Below are positions 1 through 64,000 of a stretch of 64,000 nucleotides of DNA, piece after piece. The notes under the pieces are model-generated. The model ran no database searches. It was given only the letters and a program-made list of their open reading frames with translations, and was not told the DNA's origin. How positions within the stretch are numbered: the first letter of the stretch is position 1; each line of letters starts with the position of its first letter. The stretch is from a virus. Taxonomy: Duplodnaviria > Heunggongvirae > Uroviricota > Caudoviricetes. Location of the stretch: IMG/VR virus record IMGVR_UViG_2675903313_000009; one strand, 5' to 3'. A program made the translations under genes and the position numbers.

Positions 1-3
1 GTC

Positions 4-711
4 TTGTCTGAAATGCCGAGAGCGACGAGAATTATCGCTCTCGGTGAGTTCTATTTTATCTCCCGAGGTTTCGATCTAATTCGATTTACCGAATACGAGC
101 TTGTTGATTCGGCCTATGAACGCTGTATTGTTGGCGAGTGTCTTGAGTCATGTGATCCTGATTACCAAGAGCAGGAAGTTAAGCGACTCAAACGTGCTGG
201 TTACACACCTCTTGAGATAGGAGCAGAAATTGAATCCTACAAGTTGCATGTGGGGCAGCCAGTCCAAACAGTCTTCCGCGTGGCCTACTGCGAGTTTCCA
301 ATCAAGGATAAATCTGGAGTAAAAGTCAGCGCCAAGCAGATTAGAGGGGTTTTTACTCATGCTGATTATATGGGATTAGGCATCGCAAGTTTTGCTTACC
401 TTTATCTCGTAGATAAGTATCAGTACTTGGTTTGCGATACGTTACAGACGGTAAAAGGCGCAACTCTTTGGGCTGTGAGTATGCGCAAACATGGACTGGT
501 CGAAATTTACGATACGAAGAACGAAAATTTTATAGAGGAATTGGGTGAGGATGCCTGTGGCGTAAGTGGTTTTATTCCGTGGGATATCGGTAAGTCTGAC
601 GGAGGCCAGATGCGAAGACGTGAAGAGTGGGGGACTAATAAAATCAATCTCACCCCAGGTGCTTGTACTCATATAGTGAACATTCTGACTAAACGATCTA
701 TGAATCAATAA
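4..711 (+). CDS. hypothetical protein; ORF reaches the window edge so the 5' end may be truncated
   Basis: 235-codon ORF on the dominant coding strand, immediately followed by an intrinsic terminator; no recognisable motif. Confidence 0.45.
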   Translation: MSEMPRATRIIALGEFYFISRGFDLIRFTEYELVDSAYERCIVGECLESCDPDYQEQEVKRLKRAGYTPLEIGAEIESYKLHVGQPVQTVFRVAYCEFPIKDKSGVKVSAKQIRGVFTHADYMGLGIASFAYLYLVDKYQYLVCDTLQTVKGATLWAVSMRKHGLVEIYDTKNENFIEELGEDACGVSGFIPWDIGKSDGGQMRRREEWGTNKINLTPGACTHIVNILTKRSMNQ

Positions 712-732
712 ACCCGCTACGGCGGGTTTTTT
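712..732 (+). terminator. rho-independent terminator
   Basis: stem acccgc/gcgggt with 4-nt loop followed by T6. Confidence 0.7.
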
Positions 733-812
733 GTTATTAAGCCCCCCCTATGTACCTATCATTAAACCTTTACACCGCAGCCGTAGGCATTTAGGCTATA
801 TCACATATAAGA

Positions 813-825
813 AAACAAGTTGTTT
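813..825. promoter_or_regulatory. O1 dyad motif AAACAA-N-TTGTTT upstream of parA (candidate operator)
   Basis: aaacaagttgttt about 35 bp upstream of the parA start; same dyad recurs at least 6 more times in the window. Confidence 0.45.
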
Positions 826-860
826 CAGACGATAATTATATACGCAAAGGGAACTCTCCA

Positions 861-1529
861 ATGACCAAGATCTTTGTGGTTGGCGGCACAAAGGGCGGGC
901 CTGGCAAATCCACCGTTGCCCAGCAAATTGCCGTTTGCCTGAAAGTCAAAAAGAAGAAGAAGGTTTATATTACCGATATAGATATTCAGCGCACGACAAC
1001 GAGCTGGTGTGAAGACCGTCGACAGAACGAAGACCTTGAGCTGATTCCTTTTGCATACGTTCAGGATGACATCATTAAGCACCTAAAATCGCTTCAGGGT
1101 AGAGCTGAGTTTGTAGTGGTAGATGCTGGTGGCTTCGACTCCGAAATTCAGCGACAAGCGATGCTGATGGCTGACGTTATCATTATCCCGCTGCGTCCTA
1201 AGCGTCGTGATTTGAAATCTTTACGTGACATCGATCCTATTATCGACAATGTTCGCAATGTAAACGATAAAGTGAAGGTCCGCGCGGTCATGAACCAGTG
1301 CCCGGCTTTGCCATCACAAGTGTCTCGCATTCTGGCGGCTAAAGAGATTGTTGAGACGTTTGGCATCGAGTCTGCGCCAGTCAATCTATATAACCGCAAC
1401 GTCTATGATGATGCGGAAGAGTCTGGTCGTTCTATCTTTGAAATGACCGGTAGCGAGCGCGACAAAAAGGCGGAAGCCGAGTTTGAAGAATTTGTAGATT
1501 ATCTGTTGAGTCTGGAGGAAGAAGAATAA
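861..1529 (+). CDS. parA: ParA/MinD-like partition ATPase
   Basis: deviant Walker A GGTKGGPGKST near N-terminus; about 220 aa; followed by small RHH-type partner with overlapping stop/start. Confidence 0.8.
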   Translation: MTKIFVVGGTKGGPGKSTVAQQIAVCLKVKKKKKVYITDIDIQRTTTSWCEDRRQNEDLELIPFAYVQDDIIKHLKSLQGRAEFVVVDAGGFDSEIQRQAMLMADVIIIPLRPKRRDLKSLRDIDPIIDNVRNVNDKVKVRAVMNQCPALPSQVSRILAAKEIVETFGIESAPVNLYNRNVYDDAEESGRSIFEMTGSERDKKAEAEFEEFVDYLLSLEEEE

Positions 1530-1888
1530 TGTCCATGAAAATGGGTGACCTAGCAAAGCGCAAAGAGCCTGATGCACCGGCTAAGAACACAACTCCTTTG
1601 CGCCAACCAGTCAGACCACAGGGACGCCCGACTCGTGGCAAAGAGAAAATTAAAAGCCGCACAATGTCACTGGAGGACGAATACTTCGAACTGCTGGAGA
1701 TGATGAAGTTCATCCCTCGCTTCGAGAAGTTCACTCGTTCTGACGTGATTCGTGCTGCTATTTTCCATCTTGCGGAGAAGACACCGCAGGAAATCGAGGA
1801 CATCGTGAAACTTAACGAGGCGATCACAGCTGCCGATGTCACGATGCGTACCGATGAAATCAAACGCGAGTTGATGAAGAAAGGTTAA
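1529..1888 (+). CDS. ribbon-helix-helix (ParG/CopG-like) DNA-binding partner of ParA
   Basis: 119 aa, basic disordered N-terminus then predicted beta-alpha-alpha segment (KSRTMSL...EDEYFELLEMMK...RSDVIRAAIFHL); start overlaps parA stop. Confidence 0.5.
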   Translation: MSMKMGDLAKRKEPDAPAKNTTPLRQPVRPQGRPTRGKEKIKSRTMSLEDEYFELLEMMKFIPRFEKFTRSDVIRAAIFHLAEKTPQEIEDIVKLNEAITAADVTMRTDEIKRELMKKG

Positions 1889-1893
1889 TTTTA

Positions 1894-2652
1894 TTGAGGT
1901 GCTGCTTGGCACCTCTTTCTATAGGTTCCCTAATGCTCTACAAATATATTGGAAGTGAAGATTCGCAAAAAGTGTTACGTAACCTCAAACGGTTTGTAGA
2001 GGACGGCACTATCTCTGCTAGCGCACCTTCTTCATTCAACGACCCATCAGAGTTCAAAGTTTCGATAACGATGGGAGGTACAGAAGTGGAGCACCGGAAA
2101 CACTTTGAAGACAATGGATGTAAGGATTTTTCCTTTGAAGACTGGGATGCTGTAGCTCCTGAAGCTGCAAAATCGTTGGCTGTGGATTTGCGGAAAGAAT
2201 CATTAGGGGCTTTTGGTGTGGTGTGCTTGTCACCAAACGAAGATAACATCTTGATGTGGTCACATTACTCAGTGTCGCATAAAGGTTTCTGCATAGGCTT
2301 TGATGATGATTTTGTTACCTCTATTGAGGGGTATCACAGCTTTGATAATGTGAAATATATACCTTCTGTTCCCGTGTTCGATGAAGTTACAGATGAGTTT
2401 AAGGTACTTTTTGATAAGCTCTTTTTCTACAAGCACGAATGCTGGAAATATGAGGAAGAACAAAGGGTTATTACTAAAAAAATAGGCGCTCAGGCATTTG
2501 ATAAGAAATATATTAGAGAGATCATTCTTGGACATAACGTTTCTCCTGAAGTAGAAGAATATGCCCGGACACAGCTAGACACGAGCATCGAGGTTTACAA
2601 AATGAGTACACCTGATGATGGTTATCTTCTTGTCAAAGAAAAGCTGAAGTAG
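1894..2652 (+). CDS. hypothetical accessory protein (motifs reminiscent of DUF2971-type proteins; unverified); alternative ATG start at 1933
   Basis: ORF with lower GC than replication genes; motifs NDPSEF and LMWSHYSVSHKGFCIGF; TTG start at 1894 or ATG at 1933. Confidence 0.5.
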   Translation: MRCCLAPLSIGSLMLYKYIGSEDSQKVLRNLKRFVEDGTISASAPSSFNDPSEFKVSITMGGTEVEHRKHFEDNGCKDFSFEDWDAVAPEAAKSLAVDLRKESLGAFGVVCLSPNEDNILMWSHYSVSHKGFCIGFDDDFVTSIEGYHSFDNVKYIPSVPVFDEVTDEFKVLFDKLFFYKHECWKYEEEQRVITKKIGAQAFDKKYIREIILGHNVSPEVEEYARTQLDTSIEVYKMSTPDDGYLLVKEKLK

Positions 2653-2718
2653 CTCCAGACTTTCCTCAAATGATTATGTTGGGCGCTTTTCTTATTGAAC
2701 TGGTTAGTGAGGCTAATA

Positions 2719-3891
2719 ATGGATTTGTTCTCAACCAAAATAGCAAAAAACAAGCTGCACGAATCTTTTAAACAGATTTATCAAGATAATACATATGCTC
2801 CAGTAAGAGAAGTGATACAGTCGTGGGGGCGTGGGTTACTGGAGCGTAGCGGTGAGCAGACTAAATTCGTTAAAGAGTTTCAGACAACCTTCAATTCCGC
2901 CTTATGGGAATTGTATCTGAACGAAATGTTTATTCGTCTCGATTATTCTGTCGACTACACAAAAGACAGTCCCGATTTCTGTGTTACTACACCGTCAGGC
3001 TACCAGTTTAACGTCGAAGCTGTGATATCAGATCGGCCACATAATCCACCTGCAGGTGTTCTTTTTAGCGAATCAAAATTCAAACATCAATCAACGCTAA
3101 AATTAATCGGAAAAATCAAAGACAAACATGATCTTTTTACAGGAGTTAATGGCAAAAAATTCCCGTACTCTACGATGTCTCATGTAGTTAATAAGCCGTT
3201 TGTTCTGGCGCTTGCACCCTTTGACTCCGATTTATCATTGTCTCAAAATAACACAATCATCAATCGAGTGTTGTTTGGCATTGAGGAACCTACCACCAGA
3301 AATTTGGTGACTGGCAGCCAAACTAAAGTTACCTCAATCAAAAAGAATGAAGACGTTGAAATTCCATTAGGTATATTTACTAACGACTCATATAAAGAAA
3401 TAAGTGCGGTTATTTTCTCCACCACCGGCACTTTTGGAAAAGCCGTGGTTCAAAGCGGTATCGGTAGATATGTAAGGTCAACACGATATCGAGCCATTGA
3501 TGTGAATGATTTCATCGCCAATGAAGGGATGAAAAACGAGGGAAAGCACACACAAAGGATAGGACCTGATCATTTCATCACTACATATCGGCATTTTTTA
3601 AATAACGAAGTCACTGGTGCGGATATTGTAGTTTGTCATTCCACTGCTCATGAAGAGACGCACTTTGACGGCCTTCATATTTACTACAATCCTTTTGCGA
3701 CAGTGCCACTGGACAGAAATATTTTCTTCCCCCCAGAGATAACTCATAATTTTTACGATATGGAAAAAGAACAGTCTGTTCAGAATCATCCTGATGGAGC
3801 GCTGGTATCTAGACAGGTTTTTGAACCAACTAGAGCACATTTTAGGTATATCATGAAACATTGGTTTCCAGGCTTTCTAAAAGATGTTTAA
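2719..3891 (+). CDS. hypothetical accessory protein (ORF open from 2695)
   Basis: ATG at 2719 preceded by GAGG 7 nt upstream; AT-rich coding sequence; no recognisable catalytic motif. Confidence 0.5.
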   Translation: MDLFSTKIAKNKLHESFKQIYQDNTYAPVREVIQSWGRGLLERSGEQTKFVKEFQTTFNSALWELYLNEMFIRLDYSVDYTKDSPDFCVTTPSGYQFNVEAVISDRPHNPPAGVLFSESKFKHQSTLKLIGKIKDKHDLFTGVNGKKFPYSTMSHVVNKPFVLALAPFDSDLSLSQNNTIINRVLFGIEEPTTRNLVTGSQTKVTSIKKNEDVEIPLGIFTNDSYKEISAVIFSTTGTFGKAVVQSGIGRYVRSTRYRAIDVNDFIANEGMKNEGKHTQRIGPDHFITTYRHFLNNEVTGADIVVCHSTAHEETHFDGLHIYYNPFATVPLDRNIFFPPEITHNFYDMEKEQSVQNHPDGALVSRQVFEPTRAHFRYIMKHWFPGFLKDV

Positions 3892-3914
3892 GCATCCTGC
3901 TGGTTGAATTTGGA

Positions 3915-3978
3915 ACCTGCTTCTGTATATAAATACTAAGTTACTTATTATTATTTATACGGAAGCAGGTCTTTTTCT
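3915..3978 (+). terminator. long imperfect hairpin plus T-run; copy 1 of a conserved hairpin element
   Basis: arms acctgcttctgtatataaata / tatttatacggaagcaggt followed by ctttttct; a near-identical element occurs at 50318-50383. Confidence 0.5.
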
Positions 3979-4079
3979 ATGCCAACTTCCCAGACACATT
4001 CCCTTCCGTTTCCACTTCCAAAAACTGCCACCAGTCGCTATCATCCGCTCATTGCAATAAGTAAGTAACTACCTATCTG

Positions 4080-4829
4080 GTGAGCCACATGAGCCAAATC
4101 TTTTTTGATACCATTGACAACGACCAGTACGACTTCATGACAGAGTGGAATACCGCTGTTATGGACAAGTGGGTCGCTGAAAACATTGGTTTGTCGCGCT
4201 GCAAAGACGAGGCTGAACTCTTCGAGACGAAGTGGTTTGATTACCGCGATATGCATCCTCTCATGGCCACCTGTCTGTTTACGGAGGCGTACAAACGTCA
4301 GTACTCAAATATCATGCTGACGCACGGTCGCGAACACTTTGAAACAGCTCCGTTCACCACCGGGTTAAAACGCCTGCCTTATCAGGAGTTGTCGACTGCC
4401 AATAAAACGTCGCTATGGAAAGCACGCCAGTTTGCTGATCGCTATTGCTGTTCATACGACTACTTTATCTCCACGGTTCTTTCCGCAGCTGCACGGCGTC
4501 TGTGGGACAAGTTGCCGCGCCCACAGCATTTATGGCAGCCAGAACTGGTTGAGATATTCGAAGAGAAATTATCCAGACGCGCAACAACCCGTCTGGATGA
4601 CTCTCTGGTTAGCTTTAAGCATATGGGAGACATGCAGTTCAACCCGATTCAGGAAAGCTATTTTGAGTGGATTCTGGAGCGTTTGCGCATCATCCCCCGC
4701 AGCAAGCGCATACGCGCAATTTTCTCTGCTATCTGGCTAATGGAAATCGTTCCAGAGCGCCTTATTTCCGCCCACTTTCCAGAAGAACTGGAAGAAGCAC
4801 GGCGGTTTATTGATCCCCTATCTAATTAA
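4080..4829 (+). CDS. hypothetical protein
   Basis: 249-codon ORF on coding strand; alternative ATG at 4089; no recognisable motif. Confidence 0.5.
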   Translation: MSHMSQIFFDTIDNDQYDFMTEWNTAVMDKWVAENIGLSRCKDEAELFETKWFDYRDMHPLMATCLFTEAYKRQYSNIMLTHGREHFETAPFTTGLKRLPYQELSTANKTSLWKARQFADRYCCSYDYFISTVLSAAARRLWDKLPRPQHLWQPELVEIFEEKLSRRATTRLDDSLVSFKHMGDMQFNPIQESYFEWILERLRIIPRSKRIRAIFSAIWLMEIVPERLISAHFPEELEEARRFIDPLSN

Positions 4830-4841
4830 CTAATACTAGAA

Positions 4842-4854
4842 AACAATTTGTTTA
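4842..4854. promoter_or_regulatory. O1 dyad motif (candidate operator) upstream of helicase gene
   Basis: agaaaacaatttgtttaaaa about 20 bp upstream of the ATG at 4873. Confidence 0.45.
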
Positions 4855-4872
4855 AAAAACAAAGGAAAGCAC

Positions 4873-6213
4873 ATGACCGAACTTTGCCATACAGGACGCG
4901 GGCTGTCCGAAGAGTTTGATGAAGATTTCCAGAACAGACTGACGGCATATTTTTGTCGTGATCACGAGTTTCTTACTCGTGCGGGAGATCTGGTTGTGCC
5001 TAGCCAATTTGCCAATGCGGCCAATGCCATATTGGTTAATATGGTTTCGGGCTATTACCGTATGTACAAGAGCGCGCCTTCTTCATCTGCGATTCTGGAT
5101 ATGCTTAAGCGCGCGAAACGCGATAAGACCATCCGTGAGGAACTCTTCCCGGATGTTGTTGCTGCGTTTAAGCGCATCCTTGCAGAAAAATTGTCTGATA
5201 CCACGTACATGGTTGACCAGGTATCCACATTCGCAAAAAGTGTAGCGTTTGATGATGCTCTGATTAAAGCTGCTGAACTGAAAGAGAAGGGCGACTTTCA
5301 GGGGGCGATGGCAATCATGGCCAAGGTTCAGCAGATAGGCTCGAACGAAGCGACCGGAATCTATGACTACTACACCTCCGCAAGTGAGCGATTGAAAGCG
5401 CGTGAATATGAGGCTTCAGAGGAGTATGTGCCAAACAGCATTACAACTGGACTCCCTCTGCTCGATAGGTTGCTGTACCAAAAAGGCTGGGCGAAGCGTG
5501 AAATGGTGCTCTTCATGGGGTTCGCTAAATCCGGCAAATCGACCGCAATGGGTGAGTTTTCCATAAACGCAACGCTTGCTGGCTACAATGTTCTGTATCT
5601 CTCGCTGGAGGTTCACACCACCATTTTATCCGACCGTTTTGATGCAAGATTGTCGGAGACAGAAATGTCCAAGCTGGTGGAACGGCGCGATGAGGTTCAT
5701 CGTAAGTTGGCAGAGTTGGGAGCCACGAAGGGGATTGGTAGTTTGTGGGTGGTTGAGCGTCCGTCAGGAAGTATGTCACCGGCAGATCTGGACCGTATGC
5801 TTAACAGCATGAAAGCCAACGGCATGGTGCCTGACATGGTTGTTGTCGACTACGCAGATTTGATGCGTGCCAGTTATGACCTTCGTGATGATCGCGCCAA
5901 CATTCGTAGTATCTACACCGATTTACGTGCTCTTTATGACAAGCATAACGTTGCTGGGATTACGGCATCGCAGACAAACCGTGAAGGTGGCGCGTCAGAA
6001 GTTGCCACAATGATGCACGCTGCCGACAACATCGAAAAAGTACGTATTGCTGACCTGGTAATAACGATCAACAAAACCGAAGAAGAAGAAGCGAAAGGAG
6101 AGGCTCGTCTCTACTTTGCTGGTTCACGTAACCAGCAGGGAGGGATCAGCATTCGCGTTAAACAAAACCTCGAACAAATGCGCTTCATTGAGCGAATCTT
6201 AGACGTTACCTAA
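4873..6213 (+). CDS. replicative DNA helicase (DnaB/T7 gp4-like RecA-fold)
   Basis: Walker A GFAKSGKST, Walker B MVVVDYADLM, arginine-finger-like TASQTNREG; conserved start context aaggaaagcacATG. Confidence 0.8.
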   Translation: MTELCHTGRGLSEEFDEDFQNRLTAYFCRDHEFLTRAGDLVVPSQFANAANAILVNMVSGYYRMYKSAPSSSAILDMLKRAKRDKTIREELFPDVVAAFKRILAEKLSDTTYMVDQVSTFAKSVAFDDALIKAAELKEKGDFQGAMAIMAKVQQIGSNEATGIYDYYTSASERLKAREYEASEEYVPNSITTGLPLLDRLLYQKGWAKREMVLFMGFAKSGKSTAMGEFSINATLAGYNVLYLSLEVHTTILSDRFDARLSETEMSKLVERRDEVHRKLAELGATKGIGSLWVVERPSGSMSPADLDRMLNSMKANGMVPDMVVVDYADLMRASYDLRDDRANIRSIYTDLRALYDKHNVAGITASQTNREGGASEVATMMHAADNIEKVRIADLVITINKTEEEEAKGEARLYFAGSRNQQGGISIRVKQNLEQMRFIERILDVT

Positions 6214-6294
6214 AAAATAAGCGTGGAGAACACCTCCACGCTTGATTCATTGGTGAAACAACTTTTCTTTTGCCAAACCACAAAAGAAAAACAC

Positions 6295-7476
6295 ATGAAC
6301 CTTTATATTATATCAACATTTAGGTTGGTCACAATATTGCCTATTAAAAGTGGAATTATCGTGAGCGAGCTGAAAGAGCTAATTACCGAATTAGATTTTG
6401 AACAATGGTTGGACACTGAAGGTATCGTTTATCGACGTGGAGGCGTGAGTGCTCGCGGTCGTGAAGTGAATATCAAGGAGTGTCCGGTATGTGGCAGCTC
6501 CAACTGGAAGGTATATTTCAATCTGACCAGTGGCGTCGGCAAATGCTTTGCTGGTGATCATCCCGAAGAGATTCAGTTCAATAAGCTGATCTTCCTCAAG
6601 CACTACAGCGGTAAATCACGACGACAGTTCGAGGAATATGTGCAGAACGCGCTGATCTCACAAGGATGGGCGCCGAAGAAGGAAGAGGTCGTGCTGGCCA
6701 GCAAGGTTGAACTCGAAGGGCCAGTAGCTCTCCCTCGACATTACGAACTCCCCATTGACGGTCGTCTTCCTGATTATCTGGTGGAGCGCCATATCTCCCC
6801 GGATCTGGCCAAATACTTTGATCTGCGTTACTGCGTCGAAGGCAAGCACGCATACGTCGATCCGTACACAGACCAGGTCAAAGGGCAGGTGTTTGATATG
6901 CGCATCCTGATACCGGTTTACGATCTGGATGGCGTGATGAAGACCTTCCAGGGGCGTGACATTACCGGTGCAGCAGAACGTCGCTACCTCTTTCCTATGC
7001 AGCTTCCAGCTTCAGGTAGGTTTCTCTACAACGGCCATAATGCAGTCGGCAAACAGACTGTAGTTGTCTGTGAGGGGGCGTTCGATGTTATGGGGGTCAA
7101 ACGAGCTATTTTTGACGAAGAAACATTACGTGATTACGTGGAACCAATAGGAACGTTCGGGATGCATCTATCTGGTAACACCACTCAGGATGCAGAAGAT
7201 CAGCTGGGCGCGTTCCTGACGCTCAAGGCGCGTGGGCTACGTAATGTGATTATGATGTGGGATAGTGAAAAGCAGGCTATACGCAACACTATGGCCGCAG
7301 CCAGGCGACTGAGCAGTATTGGTCTTAATGTGAAAATTGCATGTTTGGGCGAGGAAGGACTCGACCCCGGCGATGCGACCCCGGGGCAGATTATCAAAGC
7401 CTACTATTGCGCAAAACCTTACTCACGACAGCTTGAACTTTTAAGCAAGGTAAAAGGCATAGCTGCATTAGTTTGA
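6295..7476 (+). CDS. DNA primase (zinc ribbon plus TOPRIM-like); ORF open from 6223, alternative GTG start at 6361
   Basis: CPVCGSSNW...KCFAGDH zinc-binding motif, acidic VVVCEGAFDVMGV and MMWDSE segments; start context aaagaaaaacacATG. Confidence 0.6.
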   Translation: MNLYIISTFRLVTILPIKSGIIVSELKELITELDFEQWLDTEGIVYRRGGVSARGREVNIKECPVCGSSNWKVYFNLTSGVGKCFAGDHPEEIQFNKLIFLKHYSGKSRRQFEEYVQNALISQGWAPKKEEVVLASKVELEGPVALPRHYELPIDGRLPDYLVERHISPDLAKYFDLRYCVEGKHAYVDPYTDQVKGQVFDMRILIPVYDLDGVMKTFQGRDITGAAERRYLFPMQLPASGRFLYNGHNAVGKQTVVVCEGAFDVMGVKRAIFDEETLRDYVEPIGTFGMHLSGNTTQDAEDQLGAFLTLKARGLRNVIMMWDSEKQAIRNTMAAARRLSSIGLNVKIACLGEEGLDPGDATPGQIIKAYYCAKPYSRQLELLSKVKGIAALV

Positions 7477-8613
7477 ACCAGTATTAGTCACATACACATT
7501 GACCGAAAATGATTTAACTTCAGTATTGAAGTTGTCAGTCATTACCGCGAGGTAGGCATTTTTGGTATCTCTGAATTGCTTCAGGATGATTTGAACGTTA
7601 TCTGTGCAAACAAACGAGGTAGCCAGATTGCCTCCTTTCTCTGAAAAATCCTTCAGGAATGTGCAGTCAACTTTGCCATCATTAGCGGTGAAGGTAGCAT
7701 CATCACCCTGCCAGGTAAATGTAGCGTTAACGCCCTTATCAATGGATTTAGCAATAAGTCGCTGGGTGGCGGATTTTGTTTTGGCTTTGGAAGCCGGCGC
7801 TCGATATTTGCCGCTTTCTTTCAGTTCTGCAATGTAATCGCAGCCTCTTTTTTCTCCTTTATCGCAAGCAGTCTGATAAAGGTCGGCTGCTTTTTTATAG
7901 TCCTTTTTTACACCTTCCCCATTCTCATACATAATGCCAAGATTGGTTATGGCGTCGGCGTTTCCAAGTTCCGCTGCCTTTTTATACCACTTAACTGCTT
8001 CTGCATCATTGCGTTTAACGCCTAACCCATCATCGTATAGTATTCCTAATCCTATCATAGCTTCTGAACTGCCTTGGTCTGCCGCCTTTTTGTAATAAGT
8101 AAAAGCCTTTTTATAATTCTTTTTAACGCCTTTACCATATTGGTAATACGCCCCAAGAACTGAAGTTGCTTTAACATACCCGGCATCAGAGGCTAGTTTG
8201 AAGTATTTAATGGCGAGTGCATGATCTACTTTACCAAGCAACCCCTTTTGATAAATAGCACCAAGATTGTTGTAGGCTCTACCTTCACGAGCATCCCCCG
8301 CAAGTTTGTAGTACTCAACAGCTTTATTTAGGTCTTTATCTACACCCTCGCCAAATGTGTACATAACCCCAAGTGCATAATATGCTACTTTGTCTCCCTT
8401 TTCTGCAGCGAGATCAATCCACTTCTTGGCCTCAACTACATCCTTATCAAAACCATTGATACCATCAAAATAATTTGTCCCTAACTCACTTTGTGCTGCG
8501 GTATCCCCTGCGGTAGCGGCTTCTATCAGCGTTTGTTTATTGTCTGCGTTAACGAATCCAGAGCTAAAAAGCAAAGTTAATGCCAGCAACGATGAAGATT
8601 TTATGTATTTCAT
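7468..8613 (-). CDS. Sel1-repeat (TPR-like) secreted protein
   Basis: N-terminal signal peptide MKYIKSSSLLALTLLFSSGFVNA; about 7 repeats of G-x-G-V-x-K-D/N-x-x-K-A-x-x-W/Y-Y-K-x-A; opposite strand to neighbours. Confidence 0.8.
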   Translation of the reverse strand: MKYIKSSSLLALTLLFSSGFVNADNKQTLIEAATAGDTAAQSELGTNYFDGINGFDKDVVEAKKWIDLAAEKGDKVAYYALGVMYTFGEGVDKDLNKAVEYYKLAGDAREGRAYNNLGAIYQKGLLGKVDHALAIKYFKLASDAGYVKATSVLGAYYQYGKGVKKNYKKAFTYYKKAADQGSSEAMIGLGILYDDGLGVKRNDAEAVKWYKKAAELGNADAITNLGIMYENGEGVKKDYKKAADLYQTACDKGEKRGCDYIAELKESGKYRAPASKAKTKSATQRLIAKSIDKGVNATFTWQGDDATFTANDGKVDCTFLKDFSEKGGNLATSFVCTDNVQIILKQFRDTKNAYLAVMTDNFNTEVKSFSVNVYVTNTGSN

Positions 8614-8846
8614 ATTTTTTGTTCTGTTGATATAGGATGAACAGTTTAGACGCGGCAAGCGTCAAGTGTGCGAAAAAGGGTACTTAAATTTAGTTAATAT
8701 GTCAGCTTTGTTGATTTAGTTTATGGTCGGTAAAGTTACTAGGAAACTAATAACCATAAGAAATAGTACGCCATTTAATTATTGTGGCACTGCTCGTGTT
8801 TTGATTAACTAATACCTGCGATAAATATAAATAAAGGGAAGCCAAC

Positions 8847-9260
8847 ATGAGCAAAAATAAGCTGATTTTAACAGGAGCTTTATTGTCTTTGTTTGCTTTA
8901 GTGGGGTGTAAGCCTACAGACGAGAAGGCTATTGCTCTGGGCCAACAAGCAATTGCGGATGATATGAAAGATCCCACGTCGGTGATGTTTAGGAAAGATA
9001 AGTTTGTCAGGACTGATCATGACGATGGGAGTGTGACAGGCTTTGTGTGCGGAGAATTGAACGCCAAAAATGGCTTTGGTGCATACGTGGGCTATCACTC
9101 ATATGTTGTTGAACTCGAAATGAAGCCAAAGGGCATGTTTTCGAAAGGGGTGGTATACAAAATCCTATCGAAGTCGTTGGCACCTAATGATCCTCATGAC
9201 TTACAGCGTTATAAGCAGGTCTACAGAAAGATGTGCAACAGTGAGGCTGTAGCTCATTAA
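8847..9260 (+). CDS. lipoprotein (candidate superinfection-exclusion type)
   Basis: signal peptide with lipobox LVGC; 137 aa; divergent from the Sel1 gene. Confidence 0.65.
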   Translation: MSKNKLILTGALLSLFALVGCKPTDEKAIALGQQAIADDMKDPTSVMFRKDKFVRTDHDDGSVTGFVCGELNAKNGFGAYVGYHSYVVELEMKPKGMFSKGVVYKILSKSLAPNDPHDLQRYKQVYRKMCNSEAVAH

Positions 9261-9385
9261 TGGTGAATGCCGGGCAGACTATAAGCCCGGCATCTTCGTA
9301 TAGGGAACTATTGCGCCTAAAATGATAAGTAGATACATACTTAGTTTTTTGTAAGAATACTTTCATCTGTTAGCTAGGAGTTGGT

Positions 9386-10162
9386 ATGAAAGACGAAATT
9401 CAGAAATTGGCCTGTGACATCATTGATAAAACAGGTTTAGAAATCAGCGAGGGCAGTCGACTAGACATCATTGGAAAGGCCGTCAATACAGCAATGAATC
9501 ATATCGCTGCTCGTATGGACGAGATCCCGCTACCAGGGTTGCCTTATCTGAAAGTTGAGTTACACGTATGGGGCGAACCTTCTTGTGCACGGCGTTCTGC
9601 ATTAGTTGTTTTTATTAGCAAAGAAAACCCGCTCAGTCTTAAAGTGCAGGTTGGAGCATGGCTTGATGGCAGAGTGATCTACACAAATACCGTTTTTTGT
9701 CTTTCAAACGACGAAACTATTGAAGCGGCCATTCAAGAAGCAGTTCTAGCAATGCGCAGCAGCGGTTTGATGAAGAATAACTACGAAGAGTACTTGCGTT
9801 CGATAAGTGGTGAAAAGACATTATCTCTGAAAGCAGATTTCGTTACCCCGAAAAATCTGTTGGAAGTTTTGATTAATAAAGGGGCTAATAGTGCCGTAAA
9901 TGTAATCAGAGAGAGTGAATACGCGTCTCTTTGGGATATGTGCAAAAGCCAGTTGGATCTTGTGCATATCGTTGTAGATGCGGGGAAGGCTTGTGATGGC
10001 GTAATGGCGGAATTTACTGGGAAGATGGTCAGGATTGCTAACGAATTACCGATGATTAAACAAGAGGCTAAATCATACGCCACCAATCATGTCACAGAGC
10101 TTCTTGCCCCTTATCGCTTAGAAAGCGATCAGCGCAAGATGATTAGCTGGGGAAGTTGGTAA
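9386..10162 (+). CDS. hypothetical protein
   Basis: 258-codon ORF on coding strand, RBS-like aggag upstream. Confidence 0.5.
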   Translation: MKDEIQKLACDIIDKTGLEISEGSRLDIIGKAVNTAMNHIAARMDEIPLPGLPYLKVELHVWGEPSCARRSALVVFISKENPLSLKVQVGAWLDGRVIYTNTVFCLSNDETIEAAIQEAVLAMRSSGLMKNNYEEYLRSISGEKTLSLKADFVTPKNLLEVLINKGANSAVNVIRESEYASLWDMCKSQLDLVHIVVDAGKACDGVMAEFTGKMVRIANELPMIKQEAKSYATNHVTELLAPYRLESDQRKMISWGSW

Positions 10163-10229
10163 GCTCTCTGTGTGTCGTTTTTTACGCAAACAATGATAGG
10201 TAAGCACAAGATTATTTCTGGCGGTAATT

Positions 10230-10700
10230 GTGAAAGCTGATTTGTCAAAAATCCCTTCTATTTCAGGAAATAACGGTTATTCACTTCGTTGTGAGGAAGT
10301 AAAGATAAACGGTGAGTCGGCATATTGCAGCTACTCCGTTTGCCAGCACACCATTCTTGCCTTCAAAGAAAACCGTCTTCCTCGAACTTCATTCCAGTCG
10401 TGCGCAACCGCTATCAAAGCAGGCAAATGCAAGGCGTTAAAAATGATGGTTGAAGAGATTCGTAAAGGAGAATCTCTGTATTTCGAAGATATGACCGCGC
10501 TCATTAAGGAGGTTGAAGAACGGAATAAACAAGCCAGAACTTTAAAACGAAAACGTGACAGTGTAACGATTAATAGCATGGTTAAGAAGAGCACCACATC
10601 ACAAACAGCGATCACTGACGTGTATGCGGCGTTGCTTGAAGAAACAACAAAAGAAACACATGAGCAAATCGATCAACATATGGAGGTAAAACAACAATGA
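10230..10700 (+). CDS. hypothetical Cys-containing protein
   Basis: 156-codon ORF (GTG start), stop overlaps ligase start. Confidence 0.45.
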   Translation: MKADLSKIPSISGNNGYSLRCEEVKINGESAYCSYSVCQHTILAFKENRLPRTSFQSCATAIKAGKCKALKMMVEEIRKGESLYFEDMTALIKEVEERNKQARTLKRKRDSVTINSMVKKSTTSQTAITDVYAALLEETTKETHEQIDQHMEVKQQ

Positions 10701-12019
10701 AAAAGTTGATCGCACTTAAGCATAAGCTGGACGAAATGAAAGCTATGGGAACCAATGCAAAAAAAGAGGCATTGGCCAACATGGATGACTTCGAGCAAAG
10801 CATGGTTTCATTGATGCTCAACCCTTTCATCCGTTTTGGGGTAAAGAAATACAAAGTGGCAGAGCCGCTTAGTGAGTCCATCCCAAGTGACGAAAAAGCC
10901 ATTGATGTACTGAATAAGCTGGCCTCTCGCGAGCTAACGGGGAACGCAGCAATAGCTGCTGTTGAGTCTATCGTGGCGTCAATGTGCGCCGATGGGCAGG
11001 ACGTGTTCCGTCGTTTCCTCTTAAAAGACCCGAAAGCGGGTGTTGGGATTAGCCTATGCAACAAGGTTTTTGAAAATCCCATTCCGAAATTCGAGGTGCA
11101 GCTGGCGTCACCGTATAAAGAAAAAGGCGACAAATACCCCTTCAAGCCAAATCCTAAAGCAAAATGGCCGATGATTGGCAGCCTTAAGCTCGATGGTTTG
11201 CGAGTAATTTGCGAGGTTATTGTTGACGAAGAAGAGGTTAACTTCCTTTCTCGTACTGGTAATCCAATCACGTCTCTCGATCACCTAAAGCCAGCCATGC
11301 TCGAATTAGGCAAACTTTCAGGCCACAAACACATCTTCTTCGATGGTGAAGGCACAGCCGGTTCATTTAACCAGTCCGTATCTGCATTGCGCAAAAAGAA
11401 CGTGCAGGCAATTGGCGCTATTTATCATATTTTCGACTTCTTCCTACCGGAATGGCGAGCACAGGCTAAATCCAAAGAGTATGCAAAGACAGGTATGAAG
11501 CTGAAAGAGCGCCTGGCTATGCTGGTGGCGTTGTTCAAAAACGATCGCAGTGAAGGCTACACACAAGACATTCACCTGCATCCGTTCTATATCATCCATA
11601 GCCACGAAGACTTCATCGAACGCTTCATGAAACGCCTGGACGATAACGAAGAAGGGGAGATGGGCAAAGATCCGAACTCTGTTTACGAGTTTAAACGTAC
11701 CCGCAGCTGGTGGAAGTTAAAAGACGAAGATTCAGAAGATGGTGAAATTATCGACTTTGAGCCGGGCGATCCGGACTCTGGTTTTGCCAACACGCTTGGA
11801 AAAATTGTTATTCGCCTTGAAAACGGTGTGATTGTTCGTGCGAGCGGCATTAAGCATAAATATCTGGACGAGATCTGGAACAACAAAGAGAAGTACCGTG
11901 GTCGTATTGTCGAGGTTCATTGTCACGAGAAAACGCCGGATGGCAGCTTACGCCACCCACGACTGAAATGGCCGCGTTGCTTACGCGATACAGAAGATCG
12001 AATCGGAGATAAAGAATGA
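10697..12019 (+). CDS. ATP-dependent DNA ligase
   Basis: nucleotidyltransferase motif I KLDGLR, motif III-like FFDGEG, C-terminal OB-like region. Confidence 0.7.
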   Translation: MKKLIALKHKLDEMKAMGTNAKKEALANMDDFEQSMVSLMLNPFIRFGVKKYKVAEPLSESIPSDEKAIDVLNKLASRELTGNAAIAAVESIVASMCADGQDVFRRFLLKDPKAGVGISLCNKVFENPIPKFEVQLASPYKEKGDKYPFKPNPKAKWPMIGSLKLDGLRVICEVIVDEEEVNFLSRTGNPITSLDHLKPAMLELGKLSGHKHIFFDGEGTAGSFNQSVSALRKKNVQAIGAIYHIFDFFLPEWRAQAKSKEYAKTGMKLKERLAMLVALFKNDRSEGYTQDIHLHPFYIIHSHEDFIERFMKRLDDNEEGEMGKDPNSVYEFKRTRSWWKLKDEDSEDGEIIDFEPGDPDSGFANTLGKIVIRLENGVIVRASGIKHKYLDEIWNNKEKYRGRIVEVHCHEKTPDGSLRHPRLKWPRCLRDTEDRIGDKE

Positions 12020-12195
12020 TGCTCGGTTGGATGATTGCATTTTTAGCAGTTGGTTTTTTCATAGGTATTGTGGTGATGTCCAGTTGCATCAATGACTACA
12101 TTAAAAGCGGTGTTATAGAAAGACGCGGTCGTATTTATCGCATTGTAGAAATAACCAACACCGTGAAGGAGATTAAGGATGATCGTATTAAGTAA
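12016..12195 (+). CDS. small single-TM membrane protein (paralog family member)
   Basis: 59 aa, ATG overlaps ligase stop (ATGA); hydrophobic N-terminus then RRGRIYRIVEITNTVKE tail resembling the 12391 ORF tail. Confidence 0.4.
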   Translation: MMLGWMIAFLAVGFFIGIVVMSSCINDYIKSGVIERRGRIYRIVEITNTVKEIKDDRIK

Positions 12196-12394
12196 ACGGG
12201 AGAAGGAAACGCTTCATGAAATCAGTAAGTGGCCGGAGTTCCCTGAGTACTGGAAGCCTAAAACGCGAGCTAAGTTAGAGCGTTTAGGGTTGGTTGCAAA
12301 CGTTTCTGAAACGTGGTGTTCGGCCAACTACCAGTTAACTGATAAAGGGAAAGTATTGCTACAGCAATTAGTAGAATCAGGAGTGTTAAAATGA
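12179..12394 (+). CDS. hypothetical small protein
   Basis: 71 aa ORF with AAGGAG 7 nt upstream of the ATG. Confidence 0.45.
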   Translation: MIVLSKREKETLHEISKWPEFPEYWKPKTRAKLERLGLVANVSETWCSANYQLTDKGKVLLQQLVESGVLK

Positions 12395-12543
12395 TTCCAT
12401 ACATCTCATTAGCTTTTATGGGTGGCTTCCTTATCGGCTTCGGCATCTGTCGTGATTTAATTAAGCAGGAACTTAAAACCAAAACACTGTGCATCGGAAA
12501 GCGTGTGTATCGGGTAGTTCATGAAACAAAGGTGAAAAAATGA
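12391..12543 (+). CDS. small single-TM membrane protein (paralog; MIPY N-terminus)
   Basis: 50 aa; hydrophobic helix then GKRVYRVVHETKVKK; start lies inside the recurring 13-mer AATGATTCCATAC. Confidence 0.4.
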   Translation: MIPYISLAFMGGFLIGFGICRDLIKQELKTKTLCIGKRVYRVVHETKVKK

Positions 12544-12830
12544 TCAATTTGACTTCTTGGAACTGGTGGTTGGCCACCTATTTCTTAGCGGCCGGAGTCG
12601 CATTCGCCTTTTACGTAGGTCAGTTAGTCGTAAAACTGTTGCTGATTAAATTTGCTAGTCATAAACGTATCGATGATGGTCTGTGGCGTCTTGGCACCCT
12701 GGTGGAAATTCGCTACGGGCAACTTAAGGAGAACGAAACCATTACTATCCAAGCGAAACGATTCACTGCCACCATTACAAGAACACCTAGTCGTAGAGTG
12801 GCCTTGATCAAAAAAGTCACAACCGAATAA
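12540..12830 (+). CDS. small membrane protein
   Basis: 96 aa with N-terminal TM helix; ATGA start/stop overlap with preceding ORF. Confidence 0.45.
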   Translation: MINLTSWNWWLATYFLAAGVAFAFYVGQLVVKLLLIKFASHKRIDDGLWRLGTLVEIRYGQLKENETITIQAKRFTATITRTPSRRVALIKKVTTE

Positions 12831-13220
12831 AAACATATTGATAAGTATTTACTTACTTATCTTTTGTGTATAAGATGACTTTGTTTTCGTTGAGACGCGA
12901 CTGTTTGAACTTAAATACAAGTGCAAACGAAGAAGTCTATCTGGCAGTAGCCTAATAAGCCAAACACCAGCGAGGTCAGTTTCCAGCCTCGTTACCGAAA
13001 TGGGACACACTGAGCGAGTGTGATTGCAGAACGCAGGAGGGAACATTCATGTTCCCTCCGATGAAGTAACAGAATGGGCGGTTGGTATATTTTCAACTCC
13101 ATATGACTCCCGGATTCTTAGCCACTGACCGCCCATCCTGTTACGTCATTTTGTTCAATTATGTCGTTTATACTGGGTTAAAAAGCGGCGACGTAGCCCG
13201 GCTGGTATGGTTAGCCAGCA

Positions 13221-13342
13221 CACAACGTTGAGGCCATTACATTTTTATCAATTCTAAGGTTCTATTCACAGAGATACCGGCGAACGTTGATATGTAACAT
13301 GTTGGGCAAACATTCAATCGGAGTAGTGGCCTCAACGTTGTG
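13221..13342 (+). other. long inverted repeat (16-bp perfect stem, about 90-nt loop) upstream of tRNA cluster
   Basis: cacaacgttgaggcca pairs with tggcctcaacgttgtg; stem sequence resembles the hairpin after tRNA-Ser. Confidence 0.5.
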
Positions 13343-13608
13343 AAGACGGGATTGTTGTGTAGGTTTAACCACTGTTGCCATTGGTGCCTGTTTTCACAAC
13401 AAATGATTCCATACATCACATAGTATAAATTACAAAGTAGGTGCTGTCCTCAGAAACATCATCTACTTAAAGATTTTGCCTTCTACTATTGAGCGAAGTC
13501 GAAAGCGTCTGGCACTAACGAAAAGTGCAAGTAGCGGTGCGTTTCCTGGCAGAAACTAAACCGTCGCGATTGGCACTGTTGAGTAATAAATACTGGCAGT
13601 GCTGAATT

Positions 13609-13683
13609 GATGGTGTAGCTCAGCGGTAGAGCAGTTGGCTGTTAACCAACTGGTCGGTGGTTCGAATCCACCCACCATCGCCA
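13609..13683 (+). tRNA. tRNA-Asn (anticodon GUU)
   Basis: cloverleaf read by eye: acceptor GATGGTG/CACCATC, anticodon loop CTGTTAA, T-loop TTCGAAT, encoded CCA. Confidence 0.85.
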
Positions 13684-13688
13684 ATTTA

Positions 13689-13775
13689 GGGGAGTTAGTC
13701 CGTAGAGGTAGCGGTGTAGACTGTAAATCTACTGTCATGGCGACTCGGGTGGTTCGACTCCATCACTCCCCACCA
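13689..13775 (+). tRNA. tRNA-Tyr (anticodon GUA), class II with long variable arm
   Basis: acceptor GGGGAGT/ACTCCCC, anticodon stem GTAGA/TCTAC with loop CTGTAAA, T-loop TTCGACT, encoded CCA; D-arm not fully resolved. Confidence 0.7.
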
Positions 13776-13779
13776 AATT

Positions 13780-13855
13780 GCCGGTTTAGCTCAGTTGGTA
13801 GAGCAGTCGCTTTGTAAGCGAATGGCCAGCGGTTCAAGTCCGTTAACCGGCACCA
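13780..13855 (+). tRNA. tRNA-Thr (anticodon UGU)
   Basis: acceptor GCCGGTT/AACCGGC, D-arm GCTC-AGTTGGTA-GAGC, anticodon loop TTTGTAA, T-loop TTCAAGT, encoded CCA. Confidence 0.8.
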
Positions 13856-13863
13856 ACACAACA

Positions 13864-13939
13864 GGTAAGAGCATTGGGCGAATCGGCGATACTGACCCAC
13901 AAGGCCGTAAATCGATAGAGTCAGACCAGTGCTCTTACC
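13864..13939 (+). other. inverted-repeat hairpin between tRNA-Thr and tRNA-Ser (14-bp stem)
   Basis: ggtaagagcattgg pairs with ccagtgctcttacc (one G-U), loop about 48 nt. Confidence 0.5.
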
Positions 13940-14045
13940 GTTGTGATGAATGCACAGGCTGATGTGCCGCAACTACAGTAGTGCGCGCTTTGCGGGGCTT
14001 GCTACAACCCTGTGTCGGAGTTCAGTACCGACCATCACAATAGCT

Positions 14046-14132
14046 GGAGAGTAGGGAGCATGGTGCTCAAGCGGTCTTGAAAACCGTTCCATTGTGCAAA
14101 CGATGATGGTTCGATTCCATTACTCTCCGCCA
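14046..14132 (+). tRNA. tRNA-Ser (anticodon UGA), class II
   Basis: acceptor GGAGAGT/ACTCTCC, anticodon stem GCGGT/ACCGT with loop CTTGAAA, long variable arm, T-loop TTCGATT, encoded CCA. Confidence 0.7.
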
Positions 14133-14134
14133 GA

Positions 14135-14212
14135 CACAGCGTTGAGCGGTTTGGCCTTTTAATCAACTCGATTAAGACTCCGCTAACATAAACCAGACCG
14201 CTCAACGCTGTG
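14135..14212 (+). other. inverted-repeat hairpin after tRNA-Ser (16-bp perfect stem)
   Basis: cacagcgttgagcggt pairs with accgctcaacgctgtg, loop 46 nt; stem sequence related to the 13221 hairpin. Confidence 0.5.
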
Positions 14213-14289
14213 ATAGATAATTACGGCAGACGTTCTTAACCATAGCTTGCTAACATCTTAGCAACACTTTTTTCAGCGCAAAATTCAAA

Positions 14290-14309
14290 GGGGCTTCGGC
14301 CCCTTTTTT
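14290..14309. terminator. bidirectional rho-independent terminator
   Basis: ggggc-ttcg-gcccc stem flanked by A-run and T6; sits between the tRNA operon and the convergent minus-strand gene. Confidence 0.8.
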
Positions 14310-14324
14310 GTTGAACAGTGCAAT

Positions 14325-15587
14325 TTACTTTACATAGTCGCCCAGTTTTAATATTTCGCGCTTATATTCTTTAACCATGCTACTGGATTCAGTATAAATT
14401 CGATTTAAAAGATTATCGCTATCTTTATTCTCATTTATCTTAATGAGTGATAATTTAAATTCATAGTCATCAAATGCCACAATCAAATGGTGGCCTGGGA
14501 TTATATCTTCGTCACTCTTGAAGTATATATCTTCAAGTATGTAATCTAGTTGATTAGATTTTCTTTTCTCGATGTAATCTTCAGCCATAGCTATTACATC
14601 ATTCCTGTCATTTAACCTGTTTTTTTCGGAAGGCACATCTTCGTAATGTTGCACGATTGAACAACCAATAAGGCGTGGGATGTAAACGTCAAAATGAGTA
14701 ACTCTATCATTCGCGGTTTTAAGTTGTTCCTCAAAGTAGTTTCTTACATGTAAAGGCAACTTCTCAAAGTAATCATTAATTATAGGAGAACAAGGAGTTT
14801 TATAATTCATAAGAACCGACGGTACGAGCTGTGGGCGTCGAAACATCCAGTCCCTTTTAACGTCCGATGGAACATAATAACTTTTAATGATATTATCAAA
14901 ATAATTTATCATTCGAGATTTGAATATTTTATTGAATCTAAGGTTTATGAATGTATCCAGATAAGGCATATTTGAATAAGCATCATCAAAAAATATTTCA
15001 TCATTGAAAAAATCATATTTATTCAATAAACAACACAGTTTTTCCGAATTAATATGTTCACAATAATCGATTTTTAATCCAAAGATAGCAATGATCAACT
15101 TCATCTGAGGTGGGATTTTAAAAATTAATTGTGATACATACGCTCTTTTTTCCTTGAGACATTCCCCATCAATATAAAATGAACTATCCACATACTCAAA
15201 TATATTAATAATATGCTTCACATACTGTATTACCTCATGCTGTTTTACCAATGGGTAATAGAGTCTATGTAACTCATCGCTGTTTAAATTAATTTTGTGT
15301 TTATCGATAATTTGTTTTGCAAGAAGACATAACGCATCATGTTGATTTAATAAGGAATCAAACCATTGTTTAAATGCACTCTTTCGCATTTCGAACAATG
15401 ATTCAGTTGTTAATTGAAGGGCTGAAAAAGCTGCTTTTGCACTTTTTCTCGCTTCGTAGGCATTCCATGCTGTTGCTATAAAAGCAAATGCTGTAGCCAA
15501 TGTTCCAACAGTTTGACCATTTAAAACAACCCAATCCCAAAAAATAACGGTGAGCAGTAGTATAATAATGAAAATTAAAAAAGGCAT
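14325..15587 (-). CDS. hypothetical membrane-anchored protein, strongly AT-rich accessory gene
   Basis: 420 aa, N-terminal TM helices then large soluble domain; much lower GC than flanking genes; opposite strand. Confidence 0.6.
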   Translation of the reverse strand: MPFLIFIIILLLTVIFWDWVVLNGQTVGTLATAFAFIATAWNAYEARKSAKAAFSALQLTTESLFEMRKSAFKQWFDSLLNQHDALCLLAKQIIDKHKINLNSDELHRLYYPLVKQHEVIQYVKHIINIFEYVDSSFYIDGECLKEKRAYVSQLIFKIPPQMKLIIAIFGLKIDYCEHINSEKLCCLLNKYDFFNDEIFFDDAYSNMPYLDTFINLRFNKIFKSRMINYFDNIIKSYYVPSDVKRDWMFRRPQLVPSVLMNYKTPCSPIINDYFEKLPLHVRNYFEEQLKTANDRVTHFDVYIPRLIGCSIVQHYEDVPSEKNRLNDRNDVIAMAEDYIEKRKSNQLDYILEDIYFKSDEDIIPGHHLIVAFDDYEFKLSLIKINENKDSDNLLNRIYTESSSMVKEYKREILKLGDYVK

Positions 15588-15761
15588 GTATGTATTTCAC
15601 TCTACTAACTATAAATTATTAGGCTAATGTTAACCAAACAATGCCTTAATTAATAGATTGATCGAGGCTTTAATAGCTTTATAATGCAGACTGCAAAGAT
15701 AAGTATGCACATACCTATCTTCTTTGTAAGTAAAGTTGCATATCAATTCTATGAGGTAACA

Positions 15762-16007
15762 ATGACGATCACTATCTACGGACGAGATAACTGCTCATAC
15801 TGCAAACGTGCGGTCGAGCTGGCGAAGCAACTAAAGGGACATGGCTACGGTGATTATGAGTACATCGACATCACCACTGCCGGTATCAACAAGGAAAAAC
15901 TAAGTGAAATTGTTGGTAAACCGGTAGAGACTATCCCCCAGGTGCTGATCGATGGCCAGCCGATTGGCGGATACACAGAACTGGCTGCATACGTCAGCAC
16001 CCTCTGA
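15762..16007 (+). CDS. glutaredoxin/NrdH-like redoxin
   Basis: 81 aa with CSYC active-site motif and C-terminal TIPQVLIDGQPIGG; ORF open from 15684. Confidence 0.75.
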   Translation: MTITIYGRDNCSYCKRAVELAKQLKGHGYGDYEYIDITTAGINKEKLSEIVGKPVETIPQVLIDGQPIGGYTELAAYVSTL

Positions 16008-16012
16008 TTTTA

Positions 16013-16034
16013 ACGGCTCACAGGAGCCGTTTTT
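16013..16034 (+). terminator. rho-independent terminator
   Basis: stem acggctc/gagccgt followed by T5. Confidence 0.65.
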
Positions 16035-16086
16035 ATTCCCACCAAACTCACTCCCATTTCCCTTAAAATTCAAAAAACAACGTCAA

Positions 16087-16119
16087 AATGATTCCATACC
16101 TACTATGTATGGAATCATT
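16087..16119. other. candidate site-specific recombination core site (13-bp inverted arms, 7-bp spacer)
   Basis: AATGATTCCATAC-ctactat-GTATGGAATCATT, perfect arms, 100 bp upstream of the tyrosine recombinase gene. Confidence 0.5.
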
Positions 16120-16217
16120 ACTGAAAATGAGTTACTTTTACTCTTGATCCTATAAGAATCTATGCCTAATATACTGTTTACTTATACAGTGAATCGGCGT
16201 AACTCGGTGATTGTCAT

Positions 16218-17321
16218 ATGAAAAATAGCTTTGACAGAGCACGCGCTGCGGAGAACACCTCAAAAGAGGCGATTGAGTATCTCGAAAGAGCATCTCAAAT
16301 GCAGGCCGTTATGATCTCGCAGGTCAGCAATGACATGAGATTCTCGGACGCATTCATGTTATTCACTCGCTTATCTCTGCTGATAACAAGACGTCGGCCA
16401 GAGATCGCTGTTCATTGTATTTTGATACATGTTTTGCCGCACATTGCCGATGTAAAAGTAAGTGACATTAATAGGTTCATGGTGAACCAACTGGTCAACC
16501 CACTAATACTGGATGGCAAAATTGTTATGGGCCGCCGCGTTTTCTCTCTGATGAAGCAGTTCCTTAGCTGGTGCGCCTTCCAGGGGATGATAGACGTGTC
16601 ACCGTTAAACGATATGTCACTAAACAAAGTTGCCGGTGGCGCAAAGCCCACACCTCGCGAGCGGAAGCTGACCGACGCAGAGGTATGGGTGTTCTGGAAT
16701 ATATGGGACTACTTCAATGTGTGCGCTGGTACAAAATGGGCGGCCAGGCTGTGTCTTGTATCCGCAAGACGACCTGACGAAGTACTGCGGGCTAAAAAAA
16801 GTGAGTTCAATCTTAAGCGTGGGGTTTGGAATCAAGGCAAGAGGAACAAATCTGCCCGTGAGCATTCGCTGCCTTTAAGCACATTAATGCGCACATGTAT
16901 TGAAGAGTTGTTCGAATACGGTAAAGGCAGCCAGTGGCTCGTGCCTTCGAATAAAAAAATCGGGAAAGACCTTCCTATGTCTAAAGTGGCAATAGCCCAG
17001 GCATTACGTCGTATCCTGGAACGACCAGAACTGATGGAGCTTGAGCCATTTACACCCCGAGACTTGCGCCGTACTGCGCGTAGTTACTTCCCAGCATTAG
17101 GCATAAGCCAGGAGGTATCACGCAAAATCATGAACCACAGTCTTGAGGGGATAGATCGAGTCTACGACCGGCACGATTATATGGACGAGATGCGAGACGC
17201 CTTAGAAAGTTTCTCGACGTACATCGCATCAATCGTAGAGCAACCGGATTTAGACGAAATTGACCACAAATTCAAGGGAGATCGTCTATCAACAGAGCTT
17301 ATTCGTGTAAATTTTTCATAG
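16218..17321 (+). CDS. tyrosine recombinase (integrase/resolvase family)
   Basis: catalytic-domain motifs LVSARRPDE, TPRDLRRTARSYF and HSLEGIDRVYDRHDY (R...H-x-x-R...Y). Confidence 0.8.
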   Translation: MKNSFDRARAAENTSKEAIEYLERASQMQAVMISQVSNDMRFSDAFMLFTRLSLLITRRRPEIAVHCILIHVLPHIADVKVSDINRFMVNQLVNPLILDGKIVMGRRVFSLMKQFLSWCAFQGMIDVSPLNDMSLNKVAGGAKPTPRERKLTDAEVWVFWNIWDYFNVCAGTKWAARLCLVSARRPDEVLRAKKSEFNLKRGVWNQGKRNKSAREHSLPLSTLMRTCIEELFEYGKGSQWLVPSNKKIGKDLPMSKVAIAQALRRILERPELMELEPFTPRDLRRTARSYFPALGISQEVSRKIMNHSLEGIDRVYDRHDYMDEMRDALESFSTYIASIVEQPDLDEIDHKFKGDRLSTELIRVNFS

Positions 17322-17702
17322 AGACTTTATGGCCTCAACAACCTTTTGTGATGCGCCTTTCTCTTTACCGAATCGCTCGTTATATGCAGCAAGAACCTGT
17401 TTTTCGTCCTCGTTAAGAGGAGCGGTGCCTTCTTTGTATAAAAATGCTGCGAGTTCAGGTTGGCGTTCTTCCAGCACCATCATCATAAGACGACTTGGCT
17501 CAATACCCAGCGCCAGCGCCAACGGACGAACCTTATCGATAGGCAAAGGAATTTTGCCACTTTTAATTAAAGAAAGGTTGTTGGCATTTTTATAACCAAT
17601 AAGTCTGGCTATTTGGGCCTGACTCATAGGTGAGGATTCAATCAGCCCTGCGATAAAAGCAGCATAGCGACTTTCTATAAATTCAATCTTGTTGTCAGAC
17701 AT
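17316..17702 (-). CDS. XRE-family helix-turn-helix regulator (repressor-like)
   Basis: HTH SQAQIARLIGYKNANNLSLIKSGK; divergent from downstream genes; palindromic operator in its promoter. Confidence 0.6.
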   Translation of the reverse strand: MSDNKIEFIESRYAAFIAGLIESSPMSQAQIARLIGYKNANNLSLIKSGKIPLPIDKVRPLALALGIEPSRLMMMVLEERQPELAAFLYKEGTAPLNEDEKQVLAAYNERFGKEKGASQKVVEAIKSL

Positions 17703-17733
17703 TGTTACAACCTTTGCGCGTTCAATTCTCTCT

Positions 17734-17747
17734 GGTAAGTGCTTACC
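17734..17747. promoter_or_regulatory. O2 palindromic operator GGTAAGTGCTTACC in the repressor promoter
   Basis: 6-bp inverted arms with 2-bp centre, about 32 bp upstream of the repressor start; near-identical copy upstream of nrdA. Confidence 0.5.
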
Positions 17748-17952
17748 GATATTACATCAAAGGTTAGGGTTGTAAAGCTATTATCATTTTTTCGATAGGC
17801 ACTTAAAAGACCGGTTAAAGGCCATTGCACGGAGAAAAATTAGCCCAAAACAGGTAAGAAAATTAACTTGCATATGATATGAATGTATTCAGTATTGATA
17901 TAAATTTTAGTAGTATTCCTTACCATAGTATAAGTTAGAATGGATTGATTGA

Positions 17953-18165
17953 ATGAACACCACTATTTCCAGCCTAATCGCTCTTGAGATCGGACACGTA
18001 CAGAAATTAGCTGATGAGTGTGTAGCTGACATCCTCACCGATCTACCGAATGAGCAGATTCAGGTTGGTGTGAATGACACAACTGGCTTTATATTCGAAC
18101 TTAACAACAAACGCTTCACGCTTCTCAATATCGGCTCCGGGTCTTTAGCCGTCAGAATCTGTTAA
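17953..18165 (+). CDS. hypothetical small protein
   Basis: 70 aa ORF divergent from the repressor gene. Confidence 0.4.
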   Translation: MNTTISSLIALEIGHVQKLADECVADILTDLPNEQIQVGVNDTTGFIFELNNKRFTLLNIGSGSLAVRIC

Positions 18166-18263
18166 CCCCTCTTCTCCCTGCGCGAATGGCTTAGTTCCCT
18201 GTTCGCGCAGTGCTACATTAAACACACTAGTAAATAATTTGTTTTCATAACAAAGGATTAGCC

Positions 18264-20372
18264 ATGTCTAAAAAACGTTCCATCAAAGAGGTTCAGGACT
18301 TCCGTGACAGTGTAAAACGAGTAGTCGCTCTCCTTTCAGGTAAAAACATCCCTGTTGCAGAACGAGGGGACGACGCTTATGTACGCTATAACGATGATGG
18401 AGAGCCAATTCTCGTAAACATCCCATCAATCCCGGATAACGCAACACCGGCATTGATGAATGCTGTGCGCGGATTTCTCGATCATGAGGTTGCTCACATT
18501 TTGTTTACCGATATTCGTGTGTCCAACAAAATGAGAGAAAAAGGACGCGTTCCTTCCTGGTCGCTATGGAATGCCTTAGAAGACGTGTTCATCGAGCGAA
18601 AAATGGGTCAGGTCTTTAACGGAACAAGACGTAATCTGATGGCAACTCAGCGCCTTATAATCGAAAAAGTCTTTAAACCAAAGGCTTCAGAGGCTATTGC
18701 TTATTGTGGCAAAGATCAGCGCGCGCTTTTTCTAAACTTCTTTCTCTGTCCGGTTGTAAGAGCCTGGGATGGCCAAGCACCGTTCGTAGATTTCATGGAT
18801 GAACATTGGCCTGTCATTGAGAAACCAATTTCATTATTAAAAGAACATGGTATCGATGTGGCCGTGCGTAACATGTCTTGCACCGAGGATTGTGTAAAGG
18901 TGGCTGCGACCATAGCTAAGATCCTCAAAGACACTGAAAGTGAAAGCAAAGGTAAGGAGTCAGCTCCGGGAAAAACTTCCGATCCTTCAGACGCTGACCA
19001 GACGGATGCCTCTGGAGAAAACAATGAAGACAACGAAGATCATGAGACTCCCTCAGTGTTAGATAATTACAAATCTATCAAATCAGAATCACATAGTAAG
19101 TACAAACATGATAATAACGACAGTGATGATTCAGATAATTCTGAATCATCAGAAACAATATTCGATGATACAGAAAATGATAAAGAGGTATCAGATTCTG
19201 ATGCTTCTGATAACGCGGCGTCAGAATCATTAACCGCTGACCACGAAAAAAGAAAAACGACAGAAGACGGCTCTTCAGATATCCCAACTCCGTCAAAAAT
19301 GAGTCTGGAAGAGGCTTTAGAGGAGTTGGATAGCATGGAAGATGAAGTCGGAGGCATGACAGAAGATGCGCTATCCGAAACGATTAAAAGCGAGTTAACA
19401 GAAAGCTCGAAAAGCGAATACAGGCCATACAATCGCTCATACGACTTCATCGGCTCGATTGATCAGGCAGAAGCCCATATCAAACGGCTTATTAAAACAT
19501 TCTCCGATATTGATTTGGGAGGATATCCAATCAGCCGCTATCGCATCGTTCCTGAAGGCAACCAGCTCTTCGACAAATATATTGAAAAGCATCTTTCGTC
19601 AGGTGTTTCGTCGACGCTGGCAAAAGACCTGGAGCGAGCAATAGCAAGCAGAAACAGAGTTCAGTTTATACCGGGCCAGCGTCGGGGGCGCATTCATGGT
19701 TCTAGTATCTACAGATTAGCAATGAATGATGCTCGCGTGTTTCGTAAAAAAGAAGAATCTAAAGCCGTTAACGCCTGTGTTCAACAAGTGATTGATTTAT
19801 CAGGTTCAATGAGTGGTATAACGATTAAACTGGCTCTTGCAAGTGCATATACCATCGCCGATGCCCTTGATCGAATAAATGTTCCCAACATTATCACCGG
19901 CTTCACTACATTTGGTAGTCATATGGCGGCAGGAGAACTTAAGGCTGTCAAGTATGAGTTCTCTCGCTTTGAATCTTTAATGCTACCTATCATCAAAAAT
20001 TGGAATGAAAAGGTAAATTCTCGCGAAGTTCGCTCACGTATGGGGTGCGTAGGCTACACATTCCCACTTCTTAATAACGTGGATGGTGAAAGCATAGCCA
20101 GCCTTGCATCGTTATTTTCCGGTCGCATGGAGGACAGGAAGATCATGCTTGTTCTGAGTGATGGCGCGCCGTGGGCTGTTGGGAGAGGTTTTGACGCTCA
20201 TTTGCGTTCAGTTGCGAAGCAAATTGAAACGCAGACTGATATTGATTTGATGGCAATTGGCATCATGACTGACGCACCGGAGAGATTTTACTCAAATCAT
20301 GCCCTGGTAACGAGCGTTGATAGTCTTGGTTCATCTGTAGTTACTGAACTATCTCGTATCATTTTAAAGTGA
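18264..20372 (+). CDS. von Willebrand factor A domain protein with acidic linker (CobT-like)
   Basis: MIDAS motif IDLSGSMSG in the C-terminal domain; 140-aa D/E/S-rich central stretch. Confidence 0.65.
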   Translation: MSKKRSIKEVQDFRDSVKRVVALLSGKNIPVAERGDDAYVRYNDDGEPILVNIPSIPDNATPALMNAVRGFLDHEVAHILFTDIRVSNKMREKGRVPSWSLWNALEDVFIERKMGQVFNGTRRNLMATQRLIIEKVFKPKASEAIAYCGKDQRALFLNFFLCPVVRAWDGQAPFVDFMDEHWPVIEKPISLLKEHGIDVAVRNMSCTEDCVKVAATIAKILKDTESESKGKESAPGKTSDPSDADQTDASGENNEDNEDHETPSVLDNYKSIKSESHSKYKHDNNDSDDSDNSESSETIFDDTENDKEVSDSDASDNAASESLTADHEKRKTTEDGSSDIPTPSKMSLEEALEELDSMEDEVGGMTEDALSETIKSELTESSKSEYRPYNRSYDFIGSIDQAEAHIKRLIKTFSDIDLGGYPISRYRIVPEGNQLFDKYIEKHLSSGVSSTLAKDLERAIASRNRVQFIPGQRRGRIHGSSIYRLAMNDARVFRKKEESKAVNACVQQVIDLSGSMSGITIKLALASAYTIADALDRINVPNIITGFTTFGSHMAAGELKAVKYEFSRFESLMLPIIKNWNEKVNSREVRSRMGCVGYTFPLLNNVDGESIASLASLFSGRMEDRKIMLVLSDGAPWAVGRGFDAHLRSVAKQIETQTDIDLMAIGIMTDAPERFYSNHALVTSVDSLGSSVVTELSRIILK

Positions 20373-20467
20373 ACAAAACAGCCTTAACGATAAGTAACCA
20401 CTTACGATATATAATGATATATTTATATAAGAAGTTGAACGCTCATTAGAGAACAAAGGAAAAACGC

Positions 20468-21703
20468 ATGACGACTACTGCACTGCAAAATGAAAAAAAT
20501 CCTTCTGATTACCTTGTTTGCAAGTGGTGCGGCAAATCATTTCACTATTTTAAGTCCCATGTAGCCAATGGTAATTGCGAGGGCATTCCTGAGTCAGTAA
20601 AAGATGCCGATCCTGACACCGTACTGAAAATGTACACAACGCAGTTTCCAGATGAACCAACGCTATCGAAAAAGGCACTTGATGCAATTCAAGCTAAACG
20701 TGCCGAGCAAAAAAGCGAAATGGCCAAATCTTCTGGCTTGACCAGTAGCCCTGGCTACACAGGCACAGTTGAGTACAAGACAGATCTGGTCGCAGCTCAC
20801 GAACTGCTAAACGTAACGGTGGAAGAACTCGGAACAAAACGTGGGACGCCGCTCATGGTTAGCGTCAACGTCAATACGCCGTATCCAGAGTTCGTTCCCG
20901 AAGTGAAGAAAGGCTACGTATATGGCGACTTCGAACTGATCAAAGATATTTTCATGATGCTTGAACTTGGCATACCTGGCTATTTGTGGGGTCATGCAGG
21001 AACAGGCAAATCGTCATTGCCTACACAGCTATGTGCTTTGCTCAATCGTCCGTTGATCCGTGCCCAACATACAGCATCAATGGAAGAGGCACATGTTACG
21101 GGGCAAATTCTGGCGCGTGATGGCTCTACGTATTTCGAACCTGGCTTGCTTGCGCTCGCAATGAAGCATGGCTGGGTTTACCTCGCGGATGAATACGACT
21201 TTGCGTTTCCACAAATTCTTGGCGTGTATCAGCCAGTGCTGGAAGGTGAAGCGTTGGTCATCAAAGAGGCAACTCCAGAATGGCGTCGCATTACTCCGCA
21301 TGAACGGTTTGCTTTCATTGGCACTGGCAACACGAACGGATCTGGTGATGAAACCGGCTTGTACCAGGGTACAAACATCCAGAACGCCGCGAACTTTTCG
21401 CGTTTTGGCATCGTTTCGAATGTGAAATACATGAGCAAAGACGCAGAGATCAACATGTTGACAAATGCAGGCATCGTGGATGAATACGCTGAAAAGATGG
21501 TTAAGTTTGCCGGTATCGTTCGCGATGGATACGAAGAACACCTCATTAGTCAGCCAATTGGCCCTCGTGAACTTTTGTTGTCGGCCAAGATTGGAATGAT
21601 GCGAGGCGACTTTGTGACAGGTATTGAGCGTTCTTTCATTAACAAACTCCCTTCAGCTTCTGCACAAGCGGCTCGTGAAGTTGTTCAAAAAATATTTGGT
21701 TAA
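20468..21703 (+). CDS. AAA+ ATPase (CobS/MoxR-like)
   Basis: Walker A GHAGTGKSS, Walker B VYLADEYDFA; N-terminal CxxC...C cysteine cluster. Confidence 0.65.
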   Translation: MTTTALQNEKNPSDYLVCKWCGKSFHYFKSHVANGNCEGIPESVKDADPDTVLKMYTTQFPDEPTLSKKALDAIQAKRAEQKSEMAKSSGLTSSPGYTGTVEYKTDLVAAHELLNVTVEELGTKRGTPLMVSVNVNTPYPEFVPEVKKGYVYGDFELIKDIFMMLELGIPGYLWGHAGTGKSSLPTQLCALLNRPLIRAQHTASMEEAHVTGQILARDGSTYFEPGLLALAMKHGWVYLADEYDFAFPQILGVYQPVLEGEALVIKEATPEWRRITPHERFAFIGTGNTNGSGDETGLYQGTNIQNAANFSRFGIVSNVKYMSKDAEINMLTNAGIVDEYAEKMVKFAGIVRDGYEEHLISQPIGPRELLLSAKIGMMRGDFVTGIERSFINKLPSASAQAAREVVQKIFG

Positions 21704-21705
21704 TC

Positions 21706-21909
21706 GTGCGTAAAGGATGTTTCGGCTCTCTTATCGCTGCTTCTGAAACTGGTAAGGCTTGTCTGGTGTGTCCAGACAAGCCCGATTGTCACCAATCAGC
21801 AAAAGAAGTTGCGATTTCGATGCATGGGAAGTTCGTAGGCTTCCCCAATGACAAAATCAAAAAAACCAGAAAGGTAAAAACACATGAAGGCACTGATGGT
21901 TCGAACTGA
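21706..21909 (+). CDS. small Cys-rich hypothetical protein (uncertain)
   Basis: 67 aa, GTG start, overlaps the polymerase start region. Confidence 0.3.
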   Translation: MRKGCFGSLIAASETGKACLVCPDKPDCHQSAKEVAISMHGKFVGFPNDKIKKTRKVKTHEGTDGSN

Positions 21910-24900
21910 CTTCTCACTTGGGGAGTCGGCTCTAAAAGCAGAAAACGCGGTGAAGATTGCCAGAGAAGCTGGCTACACCGCTGTAATTTCAGCAGATAGC
22001 ATGAATATTGCGAGCGTTATTCCACTACAACGTGCCGCTGGTGACGACATGGCGGTTATTTGTGGTGTGAAACTAAACATTGTTGATGATCCCACATACG
22101 AGCACCGGGCTAAACTTGCTAAAGAATCTATGAGATGTATGGAATCATTAGAGCGGGGACGTAACTACTCGTTTACCGCTCTAATTAAAAATGAGCAAGG
22201 ATATCGCGACATCTGCGAACTAATGACGGTGGCCAACACACGAGAACAGTTCTACTTTGTACCGCGTCTCTCGCTCGAAAAGTTGGTTTCTACATATGCC
22301 AAAGGCAACATCATCCTGCTCACTTCCGACATCGGTAGCGTGTTCCAACGCAACGATTTTGCAAAAATCATAAGCTCACTGATTACAGCGGGCGGGAAAG
22401 ACAACTTCTATAGTGTGGTTTATCCGCACCCTACCCCATTCTACGACCAGATTAACGTCCGAGCGATGAAAGTCGCCAGCGCACTGAAAATAGAGCCAGT
22501 AGCGTTCTATCCCGCTTATTACGAATCGATCGACGATGCAGACATTAAAGACATTGCGCACATGGTTACGAACAACATAAAAATCGACCAGCCGCATCGT
22601 CTGCGTATCCCCCACCAGCGAGATAACGCCATCAATGGTCGTCGCCATCTCCTTGAGGCGCTTAAAGCCTTCTCCGTTCGCATGGATGTGCCGGTAACAG
22701 CTGCAATGGCCTCAACAACGCAGGACTCCATTATCGATGCCTGCACATGGCGCTGGCATGAATTGCCACCAGCACTGCCCAAGATGGCAGACGACGAACC
22801 TGCAACGCTGATGAAACTGGCTGTTGCAGGGCTGCGTAAACGTCTTACCACAAAAGAGTTTGGATACACACCACCTGCTTCTGAGAACAGGGTTTATGTT
22901 GAGCGGCTAAAGTACGAAATGGACACGCTGACTCGCCTGGGATTCTGTGGTTACTTCCTGATGGTACGCGATCTGATGAATCACAGCCGTGAAACTGGCA
23001 TTCCTGTCGGGCCTGGTCGTGGTTCCTCTGCCGGTTCTCTGGTGGCGTGGTGCATAGGCATAACCAACGTCGACCCAATCCGTCACGGTCTTCTGTTTGA
23101 GCGTTTCATCAACCCTGAGCGTCTCGACTTGCCGGATGCGGACTTGGACTTCAGCCAGGCACGTCGCCATGAGGTGATCGAGTATCTGAATGAACGCTAC
23201 GGCGAAGATTACGTTGCAGGCATTCCGAACTTCACCTACCTGGGCGCAGCCTCTGCACTACGTGACACCGCTCGTATTTATGGTGTGGAGTCCGCAGATA
23301 TGGCGGTATCAAAAGAACTGAAGAACGTCGAGGATGATAGCCTTCCATTGGAAGAGCTGCGCGAACAACTGGCAAGTCTCGACAAATACGCAACAAAATA
23401 TCCTGATGCATTCAATGCAGCCTGCAAGTTACAAAGCCTTATGCGTGGCTTTGGTAGACATGCGGCAGGGATGATCGTAGCAGGTGTTCCTCTAACAGAA
23501 CGTACACCGGTTGAGCGCCGTGGTGACGCGCGTTGTATCGCATTTGACAAGCGTTACTGCGAGGCTATGGGCCTAATTAAGCTGGACGTACTTGGTCTGG
23601 CAACTCTCGATTTGCTCGATAGTGCAAAACGCTACATAAAAGAGAACACAGGTGAAGATATCAATCTTGATGCCATTTCTCTTGAAGATCGCAAGGTGCT
23701 GGATGGTTTTGCTGCTGGGTACACTCAAGGTGTTTTCCAGCTTGAATCAGGCCCAATGCGCAAGCTGCTTAAAGATTTAGGTGGTGGAATTGAGCCAATG
23801 AGCTTTAAAACGGTTGTTGCTACGACTGCGCTCTTCCGGCCGGGGCCAATTCAGTCAGGCATGTTGGATGACTATGTTTCTGTAGCCAAAGGCTTTATGA
23901 CGCCGGAATCATTACACCCCGTTCTTGATGAACTTACCGCAGAAACAAATGGCGTGATTCTCTATCAGGAACAGACGATGAACGCGACTCGATTGCTTGC
24001 TGGCTTCACAATGGCTGAAGCTGACGGCGTTCGTAAAGCGATCGGTAAAAAAGACATGGAAAAAATGAAGAGCATGGGCGAGAAGTTCATCGTTCAGGCT
24101 CAAGCTGGCTGGATAGACGTTGAGCTGGAAGATGGCACTACACAGCGCATTCACCGTGCGGAACATTTTAAATGCGAAGACGGAACTCTGAAAACTGTCG
24201 AAGAGGCACTTGAGTACGGCGCAAAACTACCTATAAACGCAGTACGCGTTACAGCGTCACATCCAGGGCTATCAGAGATGAAAGCGAAGGAGATCTGGAC
24301 CGCATTCGAAAAGAATGGTGCCTACCAGTTCAACAAATCACACTCTGTTGCTTACTCCTTAATCAGTTATCAATCTATGTGGTTGAAAACTCATTATCCC
24401 GCGGAGTTCTTCGCTGCTGCTCTCACTATTCTTGGCGAAGATAAACACCAGGGGCTGGTTAAAGATGCGCTGACCTATGGTATTCGCGTATTGCCACCAG
24501 ACGTTAACGTGTCATCTAACCGAATCGAGATCCGCACGCTTGAAGATGGCAGCCAGGTGCTGTATGCGCCCTTCTCTGCTGTGAAAGGGTGTTCTGAGAA
24601 TGGCTGCCAAGCCATCATGAGAGCGCGAGAAAAAGTTGGCGGCAAATTCGAGTCACTGGCGCAATTCGAAGAAGCTGTCGAGAAACGTGCCTGTAATAGT
24701 CGAGTGCGCGAATCGCTGCAAAAAGTAGGGGCGTTTGCATCCATCGAGCCAGGCAGTCTGCCAGCAACTGATCCAGAGCGCCTACGCGACCAGGCTGAAT
24801 TGATGGGAAACCTTGTCATAGACGCAGTTAAAGCCTCACGTCCGTTTGAGATGAACCCCAAACGTTCGGCTGAAATTAACGTACTCATGACGCGGATGGC

Positions 24901-25402
24901 GGCTGAAATGGGCTTAGGTGATGAACTAATCCGCCCCAGCATTGGTATTAAGCCGAAAATCATGATCATTCTGGACAATGCGAACGGCAATGATGCTCGA
25001 ACCGGTTACTTTATGGAGAACGGATACGACGACTTTAAGGCCAAGCTATTGACGGCTGGAGATTTACGCATGGGCGATCTCTATGTCACAGGTGTTTGCA
25101 AGAAGGTTAAAGACAAAGAAAAAGACTACACCAAAGACGAGATCGGCCAGTTCACCGACTTTATGCGTGAAGAGATCAATCTGGTGCGTCCGACCTATGT
25201 GCTGACGTGTGGCAGCCGGGCAACTTCATTGTTTAACAACAAAAACAAGCCATCCGATTTGGTCGGCAGGAAGGAGTATCTTCCAGACCTTGACGTTACT
25301 GTCTTTTACGGGTTTAACCCCAACATTCTTTACTTCAGACCTGAAGAGGGAGAACGACTAGAAGCGATATTAGCCGACGTAGCAGAAACCATTAAGACGT
25401 GA
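21884..25402 (+). CDS. dnaE: DnaE-type (DNA polymerase III alpha-like) replicative polymerase
   Basis: 1172 aa; segments GIPVGPGRGSSAGSLVAW, LLFERFINPERLDLPD and FNKSHSVAYSLISYQSMWLKTHYPAEF closely parallel E. coli DnaE. Confidence 0.9.
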   Translation: MKALMVRTDFSLGESALKAENAVKIAREAGYTAVISADSMNIASVIPLQRAAGDDMAVICGVKLNIVDDPTYEHRAKLAKESMRCMESLERGRNYSFTALIKNEQGYRDICELMTVANTREQFYFVPRLSLEKLVSTYAKGNIILLTSDIGSVFQRNDFAKIISSLITAGGKDNFYSVVYPHPTPFYDQINVRAMKVASALKIEPVAFYPAYYESIDDADIKDIAHMVTNNIKIDQPHRLRIPHQRDNAINGRRHLLEALKAFSVRMDVPVTAAMASTTQDSIIDACTWRWHELPPALPKMADDEPATLMKLAVAGLRKRLTTKEFGYTPPASENRVYVERLKYEMDTLTRLGFCGYFLMVRDLMNHSRETGIPVGPGRGSSAGSLVAWCIGITNVDPIRHGLLFERFINPERLDLPDADLDFSQARRHEVIEYLNERYGEDYVAGIPNFTYLGAASALRDTARIYGVESADMAVSKELKNVEDDSLPLEELREQLASLDKYATKYPDAFNAACKLQSLMRGFGRHAAGMIVAGVPLTERTPVERRGDARCIAFDKRYCEAMGLIKLDVLGLATLDLLDSAKRYIKENTGEDINLDAISLEDRKVLDGFAAGYTQGVFQLESGPMRKLLKDLGGGIEPMSFKTVVATTALFRPGPIQSGMLDDYVSVAKGFMTPESLHPVLDELTAETNGVILYQEQTMNATRLLAGFTMAEADGVRKAIGKKDMEKMKSMGEKFIVQAQAGWIDVELEDGTTQRIHRAEHFKCEDGTLKTVEEALEYGAKLPINAVRVTASHPGLSEMKAKEIWTAFEKNGAYQFNKSHSVAYSLISYQSMWLKTHYPAEFFAAALTILGEDKHQGLVKDALTYGIRVLPPDVNVSSNRIEIRTLEDGSQVLYAPFSAVKGCSENGCQAIMRAREKVGGKFESLAQFEEAVEKRACNSRVRESLQKVGAFASIEPGSLPATDPERLRDQAELMGNLVIDAVKASRPFEMNPKRSAEINVLMTRMAAEMGLGDELIRPSIGIKPKIMIILDNANGNDARTGYFMENGYDDFKAKLLTAGDLRMGDLYVTGVCKKVKDKEKDYTKDEIGQFTDFMREEINLVRPTYVLTCGSRATSLFNNKNKPSDLVGRKEYLPDLDVTVFYGFNPNILYFRPEEGERLEAILADVAETIKT

Positions 25403-25409
25403 TCCCATA

Positions 25410-25439
25410 AACATGGCCTCTATGGCCATGTTTTCTCTT
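25410..25439 (+). terminator. rho-independent terminator
   Basis: stem aacatggcc/ggccatgtt followed by ttttctctt. Confidence 0.7.
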
Positions 25440-25527
25440 ATCCCCTCATATCCCCTATCCTCGAACTCCTTGCCTTATCATCACAATGATATAATCAATA
25501 TAAGATGATAAGTAAAAAGGAAAGCAC

Positions 25528-25959
25528 ATGATCACCGATATTTACGAGAAAATAATGTCTGATCTCGAGTTTGACCGAGACAATCTGGAGGAAGTCTGGC
25601 GTAGACAACCCCGCCTTTTAATGGAGTATGGCTCAAAACTCGCTCATGCAGAAAGAAGTGTCGCAGAGGCAAAACTTAACCTTGAAGCTGTTGAAGCAAA
25701 GCTATACGACACAGAGCGTAAGAACTTGAGTATGAACGGCATTAAGTTCAACGAATCTGTACTGGACGCTAAGGTTAAAACAAACCCACAGTATCTGTCT
25801 AAACGGCAGAAGTTGGATGAAGCACGGCACATCGCAGACATATACAAACATGCTGTCGCCGCCTTTTCGCATCGCCGAGACATGATCGTTCAGGCGTCAA
25901 AGATGGCCATCGTTGAATTAGAGCGATTAGGCTCTGAACGCTTTATTACTCCCCGTTGA
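25528..25959 (+). CDS. hypothetical coiled-coil protein
   Basis: 143 aa; conserved start context aaaaaggaaagcacATG. Confidence 0.5.
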   Translation: MITDIYEKIMSDLEFDRDNLEEVWRRQPRLLMEYGSKLAHAERSVAEAKLNLEAVEAKLYDTERKNLSMNGIKFNESVLDAKVKTNPQYLSKRQKLDEARHIADIYKHAVAAFSHRRDMIVQASKMAIVELERLGSERFITPR

Positions 25960-26076
25960 TTTTTGATAGATAATAAGTATGTACTGATCTATTATTTAAC
26001 AGCTCGAAAGAGCCACGAATGAACGAAAGCCCAACGCGCATAGCGCCATCGGCCAAATCACAACAAGGAGAAACAC

Positions 26077-27105
26077 ATGTCTAAGACATTACTTGATTTG
26101 CTTAACAAAACTCGTGAAGACATTGCCGCCAAACGTGGTAACAACGTTGATCTGACTCGCTTAAAAGACGGCGTCAACTATATCCGCATCTTCCCGAATA
26201 AAGACGACCCAAACGGTAAGTTCTTCCAGACTTTCGGTATGCACTACGTTAAGTATCAGAACGAGGAAGGTAAAGAAGCAACCAACGCTTATATTTGTGA
26301 GCAACATACTCACGGTCGCGCTTGTCAGCTATGCGAAATGGTGATGGAAGGTCGCGCTCGTCACAAGGGTAACAAAGCAATGGAAGAACGCATCGGTCAA
26401 ATGCGTGCCACTCCTCGCTACCTGGTCAACGGCATTCTTTCTGCTCGTGAGGATTTCGCAGATGCTGAGAAATGCCAGTTAATCGAGCTGCCGTCTACTG
26501 TATTCGATGATATCTGCAAAGCAATCACCGAAGACATCGCTGATGATATCGGCAATCCACTGAGCAAAGAGGAAGGCTACGCATTCCTGATTAAACGTAC
26601 TGGCTCTGGTCGCGATACCAAATATGACGTCTCGCCTAAGCGTAAAGTCTACAAAGGCGATATCGAAGATAAATTCTGGAACACCCAGCATGATCTGATC
26701 GCATACGCAAATCAGGCTGATGAAACTCGTCTTCTGTCGACAGTTCGCACTATGGGTCGTCTGATTGGCATCGCTGCACCAACTGCCGCAGCATCTGCAC
26801 CAGCAATTTCCTCAACCGCGAAAACATCGGCTGCGGCACTACCTGGATTTGGCTCTGTCACTGGTCATACAGAAGGAGCGACTGCTGTAGCAACCGCTCA
26901 CACCCCAGCTTCTGAACCAACCAGTCTGGTTGATGAAGAAATCCTCCGTGCCGTTGAAACTGAATTTAAACCAGAGGCAAGTTCCGCTGCCGTTGCCGTA
27001 TCAGTCAAAGAGTCTGAAGCAGTCGCAGCGACATCTGTAGCAACCGCATCTGCGACGGAAGATGAAGGTCTGGATGACCTACTGAGAGAGCTGGACTCTC
27101 TGTAA
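26077..27105 (+). CDS. putative single-stranded DNA-binding protein
   Basis: Cys/His cluster CEQHTHGRACQLC, Ala/Thr-rich linker and acidic C-terminal tail EDEGLDDLLRELDSL; sits between polymerase and nuclease genes. Confidence 0.4.
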   Translation: MSKTLLDLLNKTREDIAAKRGNNVDLTRLKDGVNYIRIFPNKDDPNGKFFQTFGMHYVKYQNEEGKEATNAYICEQHTHGRACQLCEMVMEGRARHKGNKAMEERIGQMRATPRYLVNGILSAREDFADAEKCQLIELPSTVFDDICKAITEDIADDIGNPLSKEEGYAFLIKRTGSGRDTKYDVSPKRKVYKGDIEDKFWNTQHDLIAYANQADETRLLSTVRTMGRLIGIAAPTAAASAPAISSTAKTSAAALPGFGSVTGHTEGATAVATAHTPASEPTSLVDEEILRAVETEFKPEASSAAVAVSVKESEAVAATSVATASATEDEGLDDLLRELDSL

Positions 27106-27121
27106 TCCCATTACGTGACCA

Positions 27122-27150
27122 GTAAGGCGTCTACGGACGCCTTACTTTTT
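27122..27150 (+). terminator. rho-independent terminator
   Basis: stem gtaaggcgtc/gacgccttac followed by T5. Confidence 0.7.
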
Positions 27151-27165
27151 GGAAGGAATGTACCG

Positions 27166-28110
27166 GTGAATTATCTCTTCGTAGATGGCAATAGCCTGGG
27201 TTATTACCACCAACAATCTGACAAATTGCACAACGGCGAAATGGAAGTACAGGCTGCTTTCGGCTTTGTTAAGAACGTCCGTCGTTATGCCTCCATCCTC
27301 CATGCCCGACCTATGATTCTTTGGGATGGATTTAGTGACAAGCGTCGCGACTTTTACCCGGACTACAAAGCAAATCGCGACGACGATCCTGATATGAAAA
27401 AGATGAAGGAAGGCTTTGCTATCCAGAAGCCATACATCCTCAAAATGATGACCGCGCTTGGAGTTACCCAACTCATTGCAAAAGATGCAGAAGCGGATGA
27501 TCTGGCCGGGCTGCTGGTAGCCAGCATTGCACCGCAGCCAATCGTTGAACACATCTATCTGTTAACAGGCGATAGCGACTGGCTTCAGTTAGTTCGCGAA
27601 AACGTAAGCTGGGTAAGCCTGCGCGAAGACGCCAAAAACAAGCAGGTTAATTTTGAGCAATTTGCGGAGCTGACAGGATTCGCTACTCCTCGCGCATTTT
27701 TGGAAGCAAAAGCATTACAAGGCGATAAATCGGACAACATTAGCGGTGTTGGTGGCATTGGTGCTGGCGGTGCGAAAGAGCTGCTGCATGAATGGGGAAG
27801 TGTCGCAACGATGGTACGCGGCATCAACGACGGCTCAATCGTGGTTGACAAAGGACGCCATAAGACCGCCTTCAACAAACTAGCGAAGAATGCCTTCAAC
27901 GAGAAAACAGGCTGTCGAATGCTCGAAGCGTTCAAGAGAAACATCACGCTAATGAACCTGATTGAGACGAAGTTTCCGCCTACCGAAATCGAAACAATCA
28001 AAGGCAATCGTGACGTGAAAGCATTCGAGCAACTGTGCTACGAGCTGAATTTCCGTTCGTTCCTTGAAGACCTTGAAGTGTTTGTTCTTCCATTCGAAAG
28101 GTATTGCTAA
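27166..28110 (+). CDS. 5'-3' exonuclease / flap endonuclease
   Basis: N-terminal YLFVDGNSL motif and helix-hairpin-helix GDKSDNISGVGGIGAGGAKELL; GTG start after the terminator. Confidence 0.8.
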   Translation: MNYLFVDGNSLGYYHQQSDKLHNGEMEVQAAFGFVKNVRRYASILHARPMILWDGFSDKRRDFYPDYKANRDDDPDMKKMKEGFAIQKPYILKMMTALGVTQLIAKDAEADDLAGLLVASIAPQPIVEHIYLLTGDSDWLQLVRENVSWVSLREDAKNKQVNFEQFAELTGFATPRAFLEAKALQGDKSDNISGVGGIGAGGAKELLHEWGSVATMVRGINDGSIVVDKGRHKTAFNKLAKNAFNEKTGCRMLEAFKRNITLMNLIETKFPPTEIETIKGNRDVKAFEQLCYELNFRSFLEDLEVFVLPFERYC

Positions 28111-28376
28111 TGCTTAAATCGATTATCAATGGCGCTACAACCACCCCTGCCCAACTGGCAAAAGAGATTGTCTTTTATCACGGTGAGTACGCTGTCATCG
28201 CACTGCCGTCAATTCTAGGCGCTGCCGGAATGAAAGCGACAGATCGCGAGTTTGGATTAGTCAGCGAGCAGGTCGTAAAAATCCTCGCTCGTGTATCCAG
28301 ACTCCTTAACCACGATGCGATTGTATTCGATGAATCCGCCGCTTTAAAACGAATCAACGAAACAAAAGGAGCCTGA
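28104..28376 (+). CDS. hypothetical small protein
   Basis: 90 aa ORF with overlapping start/stop in the operon. Confidence 0.4.
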   Translation: MLMLKSIINGATTTPAQLAKEIVFYHGEYAVIALPSILGAAGMKATDREFGLVSEQVVKILARVSRLLNHDAIVFDESAALKRINETKGA

Positions 28377-28378
28377 TC

Positions 28379-29452
28379 ATGGCAAAAGGAAAATCCGCAC
28401 TGGCACTTGCTCTGAAAAAGAAAATCGGTAGCAACGACGAAATTCAGAAAGTAACTCATTGGATTGATACAGGCTTTCCACCGTTAAACAAAGCTATTTC
28501 TGGTCGTTACGATGGCGGCTTCCCATGTGGTCGTATCGTCGAAGTATTCGGTCCTCCAAGTGCAGGGAAAACGTTCCTTGCAACAGCAGCGATGATCTCC
28601 GCTCAAAAACAAGATGGTCTGGCGGTATTCCTCGATCATGAAAACAGTTTTGACGTTGGCCTGGCTGTAGCCAATGGCCTGAACGCAGATGAGGATGACG
28701 GTCAGTGGGTATACAAGCAGCCTGACACCTTCGAAGACTCTGTAGAGTTGATCGGCACAATACTTAAATTGGTACGTGATGAAGAGCTTATCCCTGAATC
28801 AGCACCTATCTGTATCGTGGCTGACTCACTTGCGTCTATGGTTCCGAACTCCAAAGCCGAGAAGTTCGAAAAGATGGCTGAAGGCACTGCCAAAGACAAA
28901 GATCAGCTAAACATGAACGACAATACGGCACTGGCTCGTGCGACAAGTGCGAACTTCCCTACTCTGGCTTTGTGGGCACGCAAATACAACGCCTGCATCA
29001 TCTTCTTGAATCAGGTTCGCACAAAAATCGGTGTAATGTTTGGCGACCCTACTACGTCGCCAGGTGGAGATTCACCGAAGTTCTACGCTTCTGTACGTAT
29101 CCGTCTTGGTGCATCGGTGATGAAGGATGGTAAAGAGAAGATCGGCCAGGACGTAGGCGCAGAATGCATCAAAAACAAAGTTGCACCACCGTATGGCAAA
29201 TGCACCTGGAAATTCTACTTCGATCCTACTCGTGGCCTCGACGTTATCGAATCGCTCGTCGAGTACATGCTGGAAGAAGGATACCTGCCAAAGAACGCCA
29301 GCGGGCGAGTTGAAATTGGTGACAAGAAATACACCAAATCGCAGATCGTCGAGATGTATCGGGAGAAGCCACTGGCTGAAATCATTGCGGCTTTGCAGGC
29401 AATCGACGACCGAAGAGCAAAAGACAACCCCACCGAGTCAGTAGAAGAGTAA
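28379..29452 (+). CDS. RecA-like recombinase
   Basis: GRIVEVFGPPSAGKT Walker A, FLNQVRTKIGVMFGDPTTSPGGDSPKFYASVRIRLG and KNKVAPPY parallel E. coli RecA. Confidence 0.9.
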   Translation: MAKGKSALALALKKKIGSNDEIQKVTHWIDTGFPPLNKAISGRYDGGFPCGRIVEVFGPPSAGKTFLATAAMISAQKQDGLAVFLDHENSFDVGLAVANGLNADEDDGQWVYKQPDTFEDSVELIGTILKLVRDEELIPESAPICIVADSLASMVPNSKAEKFEKMAEGTAKDKDQLNMNDNTALARATSANFPTLALWARKYNACIIFLNQVRTKIGVMFGDPTTSPGGDSPKFYASVRIRLGASVMKDGKEKIGQDVGAECIKNKVAPPYGKCTWKFYFDPTRGLDVIESLVEYMLEEGYLPKNASGRVEIGDKKYTKSQIVEMYREKPLAEIIAALQAIDDRRAKDNPTESVEE

Positions 29453-29456
29453 ACAC

Positions 29457-29482
29457 AAGGCGTCCACAGGACGCCTTTTTTA
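29457..29482 (+). terminator. rho-independent terminator
   Basis: stem aaggcgtcc/ggacgcctt followed by T6. Confidence 0.75.
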
Positions 29483-29544
29483 TCTCTTGAAAATATATAA
29501 GTACTTACTTATTATTTTCGCATAACAACCACATAGGAAAACAC

Positions 29545-29745
29545 ATGATCAAAATCTATCTATTGGCAGTAGCCACAGGCGTTTCAGTGGCTCTCATCTA
29601 CGGTTTACTGGTTCCGTCGCTGATTTCTACCAAGAGTGATTTAGCCGTCATGTTTGGAGTTATCGTTGGTTTTGGTGCTCCTGTAATCGGTCTTATTGCT
29701 GGTCGTAAGTTTATCAACTCATTAATCAAAGCAAAGGGGAAATAA
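29545..29745 (+). CDS. small two-TM membrane protein (partner of SPFH lipoprotein)
   Basis: 66 aa, two hydrophobic helices; sigma70-like promoter TTGAAA-N17-TATTAT upstream. Confidence 0.55.
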   Translation: MIKIYLLAVATGVSVALIYGLLVPSLISTKSDLAVMFGVIVGFGAPVIGLIAGRKFINSLIKAKGK

Positions 29746-29748
29746 GTA

Positions 29749-30579
29749 ATGAAGAAAGGTTTACTTGCAGTTGCTCTGGCGGCTATTTGCACAATGGGTC
29801 TTACTGGCTGTGATCGCGTGGAGCCTGGATACGTTGGCATCAAAGTAAACAAATTAGGTGAAGACAAAGGGATCGGTGAAGTGGTTGGCGTTGGTCGCCA
29901 ATGGACAGGTCTTAACACCGAACTTTACGTATTCCCGACCTTCAAACAAATGAAGACCTACGACGAGCCGTTCACATTCCAGATGAGTGACGGTACTGCT
30001 ATTGGTCACAAAATTGGCGTTGCGTATCTGGTTAATCGTGACAAGGTAACGACGGTGTTCCAGACCTATCGCAAAGGCGTAGACGATATCACCGAATCAG
30101 ATCTGCGTCAGAAAATTGCCGACTCTCTAAACCGTTTGGCCAGCCGTATGACCACTGACTCATTTATCGACGGTGGTAAGGCGCAATTGCTGGACAACGC
30201 ACTGAAAGACATTCAGAAAGAGATGTCTCCGGTTGGTATTGAGGTACTGAGCCTGTCATGGGTTGGAAAGCCTGATTACCCAAAAACCGTCATTGAATCT
30301 ATCAACGCCAAAGTAACGGCTAACCAGCGTACTCTGCAACGCCAGCAGGAAGTTGAACAGCGTAAAGCTGAGGCGAATATGCTACGTGAACAGGCTAATG
30401 GTGAAGCTGATGCTATCCGTGCTCGTGCGCAAGCAGAAGCAGACGCCATTCGTCTGCGCGGTGAAGCTCTGCGTCAAAACCCGAACGTTATGGAGCTGGA
30501 AGCCATCAATAAATGGAATGGCCAGTTACCGCAGTACATGACTCAAGGGGCTAACACTCCTTTCATTACAGTGAAATAA
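29749..30579 (+). CDS. SPFH/band-7-like lipoprotein
   Basis: lipobox LTGC; central domain then Ala/Glu/Arg-rich coiled-coil tail (QRKAEANMLREQANGEADAIRARAQAEADAIRLRGEA) typical of the band-7 family. Confidence 0.6.
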   Translation: MKKGLLAVALAAICTMGLTGCDRVEPGYVGIKVNKLGEDKGIGEVVGVGRQWTGLNTELYVFPTFKQMKTYDEPFTFQMSDGTAIGHKIGVAYLVNRDKVTTVFQTYRKGVDDITESDLRQKIADSLNRLASRMTTDSFIDGGKAQLLDNALKDIQKEMSPVGIEVLSLSWVGKPDYPKTVIESINAKVTANQRTLQRQQEVEQRKAEANMLREQANGEADAIRARAQAEADAIRLRGEALRQNPNVMELEAINKWNGQLPQYMTQGANTPFITVK

Positions 30580-30594
30580 CTCCCCTTAAAAGTT

Positions 30595-30622
30595 CAGGCG
30601 TCCAGTTGGACGCCTTTTTTAT
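30595..30622 (+). terminator. rho-independent terminator
   Basis: stem caggcgtcc/ggacgcctt followed by T6. Confidence 0.75.
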
Positions 30623-30641
30623 CGCAATTATCTTATTAAGA

Positions 30642-30654
30642 AAACAATTTGTTT
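30642..30654. promoter_or_regulatory. O1 dyad motif (candidate operator)
   Basis: aagaaaacaatttgtttaaaa about 17 bp upstream of the ATG at 30671. Confidence 0.45.
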
Positions 30655-30670
30655 AAAAGGATAAGAAAAC

Positions 30671-31096
30671 ATGACAGTTATTAAGAAACTCTACGATGCC
30701 GCAAACGTGGCTCTGGATGTTATTGATGATGAAGTAGCAAAAGGCTTTCCTGAACCTGATTGGGCGCATCAGCTACGAAACGCTATCGCAGAAATGACCC
30801 CACCAGATCCAACCCCCGACGAGACAGACTGGCAGCGATTCATCCGTATGTACGCTCAGGAAATAGGTCCAACGCCAACGGCAGAGCAGGCAATGCTGCT
30901 GAAATACTTCAAAGAGGCGGGAGAGGATTTACCAATTGATGACTCAGCATATTGGTTCCACTGCGCATGGCGTAAGTATGACGTGATATTCACACAAGGC
31001 ATGGGAAGCAAAGATATGGTTGTGTGGCATCTACTCCATATAGACACAGCCGTTGACAGAGTTATTGAACAGTTTTTCCCTAACCAAGAAGATTGA
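30671..31096 (+). CDS. hypothetical protein
   Basis: 141-codon ORF downstream of an O1 motif. Confidence 0.5.
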   Translation: MTVIKKLYDAANVALDVIDDEVAKGFPEPDWAHQLRNAIAEMTPPDPTPDETDWQRFIRMYAQEIGPTPTAEQAMLLKYFKEAGEDLPIDDSAYWFHCAWRKYDVIFTQGMGSKDMVVWHLLHIDTAVDRVIEQFFPNQED

Positions 31097-31151
31097 TCGC
31101 CTATTCATAACTAACAAAATAAGTAAACACTAACCACAAAAGGAAAAACAC

Positions 31152-31427
31152 ATGAGAGTTTTAGTTCGAATCGTTACCAGCACTGTCTATGACGTGTTTC
31201 CGCTTTTTATGGTCAAAGTCGATGGCCTTAACGATGAAGAAACTGACGCGCTGATCCAGCGTACTCTTGTTGAATATACAGGTCATGACGCTGATTCAGT
31301 GATGGTTGATGATGATGGTGTTTGTTGGCATAACGGCAACTGTTGGTACGTAGAAGAGACTCAACAAATCAGTAATGAAGATGCTGAACATCTTGAGCGT
31401 ATTTTAAGCATCAGCACTTTTGAGTGA
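31152..31427 (+). CDS. hypothetical protein
   Basis: 91 aa; conserved start context aaaggaaaaacacATG. Confidence 0.5.
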   Translation: MRVLVRIVTSTVYDVFPLFMVKVDGLNDEETDALIQRTLVEYTGHDADSVMVDDDGVCWHNGNCWYVEETQQISNEDAEHLERILSISTFE

Positions 31428-31466
31428 GTTTACAGTAAAGTTTATATAAGTTAGTATCTACCTATC

Positions 31467-31646
31467 ATGAAGATTTTTATTGAATACTTGTTACTCATCG
31501 TTTCAATAGCTTTTGTCATCGACTGCATTTTCACTGGTGTCATTCGTAAAGTCTTTTCCCCGGTGCACGACGTAGTCATAAACGCTTTGGCTATCGTGCT
31601 CGTATTTAATTCAGCATTTGATGTAATCAAAGAGGTGGCAGCATGA
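31467..31646 (+). CDS. small membrane protein
   Basis: 59 aa hydrophobic ORF; stop overlaps the next ATG (ATGA). Confidence 0.4.
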   Translation: MKIFIEYLLLIVSIAFVIDCIFTGVIRKVFSPVHDVVINALAIVLVFNSAFDVIKEVAA

Positions 31647-31978
31647 AGACCATCCCATTCGCGCTGTTGTTTCTTTCTTCGATCGTTGTGGCCGACACCA
31701 CTGTTTATCAGTGTGAAATGTCTGTAGCCGACGTTAAGAATGGCGCTCTTACCGACGTCATAAAAGCACCATATGGAGCGATGGTCGTAGACAGCGGCGA
31801 CCAGTTCTATATTGTGCGTGACGATCGAGTGTTGTCATCCCCATATCTCACAAATCGTAATGGCAAATTAACCGGCGTCGGAGAAGACCACTTCGTATAC
31901 AACAAATACAAGGGCTTTTATGGCGTTCACGCTTCTCAGCAAAGCTACCTTTTCGATGACTGCAAGGAGGTTGGGTAA
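31643..31978 (+). CDS. secreted hypothetical protein
   Basis: N-terminal signal peptide MKTIPFALLFLSSIVVA. Confidence 0.5.
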   Translation: MKTIPFALLFLSSIVVADTTVYQCEMSVADVKNGALTDVIKAPYGAMVVDSGDQFYIVRDDRVLSSPYLTNRNGKLTGVGEDHFVYNKYKGFYGVHASQQSYLFDDCKEVG

Positions 31979-32190
31979 TGGCATTAACACTGGCAGGTCT
32001 GGAAATCGAGAAAACAAGCGGCTACTGGCGTGCTAAGGGTTTCAAGCAGCCTGGCATTCTTGAGCGTCTGGAACGTGAAGATGGGTATATCGTCCACCAG
32101 CGGCGTGAATGGCGTATGTACGATCCAGAAACAGGAAAACTGACTACAAAAGCCGGAACACTTTGGGGTCTGTTAAAGAAAATACACTAA
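31978..32190 (+). CDS. hypothetical small protein
   Basis: 70 aa ORF, start overlaps the previous stop. Confidence 0.4.
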   Translation: MALTLAGLEIEKTSGYWRAKGFKQPGILERLEREDGYIVHQRREWRMYDPETGKLTTKAGTLWGLLKKIH

Positions 32191-32237
32191 ATGCAAACTG
32201 ACTGCGGCTCGTTCCGCAGTCATATTTCATAGTCGTC

Positions 32238-32770
32238 ACCGCTGACAGCATACACAATCAACTACCGCTGATAGCATATCGAGAGTCTATATCACCGCTC
32301 ACAGCATACTTTACTCGATTTTTTACCGCTGGCAGCATACTTAAGACATTGCATGAATAATGTGTACCGGTATGGGTATAACCAGAACAAAATTACCGCT
32401 GGCAGCATACGAAGGTCTGACATATACCATTAATTACCGCTGATAGCATATCCAAACAAAAATTCCTCAATAAAACACCGCTGACAGCATACGTTCTATC
32501 AGGGAGCAGCAGGCAATAAATGCCTTTCACTACAAGCAATCAGCGCAATAGCAATAGAATGTTAGTGAGCGCAAACCTATATGGAATGCACTCTTCGAGG
32601 TTAGTAACCACTGGGGAGGTATGACAGAGCATTGAGTGGTGATAGATGATTTACCGCTCACAGCATACGTTTATCTCACTATACCGCTGGTAGCATATCT
32701 TTAACCGTTCACAGCATACTTTTCAGAAAAATAGCCGCTGATAGCATACATTTCACCGCTGACAGCATAT
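32238..32770 (+). repeat. iteron array downstream of repA (incA-like copy-control locus), 12 copies
   Basis: 16-bp direct repeats ACCGCT(G/C)NYAGCATAY at 32238, 32264, 32294, 32325, 32395, 32436, 32477, 32653, 32683, 32704, 32734, 32755. Confidence 0.8.
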
Positions 32771-33864
32771 CAAAGCAGTTTGAGACTATTGGAAAGGATC
32801 TCAATCATCTTGATATTTTCAGGCGTCAAATTCTGCGAAAGTTCGGTTATCTTGTTGATAATGTTCTGTTTGGCATCAATTTCCCCAGCTTTCTCATCTG
32901 GTTTTTTGGGTTCGATGTCTTCAGGTTTTGGCGGTGCGACTTTGAGTTTTGGATTGCGGCTGTGAATCTGGATATAGATCGACCGCCCTCGCTTAATCTC
33001 GCTGTATTCGAGATAGCCCAAATCTTGGAGAGCTTTTAAGCCGTTACGTATAGTCTGATTCTGCGAGCTGACATTCCTGCTACTCAAATTGAGTCGCGCA
33101 CGTAATCGAGCAAGCGATACCGGCGCAGGCTTGGTTGGAAGACTTTCGATGAAGGTGTACAGAGCCTGTGCTGTTTCTTTGCGTGGTAGCTTATTGATAA
33201 CCTTTAACTGCAAAAGAACCTTATGGTCAAAGCGATATAGTTCGGCCAGCTTCGGTTCTGCATAGAACACCACCGTATCTTTCTGCTCGTTGTAGTCCAC
33301 GCTATTGATGAGGTGCACCATCAGAAGCGAGATCTTGTTAGAGCCGTCGACATTCTTTTCTTCATACGTTCTCTGAAAAGACAGAGTTGTACGCATGATC
33401 TTCAAAAGACTGTTTGTAAGCCGGTCGCGGAGTGTTTTGCGGATCTGTGACGATGGATAGCCACAAAACTTCGCAAATTTCGTGATGCTTAACTCGACAC
33501 GACCGTTAGGTTCGCCGTATTCTGCCAGCGAACGCACAACGCCCACCCACGTTTTGAAATCATGATCCATGTCGAGACGAGGACCGGTTATCTTGATATC
33601 GGAATAACCTTCAGAACGGGCTACTTCGAGCTGAACAAGCTCCTTTGAAGCATCGATCTCATTTGGCTTATTACGCTTGCTGTATTTTGTCCCCTTGAGC
33701 GTGGGCACGAACAACCCCAGCCGCATCAACGCAATTGGTTGGACTGTATTGTTGCTATTAGGGACAAGTTCCCCTGTGTACAATTCAAGGGAACCTTCTT
33801 CAAAGTTGTCGAGATTATCTTCTACTTCTTTGTTATTTTTACCTTTTTTATTTTTTGTGGACAT
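32770..33864 (-). CDS. repA: iteron-binding replication initiator (RepA/Rep3-like)
   Basis: 364 aa basic protein flanked on both sides by iterons; ATG at 33864 preceded by aaagg; ORF open to 33984. Confidence 0.7.
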   Translation of the reverse strand: MSTKNKKGKNNKEVEDNLDNFEEGSLELYTGELVPNSNNTVQPIALMRLGLFVPTLKGTKYSKRNKPNEIDASKELVQLEVARSEGYSDIKITGPRLDMDHDFKTWVGVVRSLAEYGEPNGRVELSITKFAKFCGYPSSQIRKTLRDRLTNSLLKIMRTTLSFQRTYEEKNVDGSNKISLLMVHLINSVDYNEQKDTVVFYAEPKLAELYRFDHKVLLQLKVINKLPRKETAQALYTFIESLPTKPAPVSLARLRARLNLSSRNVSSQNQTIRNGLKALQDLGYLEYSEIKRGRSIYIQIHSRNPKLKVAPPKPEDIEPKKPDEKAGEIDAKQNIINKITELSQNLTPENIKMIEILSNSLKLL

Positions 33865-33884
33865 GTGGACACCTTTGTCATTCA

Positions 33885-33986
33885 ACCGCTGACAGCATAC
33901 TTGATTTGCCGCTGGCAGCATACCAAAAACAGTTGGCAGCATACGGCGAACCGTTGACAGACTATCAATTACCGCTGGTAGCATAC
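33885..33986. repeat. origin-proximal iterons (incC-like), 3 intact plus 2 degenerate
   Basis: accgctgacagcatac, gccgctggcagcatac, accgctggtagcatac plus partial copies, immediately upstream of repA. Confidence 0.75.
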
Positions 33987-34025
33987 ATGAACATGGCTTC
34001 AGACCAGTCGTGGCGCGGCTTACAG

Positions 34026-34099
34026 CGATCGGGGATCTTATTTGATCTATACAAGGATCTATCTATGGATCTCTTTATTAGGATCTATCCTGTGGATAT
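34026..34099. promoter_or_regulatory. GATC cluster plus DnaA-box-like site (plasmid origin core)
   Basis: six GATC sites within 60 bp (repeated GGATCT units) followed by TGTGGATAT. Confidence 0.6.
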
Positions 34100-34185
34100 G
34101 TGAATAATTAAAACAGGCATTTACTACCTTCGGCGCACCTGGTGGGTTATCGTTGCCTCGGCTAACAATCACAGAAAAATGACAT

Positions 34186-34839
34186 ATGGATCTAAAACGC
34201 ACGCGCTGGGTTCGTCGTCTTGAAGACGGCTCCTACACTATCGAATCAAATTCCAACCTGAATAAGCAGAAGTTGCTTTGTGACATCTGCGGTATAGCGG
34301 CGAAGTGCCCGATCTACGAAACCAGAATTAAACTTGATAAGGCTGGTGTGAATTTTCATTTAAACAGTTGCATCAGGTACGTTCCATTGCTCGCATTTCG
34401 TAAACCGATCATCGGATTGGATGCCCCCTACTTCAACACACTCCGTTCAGGTGTGACGTGGCGAGATCGTTTATCACCAGACAAGCTGATTTGCCTTGTA
34501 TCCGCAGACACAGGGAAAATCATCCGTTTTGGGAAAGTAGACAAGGTTTACTCAGGTCCAGTAGACGAAATGTTGCGAAAACACAGCCGGTTTAATCATC
34601 TCTGTATGGGGGGTGAGAAAATCGAGAAGGTAGAAGAAGTGATCCGCAAATCCTACGGACACTTCCTAACCAAAGATAGCCTGCTCACCGCAATCTACAT
34701 CAGACATGTAAAACGTGAGTTCGACCTCGAATACCACAGTGAAGAAGAGCTTAACCTTGTTGACCCACGTCCAAAAGCTGGCGTCATAAGCATAAACGCA
34801 GCGCGTAACGCGCGTAAAAAGCCCTCCGACACGATTTAA
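34186..34839 (+). CDS. hypothetical protein
   Basis: 217-codon ORF next to the origin; no recognisable motif. Confidence 0.5.
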   Translation: MDLKRTRWVRRLEDGSYTIESNSNLNKQKLLCDICGIAAKCPIYETRIKLDKAGVNFHLNSCIRYVPLLAFRKPIIGLDAPYFNTLRSGVTWRDRLSPDKLICLVSADTGKIIRFGKVDKVYSGPVDEMLRKHSRFNHLCMGGEKIEKVEEVIRKSYGHFLTKDSLLTAIYIRHVKREFDLEYHSEEELNLVDPRPKAGVISINAARNARKKPSDTI

Positions 34840-34986
34840 ATGGTTTAGTAGGCCCATCCACAAACAAAAAAAGAGCGCTCGTTACATAGGCGCTCATTGG
34901 CTTTTAGAACTTTTCCTGTTTAAAATTTACTCATCCAAGTAATGGTAATCCTTTAAGAGACAAACCCTCAAAACTAATACAACTAT

Positions 34987-35244
34987 TTAAATAAGTTTTC
35001 TATCCACAAATAGTTGTCGAATTTTATTAAATTCATCGGAGGGTAAATCTTTAATTTTTTCTGAACATGCTCCTGCAAATGTGATCAATTTGGCTTTTTG
35101 CATATGGTCAAATTTATTTTCTACATTTCCACCTCGAGGAGCGTATTTCACTTCATCATCTTTTATTTCTAGAACGACCCGTTCTTGATTCGTATGGGTC
35201 TTGTACAATCCACCAACAACAATATTTCTTTCATCAATAGCCAT
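34987..35244 (-). CDS. hypothetical small protein (AT-rich, opposite strand)
   Basis: 85 aa ORF on the minus strand in an AT-rich stretch. Confidence 0.4.
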   Translation of the reverse strand: MAIDERNIVVGGLYKTHTNQERVVLEIKDDEVKYAPRGGNVENKFDHMQKAKLITFAGACSEKIKDLPSDEFNKIRQLFVDRKLI

Positions 35245-35565
35245 TGATAATCAATCCTTTTTCAATTTGGAAAATTCCTCTTATACGGTAATTGTTGATA
35301 ATAAAAATATCAAATGATACATGACCCATGAGATAGTTCATTCATATGTAACGATGAGACTTTTGCCTACCATATACATCTAAGCACTTCAATGAAACTC
35401 TAGCCGCCTTGTAAGCAATCCATTCAACAATTTTGGTAGGTATTCACTTACCTATTTATTTTGTAATACTATGCCTGTTGATGTTCTTCTGTGCCGTGCT
35501 GTGTTGGTTGCTCACCTCTCGAGCAAGCTTAAGATTTGTATCAAATAACCACAAAGGAAAAACAC

Positions 35566-36651
35566 ATGACTTTGCCATACGGCGTCATTTCTGACTGCCA
35601 CTACCACAAATGGGATGCGTTCTCCACGACGAACGCTGAGGGGCTTAACTCCAGACTTGAAATACAGTTGGAAGCAACGAAAGAAGCAGCCATCGCCATG
35701 AAGAAGGCCGGTTGTAAGTACATGTTGGTTGCCGGTGATACATTTCACGTCCGAGGAACTGTGTCCCCTTCTGTTTTGCATTACGTAACTGAAACGTACA
35801 AGTGGATTATCAACGAGCTTGATCTGACAGTAGTAATGCTGGCCGGTAATCACGATCTTGAAACCAACGATTCATTATATAGCGCCAACGCAGCAGCATC
35901 GCTGAGTTCTATCGGCGTGGTAATCGTATGTGGCAAGCGCCCACACTCAATAAAAATTGGTGATGTGACTGTCCACCTGATTAGCTGGCGTAACAATCAT
36001 GCAGAGCTTATCAGCGATCTGAAAGCATTACGTAAGAGCGTAGAAGGTGATAATCATGATGTTGTTATCCATACATCCATTAACAAAGCCATTCCAACAA
36101 TGCCTGACGTCGGTATCGATGCGCAGGAGTTAAAGGATATCGGCTTTCGTCTCGTGCTTAGTGGGCATTACCACAACCATAAAGAGGTCATTCCTGGAGT
36201 TATCAGTGTCGGTGCGCTGACCCATCAAAATTGGGGAGATGTTGGATCTCTGGCTGGTTACATGATCGTAAACCCGGACGGCAGTTTCAGTCACTACGAA
36301 ACCAGTGCGCCTAAATTCATTAACCTGGAAGATTATGTTGCCGATGACCAAATTCGCGGCAACTACGTGCGTTTCCGCGCCGTAATTGAGAACGATGAAG
36401 AAGGCATTAAGTACCAGAACATCCTCAAAACAATGGGTGCAAAAGGTGTCGTGTGCAACTTCATCCGTAAGTCATCAATGATGGAAGGGACAGCAAGCAC
36501 AACGGAAACCAGCAAAATCGATAGCCTGGGAGAGTCGGTATCTGCTTATTGCAAGATTGTCCACGATACTGACGGCGGATTTGATCTAAGCAAGTTGGAT
36601 ATTTTGTGTCAGGAAATCCTCACCGAAGCGGAGAGTTCGGAGGCTGTGTGA
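35566..36651 (+). CDS. Mre11/SbcD-like nuclease
   Basis: metallophosphatase motifs DCHYHKW, GDTFH, AGNHD, SGHYH; start context aaaggaaaaacacATG. Confidence 0.85.
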   Translation: MTLPYGVISDCHYHKWDAFSTTNAEGLNSRLEIQLEATKEAAIAMKKAGCKYMLVAGDTFHVRGTVSPSVLHYVTETYKWIINELDLTVVMLAGNHDLETNDSLYSANAAASLSSIGVVIVCGKRPHSIKIGDVTVHLISWRNNHAELISDLKALRKSVEGDNHDVVIHTSINKAIPTMPDVGIDAQELKDIGFRLVLSGHYHNHKEVIPGVISVGALTHQNWGDVGSLAGYMIVNPDGSFSHYETSAPKFINLEDYVADDQIRGNYVRFRAVIENDEEGIKYQNILKTMGAKGVVCNFIRKSSMMEGTASTTETSKIDSLGESVSAYCKIVHDTDGGFDLSKLDILCQEILTEAESSEAV

Positions 36652-36692
36652 GGCAAAGTCGTTATGGGAGCTTTCGAGACTTTGCCATCACG

Positions 36693-36884
36693 ATGAAAAG
36701 ACTTGAACGAGGCCAGACGGTGATGTTTCACAAGCCCTACCCGCCACAAGGAAATCCCGTAGCGTTTTATCTTGGAAGGTTAACCAGAAAAGGCGTATTG
36801 AGGCGCAGATCCTTCCCGGCGCATACGGAGTTCAGATTGAAAGAAGGTCAAAAGCTAACACACGGTATCAAAGGTGTTATATGA
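36693..36884 (+). CDS. hypothetical small basic protein (uncertain)
   Basis: ORF between sbcD-like and sbcC-like genes; start assignment uncertain. Confidence 0.3.
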   Translation: MKRLERGQTVMFHKPYPPQGNPVAFYLGRLTRKGVLRRRSFPAHTEFRLKEGQKLTHGIKGVI

Positions 36885-38797
36885 AGTTTTTAAAGCTCCA
36901 GGTTGAGAATTTTATGGCTATCGCCAGCGCGGAGGTCGAGTTAGATCAGCGTGGTTTAGTGCTCATTCAGGGTGTTAATAGTGATGATAGTTCCGCATCA
37001 AGTAATGGCTCTGGAAAGTCAACGCTAATGAATAGCCTGATGTGGTGTCTTTATGGCGAAACAGCTCATGGTGTGAAGGGTGACGATGTGTTGTCTACCG
37101 ACCATGAAAAGAACTGTCGTGTTGCAGTAACCATCGAGGATGAAGGCAAGAGATATGCGATCATTCGTCACCGTAAACACAAAGAGTTCAAAAATCGGCT
37201 TATCGTTCGTGGTGAAGACGGCGATATGACGAAAGGCAAAGATGCGCTGACGCAAGAGTTCGTCGAGCGTCTGATCGGTGCATCTAAAGAGGTTTTCATG
37301 GCTTCCATCTATGCGAGCCAAGAAGCTATGCCAGATTTACCTGGAATGTCCGACAAAAACCTCAAAACCATCGTAGAAGAAGCCGCTGGCGTTGACAGAC
37401 TGACACGCGCCTACGCTATTGCTCGTGAGCGAGCTAATGCAGCTGCCGCACGTATGGATGTGGTTAAAACCAAATTGGAGTCGACAATCTCGACCATTGA
37501 GGCAACACAGTCAGAAATTGAGTCAGCGAAAGCCTCCTCTGAATCATGGGAGCAAGAGCGTTCTAAACGTTATGACGATGCCCTGGCTGGGCTGGCCAGT
37601 GCCGAAGTTGAGTTAACGGAAGTTGAACTTGAGATCCGCACTCTTCCCGAACAGATCCGTGATACCGAGAAGGCAATCGAAAGTGAGCGCAAAAAGTTAG
37701 CCTCAAAAGAAGAACATGACGCCAAGTTGCTCAAAGTTCGTGGTGCGATAACTGATATTCGGGCAAGCATCAAAGCTACAGAAAATAGTCAGGCTGATGC
37801 AATGAACCGCGCGCGTAATTTTAAGACCAAAGCAGAAGAGGTTGGTACTAAAGTGGGATCACCATGCCCTACTTGTGGCAAAGCCTACTGCGAAGAAGAT
37901 CTATCAACGGTGAAGGAGAATTTCATTGAACAAGCACGTCAGGAAATTGGTCAGGCGAAGACACTTGCAGAGGCAATGGCTAAACACAAAACGAATCTTG
38001 AGAAAGCGTTAAGCATTGAGTCTGCCCTTGTTAAAACGACACCTGATGTAACGGCTATCATTGCCCGGATTGAAGAGCTTACGAAACAACTCTCATCTTT
38101 GCGTCATCGTGAGAAGGAGGTTGTTGCTATTGAGTCTCTTGTGACTCGTGCTCGTACTGAGGTCGATCGTATATCAAAAGAGATTAATCCGTTTATTGCT
38201 CTTATCGCCAGACACGAAGATAACCTGGTATCCAGTAAGTCTACCTTCAAGTCCTTAAAAGATGAGTTGAAGGCTATTCAGGAACAAACGTTGCTATTGG
38301 AAAAAGCTCGTCAGGTCTACTCTCCTGCCGGGGTGCGTTCTCATATTTTGACGTCTGTTACGCCTTTCCTGAATACACGCACTGCCGAGTATCTCAATAC
38401 GTTGTCTGACGGGAATATTACTGCTGAGTGGTCGACGATGGATGTCACTAAAAAAGGTGAGTATCGCGACAAATTCAACATTAGTGTGCAGAAGAAAGGT
38501 TCAAGTAAGTCGTTCCAGACCCTCTCTGGTGGTGAGAAGCGGAAGGTTCGCATTGCGTGTTCTTTGGCATTGCAGGATCTGGTTAGCAACCGGGCGAGTA
38601 AAAACATCGATTTGTTTATCGGCGACGAAATTGACGATGCACTCGATACAGCCGGTCTTGAACGCCTCATGGGTATTCTGGAGTCCAAAGCTCGCGAGCG
38701 AGGTACTGTGCTGATTATCTCCCATAAAGAGATGAAGTCATGGTTCCGGGAAACTATTACGCTGGAAGTTAAAGAGGGGCGCAGCTATGTCGTTTAA
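36881..38797 (+). CDS. Rad50/SbcC-like ATPase
   Basis: Walker A GSGKST, long coiled-coil with CxxC zinc hook (CPTCGKAYC), ABC signature LSGGEKRK, Walker B LFIGDEIDD. Confidence 0.9.
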   Translation: MKFLKLQVENFMAIASAEVELDQRGLVLIQGVNSDDSSASSNGSGKSTLMNSLMWCLYGETAHGVKGDDVLSTDHEKNCRVAVTIEDEGKRYAIIRHRKHKEFKNRLIVRGEDGDMTKGKDALTQEFVERLIGASKEVFMASIYASQEAMPDLPGMSDKNLKTIVEEAAGVDRLTRAYAIARERANAAAARMDVVKTKLESTISTIEATQSEIESAKASSESWEQERSKRYDDALAGLASAEVELTEVELEIRTLPEQIRDTEKAIESERKKLASKEEHDAKLLKVRGAITDIRASIKATENSQADAMNRARNFKTKAEEVGTKVGSPCPTCGKAYCEEDLSTVKENFIEQARQEIGQAKTLAEAMAKHKTNLEKALSIESALVKTTPDVTAIIARIEELTKQLSSLRHREKEVVAIESLVTRARTEVDRISKEINPFIALIARHEDNLVSSKSTFKSLKDELKAIQEQTLLLEKARQVYSPAGVRSHILTSVTPFLNTRTAEYLNTLSDGNITAEWSTMDVTKKGEYRDKFNISVQKKGSSKSFQTLSGGEKRKVRIACSLALQDLVSNRASKNIDLFIGDEIDDALDTAGLERLMGILESKARERGTVLIISHKEMKSWFRETITLEVKEGRSYVV

Positions 38798-39530
38798 ATT
38801 AAGTCGCTCGCAGTTTTTGCAGGTATTTGCAGTGATGCAGTCGATAAAACTGATCAATGGGCATACTTCCAATGGTGCGGCTCCACGTATTCTGTGGGGC
38901 AGCAACAATATTGACGGAGTACAATTCGCCGCGTTGCTTGGTCTAATATCCGAGACGCCATTGATGCAAAGTTTGAAATCACTACCACCTGGATGTATTG
39001 CGCCGATCCTGATTAATCCTTTTGTTGAGGGGGGATATCTTCCCAACGTCGGGCCTGGGTTTATTGCATCCCATGAAACTGAAGATCTTAACATTAATAG
39101 CGAAGGGTTCTTTGGGGGAATGGGTGCGCATCACTGTATGGCTTTCACGAACCTTATTCGACTTGCCAATAAGCGGGTGGATAGTTTGGCATCGCCAGGT
39201 GATGCTTTTACTGGTTTCCTTATCCAAAGGAGGGATAAAAAGTACAGTGCGGACAAACTACAGTTTGTTGGTAAGTATGGAGAAATGGTAGAAATCGAAC
39301 TTCAGCTCCCTCATGTTTTAGCAAACGATAGTGCAGACAGTCGGAGGCTGTTGGGCATCATGCGTCATTTCATAGCAAGTGGTGTTAAACATGCCGCAGA
39401 TAAACGTGTCACGCAGGAAAATGAGTATTCAGACTTTGCAAACTATCCCCAACCAACGTTGCAAACGGCAATAGTAGCCAATTCGTTGGAGGCGAGATTA
39501 TTGGAAAACCCTATATGGGGAACATGGTAA
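38787..39530 (+). CDS. hypothetical protein
   Basis: 247-codon ORF overlapping the sbcC-like stop. Confidence 0.5.
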   Translation: MSFKLSRSQFLQVFAVMQSIKLINGHTSNGAAPRILWGSNNIDGVQFAALLGLISETPLMQSLKSLPPGCIAPILINPFVEGGYLPNVGPGFIASHETEDLNINSEGFFGGMGAHHCMAFTNLIRLANKRVDSLASPGDAFTGFLIQRRDKKYSADKLQFVGKYGEMVEIELQLPHVLANDSADSRRLLGIMRHFIASGVKHAADKRVTQENEYSDFANYPQPTLQTAIVANSLEARLLENPIWGTW

Positions 39531-39539
39531 GGAGACTAT

Positions 39540-40109
39540 ATGAGTAAAAAAATCAGCGTAGTTGGTGTTGATCCCTCAATGAGCAACTTTGGGCTTGCTG
39601 TGGGCACTTTAGACCTTGAGACGGACGAACTTGAGATTCACGGCCTTACTCTTGTTGAGACTAAAGCGGGGAGTAACAAAAAGACCGTTCGTGTGAACAG
39701 TGACGATCTGCGCCGAGCCAGTGAAATATGGCGTGTTGCGAAGCCAATCATTGATAAGGCAAATATGGTTTTTTGTGAGCTACCGGTTGGGAGCCAAAAC
39801 TCTCGTTCGCAGACGTCTTACGGTATTTGTATCGGTGTACTTGCGTGTGTGGATAAGCCATTGATCCAGGTTACTCCAAACGAAATCAAGCATTTTGTCG
39901 GCAATAAACTTACTACATCGAAAGAAGAGATTATCCAGTGGGCTACGAAAAAACACCCTAAAGCACCGTGGCTGCGTCGTAAGCAATCTGGACAGGATGT
40001 TCTCGTGAACAAAAACGAACATTTGGCTGATGCGGTGGCTGCCATCCATACCGGTATGCAAACAGATCAGTTCCGCCAGGTGCGCGATGTTCTTAAGTCT
40101 CTCATTTGA
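39540..40109 (+). CDS. RuvC-like Holliday junction resolvase
   Basis: N-terminal VVGVDPSMSNFGLAV and C-terminal EHLADAVAAIH resembling RuvC catalytic motifs. Confidence 0.55.
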   Translation: MSKKISVVGVDPSMSNFGLAVGTLDLETDELEIHGLTLVETKAGSNKKTVRVNSDDLRRASEIWRVAKPIIDKANMVFCELPVGSQNSRSQTSYGICIGVLACVDKPLIQVTPNEIKHFVGNKLTTSKEEIIQWATKKHPKAPWLRRKQSGQDVLVNKNEHLADAVAAIHTGMQTDQFRQVRDVLKSLI

Positions 40110-40121
40110 TTTCATTGATAG

Positions 40122-40135
40122 GTAAGTGCTTATCT
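40122..40135. promoter_or_regulatory. O2 operator-like motif GGTAAGTGCTTATC within a sigma70-like promoter upstream of nrdA
   Basis: TTGATA-aggtaagtgcttatctat-TAACAT; 13 of 14 identical to the motif in the repressor promoter; followed by a hairpin (40142-40165). Confidence 0.45.
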
Positions 40136-40182
40136 ATTAACATGGGCCACTATATTTAGTGGCCCTCTTTATTTGGTGATAC

Positions 40183-42498
40183 ATGATAAGCATCGTAAAA
40201 CGTAACGGCCAAACAGAGCCGTTATCCGAAGAAAAATACAACCGCGTCGTAATGTATGGCGTAGAAGGCATTCGTGGTGTAAGCGCATCCGCTGTAGCAA
40301 TGGGAGCTGCGGCCAGCATTTTTGATGGGATTACCACCAGCCAGTTGCATGAGGCTTTGGTTAAATCTGCCGCTGATTTGATCTCACCAGAAGCACCAAA
40401 TTACTCACAGGTGGCTGCCCGCCTGAACATTTTTAAAATCCGCAAAGATGCCTTCGGTCGTTACGACTATCCGAACTTCTACCAACACATTGTCAAGAAC
40501 GTTAACAAGGGCGTTTATGACAAGGATTTGCTGACACATTATTCGTTTGAAGAGATCGAAGAACTCGGCAATTACATTAAGCCGAAACGTGACGATCTTT
40601 TTGGCTATGCAGCTACGGTGCAGTTGCAAAGCAAATACCTCGTTCAAAACCGTGTTACTGGTGAGATTCATGAGGGGCCGCAACATATCTATATGCTGGT
40701 AGGCATGTGTCTGTTCCAGAATTGGGAAGACGACTGCGCTGGCAAAACACGTATGGAGATGGTCAAAGGTTTCTATGACGTTACAAGTACGTTCAAACTG
40801 TCTCTGCCCACACCAATCATGGCCGGCGTCCGTACTCCAACCCGTCAGTTCTCCAGTTGTGTGCTGATTGAGTCTGGCGATAGTCTGAAAGGGATTAGTG
40901 CAGCTTCAGCCGCAATTATCGACTACGTTTCACGTCGTGCTGGAATTGGTATTGGTTTTGGCCGTATCCGTGCGCTGGGCAGCGAGATCCGCAATGGTGA
41001 AGCCACCCATACCGGAGTTATTCCATTCCTGAAGCATTTCCAGACGGCTGTTAAATCTTGTTCGCAAGGTGGTGTTCGTGGTGGCGCAGCAACAGCGTTT
41101 TACCCGATCTGGCATCTTGAAGTTGAAAGTCTGCTGGTGGTGAAAAATAACCGTGGTATTGATGAAAACCGCGTTCGCCATCTTGATTACGGCGTCATGA
41201 GTAACCGTCTAATGTACCGTCGACTCGTCAGAAGCGAGAACATCACTCTGTTCAGCCCGCATGATGTGCCTGATATGTACGAAGCCTTCTTCACAGACCA
41301 GGAGCTGTTTGAAAAGCTGTACCATAAATACGAAGCCGATGATTCAATTCGCAAGAAGTCAGTACCTGCCATTGAGCTGTTCTCATCTCTGATGCAGGAA
41401 CGAGCGTCCACGGGCCGAATTTATATTGCGAACGTCGATCATATTAATGAGCATGGCGCTTTCATTCCTGCTCTTGCACCTGTCCGCCAGTCAAACCTGT
41501 GTATGGAGATCACCCTACCCACCCGTCCACTGGCATTTACCGACGACCCGAACGGTGAGATCGCGCTATGCACTTTATCCGCTTTTAACCTCGGAGCCAT
41601 CCGTTCACTGGAGTCTCTTAAAGAGGTGGCGTTCTATGCCGTTGCTGCACTGGATTCGTTACTGGATTATCAAGACTATCCGATGGAGGCAGCCGAAGTG
41701 CCTGCCAAAGCTCGTCGTAGCTTGGGAATTGGTGTAACCAACTTTGCTTATTACCTGGCAAAGAATGGCGTTCGTTATTCTGATACCGCTGGCAATAAAC
41801 TGGTGCATGAAACGTTCGAAGCTATCCAGTATTACCTTCTTGATGCCAGCTGCCGACTTGCCGAAGCAAAAGGTGAGTGTGACTGGTTTGAGCAGACCAA
41901 ATACGCAATTGGTCAGTTGCCGATCGACCATTACCGTTCTTCATTAGACGAAAGTGGCGAAACAAACTTTGAGTTAAAGATGCCGTGGGAAGAACTGCGT
42001 GAACGTATTGCAAAATACGGCCTTCGCAACTCCACACTGACGGCACAAATGCCATGCGAGACTTCCAGCCAGATCACTAATTCCACCAACGGCATCGAAC
42101 CGCCTCGTGGCCCGGTGTCAGTGAAATCTTCTAAGGACGGCATCGTCAAGATGGTCGTGCCTGAGTTTGAAAAACTGAAGGAACAGTATGAATACCTGTG
42201 GGATATGCCGGACAACCGCGGCTATCTGACAAAGGTGGCGATCATCCAGAAGTTCTTTGACCAGGCTATTTCGGCCAATACCAACTATGACCCTTCTCGC
42301 TTTGAAGGCGATAAAGTCCCAATGATGACGCTACTGTCAGATTTGCTTCTCGCCTACAAGATGGGAGTTAAAACGCTTTACTACCACAACACCAGAGATG
42401 GTGCAGGAAAGCGTGATGACGACGAACCGCAGAATCCACTGGCGCAAGCTGTAGCCGTCGAGCCAGAAGATGAGTGCGACGGAGCCTGCAAAATCTGA
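40183..42498 (+). CDS. nrdA: ribonucleotide reductase class Ia alpha subunit
   Basis: 771 aa; N-terminal ATP-cone, catalytic core, C-terminal redox tail ending ECDGACKI. Confidence 0.95.
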   Translation: MISIVKRNGQTEPLSEEKYNRVVMYGVEGIRGVSASAVAMGAAASIFDGITTSQLHEALVKSAADLISPEAPNYSQVAARLNIFKIRKDAFGRYDYPNFYQHIVKNVNKGVYDKDLLTHYSFEEIEELGNYIKPKRDDLFGYAATVQLQSKYLVQNRVTGEIHEGPQHIYMLVGMCLFQNWEDDCAGKTRMEMVKGFYDVTSTFKLSLPTPIMAGVRTPTRQFSSCVLIESGDSLKGISAASAAIIDYVSRRAGIGIGFGRIRALGSEIRNGEATHTGVIPFLKHFQTAVKSCSQGGVRGGAATAFYPIWHLEVESLLVVKNNRGIDENRVRHLDYGVMSNRLMYRRLVRSENITLFSPHDVPDMYEAFFTDQELFEKLYHKYEADDSIRKKSVPAIELFSSLMQERASTGRIYIANVDHINEHGAFIPALAPVRQSNLCMEITLPTRPLAFTDDPNGEIALCTLSAFNLGAIRSLESLKEVAFYAVAALDSLLDYQDYPMEAAEVPAKARRSLGIGVTNFAYYLAKNGVRYSDTAGNKLVHETFEAIQYYLLDASCRLAEAKGECDWFEQTKYAIGQLPIDHYRSSLDESGETNFELKMPWEELRERIAKYGLRNSTLTAQMPCETSSQITNSTNGIEPPRGPVSVKSSKDGIVKMVVPEFEKLKEQYEYLWDMPDNRGYLTKVAIIQKFFDQAISANTNYDPSRFEGDKVPMMTLLSDLLLAYKMGVKTLYYHNTRDGAGKRDDDEPQNPLAQAVAVEPEDECDGACKI

Positions 42499-42561
42499 CA
42501 TATGGTGGGGGATATCCCCACCTTCTCTTTGATTTGTAAGCCTTGTTTAAACACATAAGAT

Positions 42562-42573
42562 AACAACTTGTTT
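42562..42573. promoter_or_regulatory. O1 dyad motif (candidate operator) upstream of nrdB
   Basis: gataacaacttgtttaaacg about 30 bp upstream of the ATG at 42605. Confidence 0.45.
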
Positions 42574-42604
42574 AAACGCACCAAAAAAGAAAAAGGAAAA
42601 ACAC

Positions 42605-43747
42605 ATGTCATATTCAACGTTCCGTTTGGGTGCTAATGATGCAACCAAAGAGCCTATGTTCCTCGGACAATCTGTCAACGTGGCACGTTACGATCAGCAA
42701 AAATACCGTGATTTTGAAAAGTTGATTGAACGTCAATTGTCTTTCTTCTGGCGGCCGGAAGAAGTTGATATTTCGAGCGATCGTATCGACTTCAACACGA
42801 AGCTGCGGGACCACGAACGTCACATTTTTCTGAGCAATCTCCGTTATCAAACGTTACTCGATTCAGTTCAGGGACGTAGCCCAAATGCAACGCTGCTGCC
42901 GCTTATCTCTATTCCTGAACTGGAAACGTGGGTTGAAACGTGGTCTTTCTCTGAGACTATCCATAGCCGCAGCTACACCCACATTATTCGTGGCATGGTG
43001 GACGATCCGAGCATTGTTTTTGACGGTATTGTTACGGATGAAGAAATCATCAACCGAGCGATCAGTATCTCTGCTGAATATGACAGGCTTTATGGGATGA
43101 CCTGCGAGCGCCAGTCGTTAGGTGAGAAGGAATTTGAGCGTCTGTACGTAAATGAATATGGCTGGGAGCCATACCCTTTGCACCGTCAGCTTTTCCGCAC
43201 ATTGGTGTCCATTAATGCGCTTGAGGCGATCCGTTTCTATGTAAGTTTTGCATGTACTTTTGCCTTTGGCGAACGGAAGTTGCTTGAGGGTAACACCAAA
43301 ATTATGCGCTTTATTGCCCGTGATGAAGCTCTGCATTGCGAAGGAACTGAACGCATGATCCGCTTCATGCGTACCGGTCGCGAAGGTTTATTGTGGAAAG
43401 AGATTGCTGCTGATGAAGAAAACGTCATTTACGACACCATGAAATCAGTCGCCGAACAAGAAATGAACTGGGCAGACTATCTCTTCAAAGATGGTTCGAT
43501 GATTGGTTTAAACGCGGATATTCTCAAAACGTATGTAAAATACCGCACCAATCTGGCTATGAATCGTCTTGGCCTGAAGGCTTTATTTCCAGAAGTTACC
43601 ACTGATCCGCTGGTCTGGATGAACAAGTGGTTGTTAACCGACACACTGCAAATTGCACCACAAGAGGCAGAGCAAAGCACATATCTGGTAGGTCAGATCG
43701 ATTCTACCGTGGATAAGGCTTCTCTAAGCCAGTTTGCAGACCTGTAA
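42605..43747 (+). CDS. nrdB: ribonucleotide reductase class Ia beta subunit
   Basis: 380 aa; near-colinear with E. coli NrdB ([45 protein letters not shown]). Confidence 0.95.
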
Positions 43748-43824
43748 ACCGATACAAAGCATTATGTGGCCTGGCAACGCTGGGCCACAATGGATCACAA
43801 GAATTAAGAAGGAACAAAACTAGC

Positions 43825-44694
43825 ATGAACTTTACCAAACTGACTGACCACCTGAAACTTGCCACCGATCGACTCATTGGATTTAAGCCAGAACCATATG
43901 AGTTGCATGAAGGCCATGGTGTAGCCACTGAAAGTATTTACAAGATGGTCGATCAGTTTCATGAACTCTTCCAGCATCCGAGACGCGTTATGCCGACACC
44001 AGAGCTGCTTCGTCTCCGTGCAAGCCTGATTCATGAAGAAGCTGTAGTGGAAGGTATTCCAGCCGCAATGAATGGGGATATTGAGCAACTGCTGGATGCA
44101 ATGGCCGACTTTTTATACGTTGGTGTTGGTACGATGGTCGCCATCAAAGGTGGTATTTCTACCGGCATGACTTATTACACGCAGGAACAGAGCATTGATC
44201 GCTTTATGCAGACAATTTTTGTGCCTGGTAACACTGTTTTCGATGATATGGCAATGCCATTTCAGGAAGCTCGTGAGGCGTCATGTATGCTCGAAGAGCT
44301 GGCAGATAAACTTGAGAACAAGACTGTTAAGGATTCTGAGCTGATTCAGGAACTGCGCCGTGTAATGAACAAAATCTATGTGGCGTGCATGATGACCTAT
44401 CGACTGGCTGATTTCCTCGGTATCAATGTCGTCGAGCTGGTTGGCGAAATTCATCGGTCCAACATGACAAAATTATGGCCTGCAGATGCCAAAGAGCGTC
44501 GCCATGCTGTGGCCAACTGCAAATACGACTCTTCTGACCTGGGATTTCGCCATGCTGATGGCACCGATAAGATGATCGGTTTTCGAATTTCCGATGGAAA
44601 GATTCTGAAGTCTCCAACCTATAGTGATGTCGATTTATCCTCCTTTGTTGAGCAAGCTAAAGCCTCAGCAATGTACGGAATGATCAAAAAATAA
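43825..44694 (+). CDS. MazG-like all-alpha nucleotide pyrophosphohydrolase (putative)
   Basis: E-x-x-E ... E-x-x-D pattern (HEEAVVE ... EQLLDAMAD) in the N-terminal half; located inside the nucleotide-metabolism operon. Confidence 0.4.
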   Translation: MNFTKLTDHLKLATDRLIGFKPEPYELHEGHGVATESIYKMVDQFHELFQHPRRVMPTPELLRLRASLIHEEAVVEGIPAAMNGDIEQLLDAMADFLYVGVGTMVAIKGGISTGMTYYTQEQSIDRFMQTIFVPGNTVFDDMAMPFQEAREASCMLEELADKLENKTVKDSELIQELRRVMNKIYVACMMTYRLADFLGINVVELVGEIHRSNMTKLWPADAKERRHAVANCKYDSSDLGFRHADGTDKMIGFRISDGKILKSPTYSDVDLSSFVEQAKASAMYGMIKK

Positions 44695-44865
44695 TTGTAG
44701 GTAGTTATCTATCTGTGTATATTGCGTTGGCGCGTTAAATTTCTGAAACAACTATTCGTTTTTGGTGGCCTGTGGCCACCATTTTTTTATCTATCTGGTC
44801 TTGTTCTCTCAATAAATGTAAACTCACACAATGAATAAGTGATTACTTATCTTTGTGAGGTTTTT

Positions 44866-45969
44866 GTGTCACTCCTTTTGAATCGTGAGCATACGAACGG
44901 TCAGGTAACAAACGCATCGTATGCAAAAGTTATTGAGACGGTGCTTAAAAGCGGCGTGCAGGCTGATGATCGCACAGGCACTGGTACTTTAAGCACCTGC
45001 TACGTTCCCTCTTACTACATGCTTACTGGTGGGACTGTGCCGCTTATTTCTGGAAAGGCGGTAAATCTTAAGCCACTACTTGTCGAACTTGAGTGGTATC
45101 TGAAAGGCACGGGCAACATCCAATTTCTCAAGGATAACGGCGTTAAGATTTGGGATGCATGGGCCGATGAGAATGGCGATTTGGGGCCGGTTTACGGTAA
45201 GCAGTGGCGTCGATGGGAAGATACCCGCATCGTGAGCCATAGTGAATATCTGAGCAAGATCGATACTTTCCGTGAACGCGGGTACAAAGTCGAGGGATAC
45301 CTGGGTATCAGTGAAGATCGCGTAGTGCTGTCCCGTGAAATCGATCAGCTACAGCGTATTGTCGATACACTGCGCACGAACCCTACCGATCGTCGCATCA
45401 TGCTTAACGCATGGAACGTAGGCGAGCTTGAGGATATGAAACTGCCACCTTGCCACTTTGTCTTCTCTTTGTGGAGTCGTGAGCTTGATTTTGAAACCCG
45501 TTTAACGATGGCAACTGACATTGGTCTTCAACACAGTCGCCTCGGTTATGAGTCTATCTACACCAAGATGCTATACGATCTGGAGATGGACGGCAGTGTT
45601 ACTGAAACTGAACTGGATGAACTTGGAATCCCCAAACGCATCCTCAACTCCTGCCTCGTACAGCGTAGCGTAGACACTTTTGTTGGTATGCCATTCAATA
45701 TTGCTGGCTATGGCATTCTCACTCATTTTCTCGCGAAGATTACGGGTCACATGGCCGGTGCATTTGTGCATTTTGGCTTTGACGTGCATTTGTACAACAA
45801 CCACATGGAAGGTGTGTGTGAGCTAATGCAACGACAGGCTCCAGAGCATTCAGATCCGGTCGTTATATTCCCTAATGAATGGTCTGAGCTGGATGATTTC
45901 AAATGGGACGAGATTCTTATTCTTGGCTATGCCCCTCTACCGTGGATCAAGGTTCCAGTGGCGGTGTGA
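44866..45969 (+). CDS. thyA: thymidylate synthase (ThyA family) with two lineage-specific insertions
   Basis: DRTGTGT, WADENGDLGPVYGKQWR, catalytic LPPCH, FNIAGYGIL, YNNH; GTG start with GAGG upstream; ORF open from 44839. Confidence 0.85.
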   Translation: MSLLLNREHTNGQVTNASYAKVIETVLKSGVQADDRTGTGTLSTCYVPSYYMLTGGTVPLISGKAVNLKPLLVELEWYLKGTGNIQFLKDNGVKIWDAWADENGDLGPVYGKQWRRWEDTRIVSHSEYLSKIDTFRERGYKVEGYLGISEDRVVLSREIDQLQRIVDTLRTNPTDRRIMLNAWNVGELEDMKLPPCHFVFSLWSRELDFETRLTMATDIGLQHSRLGYESIYTKMLYDLEMDGSVTETELDELGIPKRILNSCLVQRSVDTFVGMPFNIAGYGILTHFLAKITGHMAGAFVHFGFDVHLYNNHMEGVCELMQRQAPEHSDPVVIFPNEWSELDDFKWDEILILGYAPLPWIKVPVAV

Positions 45970-45970
45970 T

Positions 45971-46384
45971 ATGGCAAGAGGTATGTATGTCTTATGCGAA
46001 ATTGAAGGTGTGCTGGCAAATACCAGCCATCGTAAATCTGTATCTGACTCGGATGCAGGCCAATTCATTGCCGGTGATGAACTCATTTTCCCCACCAGCC
46101 GTATGTTGCGTGGTTTTGCTCGCTCAGGGGCTGAAGTGGTGCTTATCAGTAGCCGCTCTGAAACTCTTGAAGCGCCCACTAAACGATGGCTGAAAGATTT
46201 TGGTGTTGATTACGACTGGCTTCATCTCGTACCGAATAGCACTAGTTATGAGAAGCATATTAAGCGCACATTAGCGGAGCATAAAGGCGATCTGCTTATC
46301 GCTGCGCTGGTGCACGATCCTCGACTCCGTGCCGCTTTAGCTGACTCTCATCATAGACCGGTCATCTATGAGGTGAGCATATGA
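45971..46384 (+). CDS. hypothetical protein
   Basis: 137 aa; ATG one base after the thyA stop; ORF open from 45875. Confidence 0.45.
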   Translation: MARGMYVLCEIEGVLANTSHRKSVSDSDAGQFIAGDELIFPTSRMLRGFARSGAEVVLISSRSETLEAPTKRWLKDFGVDYDWLHLVPNSTSYEKHIKRTLAEHKGDLLIAALVHDPRLRAALADSHHRPVIYEVSI

Positions 46385-46857
46385 AGATGATAGCTGCTGT
46401 TGGCCGTAACTATGAGATCGGCATAGCGAACGAACTGCCCTGGCGTTGTTCTACCGATCTGAAGCTATTTAAGAGACTCACCAAAAACGCCACTGTCGTT
46501 ATGGGGCGTAAAACGATGGAAAGTCTCAAACGCCCTCTTCCAGAGCGTCATAACCTCGTTTTGACGCGCTCGCATGGCTTTGTACCAAATGGATTCTACC
46601 CTGCTGGTGTGGATGATGTGCTACGATTACCAGAGCCTGTGTGGGTGATTGGCGGGGAACAAATTTACTCGCTATTCATGCCGCATGTTGAAGAGATTTG
46701 GCTCTCTCACATCGGCGTTGATGTACCAAACGCCGATGCATTCTTCCCGACAAGCATGATGCGTAACTTAGGCTTTGTGCCTGTTGAAACAGTTTTTACC
46801 CAACGAGCCAGCGAGGAAGAGCCTGGCTTTTCGCAGATCGTATACAGAAGGTCGTAA
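46381..46857 (+). CDS. dihydrofolate reductase
   Basis: 158 aa; MIAAVGRNYEIG, LPW, VVMGRKTMESL, VIGGEQIY parallel FolA. Confidence 0.9.
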   Translation: MKMIAAVGRNYEIGIANELPWRCSTDLKLFKRLTKNATVVMGRKTMESLKRPLPERHNLVLTRSHGFVPNGFYPAGVDDVLRLPEPVWVIGGEQIYSLFMPHVEEIWLSHIGVDVPNADAFFPTSMMRNLGFVPVETVFTQRASEEEPGFSQIVYRRS

Positions 46858-47501
46858 TGGATTACCGGATTGGGATCACTGGTGCTCAGGGCAGTGGGAA
46901 AACAACCCTGGCAAAATATATCGACAAACATTACGGAATCCCTTACGTGGATGCTGGGGTCGGAAGTTTGATGAGCCGACTCGGTGTTCGAGTAGGTGAG
47001 TCTATGCCTCTATATGAGCGGCTTCAGATTCAAATGGAAATAGCAAAGCATATAGAGCTACTTACGCGTGGTGTTGAAGGCTTTGTTATCGATCGCACAC
47101 CTGCTGATGTTATGGCCTACACGTTGGATTTGGTCGGCCATACCAATGAAGATCGATGTATTGAGTTAGCCCTCGATATCGAAAAGTTTTGCCACAAAAC
47201 TGCTATTTCAAATTTTAACGCCATTGCTGGCCTACGCCCGGGGGTCGCTCTCTCAGAGCGAGATTACTTGCGGTCACAACGAGCATCATTAGACCGTCTG
47301 TATGTCGCTCGTATTGATGCGTTGATGTGCGGGGAACTGACAAAAATTCACCTGCATCCGCAAAGGGGAGATCTGCAAACCTTCGTCGTTTCCAACCGGT
47401 ATCGCACAGTTGAAGCAAGAGCCAGATCAGTAATGAGAATGCTCGATAACGCGGTAGAAAAGATAGAAAACCGCTTCTGTGGCCGAGTAACCGTTCATTA
47501 G
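46857..47501 (+). CDS. P-loop nucleotide kinase (dNMP-kinase-like)
   Basis: Walker A GITGAQGSGKTT at N-terminus, about 210 aa, within the nucleotide-metabolism operon. Confidence 0.55.
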   Translation: MDYRIGITGAQGSGKTTLAKYIDKHYGIPYVDAGVGSLMSRLGVRVGESMPLYERLQIQMEIAKHIELLTRGVEGFVIDRTPADVMAYTLDLVGHTNEDRCIELALDIEKFCHKTAISNFNAIAGLRPGVALSERDYLRSQRASLDRLYVARIDALMCGELTKIHLHPQRGDLQTFVVSNRYRTVEARARSVMRMLDNAVEKIENRFCGRVTVH

Positions 47502-47562
47502 AAATTGTTCGCCTCTTCGACATTGCGACAATAAAACTCTCAAAATGGGTTAAGGATAAAAA

Positions 47563-47982
47563 ATGTTTAGTGAACTGTTGCTTGAAGATGAACTGGATCG
47601 GAAAACAACAGAGGCTTTGATTCGTGTAGCGGACGAACATTCCCGGTCGCTTATGAGCGATCGAGAGGCTCGTCTGGCTATTCGTGCCATATTCGAAACT
47701 GCGCAGGGGCTTGTTGGTACACAAGTGGGTGAAGCCATTAACATCGCCATGTCTCAGTTCAGTGAAGGCAGTAAAAAGCCTCTGTTTCCTATGCATTTGA
47801 TGCTGGCTGGTGGCACGGTGCTTTATATCTCTGTTTGTCTGGATAGCAACCAAATCAATATTCTCAACACTGTGTCAGGTAAGTGGAAAGATCCGATTGT
47901 CTGTGAAACCAGTGAAGAAACTTTGAAAAAAGCGGCTCAATTTGTACGTAGCGCACTACTTAAGGGCGCTAAGAAGTTGTAA
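47563..47982 (+). CDS. hypothetical protein
   Basis: 139-codon ORF with RBS-like aggataaaaaATG. Confidence 0.5.
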   Translation: MFSELLLEDELDRKTTEALIRVADEHSRSLMSDREARLAIRAIFETAQGLVGTQVGEAINIAMSQFSEGSKKPLFPMHLMLAGGTVLYISVCLDSNQINILNTVSGKWKDPIVCETSEETLKKAAQFVRSALLKGAKKL

Positions 47983-47991
47983 GGAGTTCTG

Positions 47992-48549
47992 ATGACAACG
48001 ATTGTTGCAGGCATCGATATCGAGTCTACGGGACTGGATTTCCTTGCTGGTCATAAAATTATTGAAATCGCAATTACCCGCTATGAACTGGAGACACAGA
48101 GACATATTGATAGTCTGGAGATGCGTTTTAACCCTCGCAGAAACATAGATCCGAAAGCTCAAGCCGTTCATGGCATTTCATTGGAACAGCTCGCAGCTGA
48201 ACCTTTGTTGTCAAATCATGCCAGCGAAATTGGCGCTTATATGGGGGCATGTAGTGTGTGGGTTGCTCATAACGGCGAAGCATTTGATATACCATTTATT
48301 CGACACGAGTTTTCAGGGTATGGAGTAAGACTGCCAGAAGTTCCTGTTATAGATACTATGTTATCGGGATTGTGGGCCACAGAAGACGGTAAACGTCCCC
48401 GCCTTGAAGAGTTGGCCTTCTCTCTTGGCTTTATATACGATCATGCCAAAGCACATAGTGCCTTATATGACACAAACTTAATGATGCAATGCTTCTTTAA
48501 GGCACGTAATAAGTACGGATTTTTTAAATTACCCTCTGAAATTGTGTAA
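47992..48549 (+). CDS. DnaQ-like 3'-5' exonuclease (DEDDh)
   Basis: Exo I GIDIESTGLD, Exo II HNGEAFDIPFI, Exo III AHSALYDT. Confidence 0.85.
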   Translation: MTTIVAGIDIESTGLDFLAGHKIIEIAITRYELETQRHIDSLEMRFNPRRNIDPKAQAVHGISLEQLAAEPLLSNHASEIGAYMGACSVWVAHNGEAFDIPFIRHEFSGYGVRLPEVPVIDTMLSGLWATEDGKRPRLEELAFSLGFIYDHAKAHSALYDTNLMMQCFFKARNKYGFFKLPSEIV

Positions 48550-48555
48550 AACAAA

Positions 48556-48592
48556 AGCCTGCTTTAAAGAGAGTTTGAAGCAGGCTTTCTTT
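48556..48592 (+). terminator. rho-independent terminator
   Basis: stem gcctgctt/aagcaggc followed by tttcttttaaa. Confidence 0.65.
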
Positions 48593-48709
48593 TAAAGAAC
48601 AGTCGCCTTTCAATCATTTCCTGCCTGTATTTAATACTTTTCCGCCTGATAGGTTTAGTCAAAATGCAGCCATCGAAACGCAAATGTAACCAAACAGAAG
48701 GAGACTTAC

Positions 48710-49519
48710 ATGAGTTCGGTTGAAAATGTAATGACAAATGATGATCTGGACGAGCTGACAGCCATGTTGCAATCACTTGATGAACCAGTAAAAAAAGCTG
48801 CACAGGTTGAAAATACTGATGATATTGACGATCTGCTGCTCGGCCTAGATGCTGGCGTAGCCATGAGTTCTGATGATGTTGCCGAAGAACTGTTCAATGA
48901 AGAAAAAGCAGGTGATTTCAGCTCTACTTTAAATGAGTTGGAGTTAGCGCATGAGCCTATAAACGTAATTAACGCTGAAAGTGTTGAAGCTGCCGAAAAC
49001 GAGCCAGAACAATTGGGATTTATTGAGGTTGAAGAGTGTGTTGAGGTTAATGATGAATTAAAAGTTCAACAGTCAAATGATAGCAATACAAATAAAAAAG
49101 CTCGTACTGCAAGAGGTCCTCGTTTTACTTTAAGTGATAAAGATGATTCGTTTTTCAATAAAGCGGGCTTAGAAAAAGATATTTTCTTAGACGCTTACGA
49201 TAACGCGCCTGTCAAAGCAAAGGATAAGATATTAAACCTTCTTAATTGGTTTAGCGGAGGTCCAGATATTAGTGTTTACACGGTAATTTCCATGAGACAC
49301 CTTCTCACAGAAAAGAAGGCTACAAGTAATAGTATTAAGATTGCTTTAATGAGCAATCCAGAAAAACCGTATCCGCTTAACACTGCGTCAACTCAGGCTG
49401 GGCAAATGATGGCTGTATTTCCAGCGACAGGAATTGCCGTTAGAGACGGTGGAAATCTAACATTGAACGAAGAATCACCGATCGTTAAGAAGTTTGTCGC
49501 GGAGTACACTATTGGATGA
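48710..49519 (+). CDS. hypothetical protein with highly acidic N-terminal half
   Basis: 269 aa; first 110 residues dominated by D/E; immediately upstream of the Dam-like methyltransferase. Confidence 0.5.
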   Translation: MSSVENVMTNDDLDELTAMLQSLDEPVKKAAQVENTDDIDDLLLGLDAGVAMSSDDVAEELFNEEKAGDFSSTLNELELAHEPINVINAESVEAAENEPEQLGFIEVEECVEVNDELKVQQSNDSNTNKKARTARGPRFTLSDKDDSFFNKAGLEKDIFLDAYDNAPVKAKDKILNLLNWFSGGPDISVYTVISMRHLLTEKKATSNSIKIALMSNPEKPYPLNTASTQAGQMMAVFPATGIAVRDGGNLTLNEESPIVKKFVAEYTIG

Positions 49520-49702
49520 CGTTCCCCTACTTAAAATAAAGCCCATAGAGAGCTTTATAGTACTGGGTAAGCCAATCACATACCCAGCACCACAAAAACG
49601 CGCCAGAGAGCTTCTCGTTTGCATTTCTGGCGCGTTTTATTTGATTGCCAGACATAAAATCAAATGCAAAAATAGGTATATACTTACCTATCGAGAAAGA
49701 AG

Positions 49703-50296
49703 ATGATTGCAGCCGAAAAAATCAAACAGCGAAAGCGCGACAACTCTCTTCGTGACCTCTGGAGAACACCTGACTGGCTGTTTTCTGCCATTCAACGTTA
49801 TCTTGGAGTGACATTTGATGTTGACGTTGCCTGCAACAAGGACAATGCAAAGCTGCCTAATTTCATAGGCGTTGAGCGTGATGCTTTGAAATCTGAATGG
49901 GGACAGCCAGGTACAATTGCCTTCCTCAATCCACCCTACTCCAAAATCTACCCCTGGATTGATGCGGCTATACGTGAGCAGGCTCGCGGAGTTACAACAG
50001 TGATGCTAATTCCTCAATCCCTAGATACAAAGTGGTATGAGCGTGCAACAGAGTGTGCGAATGAGACGATTATTCTGTCTGGTGGCCGCGTAGCGTTTGT
50101 CGAACCTGACGTAAATCTGGGTCAGGTAGAAGTAAACATCAACCCAGGTGGCAGTATGCTCGTTGTTTTTCGAGGATTCTGTCAGGACGCTGGGCACTCT
50201 ATAAGCAAGATCCCTTTGGACGTCATGAAAAGTCTGGGAGGGTATGATCATGCGAATGTGATCAGGAAAAAAAGACCATCAAAGAAGGCTGCTTAG
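49703..50296 (+). CDS. phage-type DNA N6-adenine methyltransferase (Dam-like)
   Basis: catalytic motif FLNPPYS; about 197 aa. Confidence 0.75.
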   Translation: MIAAEKIKQRKRDNSLRDLWRTPDWLFSAIQRYLGVTFDVDVACNKDNAKLPNFIGVERDALKSEWGQPGTIAFLNPPYSKIYPWIDAAIREQARGVTTVMLIPQSLDTKWYERATECANETIILSGGRVAFVEPDVNLGQVEVNINPGGSMLVVFRGFCQDAGHSISKIPLDVMKSLGGYDHANVIRKKRPSKKAA

Positions 50297-50317
50297 TTTG
50301 TTCTGGCGTCTGTAATT

Positions 50318-50383
50318 AGCCTGCTTCTGTATATATAAATAACCACATATTAATTATTAATATACGGAAGCAGGCTGTTTTGT
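50318..50383 (+). terminator. long imperfect hairpin plus T-run; copy 2 of the conserved hairpin element
   Basis: arms agcctgcttctgtatat / atatacggaagcaggct followed by gttttgt; arms nearly identical to the 3915 element. Confidence 0.5.
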
Positions 50384-50481
50384 ATCAGAGACTCCAGACC
50401 TGAACATCACTACAGAATCCACTAGAACCCCTTCCCAGACGCTTTAAAATCGATTTTATGAACCACTTTAAGGAAACCAAC

Positions 50482-50712
50482 ATGTCATACCCGACTAATG
50501 TCGTTGCGCTCGTAGAGAGCGATTTTCTGGCCCAGGCTCGTGAAATGATGAAAGATCGTGAGCAGGCTTTCAACTTGTACGAATGGGCAATTAAGTGCTT
50601 GCATCTTGGCGAGCATCGCGAACTTGTTGAACAGCTTTTAGGTGAGTTGATCAATGAGGTGTTTGCCTTGAATGTTCAACTACATGGTAGAGAAAATAAT
50701 CAATCACAATGA
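50482..50712 (+). CDS. hypothetical small protein
   Basis: 76 aa; start context aaggaaaccaacATG; ORF open from 50458. Confidence 0.45.
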   Translation: MSYPTNVVALVESDFLAQAREMMKDREQAFNLYEWAIKCLHLGEHRELVEQLLGELINEVFALNVQLHGRENNQSQ

Positions 50713-50719
50713 TAGATAA

Positions 50720-51290
50720 GTACAAACTATTCATAAAGTGAATTGTAAGTGCTAAGATCTGATAGTTTCCAGTCGTAGACTGGAGACTCGACCTGATGGG
50801 TGGGGGTAAGCGTCACTGGCGTCAGGTTTAAAAAAGCTCACTACCAGCGTAGAACTGGTGCCGTTTAGGTGTCGGGGAAGGGGGAACCAAAGTGAGCAGA
50901 GACAAGGGTCACTTTATGATTGTCGAGTCTGGGGTGTTTCGAGAGGTTGAATCCAGTACTCCCCTTCATAAAGTGTGGGAAGATCTCGGTTCTGGGGTGC
51001 TGTCATCCATAACTTCCCAAGTCTAAGCTGGCAGTAGACTTAGACCATAACTTTTCAGGTTATGAAACGACCAGGTTGGTGAGAGATTTTTATACTCACC
51101 TCCCTGGGAGAGTATTACCTGAAAAGACAACCTCTCACTTCGTTCGAGGTGAACTTCACTCACTTCGTTCGTTCAGTTCAGGTTTATAAAAACCTGTTCT
51201 GGGAAGTAATTTGTTTATTTTAATAATTATTAACACGCACGCGTGTGCGCACGCGCGAGGAAAAATCGGCGCGGCGCTTGATTCAGGAGT
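50720..51290 (+). other. 570-bp structured noncoding region (candidate ncRNA or origin/packaging element)
   Basis: no credible ORF; G-runs, repeated tctggggtg, several local hairpins, tandem tcacttcgttcg repeat, 25-nt perfect alternating purine-pyrimidine tract at 51233-51257. Confidence 0.4.
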
Positions 51291-51294
51291 TTAT

Positions 51295-51885
51295 ATGACG
51301 ACGAAGACACCAGCCCGATCGCAAGCAAAAACTCGCAAAAAAGACAAAAACAAAAATTCTCCCCGCACCAATCCCACAACGCCTGTCGTAGAGTTCAATC
51401 CCCAGCTTAAAACCGTGAAAATCTTTAGTGATGGCTCTTGCCTTAAAAATCCGGGTGGCCCGGGCGGTTACGGTATCGTTCTCCAGTATCGTGGTGAGGA
51501 ACGCGAGTTCTCAGATGGTTTTCATAGCACCACCAATAACCGCATGGAGATGATGGGGGCACTTATCGGGCTGGAGCGTTTGAAATATCCATGCAACGTT
51601 ATTTTGCACTCTGATAGCCAGTATCTGAAAAACGGCATGACACAGTGGATGAAATGGTGGAAACGCAATGGATGGATGACTTCTGACAAAAAACCGGTAA
51701 AGAATGTTGATCTGTGGAAGCGTCTGGATGAGGCCGCAAGTCGACATAATGTTCGCTGGAAGTGGGTTAAAGGTCACGCCGGGCATCGTGAAAATGAAAT
51801 ATGTGATCGACTCGCGAAGATCGCAGCTTTTTCAGCAGCAGATATGCCTCACAAGAAAGATATTGGTTTTGTTTATAACAAATAG
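51295..51885 (+). CDS. rnhA: ribonuclease HI with basic N-terminal extension
   Basis: [38 protein letters not shown] parallel E. coli RNase HI; ORF open from 51211. Confidence 0.9.
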
Positions 51886-52033
51886 TAAGTAAGTGTTTAC
51901 CTATCATTTTAAATCATGTATCTTATCGGCGTCAGGATGACAATGTGTCGGTAAGACACAGTTCCAGGATGGAACGAGAAAGGCGGCTGGCAATCGCCAG
52001 CCGCAACTCTTTCTGACACTGGATGGAGTCCAC

Positions 52034-52528
52034 ATGGCACGTCAAACCTATTTCACTTCTGTAACTAAACGTCCTCGTTCTTTACGTCAAATTTTGGCCG
52101 AATTATTTAGCGGTCGTGTTATGTCACGTCTTGATGAACTAGAGACTACCGTTCGGTTGCTGAATGAACGTTTAGATAATCAAGCGTCAGTTGTTGCGAA
52201 CGTGGGGGCGATTGTTGCCTCTGGTTCTTCACGCGAAGCGAAAAGTACACGGCCTTTAGTGAAGGAGAAAAACAACAAGGACAGTTCGAATGGAAAATTT
52301 TCAAAGAAAGAGGCTGAAACCAATGGCCTACGTTCTCATTATAGTTTCACTGGCGACGGTAGCCGTTCCAGCCGGCCAGAGCCTTTTGATGCCGGGTTCA
52401 TCCATCACCACACCTCCGTCGACGACAATTACCACCACTCCAGTAGAGCGTCCTGTCACTCTGGATGGGATGACGGTGGATGCGATACCTCAAGTTCATC
52501 CGGTTACTCAGGATCATGCTGTGACTAA
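52034..52528 (+). CDS. hypothetical protein (3' part overlaps 52323-52541 in another frame; extent uncertain)
   Basis: N-terminal 95 residues look protein-like; C-terminal part low-complexity S/G/H/C-rich. Confidence 0.3.
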   Translation: MARQTYFTSVTKRPRSLRQILAELFSGRVMSRLDELETTVRLLNERLDNQASVVANVGAIVASGSSREAKSTRPLVKEKNNKDSSNGKFSKKEAETNGLRSHYSFTGDGSRSSRPEPFDAGFIHHHTSVDDNYHHSSRASCHSGWDDGGCDTSSSSGYSGSCCD

Positions 52529-52541
52529 GGCGGTTGTATGA
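52323..52541 (+). CDS. small membrane/secreted protein with Thr/Pro-rich linker
   Basis: ATG with agagg 9 nt upstream; hydrophobic N-terminus MAYVLIIVSLATVAVPA; ORF open from 52290. Confidence 0.35.
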   Translation: MAYVLIIVSLATVAVPAGQSLLMPGSSITTPPSTTITTTPVERPVTLDGMTVDAIPQVHPVTQDHAVTKAVV

Positions 52542-52726
52542 ACTGGTTTTCAAATCACTTTGGAAAAATTTGGCTGGCAATTCTTGCCCTCATGGCCGCC
52601 GGTTGGGTATCGAACATTATAAAACTTGTTTGCTCTGGCGATCTCCAGTTTCAGGCTGGCATGACCTTGGCTCGTGTAGTTGGGATTTTTGTTTTTCCAG
52701 TCGGTTCGGTACTTGGTTATTTCTGA
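52538..52726 (+). CDS. small two-TM membrane protein
   Basis: 62 aa, two hydrophobic helices; start overlaps the previous stop (ATGA). Confidence 0.4.
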   Translation: MNWFSNHFGKIWLAILALMAAGWVSNIIKLVCSGDLQFQAGMTLARVVGIFVFPVGSVLGYF

Positions 52727-52782
52727 CGGCTGTTAGTGCATATGCATTGACCATCTTTGCGTAAGCAATTTATGTAATTAGA

Positions 52783-52795
52783 AAACAACTTGTTT
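52783..52795. promoter_or_regulatory. O1 dyad motif (candidate operator) upstream of TerB-like gene
   Basis: agaaaacaacttgttttgac about 25 bp upstream of the ATG at 52820. Confidence 0.45.
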
Positions 52796-52819
52796 TGACA
52801 AATAATAAAAGGAAAACAC

Positions 52820-53245
52820 ATGTTAGGTTTCTTCAAAAAGAAAACTCGTAAAGCTGTTATCGAAGTCAAAAAAATGGAGAACCGTGATGCGGTTGAGGCC
52901 ACCGTGTGGGGCGCGTACATGATCTCCTATGCCGACGGCACATGTGACGCAAAAGAAATTGCCATTCTTGAGAAGACAATTGCAGCTCTGCCTGCGTTTT
53001 CTCCGTTTGCTGGTGAAATTGCCCAAATGAGCGCCAATATCCGTGCTCGTTACGAAGCGTCCCCTCGTTCTGCTAATGCACAGGCTATTCGTGAGCTGTC
53101 TGATATTGCGGGTACTCCAGAGGCGGTCGATGTTCTGTGTCTGTGCCTTGATATTGCCGATCAGGACGGCATTGGTGAACAAGAAGAGCAGGCACTGAAA
53201 AAGATCGCCCAGGCGCTTCAGTTGTCACTGGATGCTTATCTCTAA
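52820..53245 (+). CDS. TerB-like domain protein
   Basis: two ADG...E repeats (ISYADGTCDAKEIAILEK and DIADQDGIGEQEEQALKKIAQAL) typical of TerB-type domains; 141 aa. Confidence 0.5.
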   Translation: MLGFFKKKTRKAVIEVKKMENRDAVEATVWGAYMISYADGTCDAKEIAILEKTIAALPAFSPFAGEIAQMSANIRARYEASPRSANAQAIRELSDIAGTPEAVDVLCLCLDIADQDGIGEQEEQALKKIAQALQLSLDAYL

Positions 53246-53403
53246 TGCTTGAGAGATTCCGGCTTGTGATCGTCATTGCTCTTCTGGTGATGGCGGTGTT
53301 GGTGGATTTTACGGGAAAGATGATGTCTGTCATTTCTGATGGCGTCCTCATTGGTTTGGCGATCTACTTCGCTTATCCGTTAGTTCGTAAAGCAAAGTGT
53401 TAA
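53245..53403 (+). CDS. small membrane protein
   Basis: 52 aa hydrophobic ORF; ATG overlaps the TerB-like stop (TAATG); followed by a terminator. Confidence 0.4.
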   Translation: MLERFRLVIVIALLVMAVLVDFTGKMMSVISDGVLIGLAIYFAYPLVRKAKC

Positions 53404-53405
53404 TG

Positions 53406-53435
53406 ACAAGGGCCATTTGGCCCTTGTGTTTCGTT
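53406..53435 (+). terminator. rho-independent terminator
   Basis: stem acaagggcc/ggcccttgt followed by gtttcgtt. Confidence 0.65.
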
Positions 53436-53511
53436 GACCGAAATAGAGAGTTTGCACCTTTACGTTTAGCTTGCTCCCCTTTTATGCCACATCACAATAA
53501 AGCCAATAAGA

Positions 53512-53524
53512 AAACAACTTGTTT
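53512..53524. promoter_or_regulatory. O1 dyad motif (candidate operator)
   Basis: aagaaaacaacttgtttaag about 18 bp upstream of the ATG at 53543. Confidence 0.45.
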
Positions 53525-53542
53525 AAGCATTAAGGAAAACAC

Positions 53543-54109
53543 ATGTGCGAGAAATGCAAAGCAATAGCTGATGAACAAAACGCCCTATTCGAAGAAATGG
53601 ATGCTAATGAACTTGTCAAAATGTTAGGCATTGTTCGGGGAACAGAAGACGTTTCTATATTTGAGAGACTGTTTACAGTACTTAATTTTAATTCCACCTT
53701 TGAAGAGCCAACTCAGGTTGTAGCTTTGGCACACCATTTCGGTGTTCATTATCTTGCCGAAAAAGAGCGCGCTAATAAGTTGCAGGCGACTTTGGATATG
53801 GTGAGCGAGACTCAAGGAACCCATGACGGTAACAATAGTGAGACGATTATTGCCAGCAAAGATCGTGAAATTGCCGGACTTAAGTCTTCTCTAACGATGT
53901 TGATGTCTGCAATCAATCTTATGTCTTCTAAAGCGGGATATAAAATGCCATCACTAAACAGTGACGATCCAATGGCCGTTCGCCAGCTTTTGGGAGCAAT
54001 GGCCGACCAGCTTGATGATACGAAAAGTCGGCTTGAAGACATGATGCGGGAGCTTACGCATCGCCACGACTTGAATAAGCAACCGCACAAAACGCAATAC
54101 GCACTCTAA
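53543..54109 (+). CDS. hypothetical protein
   Basis: 188 aa; start context aaggaaaacacATG. Confidence 0.5.
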   Translation: MCEKCKAIADEQNALFEEMDANELVKMLGIVRGTEDVSIFERLFTVLNFNSTFEEPTQVVALAHHFGVHYLAEKERANKLQATLDMVSETQGTHDGNNSETIIASKDREIAGLKSSLTMLMSAINLMSSKAGYKMPSLNSDDPMAVRQLLGAMADQLDDTKSRLEDMMRELTHRHDLNKQPHKTQYAL

Positions 54110-54250
54110 TACTGCACCAGTCGACAGGGGGCGAAAGCCCCCATTTTTACGCCTTAAATCTGCTGTAACGCCTATGAATGCAGCTTTTATGCCTTTTCAA
54201 GTTTGCGATAATTACACCAATCAGAAAACAAATTATTTAATGGTGTAATT

Positions 54251-55936
54251 ATGAATACAGCCCTTTCCATCATCGACGATGCCAGCTCAAACACGGCTAT
54301 CGACTATCGTCAGGAAATGAATGTCATCCACGAAATCGTGGCCGAGTGCGAGAAAGAGATCGCCTTCATGTATCAGGTACACGACTTCGTTTATGGCGAC
54401 GAACGCCACAACATGATTAATCGCCTGCTGAGACTAAACCATCGACCAGATGAAGATCGCTCGCGTTTAAATCGAGGTTGGTTGGATAAAGTCGATCTGG
54501 AATGGGTGAAACAGAATATTTGGGCCGAGTACTGGAGGAAGGTCACGGACATGACTAACGTTTTGCTGATCATGCCAGCTTCCCGTCGAGATGAGTGGCG
54601 CGAGCAGTTTATAGAGGGCAAACAGGAAGTCATCAAAACTGACAGAACCGGCTACCAGATGAAGGTTAAAGAGTTCGTTGGTGTACCGGAGTTCAAAGCA
54701 GAAACGGTCATACCCACGATGCTTAATTTGCTGAATGACAGGCACAAATATCTCTCTGAGCGCGTGTATGGCTTGTTTAAGGCGCTGAGTCCTGCGCACA
54801 AGACAAATAAGACAAACGGTTTCAGCGAGCGTCTGATAATCGCTGACTGCATTTCTGATTTCTGGCGGGACAGCGTTAGCGTGAACTATCGCAAAGAGGA
54901 CTACATCGACGATCTGCGTGTCTTGCTTCATTTCTTCGCGCACAAAGAATTTATTACCATCAACCGCACTGCTGAGGTGCTATCAGCTGCGTATCGGGCA
55001 AACGACTGCCAGACCGGTGACTGGATGAACGTCGATGGAAATCTGATGCGCGTGAAGATGTTCAAGAACGGCAACGTTCACTTTGAAATACATCCTGACG
55101 TGGCCTGGAAGTTGAATGAGGTGCTGGCTTACAGTATGCCTGCTGCAATCCCCGCGCCATGCCGAACTGCGCCAAAAACACGGGCACCAAAGCAGTTCGG
55201 GTTAATCCAGAAGACGATCTCCGTGCCGGTTCGCACTGCGCTTCGTGACGGGCGATTGAGCAAAGACAAAGGCGTATGGTACTTCTCTGATTCAGCTCTC
55301 CAGAAGTCGCAGGTGGAAGAGCTTGAGCGCACACTGAGCTTCATTGGCGGCGTGCAGGAGAAAAAGCACTGGCAGTTCCCGTATGACATCGGCCATACGC
55401 TAAATACGATTGTGGCTACCGGTTTAATACCGGATACAAAATCACACCAGTTCTACCCTACCCCACGCTTGATTGCTGAGTACGTTGCAAGAGCCACTGA
55501 ATTGAAGCCTGGTGAGAAGCTGTTGGAGCCTCAAGCCGGACGTGGGGATCTTCTGGCCTATATAAACGCCGATCTGGAAGATGTTACCTGCATAGAAATC
55601 GCACCTCTCTTCGCTGATATCCTGCGTGGAAAAGGGTATACGAACACGATTTGCTGCGACTTCATAAAGTGGTCTGAGGACAACGCAGGTTATCAGTTCG
55701 ACAAAATCGTTATGAACCCGCCGTACTCGCTTGGTCGTCATAGAGAGCACACGCTGGCTGCGCTGGGGCATCTGAAAGTCGGCGGGCGTCTTGTAGCAGT
55801 ATTGCCGGGCACTGCGCCAATACTGGACTGGATGACGATGGATAATTACGTTTATGCCAGAGGGAAGTCGTTTACCAACGAGTTTGAAGACACAGGGATC
55901 ACAGTCAGCGTATACGTTTTCAAACGCGTTAAATGA
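54251..55936 (+). CDS. DNA N6-adenine methyltransferase fused to a large N-terminal domain of unknown function
   Basis: C-terminal region with FYPTPRLIAEYV, FxGxG-like LEPQAGRGDLL and catalytic NPPYS; about 400 aa of unassigned N-terminal sequence. Confidence 0.6.
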   Translation: MNTALSIIDDASSNTAIDYRQEMNVIHEIVAECEKEIAFMYQVHDFVYGDERHNMINRLLRLNHRPDEDRSRLNRGWLDKVDLEWVKQNIWAEYWRKVTDMTNVLLIMPASRRDEWREQFIEGKQEVIKTDRTGYQMKVKEFVGVPEFKAETVIPTMLNLLNDRHKYLSERVYGLFKALSPAHKTNKTNGFSERLIIADCISDFWRDSVSVNYRKEDYIDDLRVLLHFFAHKEFITINRTAEVLSAAYRANDCQTGDWMNVDGNLMRVKMFKNGNVHFEIHPDVAWKLNEVLAYSMPAAIPAPCRTAPKTRAPKQFGLIQKTISVPVRTALRDGRLSKDKGVWYFSDSALQKSQVEELERTLSFIGGVQEKKHWQFPYDIGHTLNTIVATGLIPDTKSHQFYPTPRLIAEYVARATELKPGEKLLEPQAGRGDLLAYINADLEDVTCIEIAPLFADILRGKGYTNTICCDFIKWSEDNAGYQFDKIVMNPPYSLGRHREHTLAALGHLKVGGRLVAVLPGTAPILDWMTMDNYVYARGKSFTNEFEDTGITVSVYVFKRVK

Positions 55937-55997
55937 TAGGTAAATACTTACTTAATTTATGTAAGAATGTAGTTACTAAACGATAAGAGAAAAACAC

Positions 55998-56702
55998 ATG
56001 AGCAACCTCCAGTTAGAGCATTTTAACGTCACAGGCCATTCCGATTTTCCTTTCAAGTTTACATTGAAAGGTTATGCAGAGGATGCGGTAGGCCAGATCA
56101 TTATTGATAAAGGCATCGTTAAGTTTGAGGGGAATTTTGATGAATCCGCGAAAACATTCATAGACTTCGTTGCCAAACGTTGGAGCGAGCAATGGAAAGA
56201 CCTGGAAAAGCGCGCTAGTGAGTTTGATCGGTTCATGGATGCAATGGATACAGCAAAAGAGGCTCTTGCTGCCGGGACTCCGTTAGATCTGGAGTCACTT
56301 TTCAACGGCGAAGTGGCCTCTGCGATGTTCGCCACCATGTTCGCGGGTGAGTTCGTCCGCAGCGGTGCCAAAAACTACCTTGAGCTGGATTACAACGTCC
56401 CTGCAATTGGCGATTTCGTCGTTACCATCCAACGCAAAGAAGGTAAGACGCCAGGTGAACGCGTCGCAGAGCTTGAGGCCGTTGTGGATCAGCGTAACGG
56501 AGAGTGTGACCGTTTGATCAACGAGCTTCATGCACTTCGGGAAGAAAGAATATGCGCGGGTAGTAATACACGTAATGCAGCGGATATCTACTTCCAGTTA
56601 GTTGAGGAATGCCAGATTCCACCAGGTGGCTCTCTTGTCGATTACGTCAGACATTTAATGGCGGAAGTTAACTCCAGCCATAAAGATGGTGAGGTGCGCT
56701 GA
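55998..56702 (+). CDS. hypothetical protein
   Basis: 234 aa; start context aagagaaaaacacATG. Confidence 0.5.
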   Translation: MSNLQLEHFNVTGHSDFPFKFTLKGYAEDAVGQIIIDKGIVKFEGNFDESAKTFIDFVAKRWSEQWKDLEKRASEFDRFMDAMDTAKEALAAGTPLDLESLFNGEVASAMFATMFAGEFVRSGAKNYLELDYNVPAIGDFVVTIQRKEGKTPGERVAELEAVVDQRNGECDRLINELHALREERICAGSNTRNAADIYFQLVEECQIPPGGSLVDYVRHLMAEVNSSHKDGEVR

Positions 56703-57082
56703 TGTTTGGCATTGATGCACAGCGTATAGCAGCTTTTGCAAAAAGTCCTCTTGATAATCCCTTGTCTCGTAGTGAGCAAATGGCGCTGGCAAGGCTTTTT
56801 CTTCACATTCAAAAACAGGCAGACGTTTTCAATAACATGCCTGATCAACCTATTCTGGATGGTCACATCCAGATGGTCATTAACAGTCATGAGAAAGGCT
56901 GGGCTGCAATCGTCCCCTGCACAATTACATACAAGTTGGCGAAAGAGGTTCAAGAGTTTCGAAAAGTCAGCGTCGAATCAGAGTCTACCAAAGCCGCAAT
57001 AAACACTCTTATTCGCATGGGGTTCACATGGGACGGTGGAGCTTACTGGCAAGCACCTCAACCCATTTTATCCGACAATTAG
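56702..57082 (+). CDS. hypothetical protein
   Basis: 126 aa; start overlaps the previous stop. Confidence 0.45.
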   Translation: MFGIDAQRIAAFAKSPLDNPLSRSEQMALARLFLHIQKQADVFNNMPDQPILDGHIQMVINSHEKGWAAIVPCTITYKLAKEVQEFRKVSVESESTKAAINTLIRMGFTWDGGAYWQAPQPILSDN

Positions 57083-57220
57083 GCGCTACAAATCCTTCTG
57101 CATGAATAAATAAAGGCCATAAGTTATGGCCTTAAATAAATTGTTTTCTACCTTTTCTTATTTGTGAAAATAAACCAGCACTTGGTAGTGCTTATGTAAC
57201 AGCAAAGAAGAGAAAAACAC

Positions 57221-57721
57221 ATGAGTAACAAAATCGAAAATCCCGTAGTTCTCATTCACAAGCGCGAGAACCACGACTCCTATGCGGTGGCGATCACCAA
57301 TGGGAGTCACGATTTTTACGATGGCCTGCTAATGGCCTCAGTGTCGCCTGATGAGGCAGACAACTCTTTTGCCGTCTTCGCTATGGTTGGTTACTACATG
57401 GCTGCCGAAATTGAGAAGTTGCGGGCGCAAAGAGACGCATTAGCGGCGGAGAATGCAGCCCTGAAAGAATCTGAGCGAGCATTCGATGCGATGTGTGCCG
57501 AGGAACACGGAGATAATTGGGTTAGCGAATTAACGGAGACTCCAGCCACCGATACTTTTCTGGCTGAAGTACGTGCGCAGGGCGTGGATATGGCTCGTAA
57601 CGCGATGATTGATTTTGTTGATGGTGAAGTTGGGCCAAACAAGAACGTTCCGGGGCTGATTAGAGGCGCAGAGATATGCGTAAGTATTGCTGAACAGCTT
57701 CGTAAAGGAGTCATCCAGTGA
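57221..57721 (+). CDS. hypothetical protein
   Basis: 166 aa; start context gaagagaaaaacacATG. Confidence 0.5.
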   Translation: MSNKIENPVVLIHKRENHDSYAVAITNGSHDFYDGLLMASVSPDEADNSFAVFAMVGYYMAAEIEKLRAQRDALAAENAALKESERAFDAMCAEEHGDNWVSELTETPATDTFLAEVRAQGVDMARNAMIDFVDGEVGPNKNVPGLIRGAEICVSIAEQLRKGVIQ

Positions 57722-58185
57722 GCAAGATTGACTATCAGGCACTGCGTGAAAAGGCAGAGAAAGCAACGTGTGGTGAGTGGTCGCTCGAATATGGAGAGAG
57801 CCGATTAGATGGTGATGATGCGCTAATTCATCGTGAAGTTGCTGGATATATTCCTATTTGCAGAATTGAAGGAGCGCATCCTGAAAGCGGTTTCGATGAA
57901 GATTTCCAGATGGAACAGCAGGCCAATGCTGAATTCATCGCCGCAGCCAGTCCAGCTACCGTGCTGGCACTACTGGATGAGATCAACGCATTAGAGGAAA
58001 CGCGTATCAACGATGTTTGCCGTATTGCGGAACTAACAAAACAACTGGAGTTGGCAAAATCAAAACTCAACGAGCAGCGTGAGTATTACGAGGGCGTTAT
58101 CTCGGATGGAAGTAAGCGCATAGCCGCTCTTCTTCGCAAGGACAATCTTGCCAGCGCCACGAACATTGAAGGTGAAAGAAAATGA
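57718..58185 (+). CDS. hypothetical coiled-coil protein (possibly Ea22-like; unverified)
   Basis: N-terminus [21 protein letters not shown] recalls prophage ead/Ea22-like proteins from memory; needs a search. Confidence 0.4.
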
Positions 58186-58505
58186 CCACATCGCACTCTG
58201 CTATTACCCAAGAAAAAGCCTTCAACATACTCGAACGACTAGAGACGCTCGCTACGGAGGAGGATATATCCCCGGAGAAACTGGTTGAGTTCAGCCGTGT
58301 GATATTGCGTCGCAAGAACGATATGGAGCGGCTGACATCTGGCGCTCCATCCTTATCAGTCAGGCGAACACTTTGTTGCAGCTTCTGCAACAAATCCCAG
58401 TACGCCGTCAAAAAGTTAATTGCTGGGGACGCCGTTTTCATCTGCGACGAGTGTGTGGATGTGTGCAACAGAATTATCCGGGGAGAGAAAGAGGGATCAG
58501 CATGA
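58182..58505 (+). CDS. small protein with ClpX-type C4 zinc-finger domain
   Basis: [34 protein letters not shown] closely parallels the ClpX N-terminal zinc-binding domain ([34 protein letters not shown]). Confidence 0.75.
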
Positions 58506-59032
58506 AATTTTCCAAATTTTCTGAGTTGGTGAATCGTATTTTGTCCAACAACCACAGCCATCGTCGCGATATGGATGTAACGATCGTTGTTCATTCGCCT
58601 GGTCGCATCGGTTCAACACCATCAGTTGAGGTTCAGTCAATTCAGGCGGGTTTTGATTGGGATGCCGGGCAAGTGATGATTTTTCCAGCACAGCCACTGA
58701 CCACGCTAACACCAGAGCAGGTTGCTGATATCACTGATAGTGTGCGCAAAGGTCAGTCTTGGCACGCGTATCAGGAATACAAGAAGCATAAAGAGCAGTT
58801 GGAAAAATTGTCGATGGAGTTGGAAGCCGCTAAACAGCGGGAAAAAGATCTGTTTATGGAAAATGTTCGACTTAAGTCAGGTATAGCCGGTCTGATACAC
58901 CTCGGTATTCGATATGCGGATGTTGAGGTCATGAAAATTGCTGGAGATGCCCAGCTTTCTACTCCATGCACTGACAGCATCATAAACAGCATTGCAGCAG
59001 GCATTTTCACCAAAGAGGGGGCAGCACGATGA
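58502..59032 (+). CDS. hypothetical protein
   Basis: 176 aa; ATGA overlap with the preceding ORF; ORF open from 58373. Confidence 0.45.
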
Positions 59033-59214
59033 GAACACTAGAGGTTCGCGCTGAAGACGTAATCCCTGGTGATGTGCTCATAACATCTAAAGGTCAACAA
59101 TGTGCGGTTAAATCTTTTTGGATGGAAAATGACAAAGTGACTCTGTTCGGTACGGATGGTTCCGAAACTGATTATGACTACGACGAATTGCTTGTTGTTG
59201 AGAGAGCTGCCTAA
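59029..59214 (+). CDS. hypothetical small protein
   Basis: 61 aa; overlapping start/stop. Confidence 0.4.
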   Translation: MRTLEVRAEDVIPGDVLITSKGQQCAVKSFWMENDKVTLFGTDGSETDYDYDELLVVERAA

Positions 59215-59867
59215 TGACCACCGTTAACAATAAGAAATGCTACCCAAGCGAGAAATATCTTAATGAGCTGATCACCAACATTGAGTTTGCTGCAAGGGCA
59301 CCAGTTGAAGTCGTGAGAGCGATTGCAGCAGAGCTACAGAAGCACCGTAAGGCCTATGCCAATACAGCCGCATCTAAGGATGGTTGGATAAGCTGTAGTG
59401 AGCGAATGCCTGTAATTGGCGAGCTAAATTGGAGAACTAGTTTTCCTTTACTGGTTATGTGTGAGATCGGCGTTATACCTGCTTATTACGGCTTTGTGAG
59501 CGTTAATGGTGATAGGCATTATGGCTTTATGGAGAGTCTTAAATACGGAGACGATAACGGCAACCATCCTCAAACTAATGAATATGGTCTGATTAGCAAT
59601 GTCACACACTGGATGCCACTACCAGAACGCCGCAGGAGTCGAACAGTGAATAATGCAGAGTTATTTCAGAAAATATCGGCTCTCGCGACTGAATGCCACG
59701 CTATAGCATCTGAGCTTGATGTTGGCGATGAACGAACCGAGATGTTCGAAATATACAGTGTGCTGCGCAATCTCTGTCGGCGTGGCTACGCCACTCAAGT
59801 AGGGCGAATGACTAACCCACTACTCTCATCCTGTGATGAGGATGACTCGGATGAGGATGACGAATGA
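59214..59867 (+). CDS. hypothetical protein with acidic C-terminus
   Basis: 217-codon ORF in a tightly packed operon. Confidence 0.45.
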   Translation: MTTVNNKKCYPSEKYLNELITNIEFAARAPVEVVRAIAAELQKHRKAYANTAASKDGWISCSERMPVIGELNWRTSFPLLVMCEIGVIPAYYGFVSVNGDRHYGFMESLKYGDDNGNHPQTNEYGLISNVTHWMPLPERRRSRTVNNAELFQKISALATECHAIASELDVGDERTEMFEIYSVLRNLCRRGYATQVGRMTNPLLSSCDEDDSDEDDE

Positions 59868-60247
59868 TGCATAAATCAGTAGCCGGTGAGTTTCAGAAGG
59901 AAGTCGATAATACCACTGATCTATTGGACGATATTTTAAGCATTCTCGCGCTGCTTGAGGCTGGCGATTGGTCAGAACATTGCACTAAAACAGAGCTAGG
60001 CGGTCGGCTTGAAAGAGAGATTACACGACTGATTAGCGATGCCCAAAATGATTTGTCACCTGAGCATCTCCCCTGCGATGTAGTTCTTGTGCCAGGGATG
60101 AGGATACACGAAGGCGTCAGAACGAAAACATTATTAACCGCATTACAGAGAAGAGCCGAACTAAGCTCGCGGATAAAGTTGATGCCATCCAAAATATTTG
60201 ATGTCGTCAAATTTACGCCATCGCAACATACTGAGAGAGATAAATGA
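59864..60247 (+). CDS. hypothetical protein
   Basis: 127 aa; overlapping start/stop. Confidence 0.45.
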   Translation: MMHKSVAGEFQKEVDNTTDLLDDILSILALLEAGDWSEHCTKTELGGRLEREITRLISDAQNDLSPEHLPCDVVLVPGMRIHEGVRTKTLLTALQRRAELSSRIKLMPSKIFDVVKFTPSQHTERDK

Positions 60248-60870
60248 GCACGGTAGCGAAAGATCTCACAGAAGATATTCTCAATGAAATTATTGCTGGT
60301 GCAAATACCTCGCTTGAGCAACTTCTTGCGTTAGCACTGAGAGCCGAACGTCGAGACAGAAATCGTTTTTATGAGCGATTACCAGGGAAGCGACCAGATA
60401 GATCGGATGAAGAAGGTTGCGATATAGACTACATGGAGCCTTCAGAGATTTATCAACTTGGTAAAGATGACGGCTGGAACGCTTATCACGATGCTGTGAT
60501 GAAGTTGGATGAAAAAGTTAAACCTCTTTCTCGACCGGTAGATCACGGTTTCCGCGATAACTGCGAATGCTCTAGTTGCCAGACCACGGCCCGTATTTGT
60601 TCCGAATTGACAGATAAGTCCAGCCTAATCTACGAAGTTAATGTAGGCGGTAATACATGGGTCGAATGCACAAGAGCTGCATACGTAAGAGCAAAAGACA
60701 AGGGTGAATTAACCAGAGTTGTTACCCATCACCCAAATAATGAGCTTAAAGATCACCAGATTAGAGAACTGGTGAACGAGTTGCGGGATATTGCGGTTCA
60801 GTACCACGGAGCGCAGCAATTGCGGGAGAAAATTGCCAGAGCAGTGAACAACTCAGTCCGTAAAAAATAA
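60244..60870 (+). CDS. hypothetical protein (last phage-type ORF before the junction region)
   Basis: 208 aa; overlapping start with the previous ORF; followed by a hairpin lacking a T-run. Confidence 0.45.
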   Translation: MSTVAKDLTEDILNEIIAGANTSLEQLLALALRAERRDRNRFYERLPGKRPDRSDEEGCDIDYMEPSEIYQLGKDDGWNAYHDAVMKLDEKVKPLSRPVDHGFRDNCECSSCQTTARICSELTDKSSLIYEVNVGGNTWVECTRAAYVRAKDKGELTRVVTHHPNNELKDHQIRELVNELRDIAVQYHGAQQLREKIARAVNNSVRKK

Positions 60871-60925
60871 GCAATAGTACGATAAAGAGGCCCCATGCTC
60901 TTGATGGGGCCTGTAGCAACTAGCG

Positions 60926-61009
60926 TTATGGACGCTGGTTTACGTACTCAATGATCGCTTTGATAATCGCGAACATCGGCGGCACGATTTTGAACAGTAA
61001 GTTAACCAT
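60926..61009 (-). CDS. candidate 27-aa hydrophobic peptide (type I toxin-like; speculative)
   Basis: minus-strand ATG with GAGG 6 nt upstream; MVNLLFKIVPPMFAIIKAIIEYVNQRP; a degenerate copy of its 5' segment recurs near 61100. Confidence 0.2.
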   Translation of the reverse strand: MVNLLFKIVPPMFAIIKAIIEYVNQRP

Positions 61010-61314
61010 AACAGGCCTCACTTAGTTTTATCGCGCCTAGCTGCAAATACCTTTGGGCTTGCCTTTGCAGTTGCAATATCTGTAGTCGCCAGATACTTAC
61101 GGCACGATTTCGAGTTAAGGTAAGGTTTTAGAGTCACCAAAAACCTGGACTTAAATCTTCTTTGAGAACAACGATGTTTAGTAAATGGTCATTATTACCT
61201 AGTATGACCACTCAACGTTTCTTGATGAATCCAGTACATTCGGTTAATCTTAATTCAGTCGCCAGATACTTATGGCTCAGGAACAGAGCCGCAAACTCTG
61301 TTTCCTTTTAAAAA

Positions 61315-61340
61315 GCCCAGCCTAGTCAACTGGGCTTTTT
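61315..61340. terminator. bidirectional rho-independent terminator
   Basis: stem gcccag/ctgggc flanked by A5 and T5. Confidence 0.7.
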
Positions 61341-61637
61341 AATGTCTATTTTTAACCCAACATACCCTCAATACTGCAACATCAGTGTCTTGCGAATTAA
61401 GATAGTGTGAATAGATTTTTCATGCAAGTGCATAAGCCTGTGGATAACTCAGGAAGGAAAAAGTGACTTCTGCGCACTTTAGACCGGACAAGGCGTTCGA
61501 AAAAGTCAATGGGAAGAAAAAATTTGTTAAAAATAACGTTTGTTTGAATTGTATATATTTATGCCTTTCAATAGTTAGCATCTTATTAACATCTTTTTTA
61601 AGAGATAGAGTTCAAAAATATATAGCTTCAATATACA

Positions 61638-61653
61638 CTGTATGTGTATACAG
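61638..61653 (+). promoter_or_regulatory. LexA (SOS) box
   Basis: CTGTATGTGTATACAG, matching the CTGT-N8-ACAG consensus, about 20 bp upstream of the umuD'-like start. Confidence 0.8.
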
Positions 61654-61671
61654 TATTAAGAGGCGAGTATT

Positions 61672-62061
61672 ATGGGCTTCCCTTCTCCTGCGGCGGATTA
61701 TGCTGAGAGCCGTATTTCTCTTGATCAGCAGATAATTAGACATCCTTCAGCGACCTACTTCATGAGGGCAGCTGATAGTCATCATCGTGAGGGAATATTA
61801 CAGGGTGCATTGCTGGTGGTCGATTCCTCACTTACCCCGGTTGATGGTTCTCTGCTTGTATGCGCTCTGGATGGGGAATATCGCGTAAAAAGATACCGGA
61901 AGTATCCACGTCAGCATCTGGAGGATTTAAGAACCGGTAAGAAGGAAGCATTGCCAAAGGATGACGATGGATGCACGGGCAGCAATGCCGTGTTTGGTGT
62001 GATCACTCACATTATCAACGACGCAAGAAGTGGCGAGTTTGATGATTGTCCCGTGATGTAG
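61672..62061 (+). CDS. UmuD'-like (pre-truncated UmuD/S24 peptidase family) protein
   Basis: starts GFPSPAADY (the UmuD' N-terminus), then HPSATYF, DS(H), DGEYRVK and VFGVITHI parallel UmuD; no N-terminal cleavage region. Confidence 0.75.
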   Translation: MGFPSPAADYAESRISLDQQIIRHPSATYFMRAADSHHREGILQGALLVVDSSLTPVDGSLLVCALDGEYRVKRYRKYPRQHLEDLRTGKKEALPKDDDGCTGSNAVFGVITHIINDARSGEFDDCPVM

Positions 62062-62073
62062 GAGAACTGATTA

Positions 62074-62097
62074 GGCGGTGCAATGCACCGCCTTTTT
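62074..62097 (+). terminator. rho-independent terminator
   Basis: stem ggcggtgc/gcaccgcc followed by T5; sits between the convergent umuD'-like and apbC genes. Confidence 0.75.
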
Positions 62098-62098
62098 A

Positions 62099-63199
62099 TC
62101 ACACTGCGCGGAATGCGATTTCGCCAGGTATTACTTCACCTTGCCAATACATTTGGGCAGCAACGCGATCTGCGAGGTCACGATAAATAGCCGTAAATTC
62201 GCTATCTGGACGACTAATAACGGTTGGTGTTCCGTTATCCAGATCTTCACGAAGTGAGATATGAAGTGGCATTTGGCCTAACAACTGCGTGTTGTATTTC
62301 TCGGCCAGTTTCTCTGCGCCACCGGTGCCGAAAATTGGCTCGTGATGACCGCAGTTACTGCAAATATGCACACTCATGTTTTCGACGATACCCAGTACCG
62401 GCACTTCGACTTTTTCGAACATCACAATGCCTTTCTTCGCATCGATCAGCGCGATGTCTTGCGGCGTAGTTACCACAACAGCACCAGTTACAGGAATGTT
62501 CTGCGCCAGCGTCAACTGAATATCACCAGTGCCCGGCGGCATATCGAGAACAAGATAGTCCAGATCAGGCCATAGAGTTTCCTGCAACATCTGCATCAGC
62601 GCCTTGCTGGCCATCGGTCCACGCCACACCATTGCATTGTCGTCGGTGACCAGATAACCAATAGAGTTGGTTGCCAGGCCATGAGACATGATAGGTGCCA
62701 TGTGAGTACCGTCAGGTGAGGTTGGACGTTGGTTTTCCGCGCCCAGCATGGTTGGAATTGATGGACCATAGATATCGGCATCCAAAATACCAACTTTCGC
62801 ACCTTCAGCAGCCAACGCCAGTGCCAGGTTTACCGCCGTGGAGGATTTACCCACGCCGCCCTTGCCTGAGCTGACGGCGATAATGTTCTTAACGCCATTA
62901 ATGCCTGGTTGGTTTTTGACACGCTTAAGCGTGGCAATGTTGTACGACAGCTTCCAGTCAATAGCCTTTGCGCCAGTGATACGGAGCAGATCACCACTAC
63001 ATTGCTCTTTCAGGTCTTCAAAAGGCTTATTCCACACGAAAGGCATGATTAGTTCGACATGCAGTGTGTCATCCATCAACGCAACATGGTGTAACGCTTT
63101 AAGCGTAGTCAGGTTGTGTTTCAGGGTTGGGTGCTGAAAATTAGCCAGCGTACCGGCTACCATTGCTCTCAGGGCATCCGGCGATTTGGACTCGCTCAT
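62099..63199 (-). CDS. apbC: Fe-S cluster carrier ATPase ApbC/Mrp
   Basis: 366 aa; deviant Walker A SSGKGGVGKSS and CSNCGHHEP motif; near-identical to enterobacterial Mrp as recalled. Confidence 0.95.
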   Translation of the reverse strand: MSESKSPDALRAMVAGTLANFQHPTLKHNLTTLKALHHVALMDDTLHVELIMPFVWNKPFEDLKEQCSGDLLRITGAKAIDWKLSYNIATLKRVKNQPGINGVKNIIAVSSGKGGVGKSSTAVNLALALAAEGAKVGILDADIYGPSIPTMLGAENQRPTSPDGTHMAPIMSHGLATNSIGYLVTDDNAMVWRGPMASKALMQMLQETLWPDLDYLVLDMPPGTGDIQLTLAQNIPVTGAVVVTTPQDIALIDAKKGIVMFEKVEVPVLGIVENMSVHICSNCGHHEPIFGTGGAEKLAEKYNTQLLGQMPLHISLREDLDNGTPTVISRPDSEFTAIYRDLADRVAAQMYWQGEVIPGEIAFRAV

Positions 63200-63356
63200 C
63201 CCGTCTCCTTTATTTTAATTTGCGCAATTGTCGCCTTGTAGTGTACTCCAGCTACGACATTTAATCATTTATGAGAAATGCTGTTATCACATGGCAGACA
63301 TAAGGCCATTTTGTTACTATCAAGCCCCTTTTCACTACAAAGAAGTAATGCCTACT

Positions 63357-64000
63357 ATGACCCAAGTCGCGAAGAAAATTCTGGTGACGTGCGCGCTGCC
63401 GTACGCTAACGGCTCAATCCACCTCGGCCATATGCTGGAGCACATCCAGGCTGATGTCTGGGTTCGTTACCAGCGAATGCGCGGCCACGAGGTTAATTTC
63501 ATCTGTGCCGACGATGCCCACGGTACGCCGATCATGCTGAAAGCACAGCAGCTTGGTATCACACCGGAGCAGATGATTGGCGAAATGAGTCAGGAACACC
63601 AGACTGATTTCGCAGGCTTTAACATCAGCTATGACAACTATCACTCGACGCACAGCGAAGAGAACCGCCAGCTGTCTGAGCTTATCTATACTCGCCTGAA
63701 AGAGAACGGTTTTATTAAAAACCGCACTATCTCTCAGTTGTACGACCCGGAAAAAGGCATGTTCCTGCCGGATCGTTTTGTGAAAGGCACCTGCCCGAAA
63801 TGTAAAGCGCCAGATCAATACGGCGATAACTGTGAAGTTTGCGGCGCGACCTACAGCCCGACTGAACTGATTGAGCCGAAATCGGTAGTTTCTGGCGCTA
63901 CGCCGGTAATGCGTGATTCTGAACACTTCTTCTTTGATCTGCCCTCTTTCAGCGAAATGTTGCAGGCATGGACCCGCAGCGGTGCGTTGCAGGAGCAGGT
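63357..64000 (+). CDS. metG: methionyl-tRNA synthetase, 5' portion (continues beyond window end)
   Basis: [35 protein letters not shown] (HIGH motif) and zinc knuckle CPKC...CEVCG; no stop within the window. Confidence 0.95.

Follow-up and report, generated by a model that had tools for sequence, protein, structure and literature searches.

Which function is carried by the AT-rich gene on the minus strand beside the tRNA cluster of an SSU5-like phage-plasmid is the question addressed here. The gene lies within a window (the whole stretch of DNA analysed, 64,000 nucleotides) that corresponds to the Escherichia coli plasmid pTW10722_119, an SSU5-like phage-plasmid, and its reading frame matches the plasmid at 100%. 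Such elements are frequent in E. coli, Shigella, Salmonella and Klebsiella of clinical origin. The encoded protein of 420 amino acids is listed in RefSeq as WP_001116203.1, 'hypothetical protein'. The initial annotation regarded the gene as acquired cargo and its product as an abortive-infection or exclusion-type moron.

The reading frame and its composition

ORF calling and translation place the frame at positions 14325-15587 on the minus strand, from ATG to TAA, in exact agreement with the initial annotation. Its AT-richness beyond that of the neighbouring genes, likewise noted at the outset, is real: the GC content is 31.7% (GC3 28.7%) as compared to 45.5% for the window, and the frame is the lowest-GC stretch of 1263 bp in the 64 kb. 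Equally low values occur in 0.3% of the sliding windows, all of which overlap the frame.

The frame is a real gene under purifying selection. Full-length homologues of the protein share between 30% and 88% identity, and length and architecture are the same down to 30% identity. The comparison with the allele of E. albertii yields a dN/dS of 0.32, with a dN of 0.0685 for the ORF versus 0.002-0.007 for the flanking genes. Among 1.84 billion proteins, 284 representative relatives with conserved motifs in common were found, and the AF2 model of the protein reaches a pLDDT of 82 and a pTM of 0.70. The Shine-Dalgarno sequence upstream of the ORF is weak. A promoter scan of the minus strand upstream of the ORF delivered no convincing sigma-70 site and none comparable to a promoter-like TTGATC-16-TATAAT on the plus strand (15658-15685, 10 of 12 matches), which lies within the same cassette and is directed toward grxA; reading by eye was of no further help.

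The slot between the tRNA-operon terminator and grxA

The left backbone flank is formed by a cluster of tRNA genes for Asn, Tyr, Thr and Ser (13609-14132, plus strand; ARAGORN and Rfam), and Rfam models delivered tRNAs only over positions 12800-16300. As the tRNA genes are located on the plus strand and the ORF on the minus strand, transcription is convergent. A terminator scan places a GC-rich hairpin with a T-run, the terminator of the tRNA operon, at 14287-14310, within the region common to the relatives, and it is counted as part of the backbone. Behind the hairpin proper (14287-14306) the plus strand reads TTTTTTG and the minus strand, in its own direction, TTTGAATTTT. The hairpin folds with -17.5 kcal/mol on one strand and -17.6 kcal/mol on the other (z -2.5 and -2.6), and the terminator at 14287-14310 faces the stop codon of the ORF at a distance of 14 nt. 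It is a canonical terminator of the tRNA operon and, for the ORF, a plausible though less perfect one. From the bidirectional terminator proposed initially, the convergence and the folding on both strands were retained, whereas the terminator is less perfect in the direction of the ORF.

On the right side follows the glutaredoxin gene grxA (15762-16007, plus strand; annotation of the identical plasmid record), a backbone gene at which the homology of the relatives resumes and which separates the slot of the ORF (slot 1) from a second variable slot (slot 2, 16008-16085). By comparison with the relatives, slot 2 is empty here save for a terminator at 16012-16031; in relatives the interval between grxA and the integrase contains a YafO toxin and its partner, or other unknown genes. 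The tyrosine integrase (16218-17321, plus strand; ORF call and plasmid annotation) constitutes the right backbone flank, so that a glutaredoxin and a recombinase are indeed the neighbours of the gene, as had been stated. A two-gene system composed of the ORF and grxA was considered and rejected, grxA being a backbone gene.

Alignments (blastn) to relatives without the gene end at 14310-14312 and resume at 15751-15762, and the flanks are 97-99% identical. These breakpoints delimit an exchangeable cassette of about 1.44 kb (14311-15750), which comprises the ORF and its upstream region and holds one ORF only, with no adjacent antitoxin-like ORF. Of about 176 backbones with grxA and integrase in PLSDB, about 37 carry the ORF cassette in slot 1, 18 an AbiGi pair, 24 an unknown protein of 302 aa and 53 Gp49 only; at least four alternative contents were counted between near-identical flanks. 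All minus-strand cargo of the slot is AT-rich, with 29-37% GC. The AbiGi protein in the slot of a relative is recognized by PADLOC (E 5.5e-47) and Pfam (E 4.1e-25). This AbiG cassette of sister phage-plasmids resembles the ORF in slot, strand and low GC content (33.6%), but it consists of two genes, AbiGi and a 403-aa partner, and lacks sequence similarity to the ORF protein.

Of 5426 complete E. coli genomes, 40 contain the whole cassette with 97-98% identity, in every case on a plasmid of about 110 kb, and the ORF allele is restricted to a single slot in phage-plasmids of the SSU5 type. A tblastn search of 50,697 phage records, among them Cyrano, CMS-2020a and PhiR41_1, delivered no copy of the gene, and E. 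albertii derivatives of 62-64 kb, in which no virion genes are annotated, retain it intact. Diverged alleles of the family occupy the same slot in phage-plasmids of Klebsiella and Enterobacter, which makes the family a long-standing, diversifying occupant of the slot and not a one-off acquisition. The description as acquired cargo holds with respect to the swappable slot, the sharp breakpoints and the AT-richness, but has to be amended with respect to this long residence. The gene is not part of the core, in line with the distribution among relatives by which the initial annotation proposed to judge it, and the anomaly in composition is genuine.

The comparison of slot contents indicates that the locus is a defence-gene hotspot with swappable cargo. 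It shares with the defence hotspots of P2 and P4 (PMC13586616) the fixed breakpoints, the conserved flanks, the mutually exclusive AT-rich cargo and the presence of known defence genes among the occupants, but is located in an SSU5-like phage-plasmid, between a tRNA-operon terminator and grxA; no description of such a tRNA-terminator/grxA hotspot was found in the literature examined. In a P2-like prophage, a homologue of the ORF protein occupies the Z/fun hotspot, flanked by the tail-fibre-assembly and sheath genes, and the same prophage contains a PDC-S35 TIR gene in another slot. A further homologue adjoins PARIS AriA/AriB, and another is located in an integrase/toxin island together with RelA_SpoT and HEPN-RES genes. 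A scan of genome contigs with the conserved motif delivered two loci only, in Lelliottia and Pantoea, which served for genomic context.

Protein architecture and remote homology

The AF2 model contains helices at residues 2-15, 17-22 and 24-95, the last being one long helix, followed by an all-alpha domain. TM helix 1 (codons 2-17; 15537-15584, minus strand), which covers the first of these helices, is strongly hydrophobic with a mean Kyte-Doolittle value of 2.35. The second hydrophobic segment, at about residues 26-41, is weaker (Kyte-Doolittle about 1.4, calculated by hand) and is followed by a stretch rich in K and R, from which a location of the large domain in the cytoplasm is predicted. 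TM2 and the juxtamembrane helix (codons 26-70; 15378-15512, minus strand) form a small-residue-rich segment with the motif ATAWNAYEARKSAKAA, delimited by hydropathy, conservation and AF2. The subsequent core, homologous to putAbiC and preceded by an 'F..F.LLL.QH' helix (codons 72-196; 15000-15374, minus strand), was delimited by hhalign and residue-level conservation. The hypervariable C-terminal half (codons 201-420; 14328-14987, minus strand), recognized from pairwise identity and AF2, comprises a helical subdomain and a small alpha/beta subdomain. The early description of N-terminal TM helices and a large soluble domain is in agreement with these data, the second TM segment being the weaker one.

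Among the alleles of phage-plasmids the mean pairwise identity is 64% for residues 25-70, 46% for residues 116-200 and 21-27% for residues 201-420, and the TM2/juxtamembrane segment is the most conserved part of the family. Conservation in this segment follows a periodicity of 3.5 residues, equally strong in 30.5 of 1000 shuffles, and the periodicity of its small residues is equally strong in 2.5 of 1000 shuffles. Matches (tblastn) to the alleles of Enterobacter and some of Klebsiella end at about residue 311. The C-terminal half is proposed as a candidate specificity or sensor module.

Direct searches delivered no family with an assigned function. The protein matches PHROG 18168 (E 6e-217), whose function is unknown, but no Pfam family (hmmscan, E up to 10), no NCBIfam model and no PADLOC model (E up to 10, including the AbiC/AbiP models PDLC02343 and PDLC02351); the closest subfamily members (P0018, P0019, P0020 and P0025) do not match Pfam either. 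The absence of an assignable motif, as first reported, is therefore a fair description at this level. For PF16872 the Pfam gathering threshold is 22 bits, and the ORF protein remains below it, whereas the sister subfamilies P0007, P0008 and P0011 match this model weakly (18-22 bits) at the aligned residues.

More distant comparisons connect the protein to PF16872. A profile search started from the ORF protein reaches proteins annotated with PF16872 at E 6e-35 to 1e-20. In hhalign the query subfamily aligns with PF16872-positive long forms over 346 columns (probability 100%, E 2.6e-47) and, through query residues 67-196, with short canonical PF16872 proteins (probability 95.6%, E 1.2e-8). All of these short forms carry PF16872 and match the AbiP/AbiC models of PADLOC at E 1e-4 to 1e-6, and the AbiC representative of DefenseFinder also carries PF16872 (PMC13092281, supplement). 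Judged from these alignments the protein is demonstrably a remote, statistically solid homologue of PF16872 proteins. The profile and structure searches suggested in the initial annotation had a divided outcome: the former gave this link, whereas a fold search with the AF2 model delivered no similar solved or viral structure and no clue to the mechanism. Pfam Abi_C (PF14355, AbiJ/HEPN domain), which is named in several 'AbiC' papers, was rejected as the relevant domain, being a different one.

The closest architectural counterparts are the long two-TM forms of PF16872 (about 430-460 aa) from mobile elements of Gram-negative bacteria, e.g. Citrobacter P0013 and Pantoea WP_161569778.1, named 'putative phage abortive infection protein' by PGAP. 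These share with the ORF protein the entire end-to-end layout, i.e. TM1, TM2 with the motif A-T-A-W-x-A-x-E-A-R-K-S-A-K-A-A, the F..F.LLLEQH helix, the putAbiC core and the variable C-terminal half, and they are likewise AT-rich single genes on mobile elements. The identity to the ORF protein is just 22-27%, however, and unlike the long forms the ORF protein and its closest subfamily miss the Pfam model and carry substitutions at most of the invariant polar core positions (R, S, N, Y, K, E-H). Of the 23 canonical PF16872 columns with at least 85% conservation, nine are identical in the ORF protein (T32, F72, L79, L80, Q82, H83, Y122, Y150 and S152). Changes are conservative at K124 (from R) and R148 (from K), and the canonical residues are lost at I155 (R), F156 (S), F169 (N), I127 (Y), E131 (K), L184 (Y), N195 (E) and D196 (H). 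The near-invariant set of PF16872 (Q-H; Y.R.LY..K; K.Y.S..RS; N; Y; E-H) is accordingly not conserved, and any chemistry that relies on these residues may be lost.

The lactococcal proteins AbiC and AbiP have about 344 aa and 248 aa, respectively. They are single-gene systems on plasmids, as is the ORF, and combine an N-terminal membrane anchor, with two TM helices in AbiC and one in AbiP, with an alpha-helical domain for which no function-giving fold match exists (PMC13064643). This layout of one or two N-terminal TM helices and a helical soluble domain is present in the model of the ORF protein as well, and the putAbiC core is common to all through transitive profile homology. In contrast to AbiC and AbiP, the ORF protein has 420 aa with an additional hypervariable C-terminal half of about 220 aa, belongs to Gram-negative hosts and does not keep the polar core residues; a tblastn search of plasmids with a short PF16872 protein delivered matches from Gram-negative bacteria and Bacillus only, and no lactococcal AbiC or AbiP. 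On the profile evidence the ORF protein is, as it appears, a very diverged and previously unrecognized relative of lactococcal AbiC/AbiP and a divergent long-form member of their superfamily.

Predicted function and its alternatives

We consider it probable that the gene encodes a single-protein, membrane-anchored anti-phage factor (abortive infection or exclusion) of the AbiC/AbiP superfamily, carried as exchangeable cargo of the hotspot. The protein most likely protects its host against other phages. The abortive-infection or exclusion-type moron proposed at first receives computational support from the swappable nature of the cargo, from AbiGi as an alternative occupant and from the PF16872 homology. 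Further points in favour of the anti-phage reading are the defence context of the relatives, the elevated dN together with the hypervariable C-terminal half, and the retention of the gene in derivatives without virion genes. Curing of an SSU5-like plasmid from K. pneumoniae increased the EOP of phages 10-100-fold, an effect of the whole plasmid (PMC8969562). Points against it are the missing Pfam and PADLOC matches, the replaced polar residues, the absence from the phage records, the lack of a convincing promoter and the fold search without a mechanistic clue. The literature examined contained no papers on putAbiC, PF16872 or WP_001116203 and no reported phenotype for this protein or for any Gram-negative member of PF16872. 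In one test, an AbiC-like protein of Lactococcus that is 38% identical to AbiC conferred no resistance (PMC11381338), and homology is therefore no guarantee of activity.

The protein would be made constitutively from the resident plasmid and inserted into the inner membrane, the large domain being cytoplasmic according to the positive-inside rule (R47, K48, K51). Oligomerization may occur via a heptad seam of small residues that runs along TM2 and the juxtamembrane helix. The variable C-terminal half would then recognize a product of the infecting phage, comparable to AbiP, an RNA- and ssDNA-binding protein for which a major tail protein is the trigger (PMC13064643). Upon recognition the conserved N-terminal module (membrane segment, stalk and putAbiC core) is predicted to halt phage development before the release of progeny. 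The arrest could result from an action on nucleic acid or gene expression, of the phage or of the cell, such as AbiP and AbiC are reported to exert, or from compromise of the membrane; AbiC, which a review places with AbiP in the 'AbiC/P group', lowers the production of capsid protein (PMC13064643). The phage-plasmid and its host would both benefit, being shielded from competing phages.

A more far-reaching version appears rather unlikely. It would regard the 'ATAW.A.EARKSAKAA' long forms as a functionally new offshoot of AbiC/P in which the polar putAbiC site was abandoned and an oligomeric TM2/juxtamembrane stalk opens or disrupts the membrane when the C-terminal domain binds a phage protein. 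Allele swaps at the tRNA-grxA position would set which phages are excluded, and the slot would constitute a defence hotspot of SSU5-like elements that has not been described before, with the 302-aa and 403-aa occupants as candidate new defence genes.

Unlikely is a role in superinfection exclusion or competition between elements, in which the protein would block, at the inner membrane, the entry of DNA from incoming phages or related phage-plasmids or the early steps of their establishment, with no killing of the cell. A membrane-anchored single gene of a resident temperate element, with neither toxin nor antitoxin as partner, would suit such a role; the membrane and juxtamembrane segment is the most conserved part of the protein, and the loss of the canonical polar residues fits a membrane-centred function. 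The curing of the SSU5-like plasmid mentioned above also raised the efficiency of plasmid transformation (PMC8969562). The only characterized homologues, AbiC and AbiP, nevertheless interfere with transcription, replication or capsid protein synthesis once the DNA has entered (PMC13064643), and a cytoplasmic domain of about 350 aa with a hypervariable C-terminus resembles an intracellular sensor and not an entry blocker. PHROGs and PADLOC delivered no similarity to a known Sie or Imm family.

Even less probable is cargo for plasmid maintenance or host physiology, i.e. a membrane toxin or stress factor that acts in addiction-like stabilization or alters the envelope, unrelated to phages. The homology to Abi proteins, the location of family members in prophage defence hotspots and beside PARIS, and a hypervariable C-terminal half that suits an arms race better than housekeeping all argue against it, as does a cassette of one gene with no antitoxin-like ORF alongside. 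In its favour are the YafO-type toxin-antitoxin genes in the adjoining slot 2 of relatives, the retention of the gene in E. albertii derivatives without virion genes, and the many functions that AT-rich accessory genes of plasmids have.

A function in the life cycle of the phage-plasmid itself, such as tethering replication to the membrane, timing lysis, or signalling in lysogeny and induction, is very improbable. The ORF is close to replication-module genes (ligase, primase/helicase, DNA polymerase III alpha), the integrase and a repressor-like HTH gene, and diverged alleles hold the same position across genera, but most close relatives carry unrelated genes instead, phage records lack the gene, elements with no annotated virion genes retain it, and it differs from the backbone genes in both composition and divergence. 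That the ORF is spurious or decaying within AT-rich spacer DNA, for which the extreme AT content, the weak Shine-Dalgarno sequence, the lack of a clear promoter and fragmented matches in a few plasmids (H68, H69) might speak, is effectively refuted by the same-length homologues, the dN/dS value, the confident AF2 model and the 284 relatives with conserved motifs. A holin or lysis role was rejected in view of the size of the protein, its location beside tRNA genes, grxA and integrase and not beside lysis genes, and the retention of the gene in elements without virion genes; PHROGs (phrog_18168 only), Pfam and PADLOC delivered no match to any of the known families of holins or of Sie or Imm proteins.

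If the protein acts as the proposed anti-phage factor, at least part of the defence content of SSU5-like phage-plasmids is invisible to current models, since it escapes Pfam, PADLOC and NCBIfam alike. In SSU5-group elements, a survey with DefenseFinder reported few systems and no AbiC (bioRxiv 10.1101/2025.09.12.675607). The tRNA-terminator/grxA slot and the slot after grxA, resembling P2/P4 hotspots, would offer a cheap hunting ground for systems not yet described, with the 302-aa and 403-aa proteins of slot 1 as immediate candidates. Genes of this type can affect the outcome of phage therapy in strains with these plasmids. To our knowledge no mechanism has been established for the AbiC/P family since 1992. 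Trigger and effector would be tractable to map in a member from E. coli whose N-terminal module is conserved and whose C-terminus is hypervariable, the natural allelic series at this one locus extending over 97%, 88%, 55% and 30% identity.

The gene and its neighbourhood

The AT-rich, membrane-anchored gene pointed out in the initial annotation lies exactly where it was placed, at 14325-15587 on the minus strand, encodes 420 aa, and is listed in RefSeq as WP_001116203.1 ('hypothetical protein'). The claim that it is far more AT-rich than its surroundings holds: with a G+C content of 31.7% (GC3 28.7%) against 45.5% for the window, it is the most AT-rich 1,263-bp stretch anywhere in the 64 kb. 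Its reported neighbours were also located, namely four tRNA genes (Asn, Tyr, Thr and Ser; 13609-14132) on the opposite (plus) strand and, following the ORF, grxA (15762-16007, +) and a tyrosine integrase gene (16218-17321, +). Between the tRNA-Ser gene and the stop codon of the ORF lies a GC-rich hairpin (14287-14306); of the bidirectional terminator suggested here, the plus-strand half serving the tRNA genes has a canonical T-run, whereas the T-run on the minus strand, the ORF side, is interrupted.

The window is 99.9-100% identical to plasmid pTW10722_119 (NZ_CP035843.1) of E. coli (ETEC) TW10722. Its nearest phage relatives are the Escherichia phages Cyrano, CMS-2020a and PhiR41_1; this is the SSU5/pHCM2-like group of phage-plasmids, about 108-120 kb in size. 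The tRNA cluster varies among close relatives, with Asn-Tyr-Thr-Ser in the window and Asn-Thr-Ser in Cyrano (L001:3611-3858). tRNA-Ser(tga) barely passes the Rfam threshold for tRNA-Sec (47.3 vs 47 bits), for which its long variable arm is probably responsible. The approximately 750 bp 5' of the cluster (12850-13600) contain no convincing ORF, remain conserved among relatives (98-99% identical in the case of Cyrano), and may represent the promoter and leader of the tRNA operon or a regulatory region.

Full-length homologues at 88, 82, 55 and about 31% identity with unchanged length and architecture, a dN/dS of 0.32 against the E. albertii allele, and an AlphaFold2 model with pLDDT 82 and pTM 0.70 (15-sequence alignment) establish the ORF as a real gene; a spurious ORF is excluded. 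In the model, two short N-terminal helices lead into a very long one (24-95), followed by an all-alpha domain (about 98-306) and, at the C-terminus, a small alpha/beta subdomain. Under the positive-inside rule, a cytoplasmic location of the large domain is predicted from the K/R cluster that follows TM2.

An exchangeable cassette

Breakpoints were mapped by local blastn of 12801-17500 against relatives. Homology breaks at 14310-14312, the end of the terminator, and restarts at 15751-15762, at the ribosome-binding site and start codon of grxA, with flanks 97-99% identical among the relatives. The 420-aa gene is the sole gene of this 1.44-kb cassette. In sister elements the same site between terminator and grxA (slot 1) holds AbiGi (PADLOC E 5.5e-47) with a 403-aa partner gene, a gene for a 302-aa unknown protein, or just a co-oriented gene of the Gp49/Sf6-gene-66 family. 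Among about 176 PLSDB plasmids carrying grxA and the integrase at a coverage of at least 80%, slot 1 is in the Gp49-only state in 53, and contains the 420-aa gene (at least 80% protein identity) in 37, the 302-aa cassette in 24 and the AbiGi cassette in 18. The cassette occurs in 40 of 5,426 complete E. coli genomes, plasmid-borne every time and never on the chromosome. Slot 1 cargo on the minus strand is AT-rich throughout (29-37% G+C). The gene is swappable cargo in a hotspot: sharp breakpoints, near-identical flanks and unrelated contents in sister elements bear out the proposed acquired-cargo position, and the suggested comparison across relatives shows that it is not core.

One copy, in L022 (GCA_041522175.1), is located on a 617,681-bp contig with normal phage-plasmid flanks, which could mean that the element has integrated into a bigger replicon or that the assembly joined separate sequences. 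The 302-aa protein (L009:1844-2752, minus strand, 29% G+C) and the 403-aa partner of AbiGi (L008:1815-3026, minus strand) have no Pfam or PADLOC match; both are candidates for defence genes not yet characterised. Inside the cassette, a good sigma-70-like site (TTGATC-16-TATAAT; 15658-15685, +) is directed at grxA, so the cargo seems to supply the promoter of this backbone gene. In Gp49-type relatives grxA comes right after Gp49 on the same strand, with overlapping or abutting coding sequences, and the two may be co-transcribed.

A second variable site (slot 2) extends from the grxA stop codon to the integrase upstream region (16008-16085) and here contains a terminator alone (16012-16031). At this site relatives have a YafO-family toxin paired with a 202-aa protein, or an unknown protein of 307 or 184 aa (compared at L009:3172-4336, L008:4391-5668, L001:4652-5530, L011 and L013). 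In PhiR41_1 (PV340561.1) the region 5' of the integrase (905-5599) is swapped for fimbrial genes, namely those for an usher of PapC type (Pfam E 2.9e-136) and a regulator of the AraC family; adhesin/virulence-type cargo can thus also occupy this neighbourhood.

Relationship to PF16872 and divergence of the family

Direct searches of Pfam, PADLOC and NCBIfam with the protein gave no match, in line with the earlier remark that no motif could be assigned, and PHROGs places it in phrog_18168, a family without known function. A profile of close homologues finds (E 6e-35 to 1e-20) proteins with PF16872 (putAbiC) whose annotation reads 'putative phage abortive infection protein', and sister subfamilies match PF16872 weakly at aligned residues. 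Circularity was avoided by building the query-subfamily alignment solely from members without a Pfam match; this alignment matches the PF16872-positive long forms with a probability of 100% (E 2.6e-47, 346 columns) and the short canonical proteins with 95.6% (E 1.2e-8, query residues 67-196). The short forms, all with PF16872, match the PADLOC AbiP and AbiC models, and the DefenseFinder AbiC representative carries PF16872 (supplement of PMC13092281). A 2026 review unites lactococcal AbiC (two TM helices) and AbiP (one) in one AbiC/P group of unassignable fold (PMC13064643). Searched exhaustively by HMM, 1.84 billion representative proteins yielded just 284 relatives (E at most 1e-3), and the conserved N-terminal motif occurs at just two loci in the species-representative genome set, indicating a small family.

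Of 23 columns conserved to 85% or more in canonical PF16872, the query keeps 9 (T32, F72, L79, L80, Q82, H83, Y122, Y150 and S152). The invariant polar residues are mostly replaced (R by I155, S by F156, N by F169, Y by I127, K by E131, and E-H by N195-D196), and judged by these residues the protein does not fit a simple PF16872 membership. The segment from TM2 to the juxtamembrane helix (ATAWNAYEARKSAKAA) is nearly invariant among long forms and has a heptad (3.5-residue) periodicity in conservation and in small residues, which suggests a helix-helix packing seam, i.e. oligomerisation.

The family has long resided in slot 1 and is diversifying there. Alleles at 30-55% identity occupy the same position and orientation in SSU5-like plasmids of Klebsiella, Enterobacter and other E. 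coli, and some family member is present in 138 PLSDB plasmids. Divergence is strongly polarised along the protein, with mean pairwise identities among alleles of 64% (residues 25-70), 46% (116-200) and 21-27% (201-420). When the window is compared with the E. albertii element, the ligase, integrase and CobT-like genes are exceeded by this gene 10-30-fold in dN (0.0685) and 3-6-fold in dS, indicating allele exchange and fast protein evolution.

Proposed function

We infer that the protein is an AbiC/P-type single-gene abortive infection factor. Expressed by the resident phage-plasmid, it would form an oligomer in the inner membrane, where the hypervariable C-terminal half might sense a product of the infecting phage; the AbiP trigger is a major tail protein (PMC13064643). 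The conserved N-terminal module would then halt infection, either by targeting the gene expression or nucleic acids of the phage, as AbiP and AbiC are reported to do (PMC13064643), or by membrane damage. Curing K. pneumoniae of an SSU5-like plasmid raised phage EOP 10-100-fold, a whole-plasmid effect (PMC8969562) that may, by analogy, indirectly back an anti-phage role. The main rival is exclusion at the entry step.

Roles in maintenance or in the life cycle of the element are less likely. As for virion production, the gene does not serve it, since 62-64-kb derivatives in E. albertii without annotated virion genes have kept the gene intact. These plasmids (L006/L025; NZ_CP034165.1, 63.8 kb) look like phage-plasmids reduced to plain plasmids: they retain the SSU5-like replication module (ligase, primase, DnaB-like helicase, DnaE, CobT/CobS-like genes and integrase) and bear IS elements, hdeAB, metG and apbC.

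A single-gene system of AbiC/P type on a mobile element is of a kind already known. The protein is a divergent long-form variant missed by current detectors, and differs from that type in its core, where residues are altered, and in an additional variable domain. A literature search found no mention of the protein or of PF16872, and no description of a defence hotspot at this SSU5-like position.

Family members also occur in other genomic settings. In Citrobacter one is part of a P2-like prophage, where it is flanked by the genes for tail-fibre assembly and the sheath, the site of the Z/fun moron in P2; another slot of the same prophage holds a PDC-S35 TIR gene. A Lelliottia member (39% identity) adjoins PARIS AriA/AriB, and a further one shares an integrase island with RelA_SpoT and HEPN-RES genes. 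An E. coli protein with PF16872 was scored by DefensePredictor as a 'predicted novel defense gene'.

Follow-up and report, generated by a model that had tools for sequence, protein, structure and literature searches.

The 64,000-nucleotide stretch of DNA analysed here (the window) is an SSU5/pHCM2-type phage-plasmid. Its region 15600-17400 is 100% identical to the Escherichia coli plasmid pTW10722_119 and 97% identical to Cyrano (pLF82), an SSU5-like phage-plasmid (PMC9928086), and is matched by 644 PLSDB plasmids from Escherichia, Klebsiella, Enterobacter, Citrobacter and Salmonella. From left to right, the genes for a helicase, a primase and a ligase are followed by small ORFs, a tRNA cluster (13609-14132), variable accessory genes, grxA and an inverted repeat; beyond the repeat lie a tyrosine recombinase gene, a convergent gene for a 128-aa HTH protein (a putative repressor according to the annotation of phage Cyrano), a 70-aa ORF, a cobT-like gene, a gene for an AAA5 ATPase and dnaE. 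An Rfam scan of the window returned the tRNAs and no other RNA family. The features considered below are listed in Table 1.

Table 1. Position of the repeat, the recombinase gene and the associated sequence elements in the window.
Feature	Position	Strand	Description
Half-site 1, AATGATTCCATACATC	12390-12405	+	contains the ATG of a 50-aa membrane ORF, 12391-12543 (MIPYI...)
Half-site 2, AATGATTCCATACATC	13402-13417	+	non-coding, 190 nt upstream of the tRNA cluster
A/T-rich element, TAAAATTCAAAAAA	16064-16077		~10 bp left of the core site; moderately conserved in relatives
Core site	16087-16119		arm 16087-16099, spacer CTACTAT 16100-16106, arm 16107-16119; exact in the window
Putative recombinase promoter	16144-16172	+	-35 TTGATC 16144-16149, 17-nt gap, -10 TAATAT 16167-16172
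Predicted LexA (SOS) box, TACTGTTTACTTATACAGTG	16172-16191		overlaps -10/+1 of the putative promoter
Tyrosine recombinase gene	16218-17321	+	367 aa; core-binding and catalytic domains
Degenerate fourth half-site, GATTCCAAAC	16821-16836	-	inside the recombinase gene
Half-site 3, AATGATTCCATACATC	22134-22149	-	inside dnaE, codon ~84, antisense; codons for R-C-M-E-S-L

The repeat, AATGATTCCATAC-CTACTAT-GTATGGAATCATT, is an exact 13-7-13 inverted repeat, and 98 bp separate its end from the ATG of the recombinase gene; both the perfect symmetry around a 7-bp spacer and the distance of about 100 bp had been described correctly in the original prediction. The 13-mer of the arm is present in five exact copies in the window (12390+, 13402+, 16087+, 16107- and 22137-), against 0.01 expected from 100 dinucleotide-preserving shuffles, and a chance origin, already judged implausible in that prediction, is ruled out by these shuffles together with the conservation of the copies in relatives.

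The recombinase matches PF00589 (E = 6.8e-10) and PF22022, and the PF00589 catalytic domain follows a helical core-binding domain, as is proper to the tyrosine recombinase superfamily. An AlphaFold model of the protein (pLDDT 81.7) has a helical N-terminus, and the best Foldseek match to it was lambda Int (E = 4e-7), followed by the Tn1549 integrase, XerH, IntI and Cre, the latter being weak (E about 0.03); a sequence search against PDB chains, Cre included, gave no match at E <= 0.01. Across 17 homologues with 43-86% identity, the residues R184/R185, R281/R284/R285, Y316 and Y321 are invariant and, by analogy only, these Arg/Arg/Tyr residues may be taken as the catalytic ones. The nearest distant homologues (26-34% identity) are P4-type integrases that carry an arm-binding domain; this domain (PF13356) is present in the distant homologues P0114-P0120 and missing from the window protein. 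The protein is a true tyrosine recombinase and not of the Cre type, as it displays no sequence similarity to Cre and the spacer beside it measures 7 bp and not 8.

In order to compare the locus among relatives, about 140 loci encoding recombinase homologues were used, of which 71 came from IMG/VR, 4 from assemblies and 65 from GTDB species genomes, the latter retrieved with a profile built on the 17 homologues. The homologues are carried by plasmids of ~100-120 kb and by megaplasmids. Nearly all of them, down to 44% identity, have a 13-7-13 repeat located 60-270 bp upstream of the recombinase gene, so that the search of other genomes for the same site, proposed at the outset, gave a positive answer. 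Two classes of arms were distinguished. Class A (AATGATTCCATAC) accompanies recombinases with at least 56% identity to the window protein, in E. coli, Klebsiella, a 108-kb Yersinia pestis contig, Kluyvera, Buttiauxella, Nissabacter-type hosts and Chimaeribacter, and class B (TRTGACTCCAGAC) accompanies those with 44-52% identity, in Pantoea, Rahnella, Erwinia, Ewingella, Hafnia, Xenorhabdus, Photorhabdus, Providencia and Morganella. The arm class follows the recombinase clade on the protein tree, and the passage from class A to class B consists of identical inner changes in both arms (T6C and T11G), which indicates that the palindrome was kept through the change in specificity. Conversely, the spacer varies while the arms do not: in 58 unique class-A sequences the arms are invariant and the spacer, with the pattern Y-T-A-N-T-A-R, has three variable positions. 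Across loci, the spacer has a constant length of 7 bp and more than 15 versions, the commonest being TTAATAG and its complement CTATTAA, and it is found in either orientation relative to the gene. Fixed arms with a free spacer are the behaviour of sites that need to match only their own copy.

The neighbourhood of the pair is far less constant. Homologues of the HTH, cobT, AAA5 and dnaE genes are all missing from the surrounding 10 kb in ~50 of 66 loci, which leaves the recombinase gene as the sole constant partner of the repeat that was found; about 50 loci keep the recombinase and the repeat and yet have in common with the window none of the other five genes that were tested. Many of these neighbour-less loci lie on contigs of 200-900 kb, which are probably megaplasmids, and in nearly every locus examined, these large contigs included, the repeat beside the gene is intact. 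Based on this co-inheritance, the co-variation of the arms with the enzyme and the independence from the neighbouring genes, it is very probable that the adjacent tyrosine recombinase has the repeat as its core target. The geometry and the tie between specificity and the site's own recombinase are those of simple core sites of the lox, FRT and dif type; the earlier proposal of a lox/dif-like core site is upheld by the conserved geometry, the clade-wise change of the arms and the linkage that persists without the neighbours.

Between the repeat and the gene, a putative promoter was recognized which is conserved in relatives and agrees with the consensus at 8 of 12 positions, although it was not reported by a consensus scan. 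The predicted LexA box that overlaps it contains the pattern CTGT-N8-ACAG (16174-16189), one of only two such occurrences in the window. Of 78 class-A loci, 69 have the pattern between the repeat and the gene, against none of 53 class-B loci, so that the predicted SOS control is a derived trait, belonging largely to the same clade as the half-sites described below.

The most likely job of the pair, and a probable one, would be the resolution of plasmid multimers; this proposal draws on the analogy with Cre/loxP, the intact state of the site and the general expectation for phage-plasmids (PMC7969092); an autoregulatory or some different role of the repeat is a lesser possibility. According to this model, each 13-bp arm would be bound by one recombinase monomer and strand exchange would take place across the 7-bp spacer. 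A plasmid dimer formed by homologous recombination would carry two directly repeated sites, and recombination between these would return partitionable monomers, as Cre/loxP does for P1. With the LexA box placed over the putative promoter, the enzyme would be produced mainly after DNA damage. The overall explanation that best accommodates the data, and which is considered reasonably likely, joins a recombinase core site, multimer resolution, SOS regulation and half-sites that bind recombinase monomers.

Likeness to the cre-loxP pair of P1 had been suggested from the beginning and it holds for the architecture and the position of the site; it does not extend to the protein, which is not Cre-like in sequence, nor to the spacer length. 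With Cre/loxP, Dre/rox, Vika/vox and Panto/pox (PMC4957104 and PMC10250229 for the last three) the present pair shares a single tyrosine recombinase beside a perfectly palindromic site with 13-bp arms, and with Cre/loxP in particular also the residence on a plasmid prophage, the joint inheritance of site and enzyme and the likely role in multimer resolution, documented for Cre in P1 (PMC7969092). It differs from Cre in the lack of detectable sequence similarity, in a fold nearer to that of lambda Int and in a spacer of 7 rather than 8 bp, and from the Cre-type pairs at large in the presence of a LexA box and of dispersed half-sites. As the published search pipeline for Cre-type systems required an 8-bp spacer and Cre homology, such searches would miss the pair described here. 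The Xer/dif systems are also different, having sites of 11-6-11 geometry, on which XerC/XerD-type enzymes act under the control of FtsK, instead of 13-bp arms with a 7-bp spacer; in addition, the enzyme here is single and plasmid-encoded, with distant fold similarity only to XerD and XerH.

Single copies of the arm are the second peculiarity of this locus. The original prediction had pointed out the exact 13-mers at 12390-12402 and 13402-13414, both on the plus strand and agreeing at 19 of 20 positions when extended, which is correct; it overlooked a fifth copy of the 13-mer, on the minus strand at 22137-22149, inside the dnaE-like gene (21884-25402). The latter is 20/20 identical to 12390-12409, as an inverted match that spans 22130-22149, and 21/22 identical to 13402-13423. 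The two direct copies were said to flank about 1 kb of ORFs for small membrane proteins; ORFs of 50 and 96 aa do occur there, but they are followed by ~570 nt of non-coding DNA. Across relatives, the conserved unit of the single copies measures 16 nt, nATGATTCCATACATC, and the degenerate fourth copy of the window is intact (TTGATTCCATACATC) in the Klebsiella-type plasmids, the Y. pestis contig and locus L071, where it lies ~720 bp right of the repeat centre in antisense orientation. This recombinase-internal site is the weakest of the four, since conserved W-N-Q-G codons force part of the match.

The term half-sites, used in the original prediction, is a fair one, considering that these elements are conserved at the nucleotide level at equivalent places in diverged relatives. 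For the dnaE site, mean pairwise identity was 0.99 in the 16-mer and 0.79 in the flanks, and 1 of 16 positions was variable against 79 of 120 in the flanks (30 unique contexts). The corresponding identities were 0.95 and 0.66 for site 1 (31 unique contexts) and 0.95 and 0.50 for site 2 (30 unique contexts), the latter being found at the equivalent place in Klebsiella-type relatives and in loci L071 and L077 as well. The motif in dnaE encodes C-M-E-S-L in a loop where relatives without the site read KKDAPAP, DEELLPI or GETQLPV. In a similar way, the small ORF at site 1 starts with MIPYI only in the presence of the site, and the homologue in L071, which lacks the site, starts with MMDGLAG, from which it follows that MIPYI is not required by the protein. 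The half-sites are thus under nucleotide-level constraint, and two of them have been imposed on tolerant coding positions and held there, so that the motif must work as DNA or RNA. In the two complete genomes searched, those of Cyrano (108 kb) and Klebsiella phage pJN2-26 (110 kb), the 10-mer core of the motif is confined to one cluster of 9-12 kb around the repeat, with 0.2 occurrences expected by chance.

At all loci, plus-strand copies lie to the left of the repeat and minus-strand copies to its right, so that all of them face the repeat. This orientation rule is only suggestive: it involves three or four independent classes of sites, and the probability of such an arrangement by chance is ~1 in 4 to 1 in 8. 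Positions 14-16 of the half-sites are invariably ATC, whereas the repeat arms read Y-T-R there, with C or T in place of the A at position 14; the half-sites are, in consequence, not simply copies of an arm, and they could be read by something other than the recombinase or act as RNA. No degenerate second arm was conserved at the half-sites across relatives. Half-sites occur only in this clade of phage-plasmids: they were found neither in class-B loci, among them five phage-plasmids whose gene order is the same, nor in the class-A plasmids of Chimaeribacter, which indicates that they are an add-on and that the basic recombinase system does without them.

In the simplest reading, on which opinion is evenly balanced, the half-sites would bind single recombinase monomers without recombining. 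The three copies at 12390, 13402 and 22134 and the decayed fourth would then be additional monomer-binding sites of the same recombinase with a regulatory or architectural role, recombination at them being unexpected because position 14 is A and there is no second arm. A parallel is offered by the extra XerD sites of the terminus in Bacillus subtilis and Staphylococcus aureus which, as far as PMC9226527 summarises Karaboja et al. (2021), have one bona fide arm and act without recombination and without XerC or dif. In both cases a tyrosine recombinase would be bound beyond its full site, at positions with a single bona fide arm each. On the other hand, the XerD sites retain the second arm's innermost five bp and the present ones do not: the motif GTATG at 5-9 bp from the half-sites is not conserved across lineages, and only site 2 of the E. 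coli type has GTAT at 8 bp. Besides, the XerD sites are chromosomal and unload SMC complexes, while those described here belong to a 110-kb phage-plasmid, lie at most 6 kb from the core and are partly within genes. The TnpI systems are a further parallel. In Tn5401, as Baum reportedly described in 1995, the TnpI motif forms an inverted-repeat core beside the gene and recurs as single copies in the terminal inverted repeats, a pattern of right-pointing motif, core and left-pointing motif that is also seen here. Unlike the TnpI systems, including that of Tn4430 (PMC2847244), the present locus is not a transposon and has no transposase, and the site on its right is placed in frame within a dnaE that looks essential.

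A more far-reaching proposal, which is put forward tentatively, is that a resolution recombinase under SOS control performs a second job through half-sites that are inscribed in the replication module and point towards the core. In that case, the recombinase would act on replication, transcription or DNA architecture at prophage induction, and the half-sites would represent a plasmid-scale counterpart of the non-recombining XerD sites and would connect a recombinase to the lytic switch in a new way.

It has also been considered that the copies serve a programmed rearrangement, either an inversion of 9.7 kb between 12390(+) and 22149(-) or deletion/exchange between the direct copies, in a manner resembling a shufflon or an integron that inserts cassettes next to attI. 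The 20/20 inverted identity, which includes a shared 7-nt ATCTCAT as a potential spacer, would suit such a function, as would a LexA-controlled recombinase like the integron integrases. The original prediction contemplated a past recombination event and a variable presence of the 12390-13414 segment, and neither was borne out: the spacing stays at ~986-1025 bp in all relatives whose sequence spans the region, the direct copies that seemed to be missing are single synonymous base variants, and there is no sign of recombination between the copies in ~70 IMG/VR loci, none of which is inverted or deleted, or in 194 E. coli-type PLSDB plasmids, where queries with chimeric junctions detected neither the inversion between site 1 and dnaE nor the deletion between site 2 and the repeat (0/194 each). 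Moreover, beyond the E. coli subgroup the sites of a given genome do not agree in the 7 nt that follow the arm and have ATC alone in common, which marks the 20/20 match of the window as lineage-specific; with such differences, seen within Klebsiella-type genomes, strand exchange would fail, and the inversion would break dnaE. Nor are the copies scars of recombination, given that two of them occupy coding positions at which the residues of relatives are unrelated and that their spacing is constant. In the Rci/sfx shufflon of R64 the recombinase sites have only one arm conserved, as here; the sfx sites have in addition a conserved 7-bp spacer and invert frequently, in contrast to the 3 nt conserved after the arm and the absence of inversion in the ~70 loci and 194 plasmids. 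On the whole, a programmed rearrangement is judged unlikely.

The integron version of this idea finds an argument in the stretch from the end of the tRNA cluster (near 14310) to the repeat, which is hypervariable and measures 1.2-6.7 kb among relatives. The IntI/attI integron likewise combines a LexA-controlled recombinase gene (by its box pattern, a predicted LexA site in the present case) with a site just upstream and variable genes beyond the site. However, neither attC-like repeats nor copies of the motif bound the variable genes at this locus, IntI matches the fold less well than lambda Int does, and a cassette model was discarded since the left boundary of the variable region lies near 14310, after the tRNA cluster, and not at a half-site: homology on the left crosses both half-sites up to that point. 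At the other end, homology restarts 0-3 bp from the left arm in several comparisons. This edge fits exchange between phage-plasmids at the site and fits also a plain conservation of the site beside a hot spot; the latter is favoured especially by the weakly conserved A/T element (16064-16077) located further left, which makes the right boundary less sharp than it seems at the edge of the arm.

An action through RNA, which seems quite unlikely, would involve transcripts of the left part that contain AUGAUUCCAUACAUC and pair with GAUGUAUGGAAUCAU of the dnaE mRNA, and also of the recombinase mRNA in Klebsiella-type relatives, the regulator being a tRNA-operon leader or an sRNA. All genes here are on the plus strand, and with the left sites in sense and the right ones in antisense orientation a perfect complementarity of 15-16 nt arises; in addition, site 2 is within a structured non-coding leader, site 1 covers a start codon and the invariant ATC extension is common to the single copies and not to the repeat arms. 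Nevertheless, an RNA role does not predict single copies that match exactly the arms of a palindrome in the DNA, one which changes along with an enzyme that binds DNA; besides, no Rfam family was matched, the bases outside the 16-mer show no co-variation between site 2 and dnaE within genomes, and promoter or sRNA boundaries are not evident.

Still less credible is the possibility that the repeat is an operator bound by the 128-aa HTH protein, or by the recombinase as a regulator only, with the single copies as further operators like the asymmetric C1 operators dispersed in P1. A dimeric regulator, too, agrees with a palindrome whose arms are fixed and whose spacer is free, the repeat ends ~25 bp upstream of the putative -35 and the HTH gene, with its annotation as a putative repressor in Cyrano, is adjacent. 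Against this, the repeat and the recombinase gene occur in ~50 loci without an HTH homologue, for which reason an operator of the HTH repressor was rejected, and a half-site with 13-16 contiguous and invariant bp is long for the monomer of a small HTH protein, this length being typical of the clamp of tyrosine recombinases as in the complexes of Cre and lambda Int. Furthermore, the 7-bp spacing and the spacer pattern Y-T-N-N-N-A-R match overlap regions of the integrase type.

Finally, that the repeat is an attP for chromosomal integration in the manner of P4-type integrases, and not a resolution site, is highly improbable: the distant kinship to integrases with an arm-binding domain, the lambda Int and Tn1549 integrase fold matches, the core-binding plus catalytic fold and the overlap-sized 7-bp spacer would agree with it, but the protein lacks the N-terminal arm-binding domain (PF13356), no cluster of arm-type sites surrounds the core, the two arms show perfect symmetry and the repeat, which would be split into attL and attR in an attP that is used for integration, is intact in nearly every replicon examined, very large contigs included.

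A search of the literature on the SSU5 integrase, LexA, multimer resolution, the motif and the discovery of Cre-type systems retrieved no description of this enzyme or site. The core system is an uncharacterised addition to the simple systems composed of a tyrosine recombinase and a palindromic site, and the predicted lox-like pair is found on many enterobacterial plasmids and phage-plasmids. What is new relative to the known systems, as read from the sequences, is the predicted SOS control together with conserved and oriented half-sites inside genes. Phage-plasmids of the SSU5/pHCM2/pMT1 type are frequent among clinical E. coli, Klebsiella, Salmonella and Y. pestis, and their persistent "integrase" has now a precise candidate target, with stable inheritance as the function that it likely serves. 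The lack of sequence kinship with Cre and the 7-bp spacer make the enzyme a candidate orthogonal recombinase for genome engineering, and the two natural specificity classes, which are two inner arm positions apart, provide a natural example of a shift in recombinase specificity. The half-sites constitute a DNA (or RNA) signal that is nearly invariant within protein-coding sequence, and their role could reveal a coupling of DNA damage, replication and plasmid maintenance in these elements.

Other functions were considered for these elements and rejected. An intrinsic terminator at the repeat was discarded because the plus strand has no T-run after the hairpin and the T-rich tail present on the minus strand of the window is unconserved among relatives. 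The orientation rule prompted the idea of a replication fork trap, or of a lytic origin, with the repeat at its centre, which found no support: there is no skew switch, and the iteron origin is 16-18 kb away; a promoter at site 2 would lack a -35 and is not conserved in Klebsiella-type relatives. Two minor observations concern the core itself. As single-stranded DNA, the repeat has a folding energy of -11.9 kcal/mol (z = -7.1 against shuffles). The A/T-rich element TAAAATTCAAAAAA displays a conservation of 0.7-0.8 per column inside left flanks that are otherwise unrelated, and a matching A-tract right of the core (16124-16127) is conserved too; the element is possibly a site of bending or of binding of an accessory protein.

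The window carries a second, strong LexA box, predicted from sequence, in addition to the one at the recombinase promoter; it lies immediately upstream of a 129-aa ORF whose counterpart in the SSU5-like phage-plasmid Cyrano bears the annotation "LexA-like S24 peptidase", suggesting that its product is UmuD-like. With this second box, at least two promoters of the element are predicted to be under SOS control. At its 3' end the recombinase gene overlaps convergently, by 6 nt (17316-17321), with a gene encoding an HTH protein (putative repressor), and therefore SOS-driven transcription of the recombinase would enter the putative repressor gene antisense. Together with a divergent 70-aa ORF in a cro-like position and the convergent recombinase gene, the HTH gene may constitute a lysogeny switch.

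Upstream of the recombinase gene in the related loci, the spacer of the repeat was found facing either way with respect to the gene (TTAATAG or CTATTAA), within arm class A as well as class B (exemplified by L064, L084 and many class-B loci), a sequence pattern that looks as if the 7-bp core between the arms had been flipped between lineages. The 108-kb contig of Yersinia pestis NCTC5923 (L081), near pMT1 in size, encodes the same recombinase as the window (86% identity) and contains the same repeat along with the recombinase-internal and dnaE half-sites. In one relative (L006, ~6950-6975) a 9-bp tandem duplication, ACATCTCAT, is located precisely at the dnaE half-site and adds three codons. 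Two ORFs were called for dnaE in a Nissabacter-type relative (L077, 15864-19463), and in a Xenorhabdus relative (L078, 14481-16802) the AAA5 ATPase gene contains a LAGLIDADG insertion, which makes the gene appear intein-like.

Iterons (ACCGCTGACAGCATA) are present in at least 14 copies arranged in two blocks (32234-33985), both bordering the region equivalent to Cyrano repA; this field is the plasmid replication origin. Two palindrome families are dispersed in the window: AGAAAACAAnTTGTTTAA, with ~9 scattered copies, is probably a family of promoters or operators, and ATAAGTAnnTACTTACTTAT (~10 copies), several members of which stand immediately upstream of ORFs, for example ahead of grxA, is a possible marker of early promoters that include an operator.

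Features predicted in the window, with their coordinates
Feature	Position	Strand	Sequence
Second LexA box	61634-61655		TACACTGTATGTGTATACAGTA
129-aa ORF	61672-62061		
128-aa HTH gene (putative repressor)	17316-17702	-	
70-aa ORF	17953-18165	+	
20-bp stem	13221-13240 / 13323-13342		
First palindrome family	792, 4820, 18219, 30621, 42540, 52762, 53491, 54224, 57132		AGAAAACAAnTTGTTTAA
Second palindrome family	3924, 4057, 9325, 12841, 15699, 29493, 35436, 40118, 51873, 55931		ATAAGTAnnTACTTACTTAT

The ~780 nt of non-coding DNA upstream of the tRNA cluster (12831-13608) may encode a structured RNA. This stretch contains a 20-bp stem, and the Rfam comparison gave a weak tmRNA-like match at 12904-13006 (17 bits, far under threshold); a similar stem, CACAnCGTTGAG, follows tRNA-Ser (14135-14212).

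What the first reader, a model, noticed from the sequence alone, without database searches (positions are those of the whole stretch)
17734..57200. Second dispersed palindrome family O2 (GGTAAGTGCTTACC-like), including a copy in the repressor promoter
A perfect-arm palindrome GGTAAG-TG-CTTACC sits about 32 bp upstream of the HTH repressor-like gene, and a 13/14-identical copy lies inside a sigma70-like promoter (TTGATA-N17-TAACAT) upstream of nrdA at 40122-40135. Related TAAGTA/TACTTA palindromes occur in many intergenic regions (around 4060, 12837, 29498, 44832, 49682, 51887, 55937, 57185), often overlapping -35/-10-like hexamers. This suggests autoregulation of the repressor plus repression of replication and nucleotide genes in the prophage state. 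A hairpin at 40142-40165 between the nrdA promoter and start may add attenuation.
Basis: seen in the sequence. Interest (0 to 1): 0.5.

Follow-up and report, generated by a model that had tools for sequence, protein, structure and literature searches.

The report
Genome-wide operator palindrome of SSU5-like phage-plasmids
The "O2" repeats are real copies of a 20-24 bp palindrome found about 25 times per genome in SSU5-like plasmid-prophages; it most likely is the binding site through which the phage's small repressor keeps nearly all lytic genes silent, a regulon I did not find described in the papers I could search.

Summary
The window is an SSU5-like phage-plasmid, 97-99% identical to Escherichia phages CMS-2020a and Cyrano. 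The 14-mer GGTAAGTGCTTACC is the core of a 20-24 bp palindrome, (TG)ATARGTAAGTACTTACYTAT(CA). There are 13 strong and 3 weaker copies in the window, against 0.04 expected by chance, and all are intergenic. The same motif sits at orthologous places in Cyrano, SSU5 and Klebsiella pJN2-26, including the late structural genes. The two arms vary independently, so this is a DNA site for a symmetric dimer and not an RNA hairpin. The core copy at 17734 lies at about +1 of a conserved promoter of the 128-aa XRE-type repressor gene. In distant relatives the dispersed motif changes (TAAGT to TCAGT). The copy upstream of the repressor gene changes with it, and so does the repressor's recognition helix (N39/N42 to R39/V42). 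In published Cyrano lysogen RNA-seq the repressor is expressed and O2-linked genes sit at background. Best reading, confidence about 0.6: a dispersed operator or roadblock network, analogous to P1 C1 operators and mycobacteriophage stoperators. Binding is not shown. The nrdA hairpin looks like an intrinsic terminator rather than an attenuator.

The parts
17734..17747 (.). O2 core palindrome GGTAAGTGCTTACC on the repressor promoter (about +1 to +14 of the predicted P(rep)). It lacks the ATA/TAT outer arms.
   Evidence: The conserved block TGGTAAGTRYTTACCKATATTACA...TTGTAAAG is near-invariant (two degenerate positions within the palindrome) in 5 lineages whose repressors are 57-70% identical to the window protein.
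17749..17776 (-). Predicted promoter of the repressor gene: -35 TTTACA (17776-17771), 16-nt spacer, -10 TAATAT (17754-17749).
   Evidence: both hexamers are invariant in the alignment.
17316..17702 (-). 128-aa XRE/Cro-C1-type HTH protein, the candidate master repressor and O2 binder (orthologue of CYRAN_45).
   Evidence: Core gene of the plasmid forms. Expressed in the lysogen.
4057..4076 (.). O2 copy, 12 nt upstream of the ATG at 4089.
9325..9344 (.). O2 copy upstream of the gene starting at 9386; an extended -10-like TGTAAGAAT lies downstream.
10196..10215 (.). Weak O2 copy (left half good).
12841..12860 (.). O2 copy upstream of a 750-nt non-coding stretch and the tRNA cluster.
15699..15718 (.). 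O2 copy 13 nt downstream of a perfect TATAAT, upstream of the glutaredoxin gene.
25973..25992 (.). O2 copy upstream of the gp32-like SSB gene. Its right arm, TATTAT, is the predicted -10.
29493..29512 (.). O2 copy in the spacer of TTGAAA-N17-TATTAT, just after a terminator-like hairpin.
31446..31465 (.). O2 copy ending 1 nt before the ATG at 31467.
35436..35455 (.). O2 copy upstream of the SbcD-like gene.
40118..40137 (.). O2 copy filling the spacer of the nrdA promoter TTGATA(40115-40120)-N17-TAACAT(40138-40143).
40144..40165 (+). Terminator-like hairpin GGGCCACTA-TATT-TAGTGGCCC followed by TCTTTATTT.
   Evidence: conserved with a T-run in SSU5 and pJN2-26.
44831..44850 (.). Weak or irregular O2 copy upstream of thyX.
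49672..49691 (.). O2 copy 11 nt upstream of the ATG at 49703 (adenine methyltransferase).
50712..50731 (.). Weak O2 copy that overlaps the stop codon of the preceding gene.
51885..51904 (.). O2 copy that overlaps the stop codon of the RNase H-like gene.
55936..55955 (.). O2 copy that overlaps the stop codon of the DUF4942 gene; an extended -10-like TGTAAGAAT lies downstream.

Best explanation
O2 is the operator of a phage-encoded, symmetric (dimeric) DNA-binding protein. That protein is most probably the 128-aa XRE-type repressor encoded at 17316-17702.

In the plasmid-prophage state the repressor would occupy about 25 palindromes, (TG)ATARGTAAGTACTTACYTAT(CA), placed at the heads or junctions of nearly all lytic transcription units: replication, recombination, nucleotide metabolism, structural and lysis genes.

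Where a palindrome overlaps the -35, spacer or -10 of a sigma70 promoter (nrdA, 29493, 25973, 31446), it would block initiation. Where it sits in very tight gene junctions, it would act as a roadblock to read-through.

A core-only, presumably weaker, copy at about +1 of the repressor's own promoter would give negative autoregulation.

Shown here: the family, its size, symmetry and conservation; its position on P(rep); the way the motif changes between lineages; and the expression state in a lysogen. Inferred: who binds, and that binding represses.
For: (1) The family is real. There are 15 hits against 0.04 expected and 16/16 sites are intergenic. Information content is confined to about 24 bp and is mirror-symmetric.

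(2) The arms do not covary: 539 paired cells against 540.8 expected, and G.T-type 68 against A.C-type 55. There is no Rfam match. This points to a DNA site for a dimer.

(3) The same motif occurs at orthologous junctions in Cyrano, SSU5 and pJN2-26. The perfect 20-mer occurs in only 26 stretches of 2.9 million viral contigs, and all 26 are SSU5-like.

(4) The binder is phage-encoded. Two A. baumannii plasmids of this family carry different motifs, GTAAGCGCTTAC and GTCAGTACTGAC.

(5) A copy of the lineage's own motif lies upstream of the repressor gene in E. coli, Klebsiella, Salmonella, E. fergusonii, Photorhabdus and two TCAGT-type lineages.

(6) The recognition helix tracks the motif. KN[AP]NN...SLIK goes with TAAGT, and [KE]RPNV...MIK goes with TCAGT. 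P0056 and P0078 are only 44% identical overall yet share both helix and motif arms. P0056 and the window protein are about 41% identical and differ in both.

(7) The protein has an XRE/Cro-C1 fold: pLDDT 82, with fold matches to C.BclI, C.AhdI, P22 c2, 434 Cro and lambda cI.

(8) Homologue counts per genus in plasmids equal those of the family's DnaE. The lytic isolate SSU5 lacks the integrase-repressor module, and its junction is found uninterrupted in 0 of 822 plasmids.

(9) In the LF82(Cyrano) lysogen the repressor reads 96 against a background of 9.8, and 19 of 21 genes just downstream of O2 read 5-12 (PMC9928086).

(10) Palindromes overlap core promoters at variable geometry, as operators do. 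Enrichment is 7/16 against 9.6%.
Against: There is no binding or transcription-start data.

The link between motif and recognition helix rests on essentially one specificity switch (TAAGT to TCAGT), and every phage protein diverges between those lineages.

SSU5 has no repressor, yet its sites are as good as those in the plasmid forms. They may therefore have a second, repressor-independent role, for example as part of the promoters. Alternatively the deletion is recent, as in mycobacteriophage D29.

The P0032-type repressor has a different helix (YKYQNQVSF) but a similar P(rep) site.

In Acinetobacter p5732 the upstream flank is better conserved than the downstream one, and the downstream flank is often TATAAT. 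That directional feature is expected of promoters.

In p5732 and the K. quasipneumoniae lineage the copy at the repressor gene is only a weak variant or half-sites.

CYRAN_34 (44) and CYRAN_12 (22) are not fully silent despite having O2.
Confidence: 0.6

Rival explanations
1. O2 is bound by a different phage protein and works as a lytic-phase promoter element or activator site. The binder could be the conserved 174-aa 'transcriptional regulator' (CYRAN_114/SSU5_121, outside the window) or an unrecognised early protein. The copy at +1 of P(rep) would then shut off the repressor when the lytic programme starts.
For: SSU5 lacks the 128-aa protein but keeps high-scoring O2 sites everywhere and grows lytically. 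The right arm TATYAT resembles a -10. In Acinetobacter the downstream flank is frequently TATAAT or TAATAT, and the motif is directionally asymmetric. O2-linked genes are silent in lysogens, which fits a missing activator as well as a repressor. Acinetobacter relatives encode a sigma-70 family factor.
Against: No conserved -35 or -10 lies at a fixed distance outside the palindrome. Where a good sigma70 promoter is predicted, the palindrome lies within the core promoter, about -19 to -31 from the expected transcription start implied by the predicted -10 positions (my estimate). That is a repressor position, not an activator position. Several copies lie 1-15 nt from the start codon, or directly upstream of terminators, where a promoter makes little sense. 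PGAP annotation of an E. albertii relative shows no sigma factor. CYRAN_114 is weakly expressed in the lysogen (18), and nothing links it to the motif. The mirror-image left arm has no use in a unidirectional promoter.
Confidence: 0.2
2. O2 acts at the RNA level as a hairpin, for example a processing site, stabiliser, or translational operator in polycistronic mRNAs.
For: The sites are palindromic, intergenic, often just upstream of Shine-Dalgarno sequences, and on the transcribed strand of long same-strand operons.
Against: The arms show no compensatory variation (539 against 540.8 expected). A.C-type mismatches (55) are as common as G.T-type (68). The stems would be AU-rich with no loop. There is no Rfam family. 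One copy sits on the promoter of an oppositely oriented gene.
Confidence: 0.03
3. O2 is a site for a host protein (a nucleoid protein or global regulator), or only a recombination 'boundary' sequence between modules.
For: The sites lie at gene or module junctions and are AT-rich. Recombination between dispersed repressor sites is known in Cluster A mycobacteriophages (PMC5712189).
Against: Two lineages in the same host species (A. baumannii) use different cores. The same core is kept across Escherichia, Salmonella and Klebsiella. The perfect 20-mer is confined to this phage family in IMG/VR. Boundary recombination would be a by-product and does not explain why a 20-bp dyad is conserved.
Confidence: 0.03

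Closest known systems
Stoperators and operators of Cluster A mycobacteriophages (L5 gp71; D29; TipsytheTRex repressor)
   Same: More than 20 repressor sites are spread through the whole genome, mainly in short intergenic gaps of both early and late operons. A lytic deletion derivative (D29 there, SSU5 here) lacks the repressor but keeps the sites. The site consensus differs between immunity groups (PMC5712189, PMC9283540, PMC6550527).
   Different: Stoperators are 13-bp asymmetric sites, oriented with transcription and bound by a monomer with two DNA-binding domains. O2 is a 20-24 bp dyad with independent, mirror-image arms, and the candidate binder is a small XRE-type protein with no detected second DNA-binding domain. 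A block to elongation has not been tested here.
Phage P1 C1 repressor and its dispersed operators (another phage-plasmid)
   Same: A single immunity repressor of a plasmid-prophage controls many separate operons through operators scattered over about 100 kb, including replication-type genes. This comparison is from established knowledge and was not tested here.
   Different: P1 operators are asymmetric 17-mers (ATTGCTCTAATAAATTT). Late genes are controlled indirectly through Lpa. C1 is a 283-aa protein. Here the sites are palindromic and also lie directly in the late region. Homology to C1 was not tested.
Conserved inverted repeats (CIRs) bound by the phiC31 repressor
   Same: A palindromic operator is repeated at many intergenic places near early promoters and terminators of a temperate phage. 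This comparison is from established knowledge and was not tested here.
   Different: The host phylum, sequence and repressor family are all different. The phiC31 sites are described for the early region only.
Lambdoid/XRE-type repressors (lambda cI, P22 c2, 434 cI/Cro) and R-M controller C-proteins
   Same: The fold of the N-terminal domain is the same. The target is a dyad-symmetric operator. There is a site on the protein's own promoter.
   Different: There is no S24 autocleavage domain. There is no clustered OR/OL triplet. Instead there are about 25 single sites genome-wide, and only one conserved copy in the immunity region.

Membership tests
XRE/Cro-C1-type HTH phage repressor (the 17316-17702 protein) | Five-helix Cro/C1-type HTH domain | tested here: met
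   The AF2 model has pLDDT 82. Foldseek target TM-scores are 0.7-0.8 to C.BclI, C.AhdI, P22 c2 and 434 Cro. The PDB profile search hits a LexA-type HTH and an 'immunity repressor'. Pfam HTH_19 is below its cut-off (E 0.0015).
XRE/Cro-C1-type HTH phage repressor (the 17316-17702 protein) | Binds a dyad-symmetric operator as a dimer | not testable with these tools
   Indirect evidence only: a symmetric motif with independent arms, and a recognition helix that changes together with the motif.
XRE/Cro-C1-type HTH phage repressor (the 17316-17702 protein) | Operator on its own promoter (autoregulation) | tested here: met
   The palindrome lies at about +1 to +14 of the conserved TTTACA-16-TAATAT promoter. 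Lineage-specific copies occur upstream of the gene in other lineages.
LexA/lambda-cI-like SOS-cleavable repressor | C-terminal S24 peptidase domain | tested here: not met
   There is no Peptidase_S24 hit in the 128-aa protein. A separate 129-aa S24 protein is encoded at 61672-62061, behind a LexA box.
Stoperator system (Cluster A mycobacteriophages) | More than 20 sites genome-wide, mostly in short intergenic gaps of early and late operons | tested here: met
   There are 20-27 sites per genome in Cyrano, SSU5 and pJN2-26, including the terminase/portal junction and the capsid, tail and lysis junctions.
Stoperator system (Cluster A mycobacteriophages) | Asymmetric site whose orientation follows the direction of transcription | tested here: not met
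   The enterobacterial motif is mirror-symmetric. Only the Acinetobacter p5732 variant shows flank asymmetry.
Stoperator system (Cluster A mycobacteriophages) | Bound repressor stops elongating RNA polymerase | not testable with these tools
   This is suggested only by copies 1-15 nt from start codons, or inside a 26-nt terminase/portal gap.
Stoperator system (Cluster A mycobacteriophages) | Repressor homologous to L5 gp71 (HTH plus a second 'stoperator' domain) | tested here: inconclusive
   The PDB profile search gives a weak hit (E 2.4e-4) to entry 8bny, 'Immunity repressor protein', over the HTH only. I did not identify which phage that entry comes from. The model shows only helices after the HTH.
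P1 C1 operator network | Asymmetric 17-bp operator ATTGCTCTAATAAATTT and a C1-family repressor | not tested
   The O2 consensus is unrelated by inspection. No comparison with the C1 protein was run.
Rho-independent terminator (hairpin 40144-40165) | G+C-rich stem-loop followed by a T-run | tested here: met
   The stem has 9 pairs (6 G-C) with a 4-nt loop, followed by TCTTTATTT. dG is -17.8 and z is -4.4. The orthologues have TTTTTT.
Structured RNA family (Rfam) | Match to a curated covariance model, or compensatory base changes | tested here: not met
   Only tRNAs are found in the window, and the arms show no covariation.

The most novel reading that the evidence does not exclude
SSU5-like phage-plasmids (including the pHCM2-type plasmids of Salmonella, pMT1-type plasmids of Yersinia pestis, and the common Klebsiella and Acinetobacter phage-plasmids) would be silenced by a genome-wide, palindromic, stoperator-like network. 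One small dimeric XRE repressor would gate about 25 lytic transcription units, both at promoters and as roadblocks. Immunity groups would be set by a simple recognition code: helix N39/N42 reading TAAGT, and R39/V42 reading TCAGT. This would be the first such network described in phages of Gram-negative bacteria.
Probability: 0.35. Interest if true: 0.6.

Novelty: new member of a known kind. Interest (0 to 1): 0.45.

Why it matters
SSU5-like phage-plasmids are widespread in Enterobacteria and Acinetobacter; about 800-1000 plasmid records here carry the repressor and DnaE. They include plasmids of S. enterica and Y. pestis.

I found no paper describing how lysogeny is controlled in this family.

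A defined operator, a candidate repressor, a map of about 25 target sites and a natural specificity switch make the control circuit directly testable. They would help predict superinfection immunity and induction, and they offer a compact repressor/operator pair for engineering.

The logic itself, a dispersed repressor regulon, is already known from P1, L5 and phiC31. The advance is a new instance, not a new principle.

Tried and rejected
- RNA hairpin reading: rejected. There is no arm covariation and no strand bias among mismatches, and no Rfam hit.
- Fixed-geometry promoter, with conserved -10 or -35 at a set distance: rejected for the enterobacterial motif. Information content falls to background outside about 24 bp, and predicted promoters overlap at variable offsets.
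- T4 MotA-box resemblance (TGCTTA inside the core): considered from memory. Dropped because the -10-like arm is 0-1 bp from it rather than 11-13 bp.
- Host-factor site: rejected because motifs are lineage-specific within one host species.
- A GC-rich hairpin as a general companion of O2: true for only 4-5 conserved sites per genome. Mean downstream folding energy equals that of random windows.
- 57185 as a family member: rejected.
- The search for related loci with alignments A2 and A3 failed because no stretch was conserved enough. Single-protein scans returned only close relatives.
- Homologues P0081 and P0079 lie in contexts that are not SSU5-like, so they were uninformative.
- L043 gave no repeated exact palindrome.
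- P0032-type lineage: only 20 kb could be fetched. Its 5 sites hint at a shift to GTATGTATTTAC, but the sample is too small, and the allele is absent from the plasmid collection.
- A 2026 preprint on a phage-plasmid could not be opened.
- The early lytic promoter of the 70-aa gene (17953-18165) could not be placed convincingly. No second conserved O2 copy lies there.

Full report
**What the window is.** Megablast shows an SSU5-like phage-plasmid. It is 98.8% identical to Escherichia phage CMS-2020a and 97% to phage Cyrano (pLF82), and about 75-80% identical to Salmonella phage SSU5 and Klebsiella phage-plasmids. Using the Cyrano annotation, the window runs from the partition genes through the T4-like replication, recombination and nucleotide-metabolism genes to an S24 peptidase and a MinD-like gene. 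Almost all genes are on the + strand.

**Checking the observation.** GGTAAGTGCTTACC is exact at 17734-17747, 32 bp upstream of the start of the minus-strand 128-aa HTH gene. It lies inside TTGATA-N17-TAACAT upstream of nrdA.

Printing the flanks of all near-matches showed that the unit is longer. ATARGTAAGTACTTACYTAT with up to 4 mismatches gives 15 hits (13 sites) against 0.04 in 200 dinucleotide shuffles. All 16 sites lie in the 14% of the window that is non-coding. The site near 57185 is not a member. The 17734 copy has a perfect 14-bp core but lacks the ATA/TAT outer arms, and scores 15.8 against 25-30 for the others.

**Distribution beyond the window.** The same palindrome occurs 20-27 times in each complete genome of Cyrano, SSU5 and Klebsiella pJN2-26, at orthologous junctions. 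It is not confined to replication and nucleotide genes. Copies also lie:
- in the 26-nt gap between the large terminase and portal genes;
- inside the 3' end of the portal gene;
- after the major capsid gene;
- after three tail genes;
- before the holin gene.

At the score threshold used (14), the scan found only one copy between about 85 and 108 kb of Cyrano, at 105110 next to the ParB gene.

Aligning 61 sites shows information only within about 24 bp, mirror-symmetric, with no conserved hexamer at a fixed distance outside. The perfect 20-mer occurs in just 26 stretches of the 2.9 million IMG/VR contigs, and all 26 are SSU5-like.

**DNA site or RNA hairpin.** Across 58 distinct sites, the number of arm positions that could pair (539) equals the number expected if right arms are dealt at random (540.8 +/- 5.9). 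A.C-type mismatches (55) are about as common as G.T-type (68). Rfam finds only tRNAs. The two halves therefore match a consensus independently. That is the signature of a symmetric protein dimer on DNA, not of a selected RNA stem.

**Relation to promoters.** With a simple sigma70 scan, 7 of 16 sites have a +-strand promoter whose -10 starts between -5 and +25 of the palindrome centre. The rate for control intergenic positions is 9.6%. The geometry varies:
- In three cases the right arm itself (TATTAT or TATCAT) is the -10, with a -35 16-17 bp upstream. One example is TTGAAA-17-TATTAT at 29493, directly after a terminator.
- At nrdA the palindrome fills the spacer.
- Elsewhere an extended -10 (TGTAAGAAT, TGTAATACT) lies about 18 bp from the centre.
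- At 15699 the palindrome lies just downstream of a perfect TATAAT.

This variable overlap with core promoter elements is what operators look like. Other copies lie 1-15 nt from the next start codon (4057, 31446, 49672, and terminase/portal), where no promoter for that gene fits. Those would have to act on transcripts coming from upstream.

**The repressor promoter.** On the minus strand, TTTACA-16-TAATAT (17776-17749) is predicted. In an alignment of the repressor/70-aa-gene intergenic region from five lineages whose repressors are 57-70% identical to the window protein, one block is almost invariant. It contains the -35, the -10 and the palindrome, while most of the rest of the region is much more variable. 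The palindrome lies at about +1 to +14, a position that would shut the promoter when occupied.

**Who binds.** The 128-aa protein has an XRE/Cro-C1 fold followed by extra helices. The model has pLDDT 82, and the best domain matches are R-M controller proteins, P22 c2, 434 Cro and lambda cI. It has no S24 domain.

Among plasmids, the number of records per genus with a homologue is almost identical to the number carrying the family's DnaE:

| Genus | Records with repressor homologue | Records with DnaE |
|---|---|---|
| Klebsiella | 348 | 348 |
| Escherichia | 230 | 232 |
| Acinetobacter | 154 | 150 |
| Enterobacter | 92 | 94 |
| Yersinia | 63 | 63 |
| Salmonella | 49 | 49 |

The gene is therefore core to the plasmid forms. 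SSU5 lacks the whole integrase/repressor/70-aa-gene module. To my knowledge SSU5 was isolated and used as a lytic phage. Its tRNA-cobT junction is not found uninterrupted in any of 822 plasmid records. SSU5 nevertheless keeps good O2 sites. The same is true of mycobacteriophage D29, a lytic deletion derivative that keeps the stoperators of its temperate relatives (PMC5712189).

**Changes of the motif between lineages.**

| Lineage | Dispersed motif | Copy upstream of the repressor gene |
|---|---|---|
| A. baumannii p5732 | ATTATTAGTAAGCGCTTACTAATAT, 34 copies | weak variant only |
| A. baumannii NZ_CP155459 and an 80% relative | ATCAGTCAGTACTGACTAT | ATCAGTCAGTTCTGAGTAT |
| Metagenomic relative (L040) | TCAGT-N4-ACTGA | CACTGCTGACTGA |
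| Photorhabdus and K. quasipneumoniae relatives | TAAGTAA...TTACTTA | copies or half-sites in the immunity region |

Two motifs within one host species rule out a host factor. The recognition helix follows the motif:
- TAAGT-type lineages have an Asn- or Lys-containing helix (K/E-N/K-x-N-N/M...S-L/F-I).
- The two TCAGT-type lineages have [KE]RPNVL[ST]MIK.

P0056 and P0078 are only 44% identical overall but share helix and motif arms. P0056 and the window protein are about 41% identical and differ in both. This favours the HTH protein as the binder. It amounts, however, to one specificity switch. A P0032-type allele with another helix still has a similar site on its promoter, with only a hint of a shifted consensus in five sites.

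**Expression data.** In published RNA-seq of E. coli LF82 carrying Cyrano (PMC9928086, S1 table), the prophage background is 9.8. The repressor orthologue reads 96. Of the 21 genes immediately downstream of O2 sites, 19 read 5-12; the exceptions are CYRAN_34 at 44 and CYRAN_12 at 22. The other annotated regulator, CYRAN_114, reads 18. Cyrano is induced 39-fold by ciprofloxacin. These data fit repression, but they would equally fit promoters that need a lytic-phase activator.

**The hairpin.** The hairpin at 40144-40165 folds at -17.8 kcal/mol (z -4.4) and scores as terminator-like. In SSU5 and pJN2-26 the same stem is followed by TTTTTT. With the -10 at 40138-40143, the expected transcription start (about 40150) lies inside the 5' arm. 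nrdA transcripts would then lack the stem, while read-through from the upstream operon would terminate. This is an inference. It fits the data better than attenuation. Strong hairpins follow O2 at only 4-5 conserved places per genome: after the capsid gene, after two or three tail genes, and at nrdA. They are not a general feature.

**Comparison with known systems.** The logic matches dispersed repressor regulons. These are P1 C1 operators in another phage-plasmid, phiC31 conserved inverted repeats, and above all the operator/stoperator network of Cluster A mycobacteriophages (PMC9283540, PMC6550527, PMC5712189). O2 fails two defining stoperator features. It is a dyad rather than an oriented asymmetric 13-mer, and the candidate binder is a small XRE protein rather than a two-domain monomer. 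It works like these systems but is not a member of them. I found no description of an SSU5-family operator or immunity circuit in the searchable literature.

**Verdict.** The family is real and functionally constrained; I am almost certain of this. It is a DNA-level site for a phage-encoded symmetric protein (about 0.85). The binder is the 17316-17702 repressor, and binding silences lytic genes and autoregulates the repressor (about 0.6). The main rival, at about 0.2, is a different phage protein using O2 as a lytic promoter element.

Noticed in passing
It has 9 copies in the window and 14-18 per genome in Cyrano, SSU5 and pJN2-26. Copies usually lie 10-30 nt upstream of a start codon. They include the 93-98 kb accessory region of Cyrano, where the O2 scan found no copies. 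No match to this pattern was found in Acinetobacter p5732. Its function is unknown.
   Followed up: partly
window 16172-16191 and 61636-61655: There are two LexA-box-like sites (CTGT-N8-ACAG). TACTGTTTACTTATACAGTG lies 27 bp upstream of the integrase gene (16218). CACTGTATGTGTATACAGTA lies 17 bp upstream of a 129-aa S24-peptidase gene (61672) that has no HTH, resembling UmuD or P1 HumD. This may be the SOS input for an element whose repressor has no cleavage domain.
   Followed up: partly
window 12861-13608 and 13609-14132: About 750 nt with no convincing ORF lies between the O2 copy at 12841 and a cluster of four tRNA genes (Asn, Tyr, Thr, Ser). The tRNA cluster may be transcribed from an O2-controlled promoter.
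   Followed up: no
window 17875-17916: An imperfect 21-bp tandem direct repeat (TGATATGAATGTATTCAGTAT / TGATATAAATTTTAGTAGTAT) lies in the repressor/70-aa-gene intergenic region. It overlaps a second conserved block (GTATTGATATAAA..TAGTAGTATT) that may hold the early lytic promoter. No O2 copy is conserved there.
   Followed up: partly
window 7468-8658 (-) and 14325-15587 (-): Two long minus-strand ORFs (396 and 420 aa) are not annotated at these places in Cyrano. The 420-aa one has no Pfam hit but is annotated in E. albertii pEA11_2. They look like accessory-gene insertions in the backbone.
   Followed up: no
L011 18092-18757 (A. baumannii p5732): Acinetobacter relatives encode a sigma-70-family sigma factor between the MoxR-like ATPase and DnaE. 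The E. coli version has only a 67-aa ORF there (window 21706-21909). In p5732 the O2-type motif is directionally asymmetric and often abuts TATAAT.
   Followed up: partly
O2 half-site in the window, e.g. 51888 AGTAAGTAAGT; L018 ATCAGTCAGT: Each half-site is itself a short tandem, (T)AAGT-AAGT. In the TCAGT-type lineage both sub-repeats changed together, giving TCAGT-CAGT.
   Followed up: no
Cyrano 5446, 15532, 22451, 67886 (= window 40121); SSU5 5474, 9070, 15592, 21940, 67778: At 4-5 conserved junctions the O2 palindrome is followed within 3-10 nt by a strong G+C-rich hairpin (-14 to -21 kcal/mol), often with a T-run. The order is stop codon, then O2, then terminator-like hairpin, then next gene.
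   Followed up: partly
plasmid hits (e.g. NZ_AP025769.1, NZ_MF133442.1): In many Klebsiella and Enterobacter relatives the DnaE match is split in two pieces by an HNH/NUMOD4 endonuclease gene. This suggests an intron or intein-type insertion that the window's dnaE (21884-25402) lacks.
   Followed up: no
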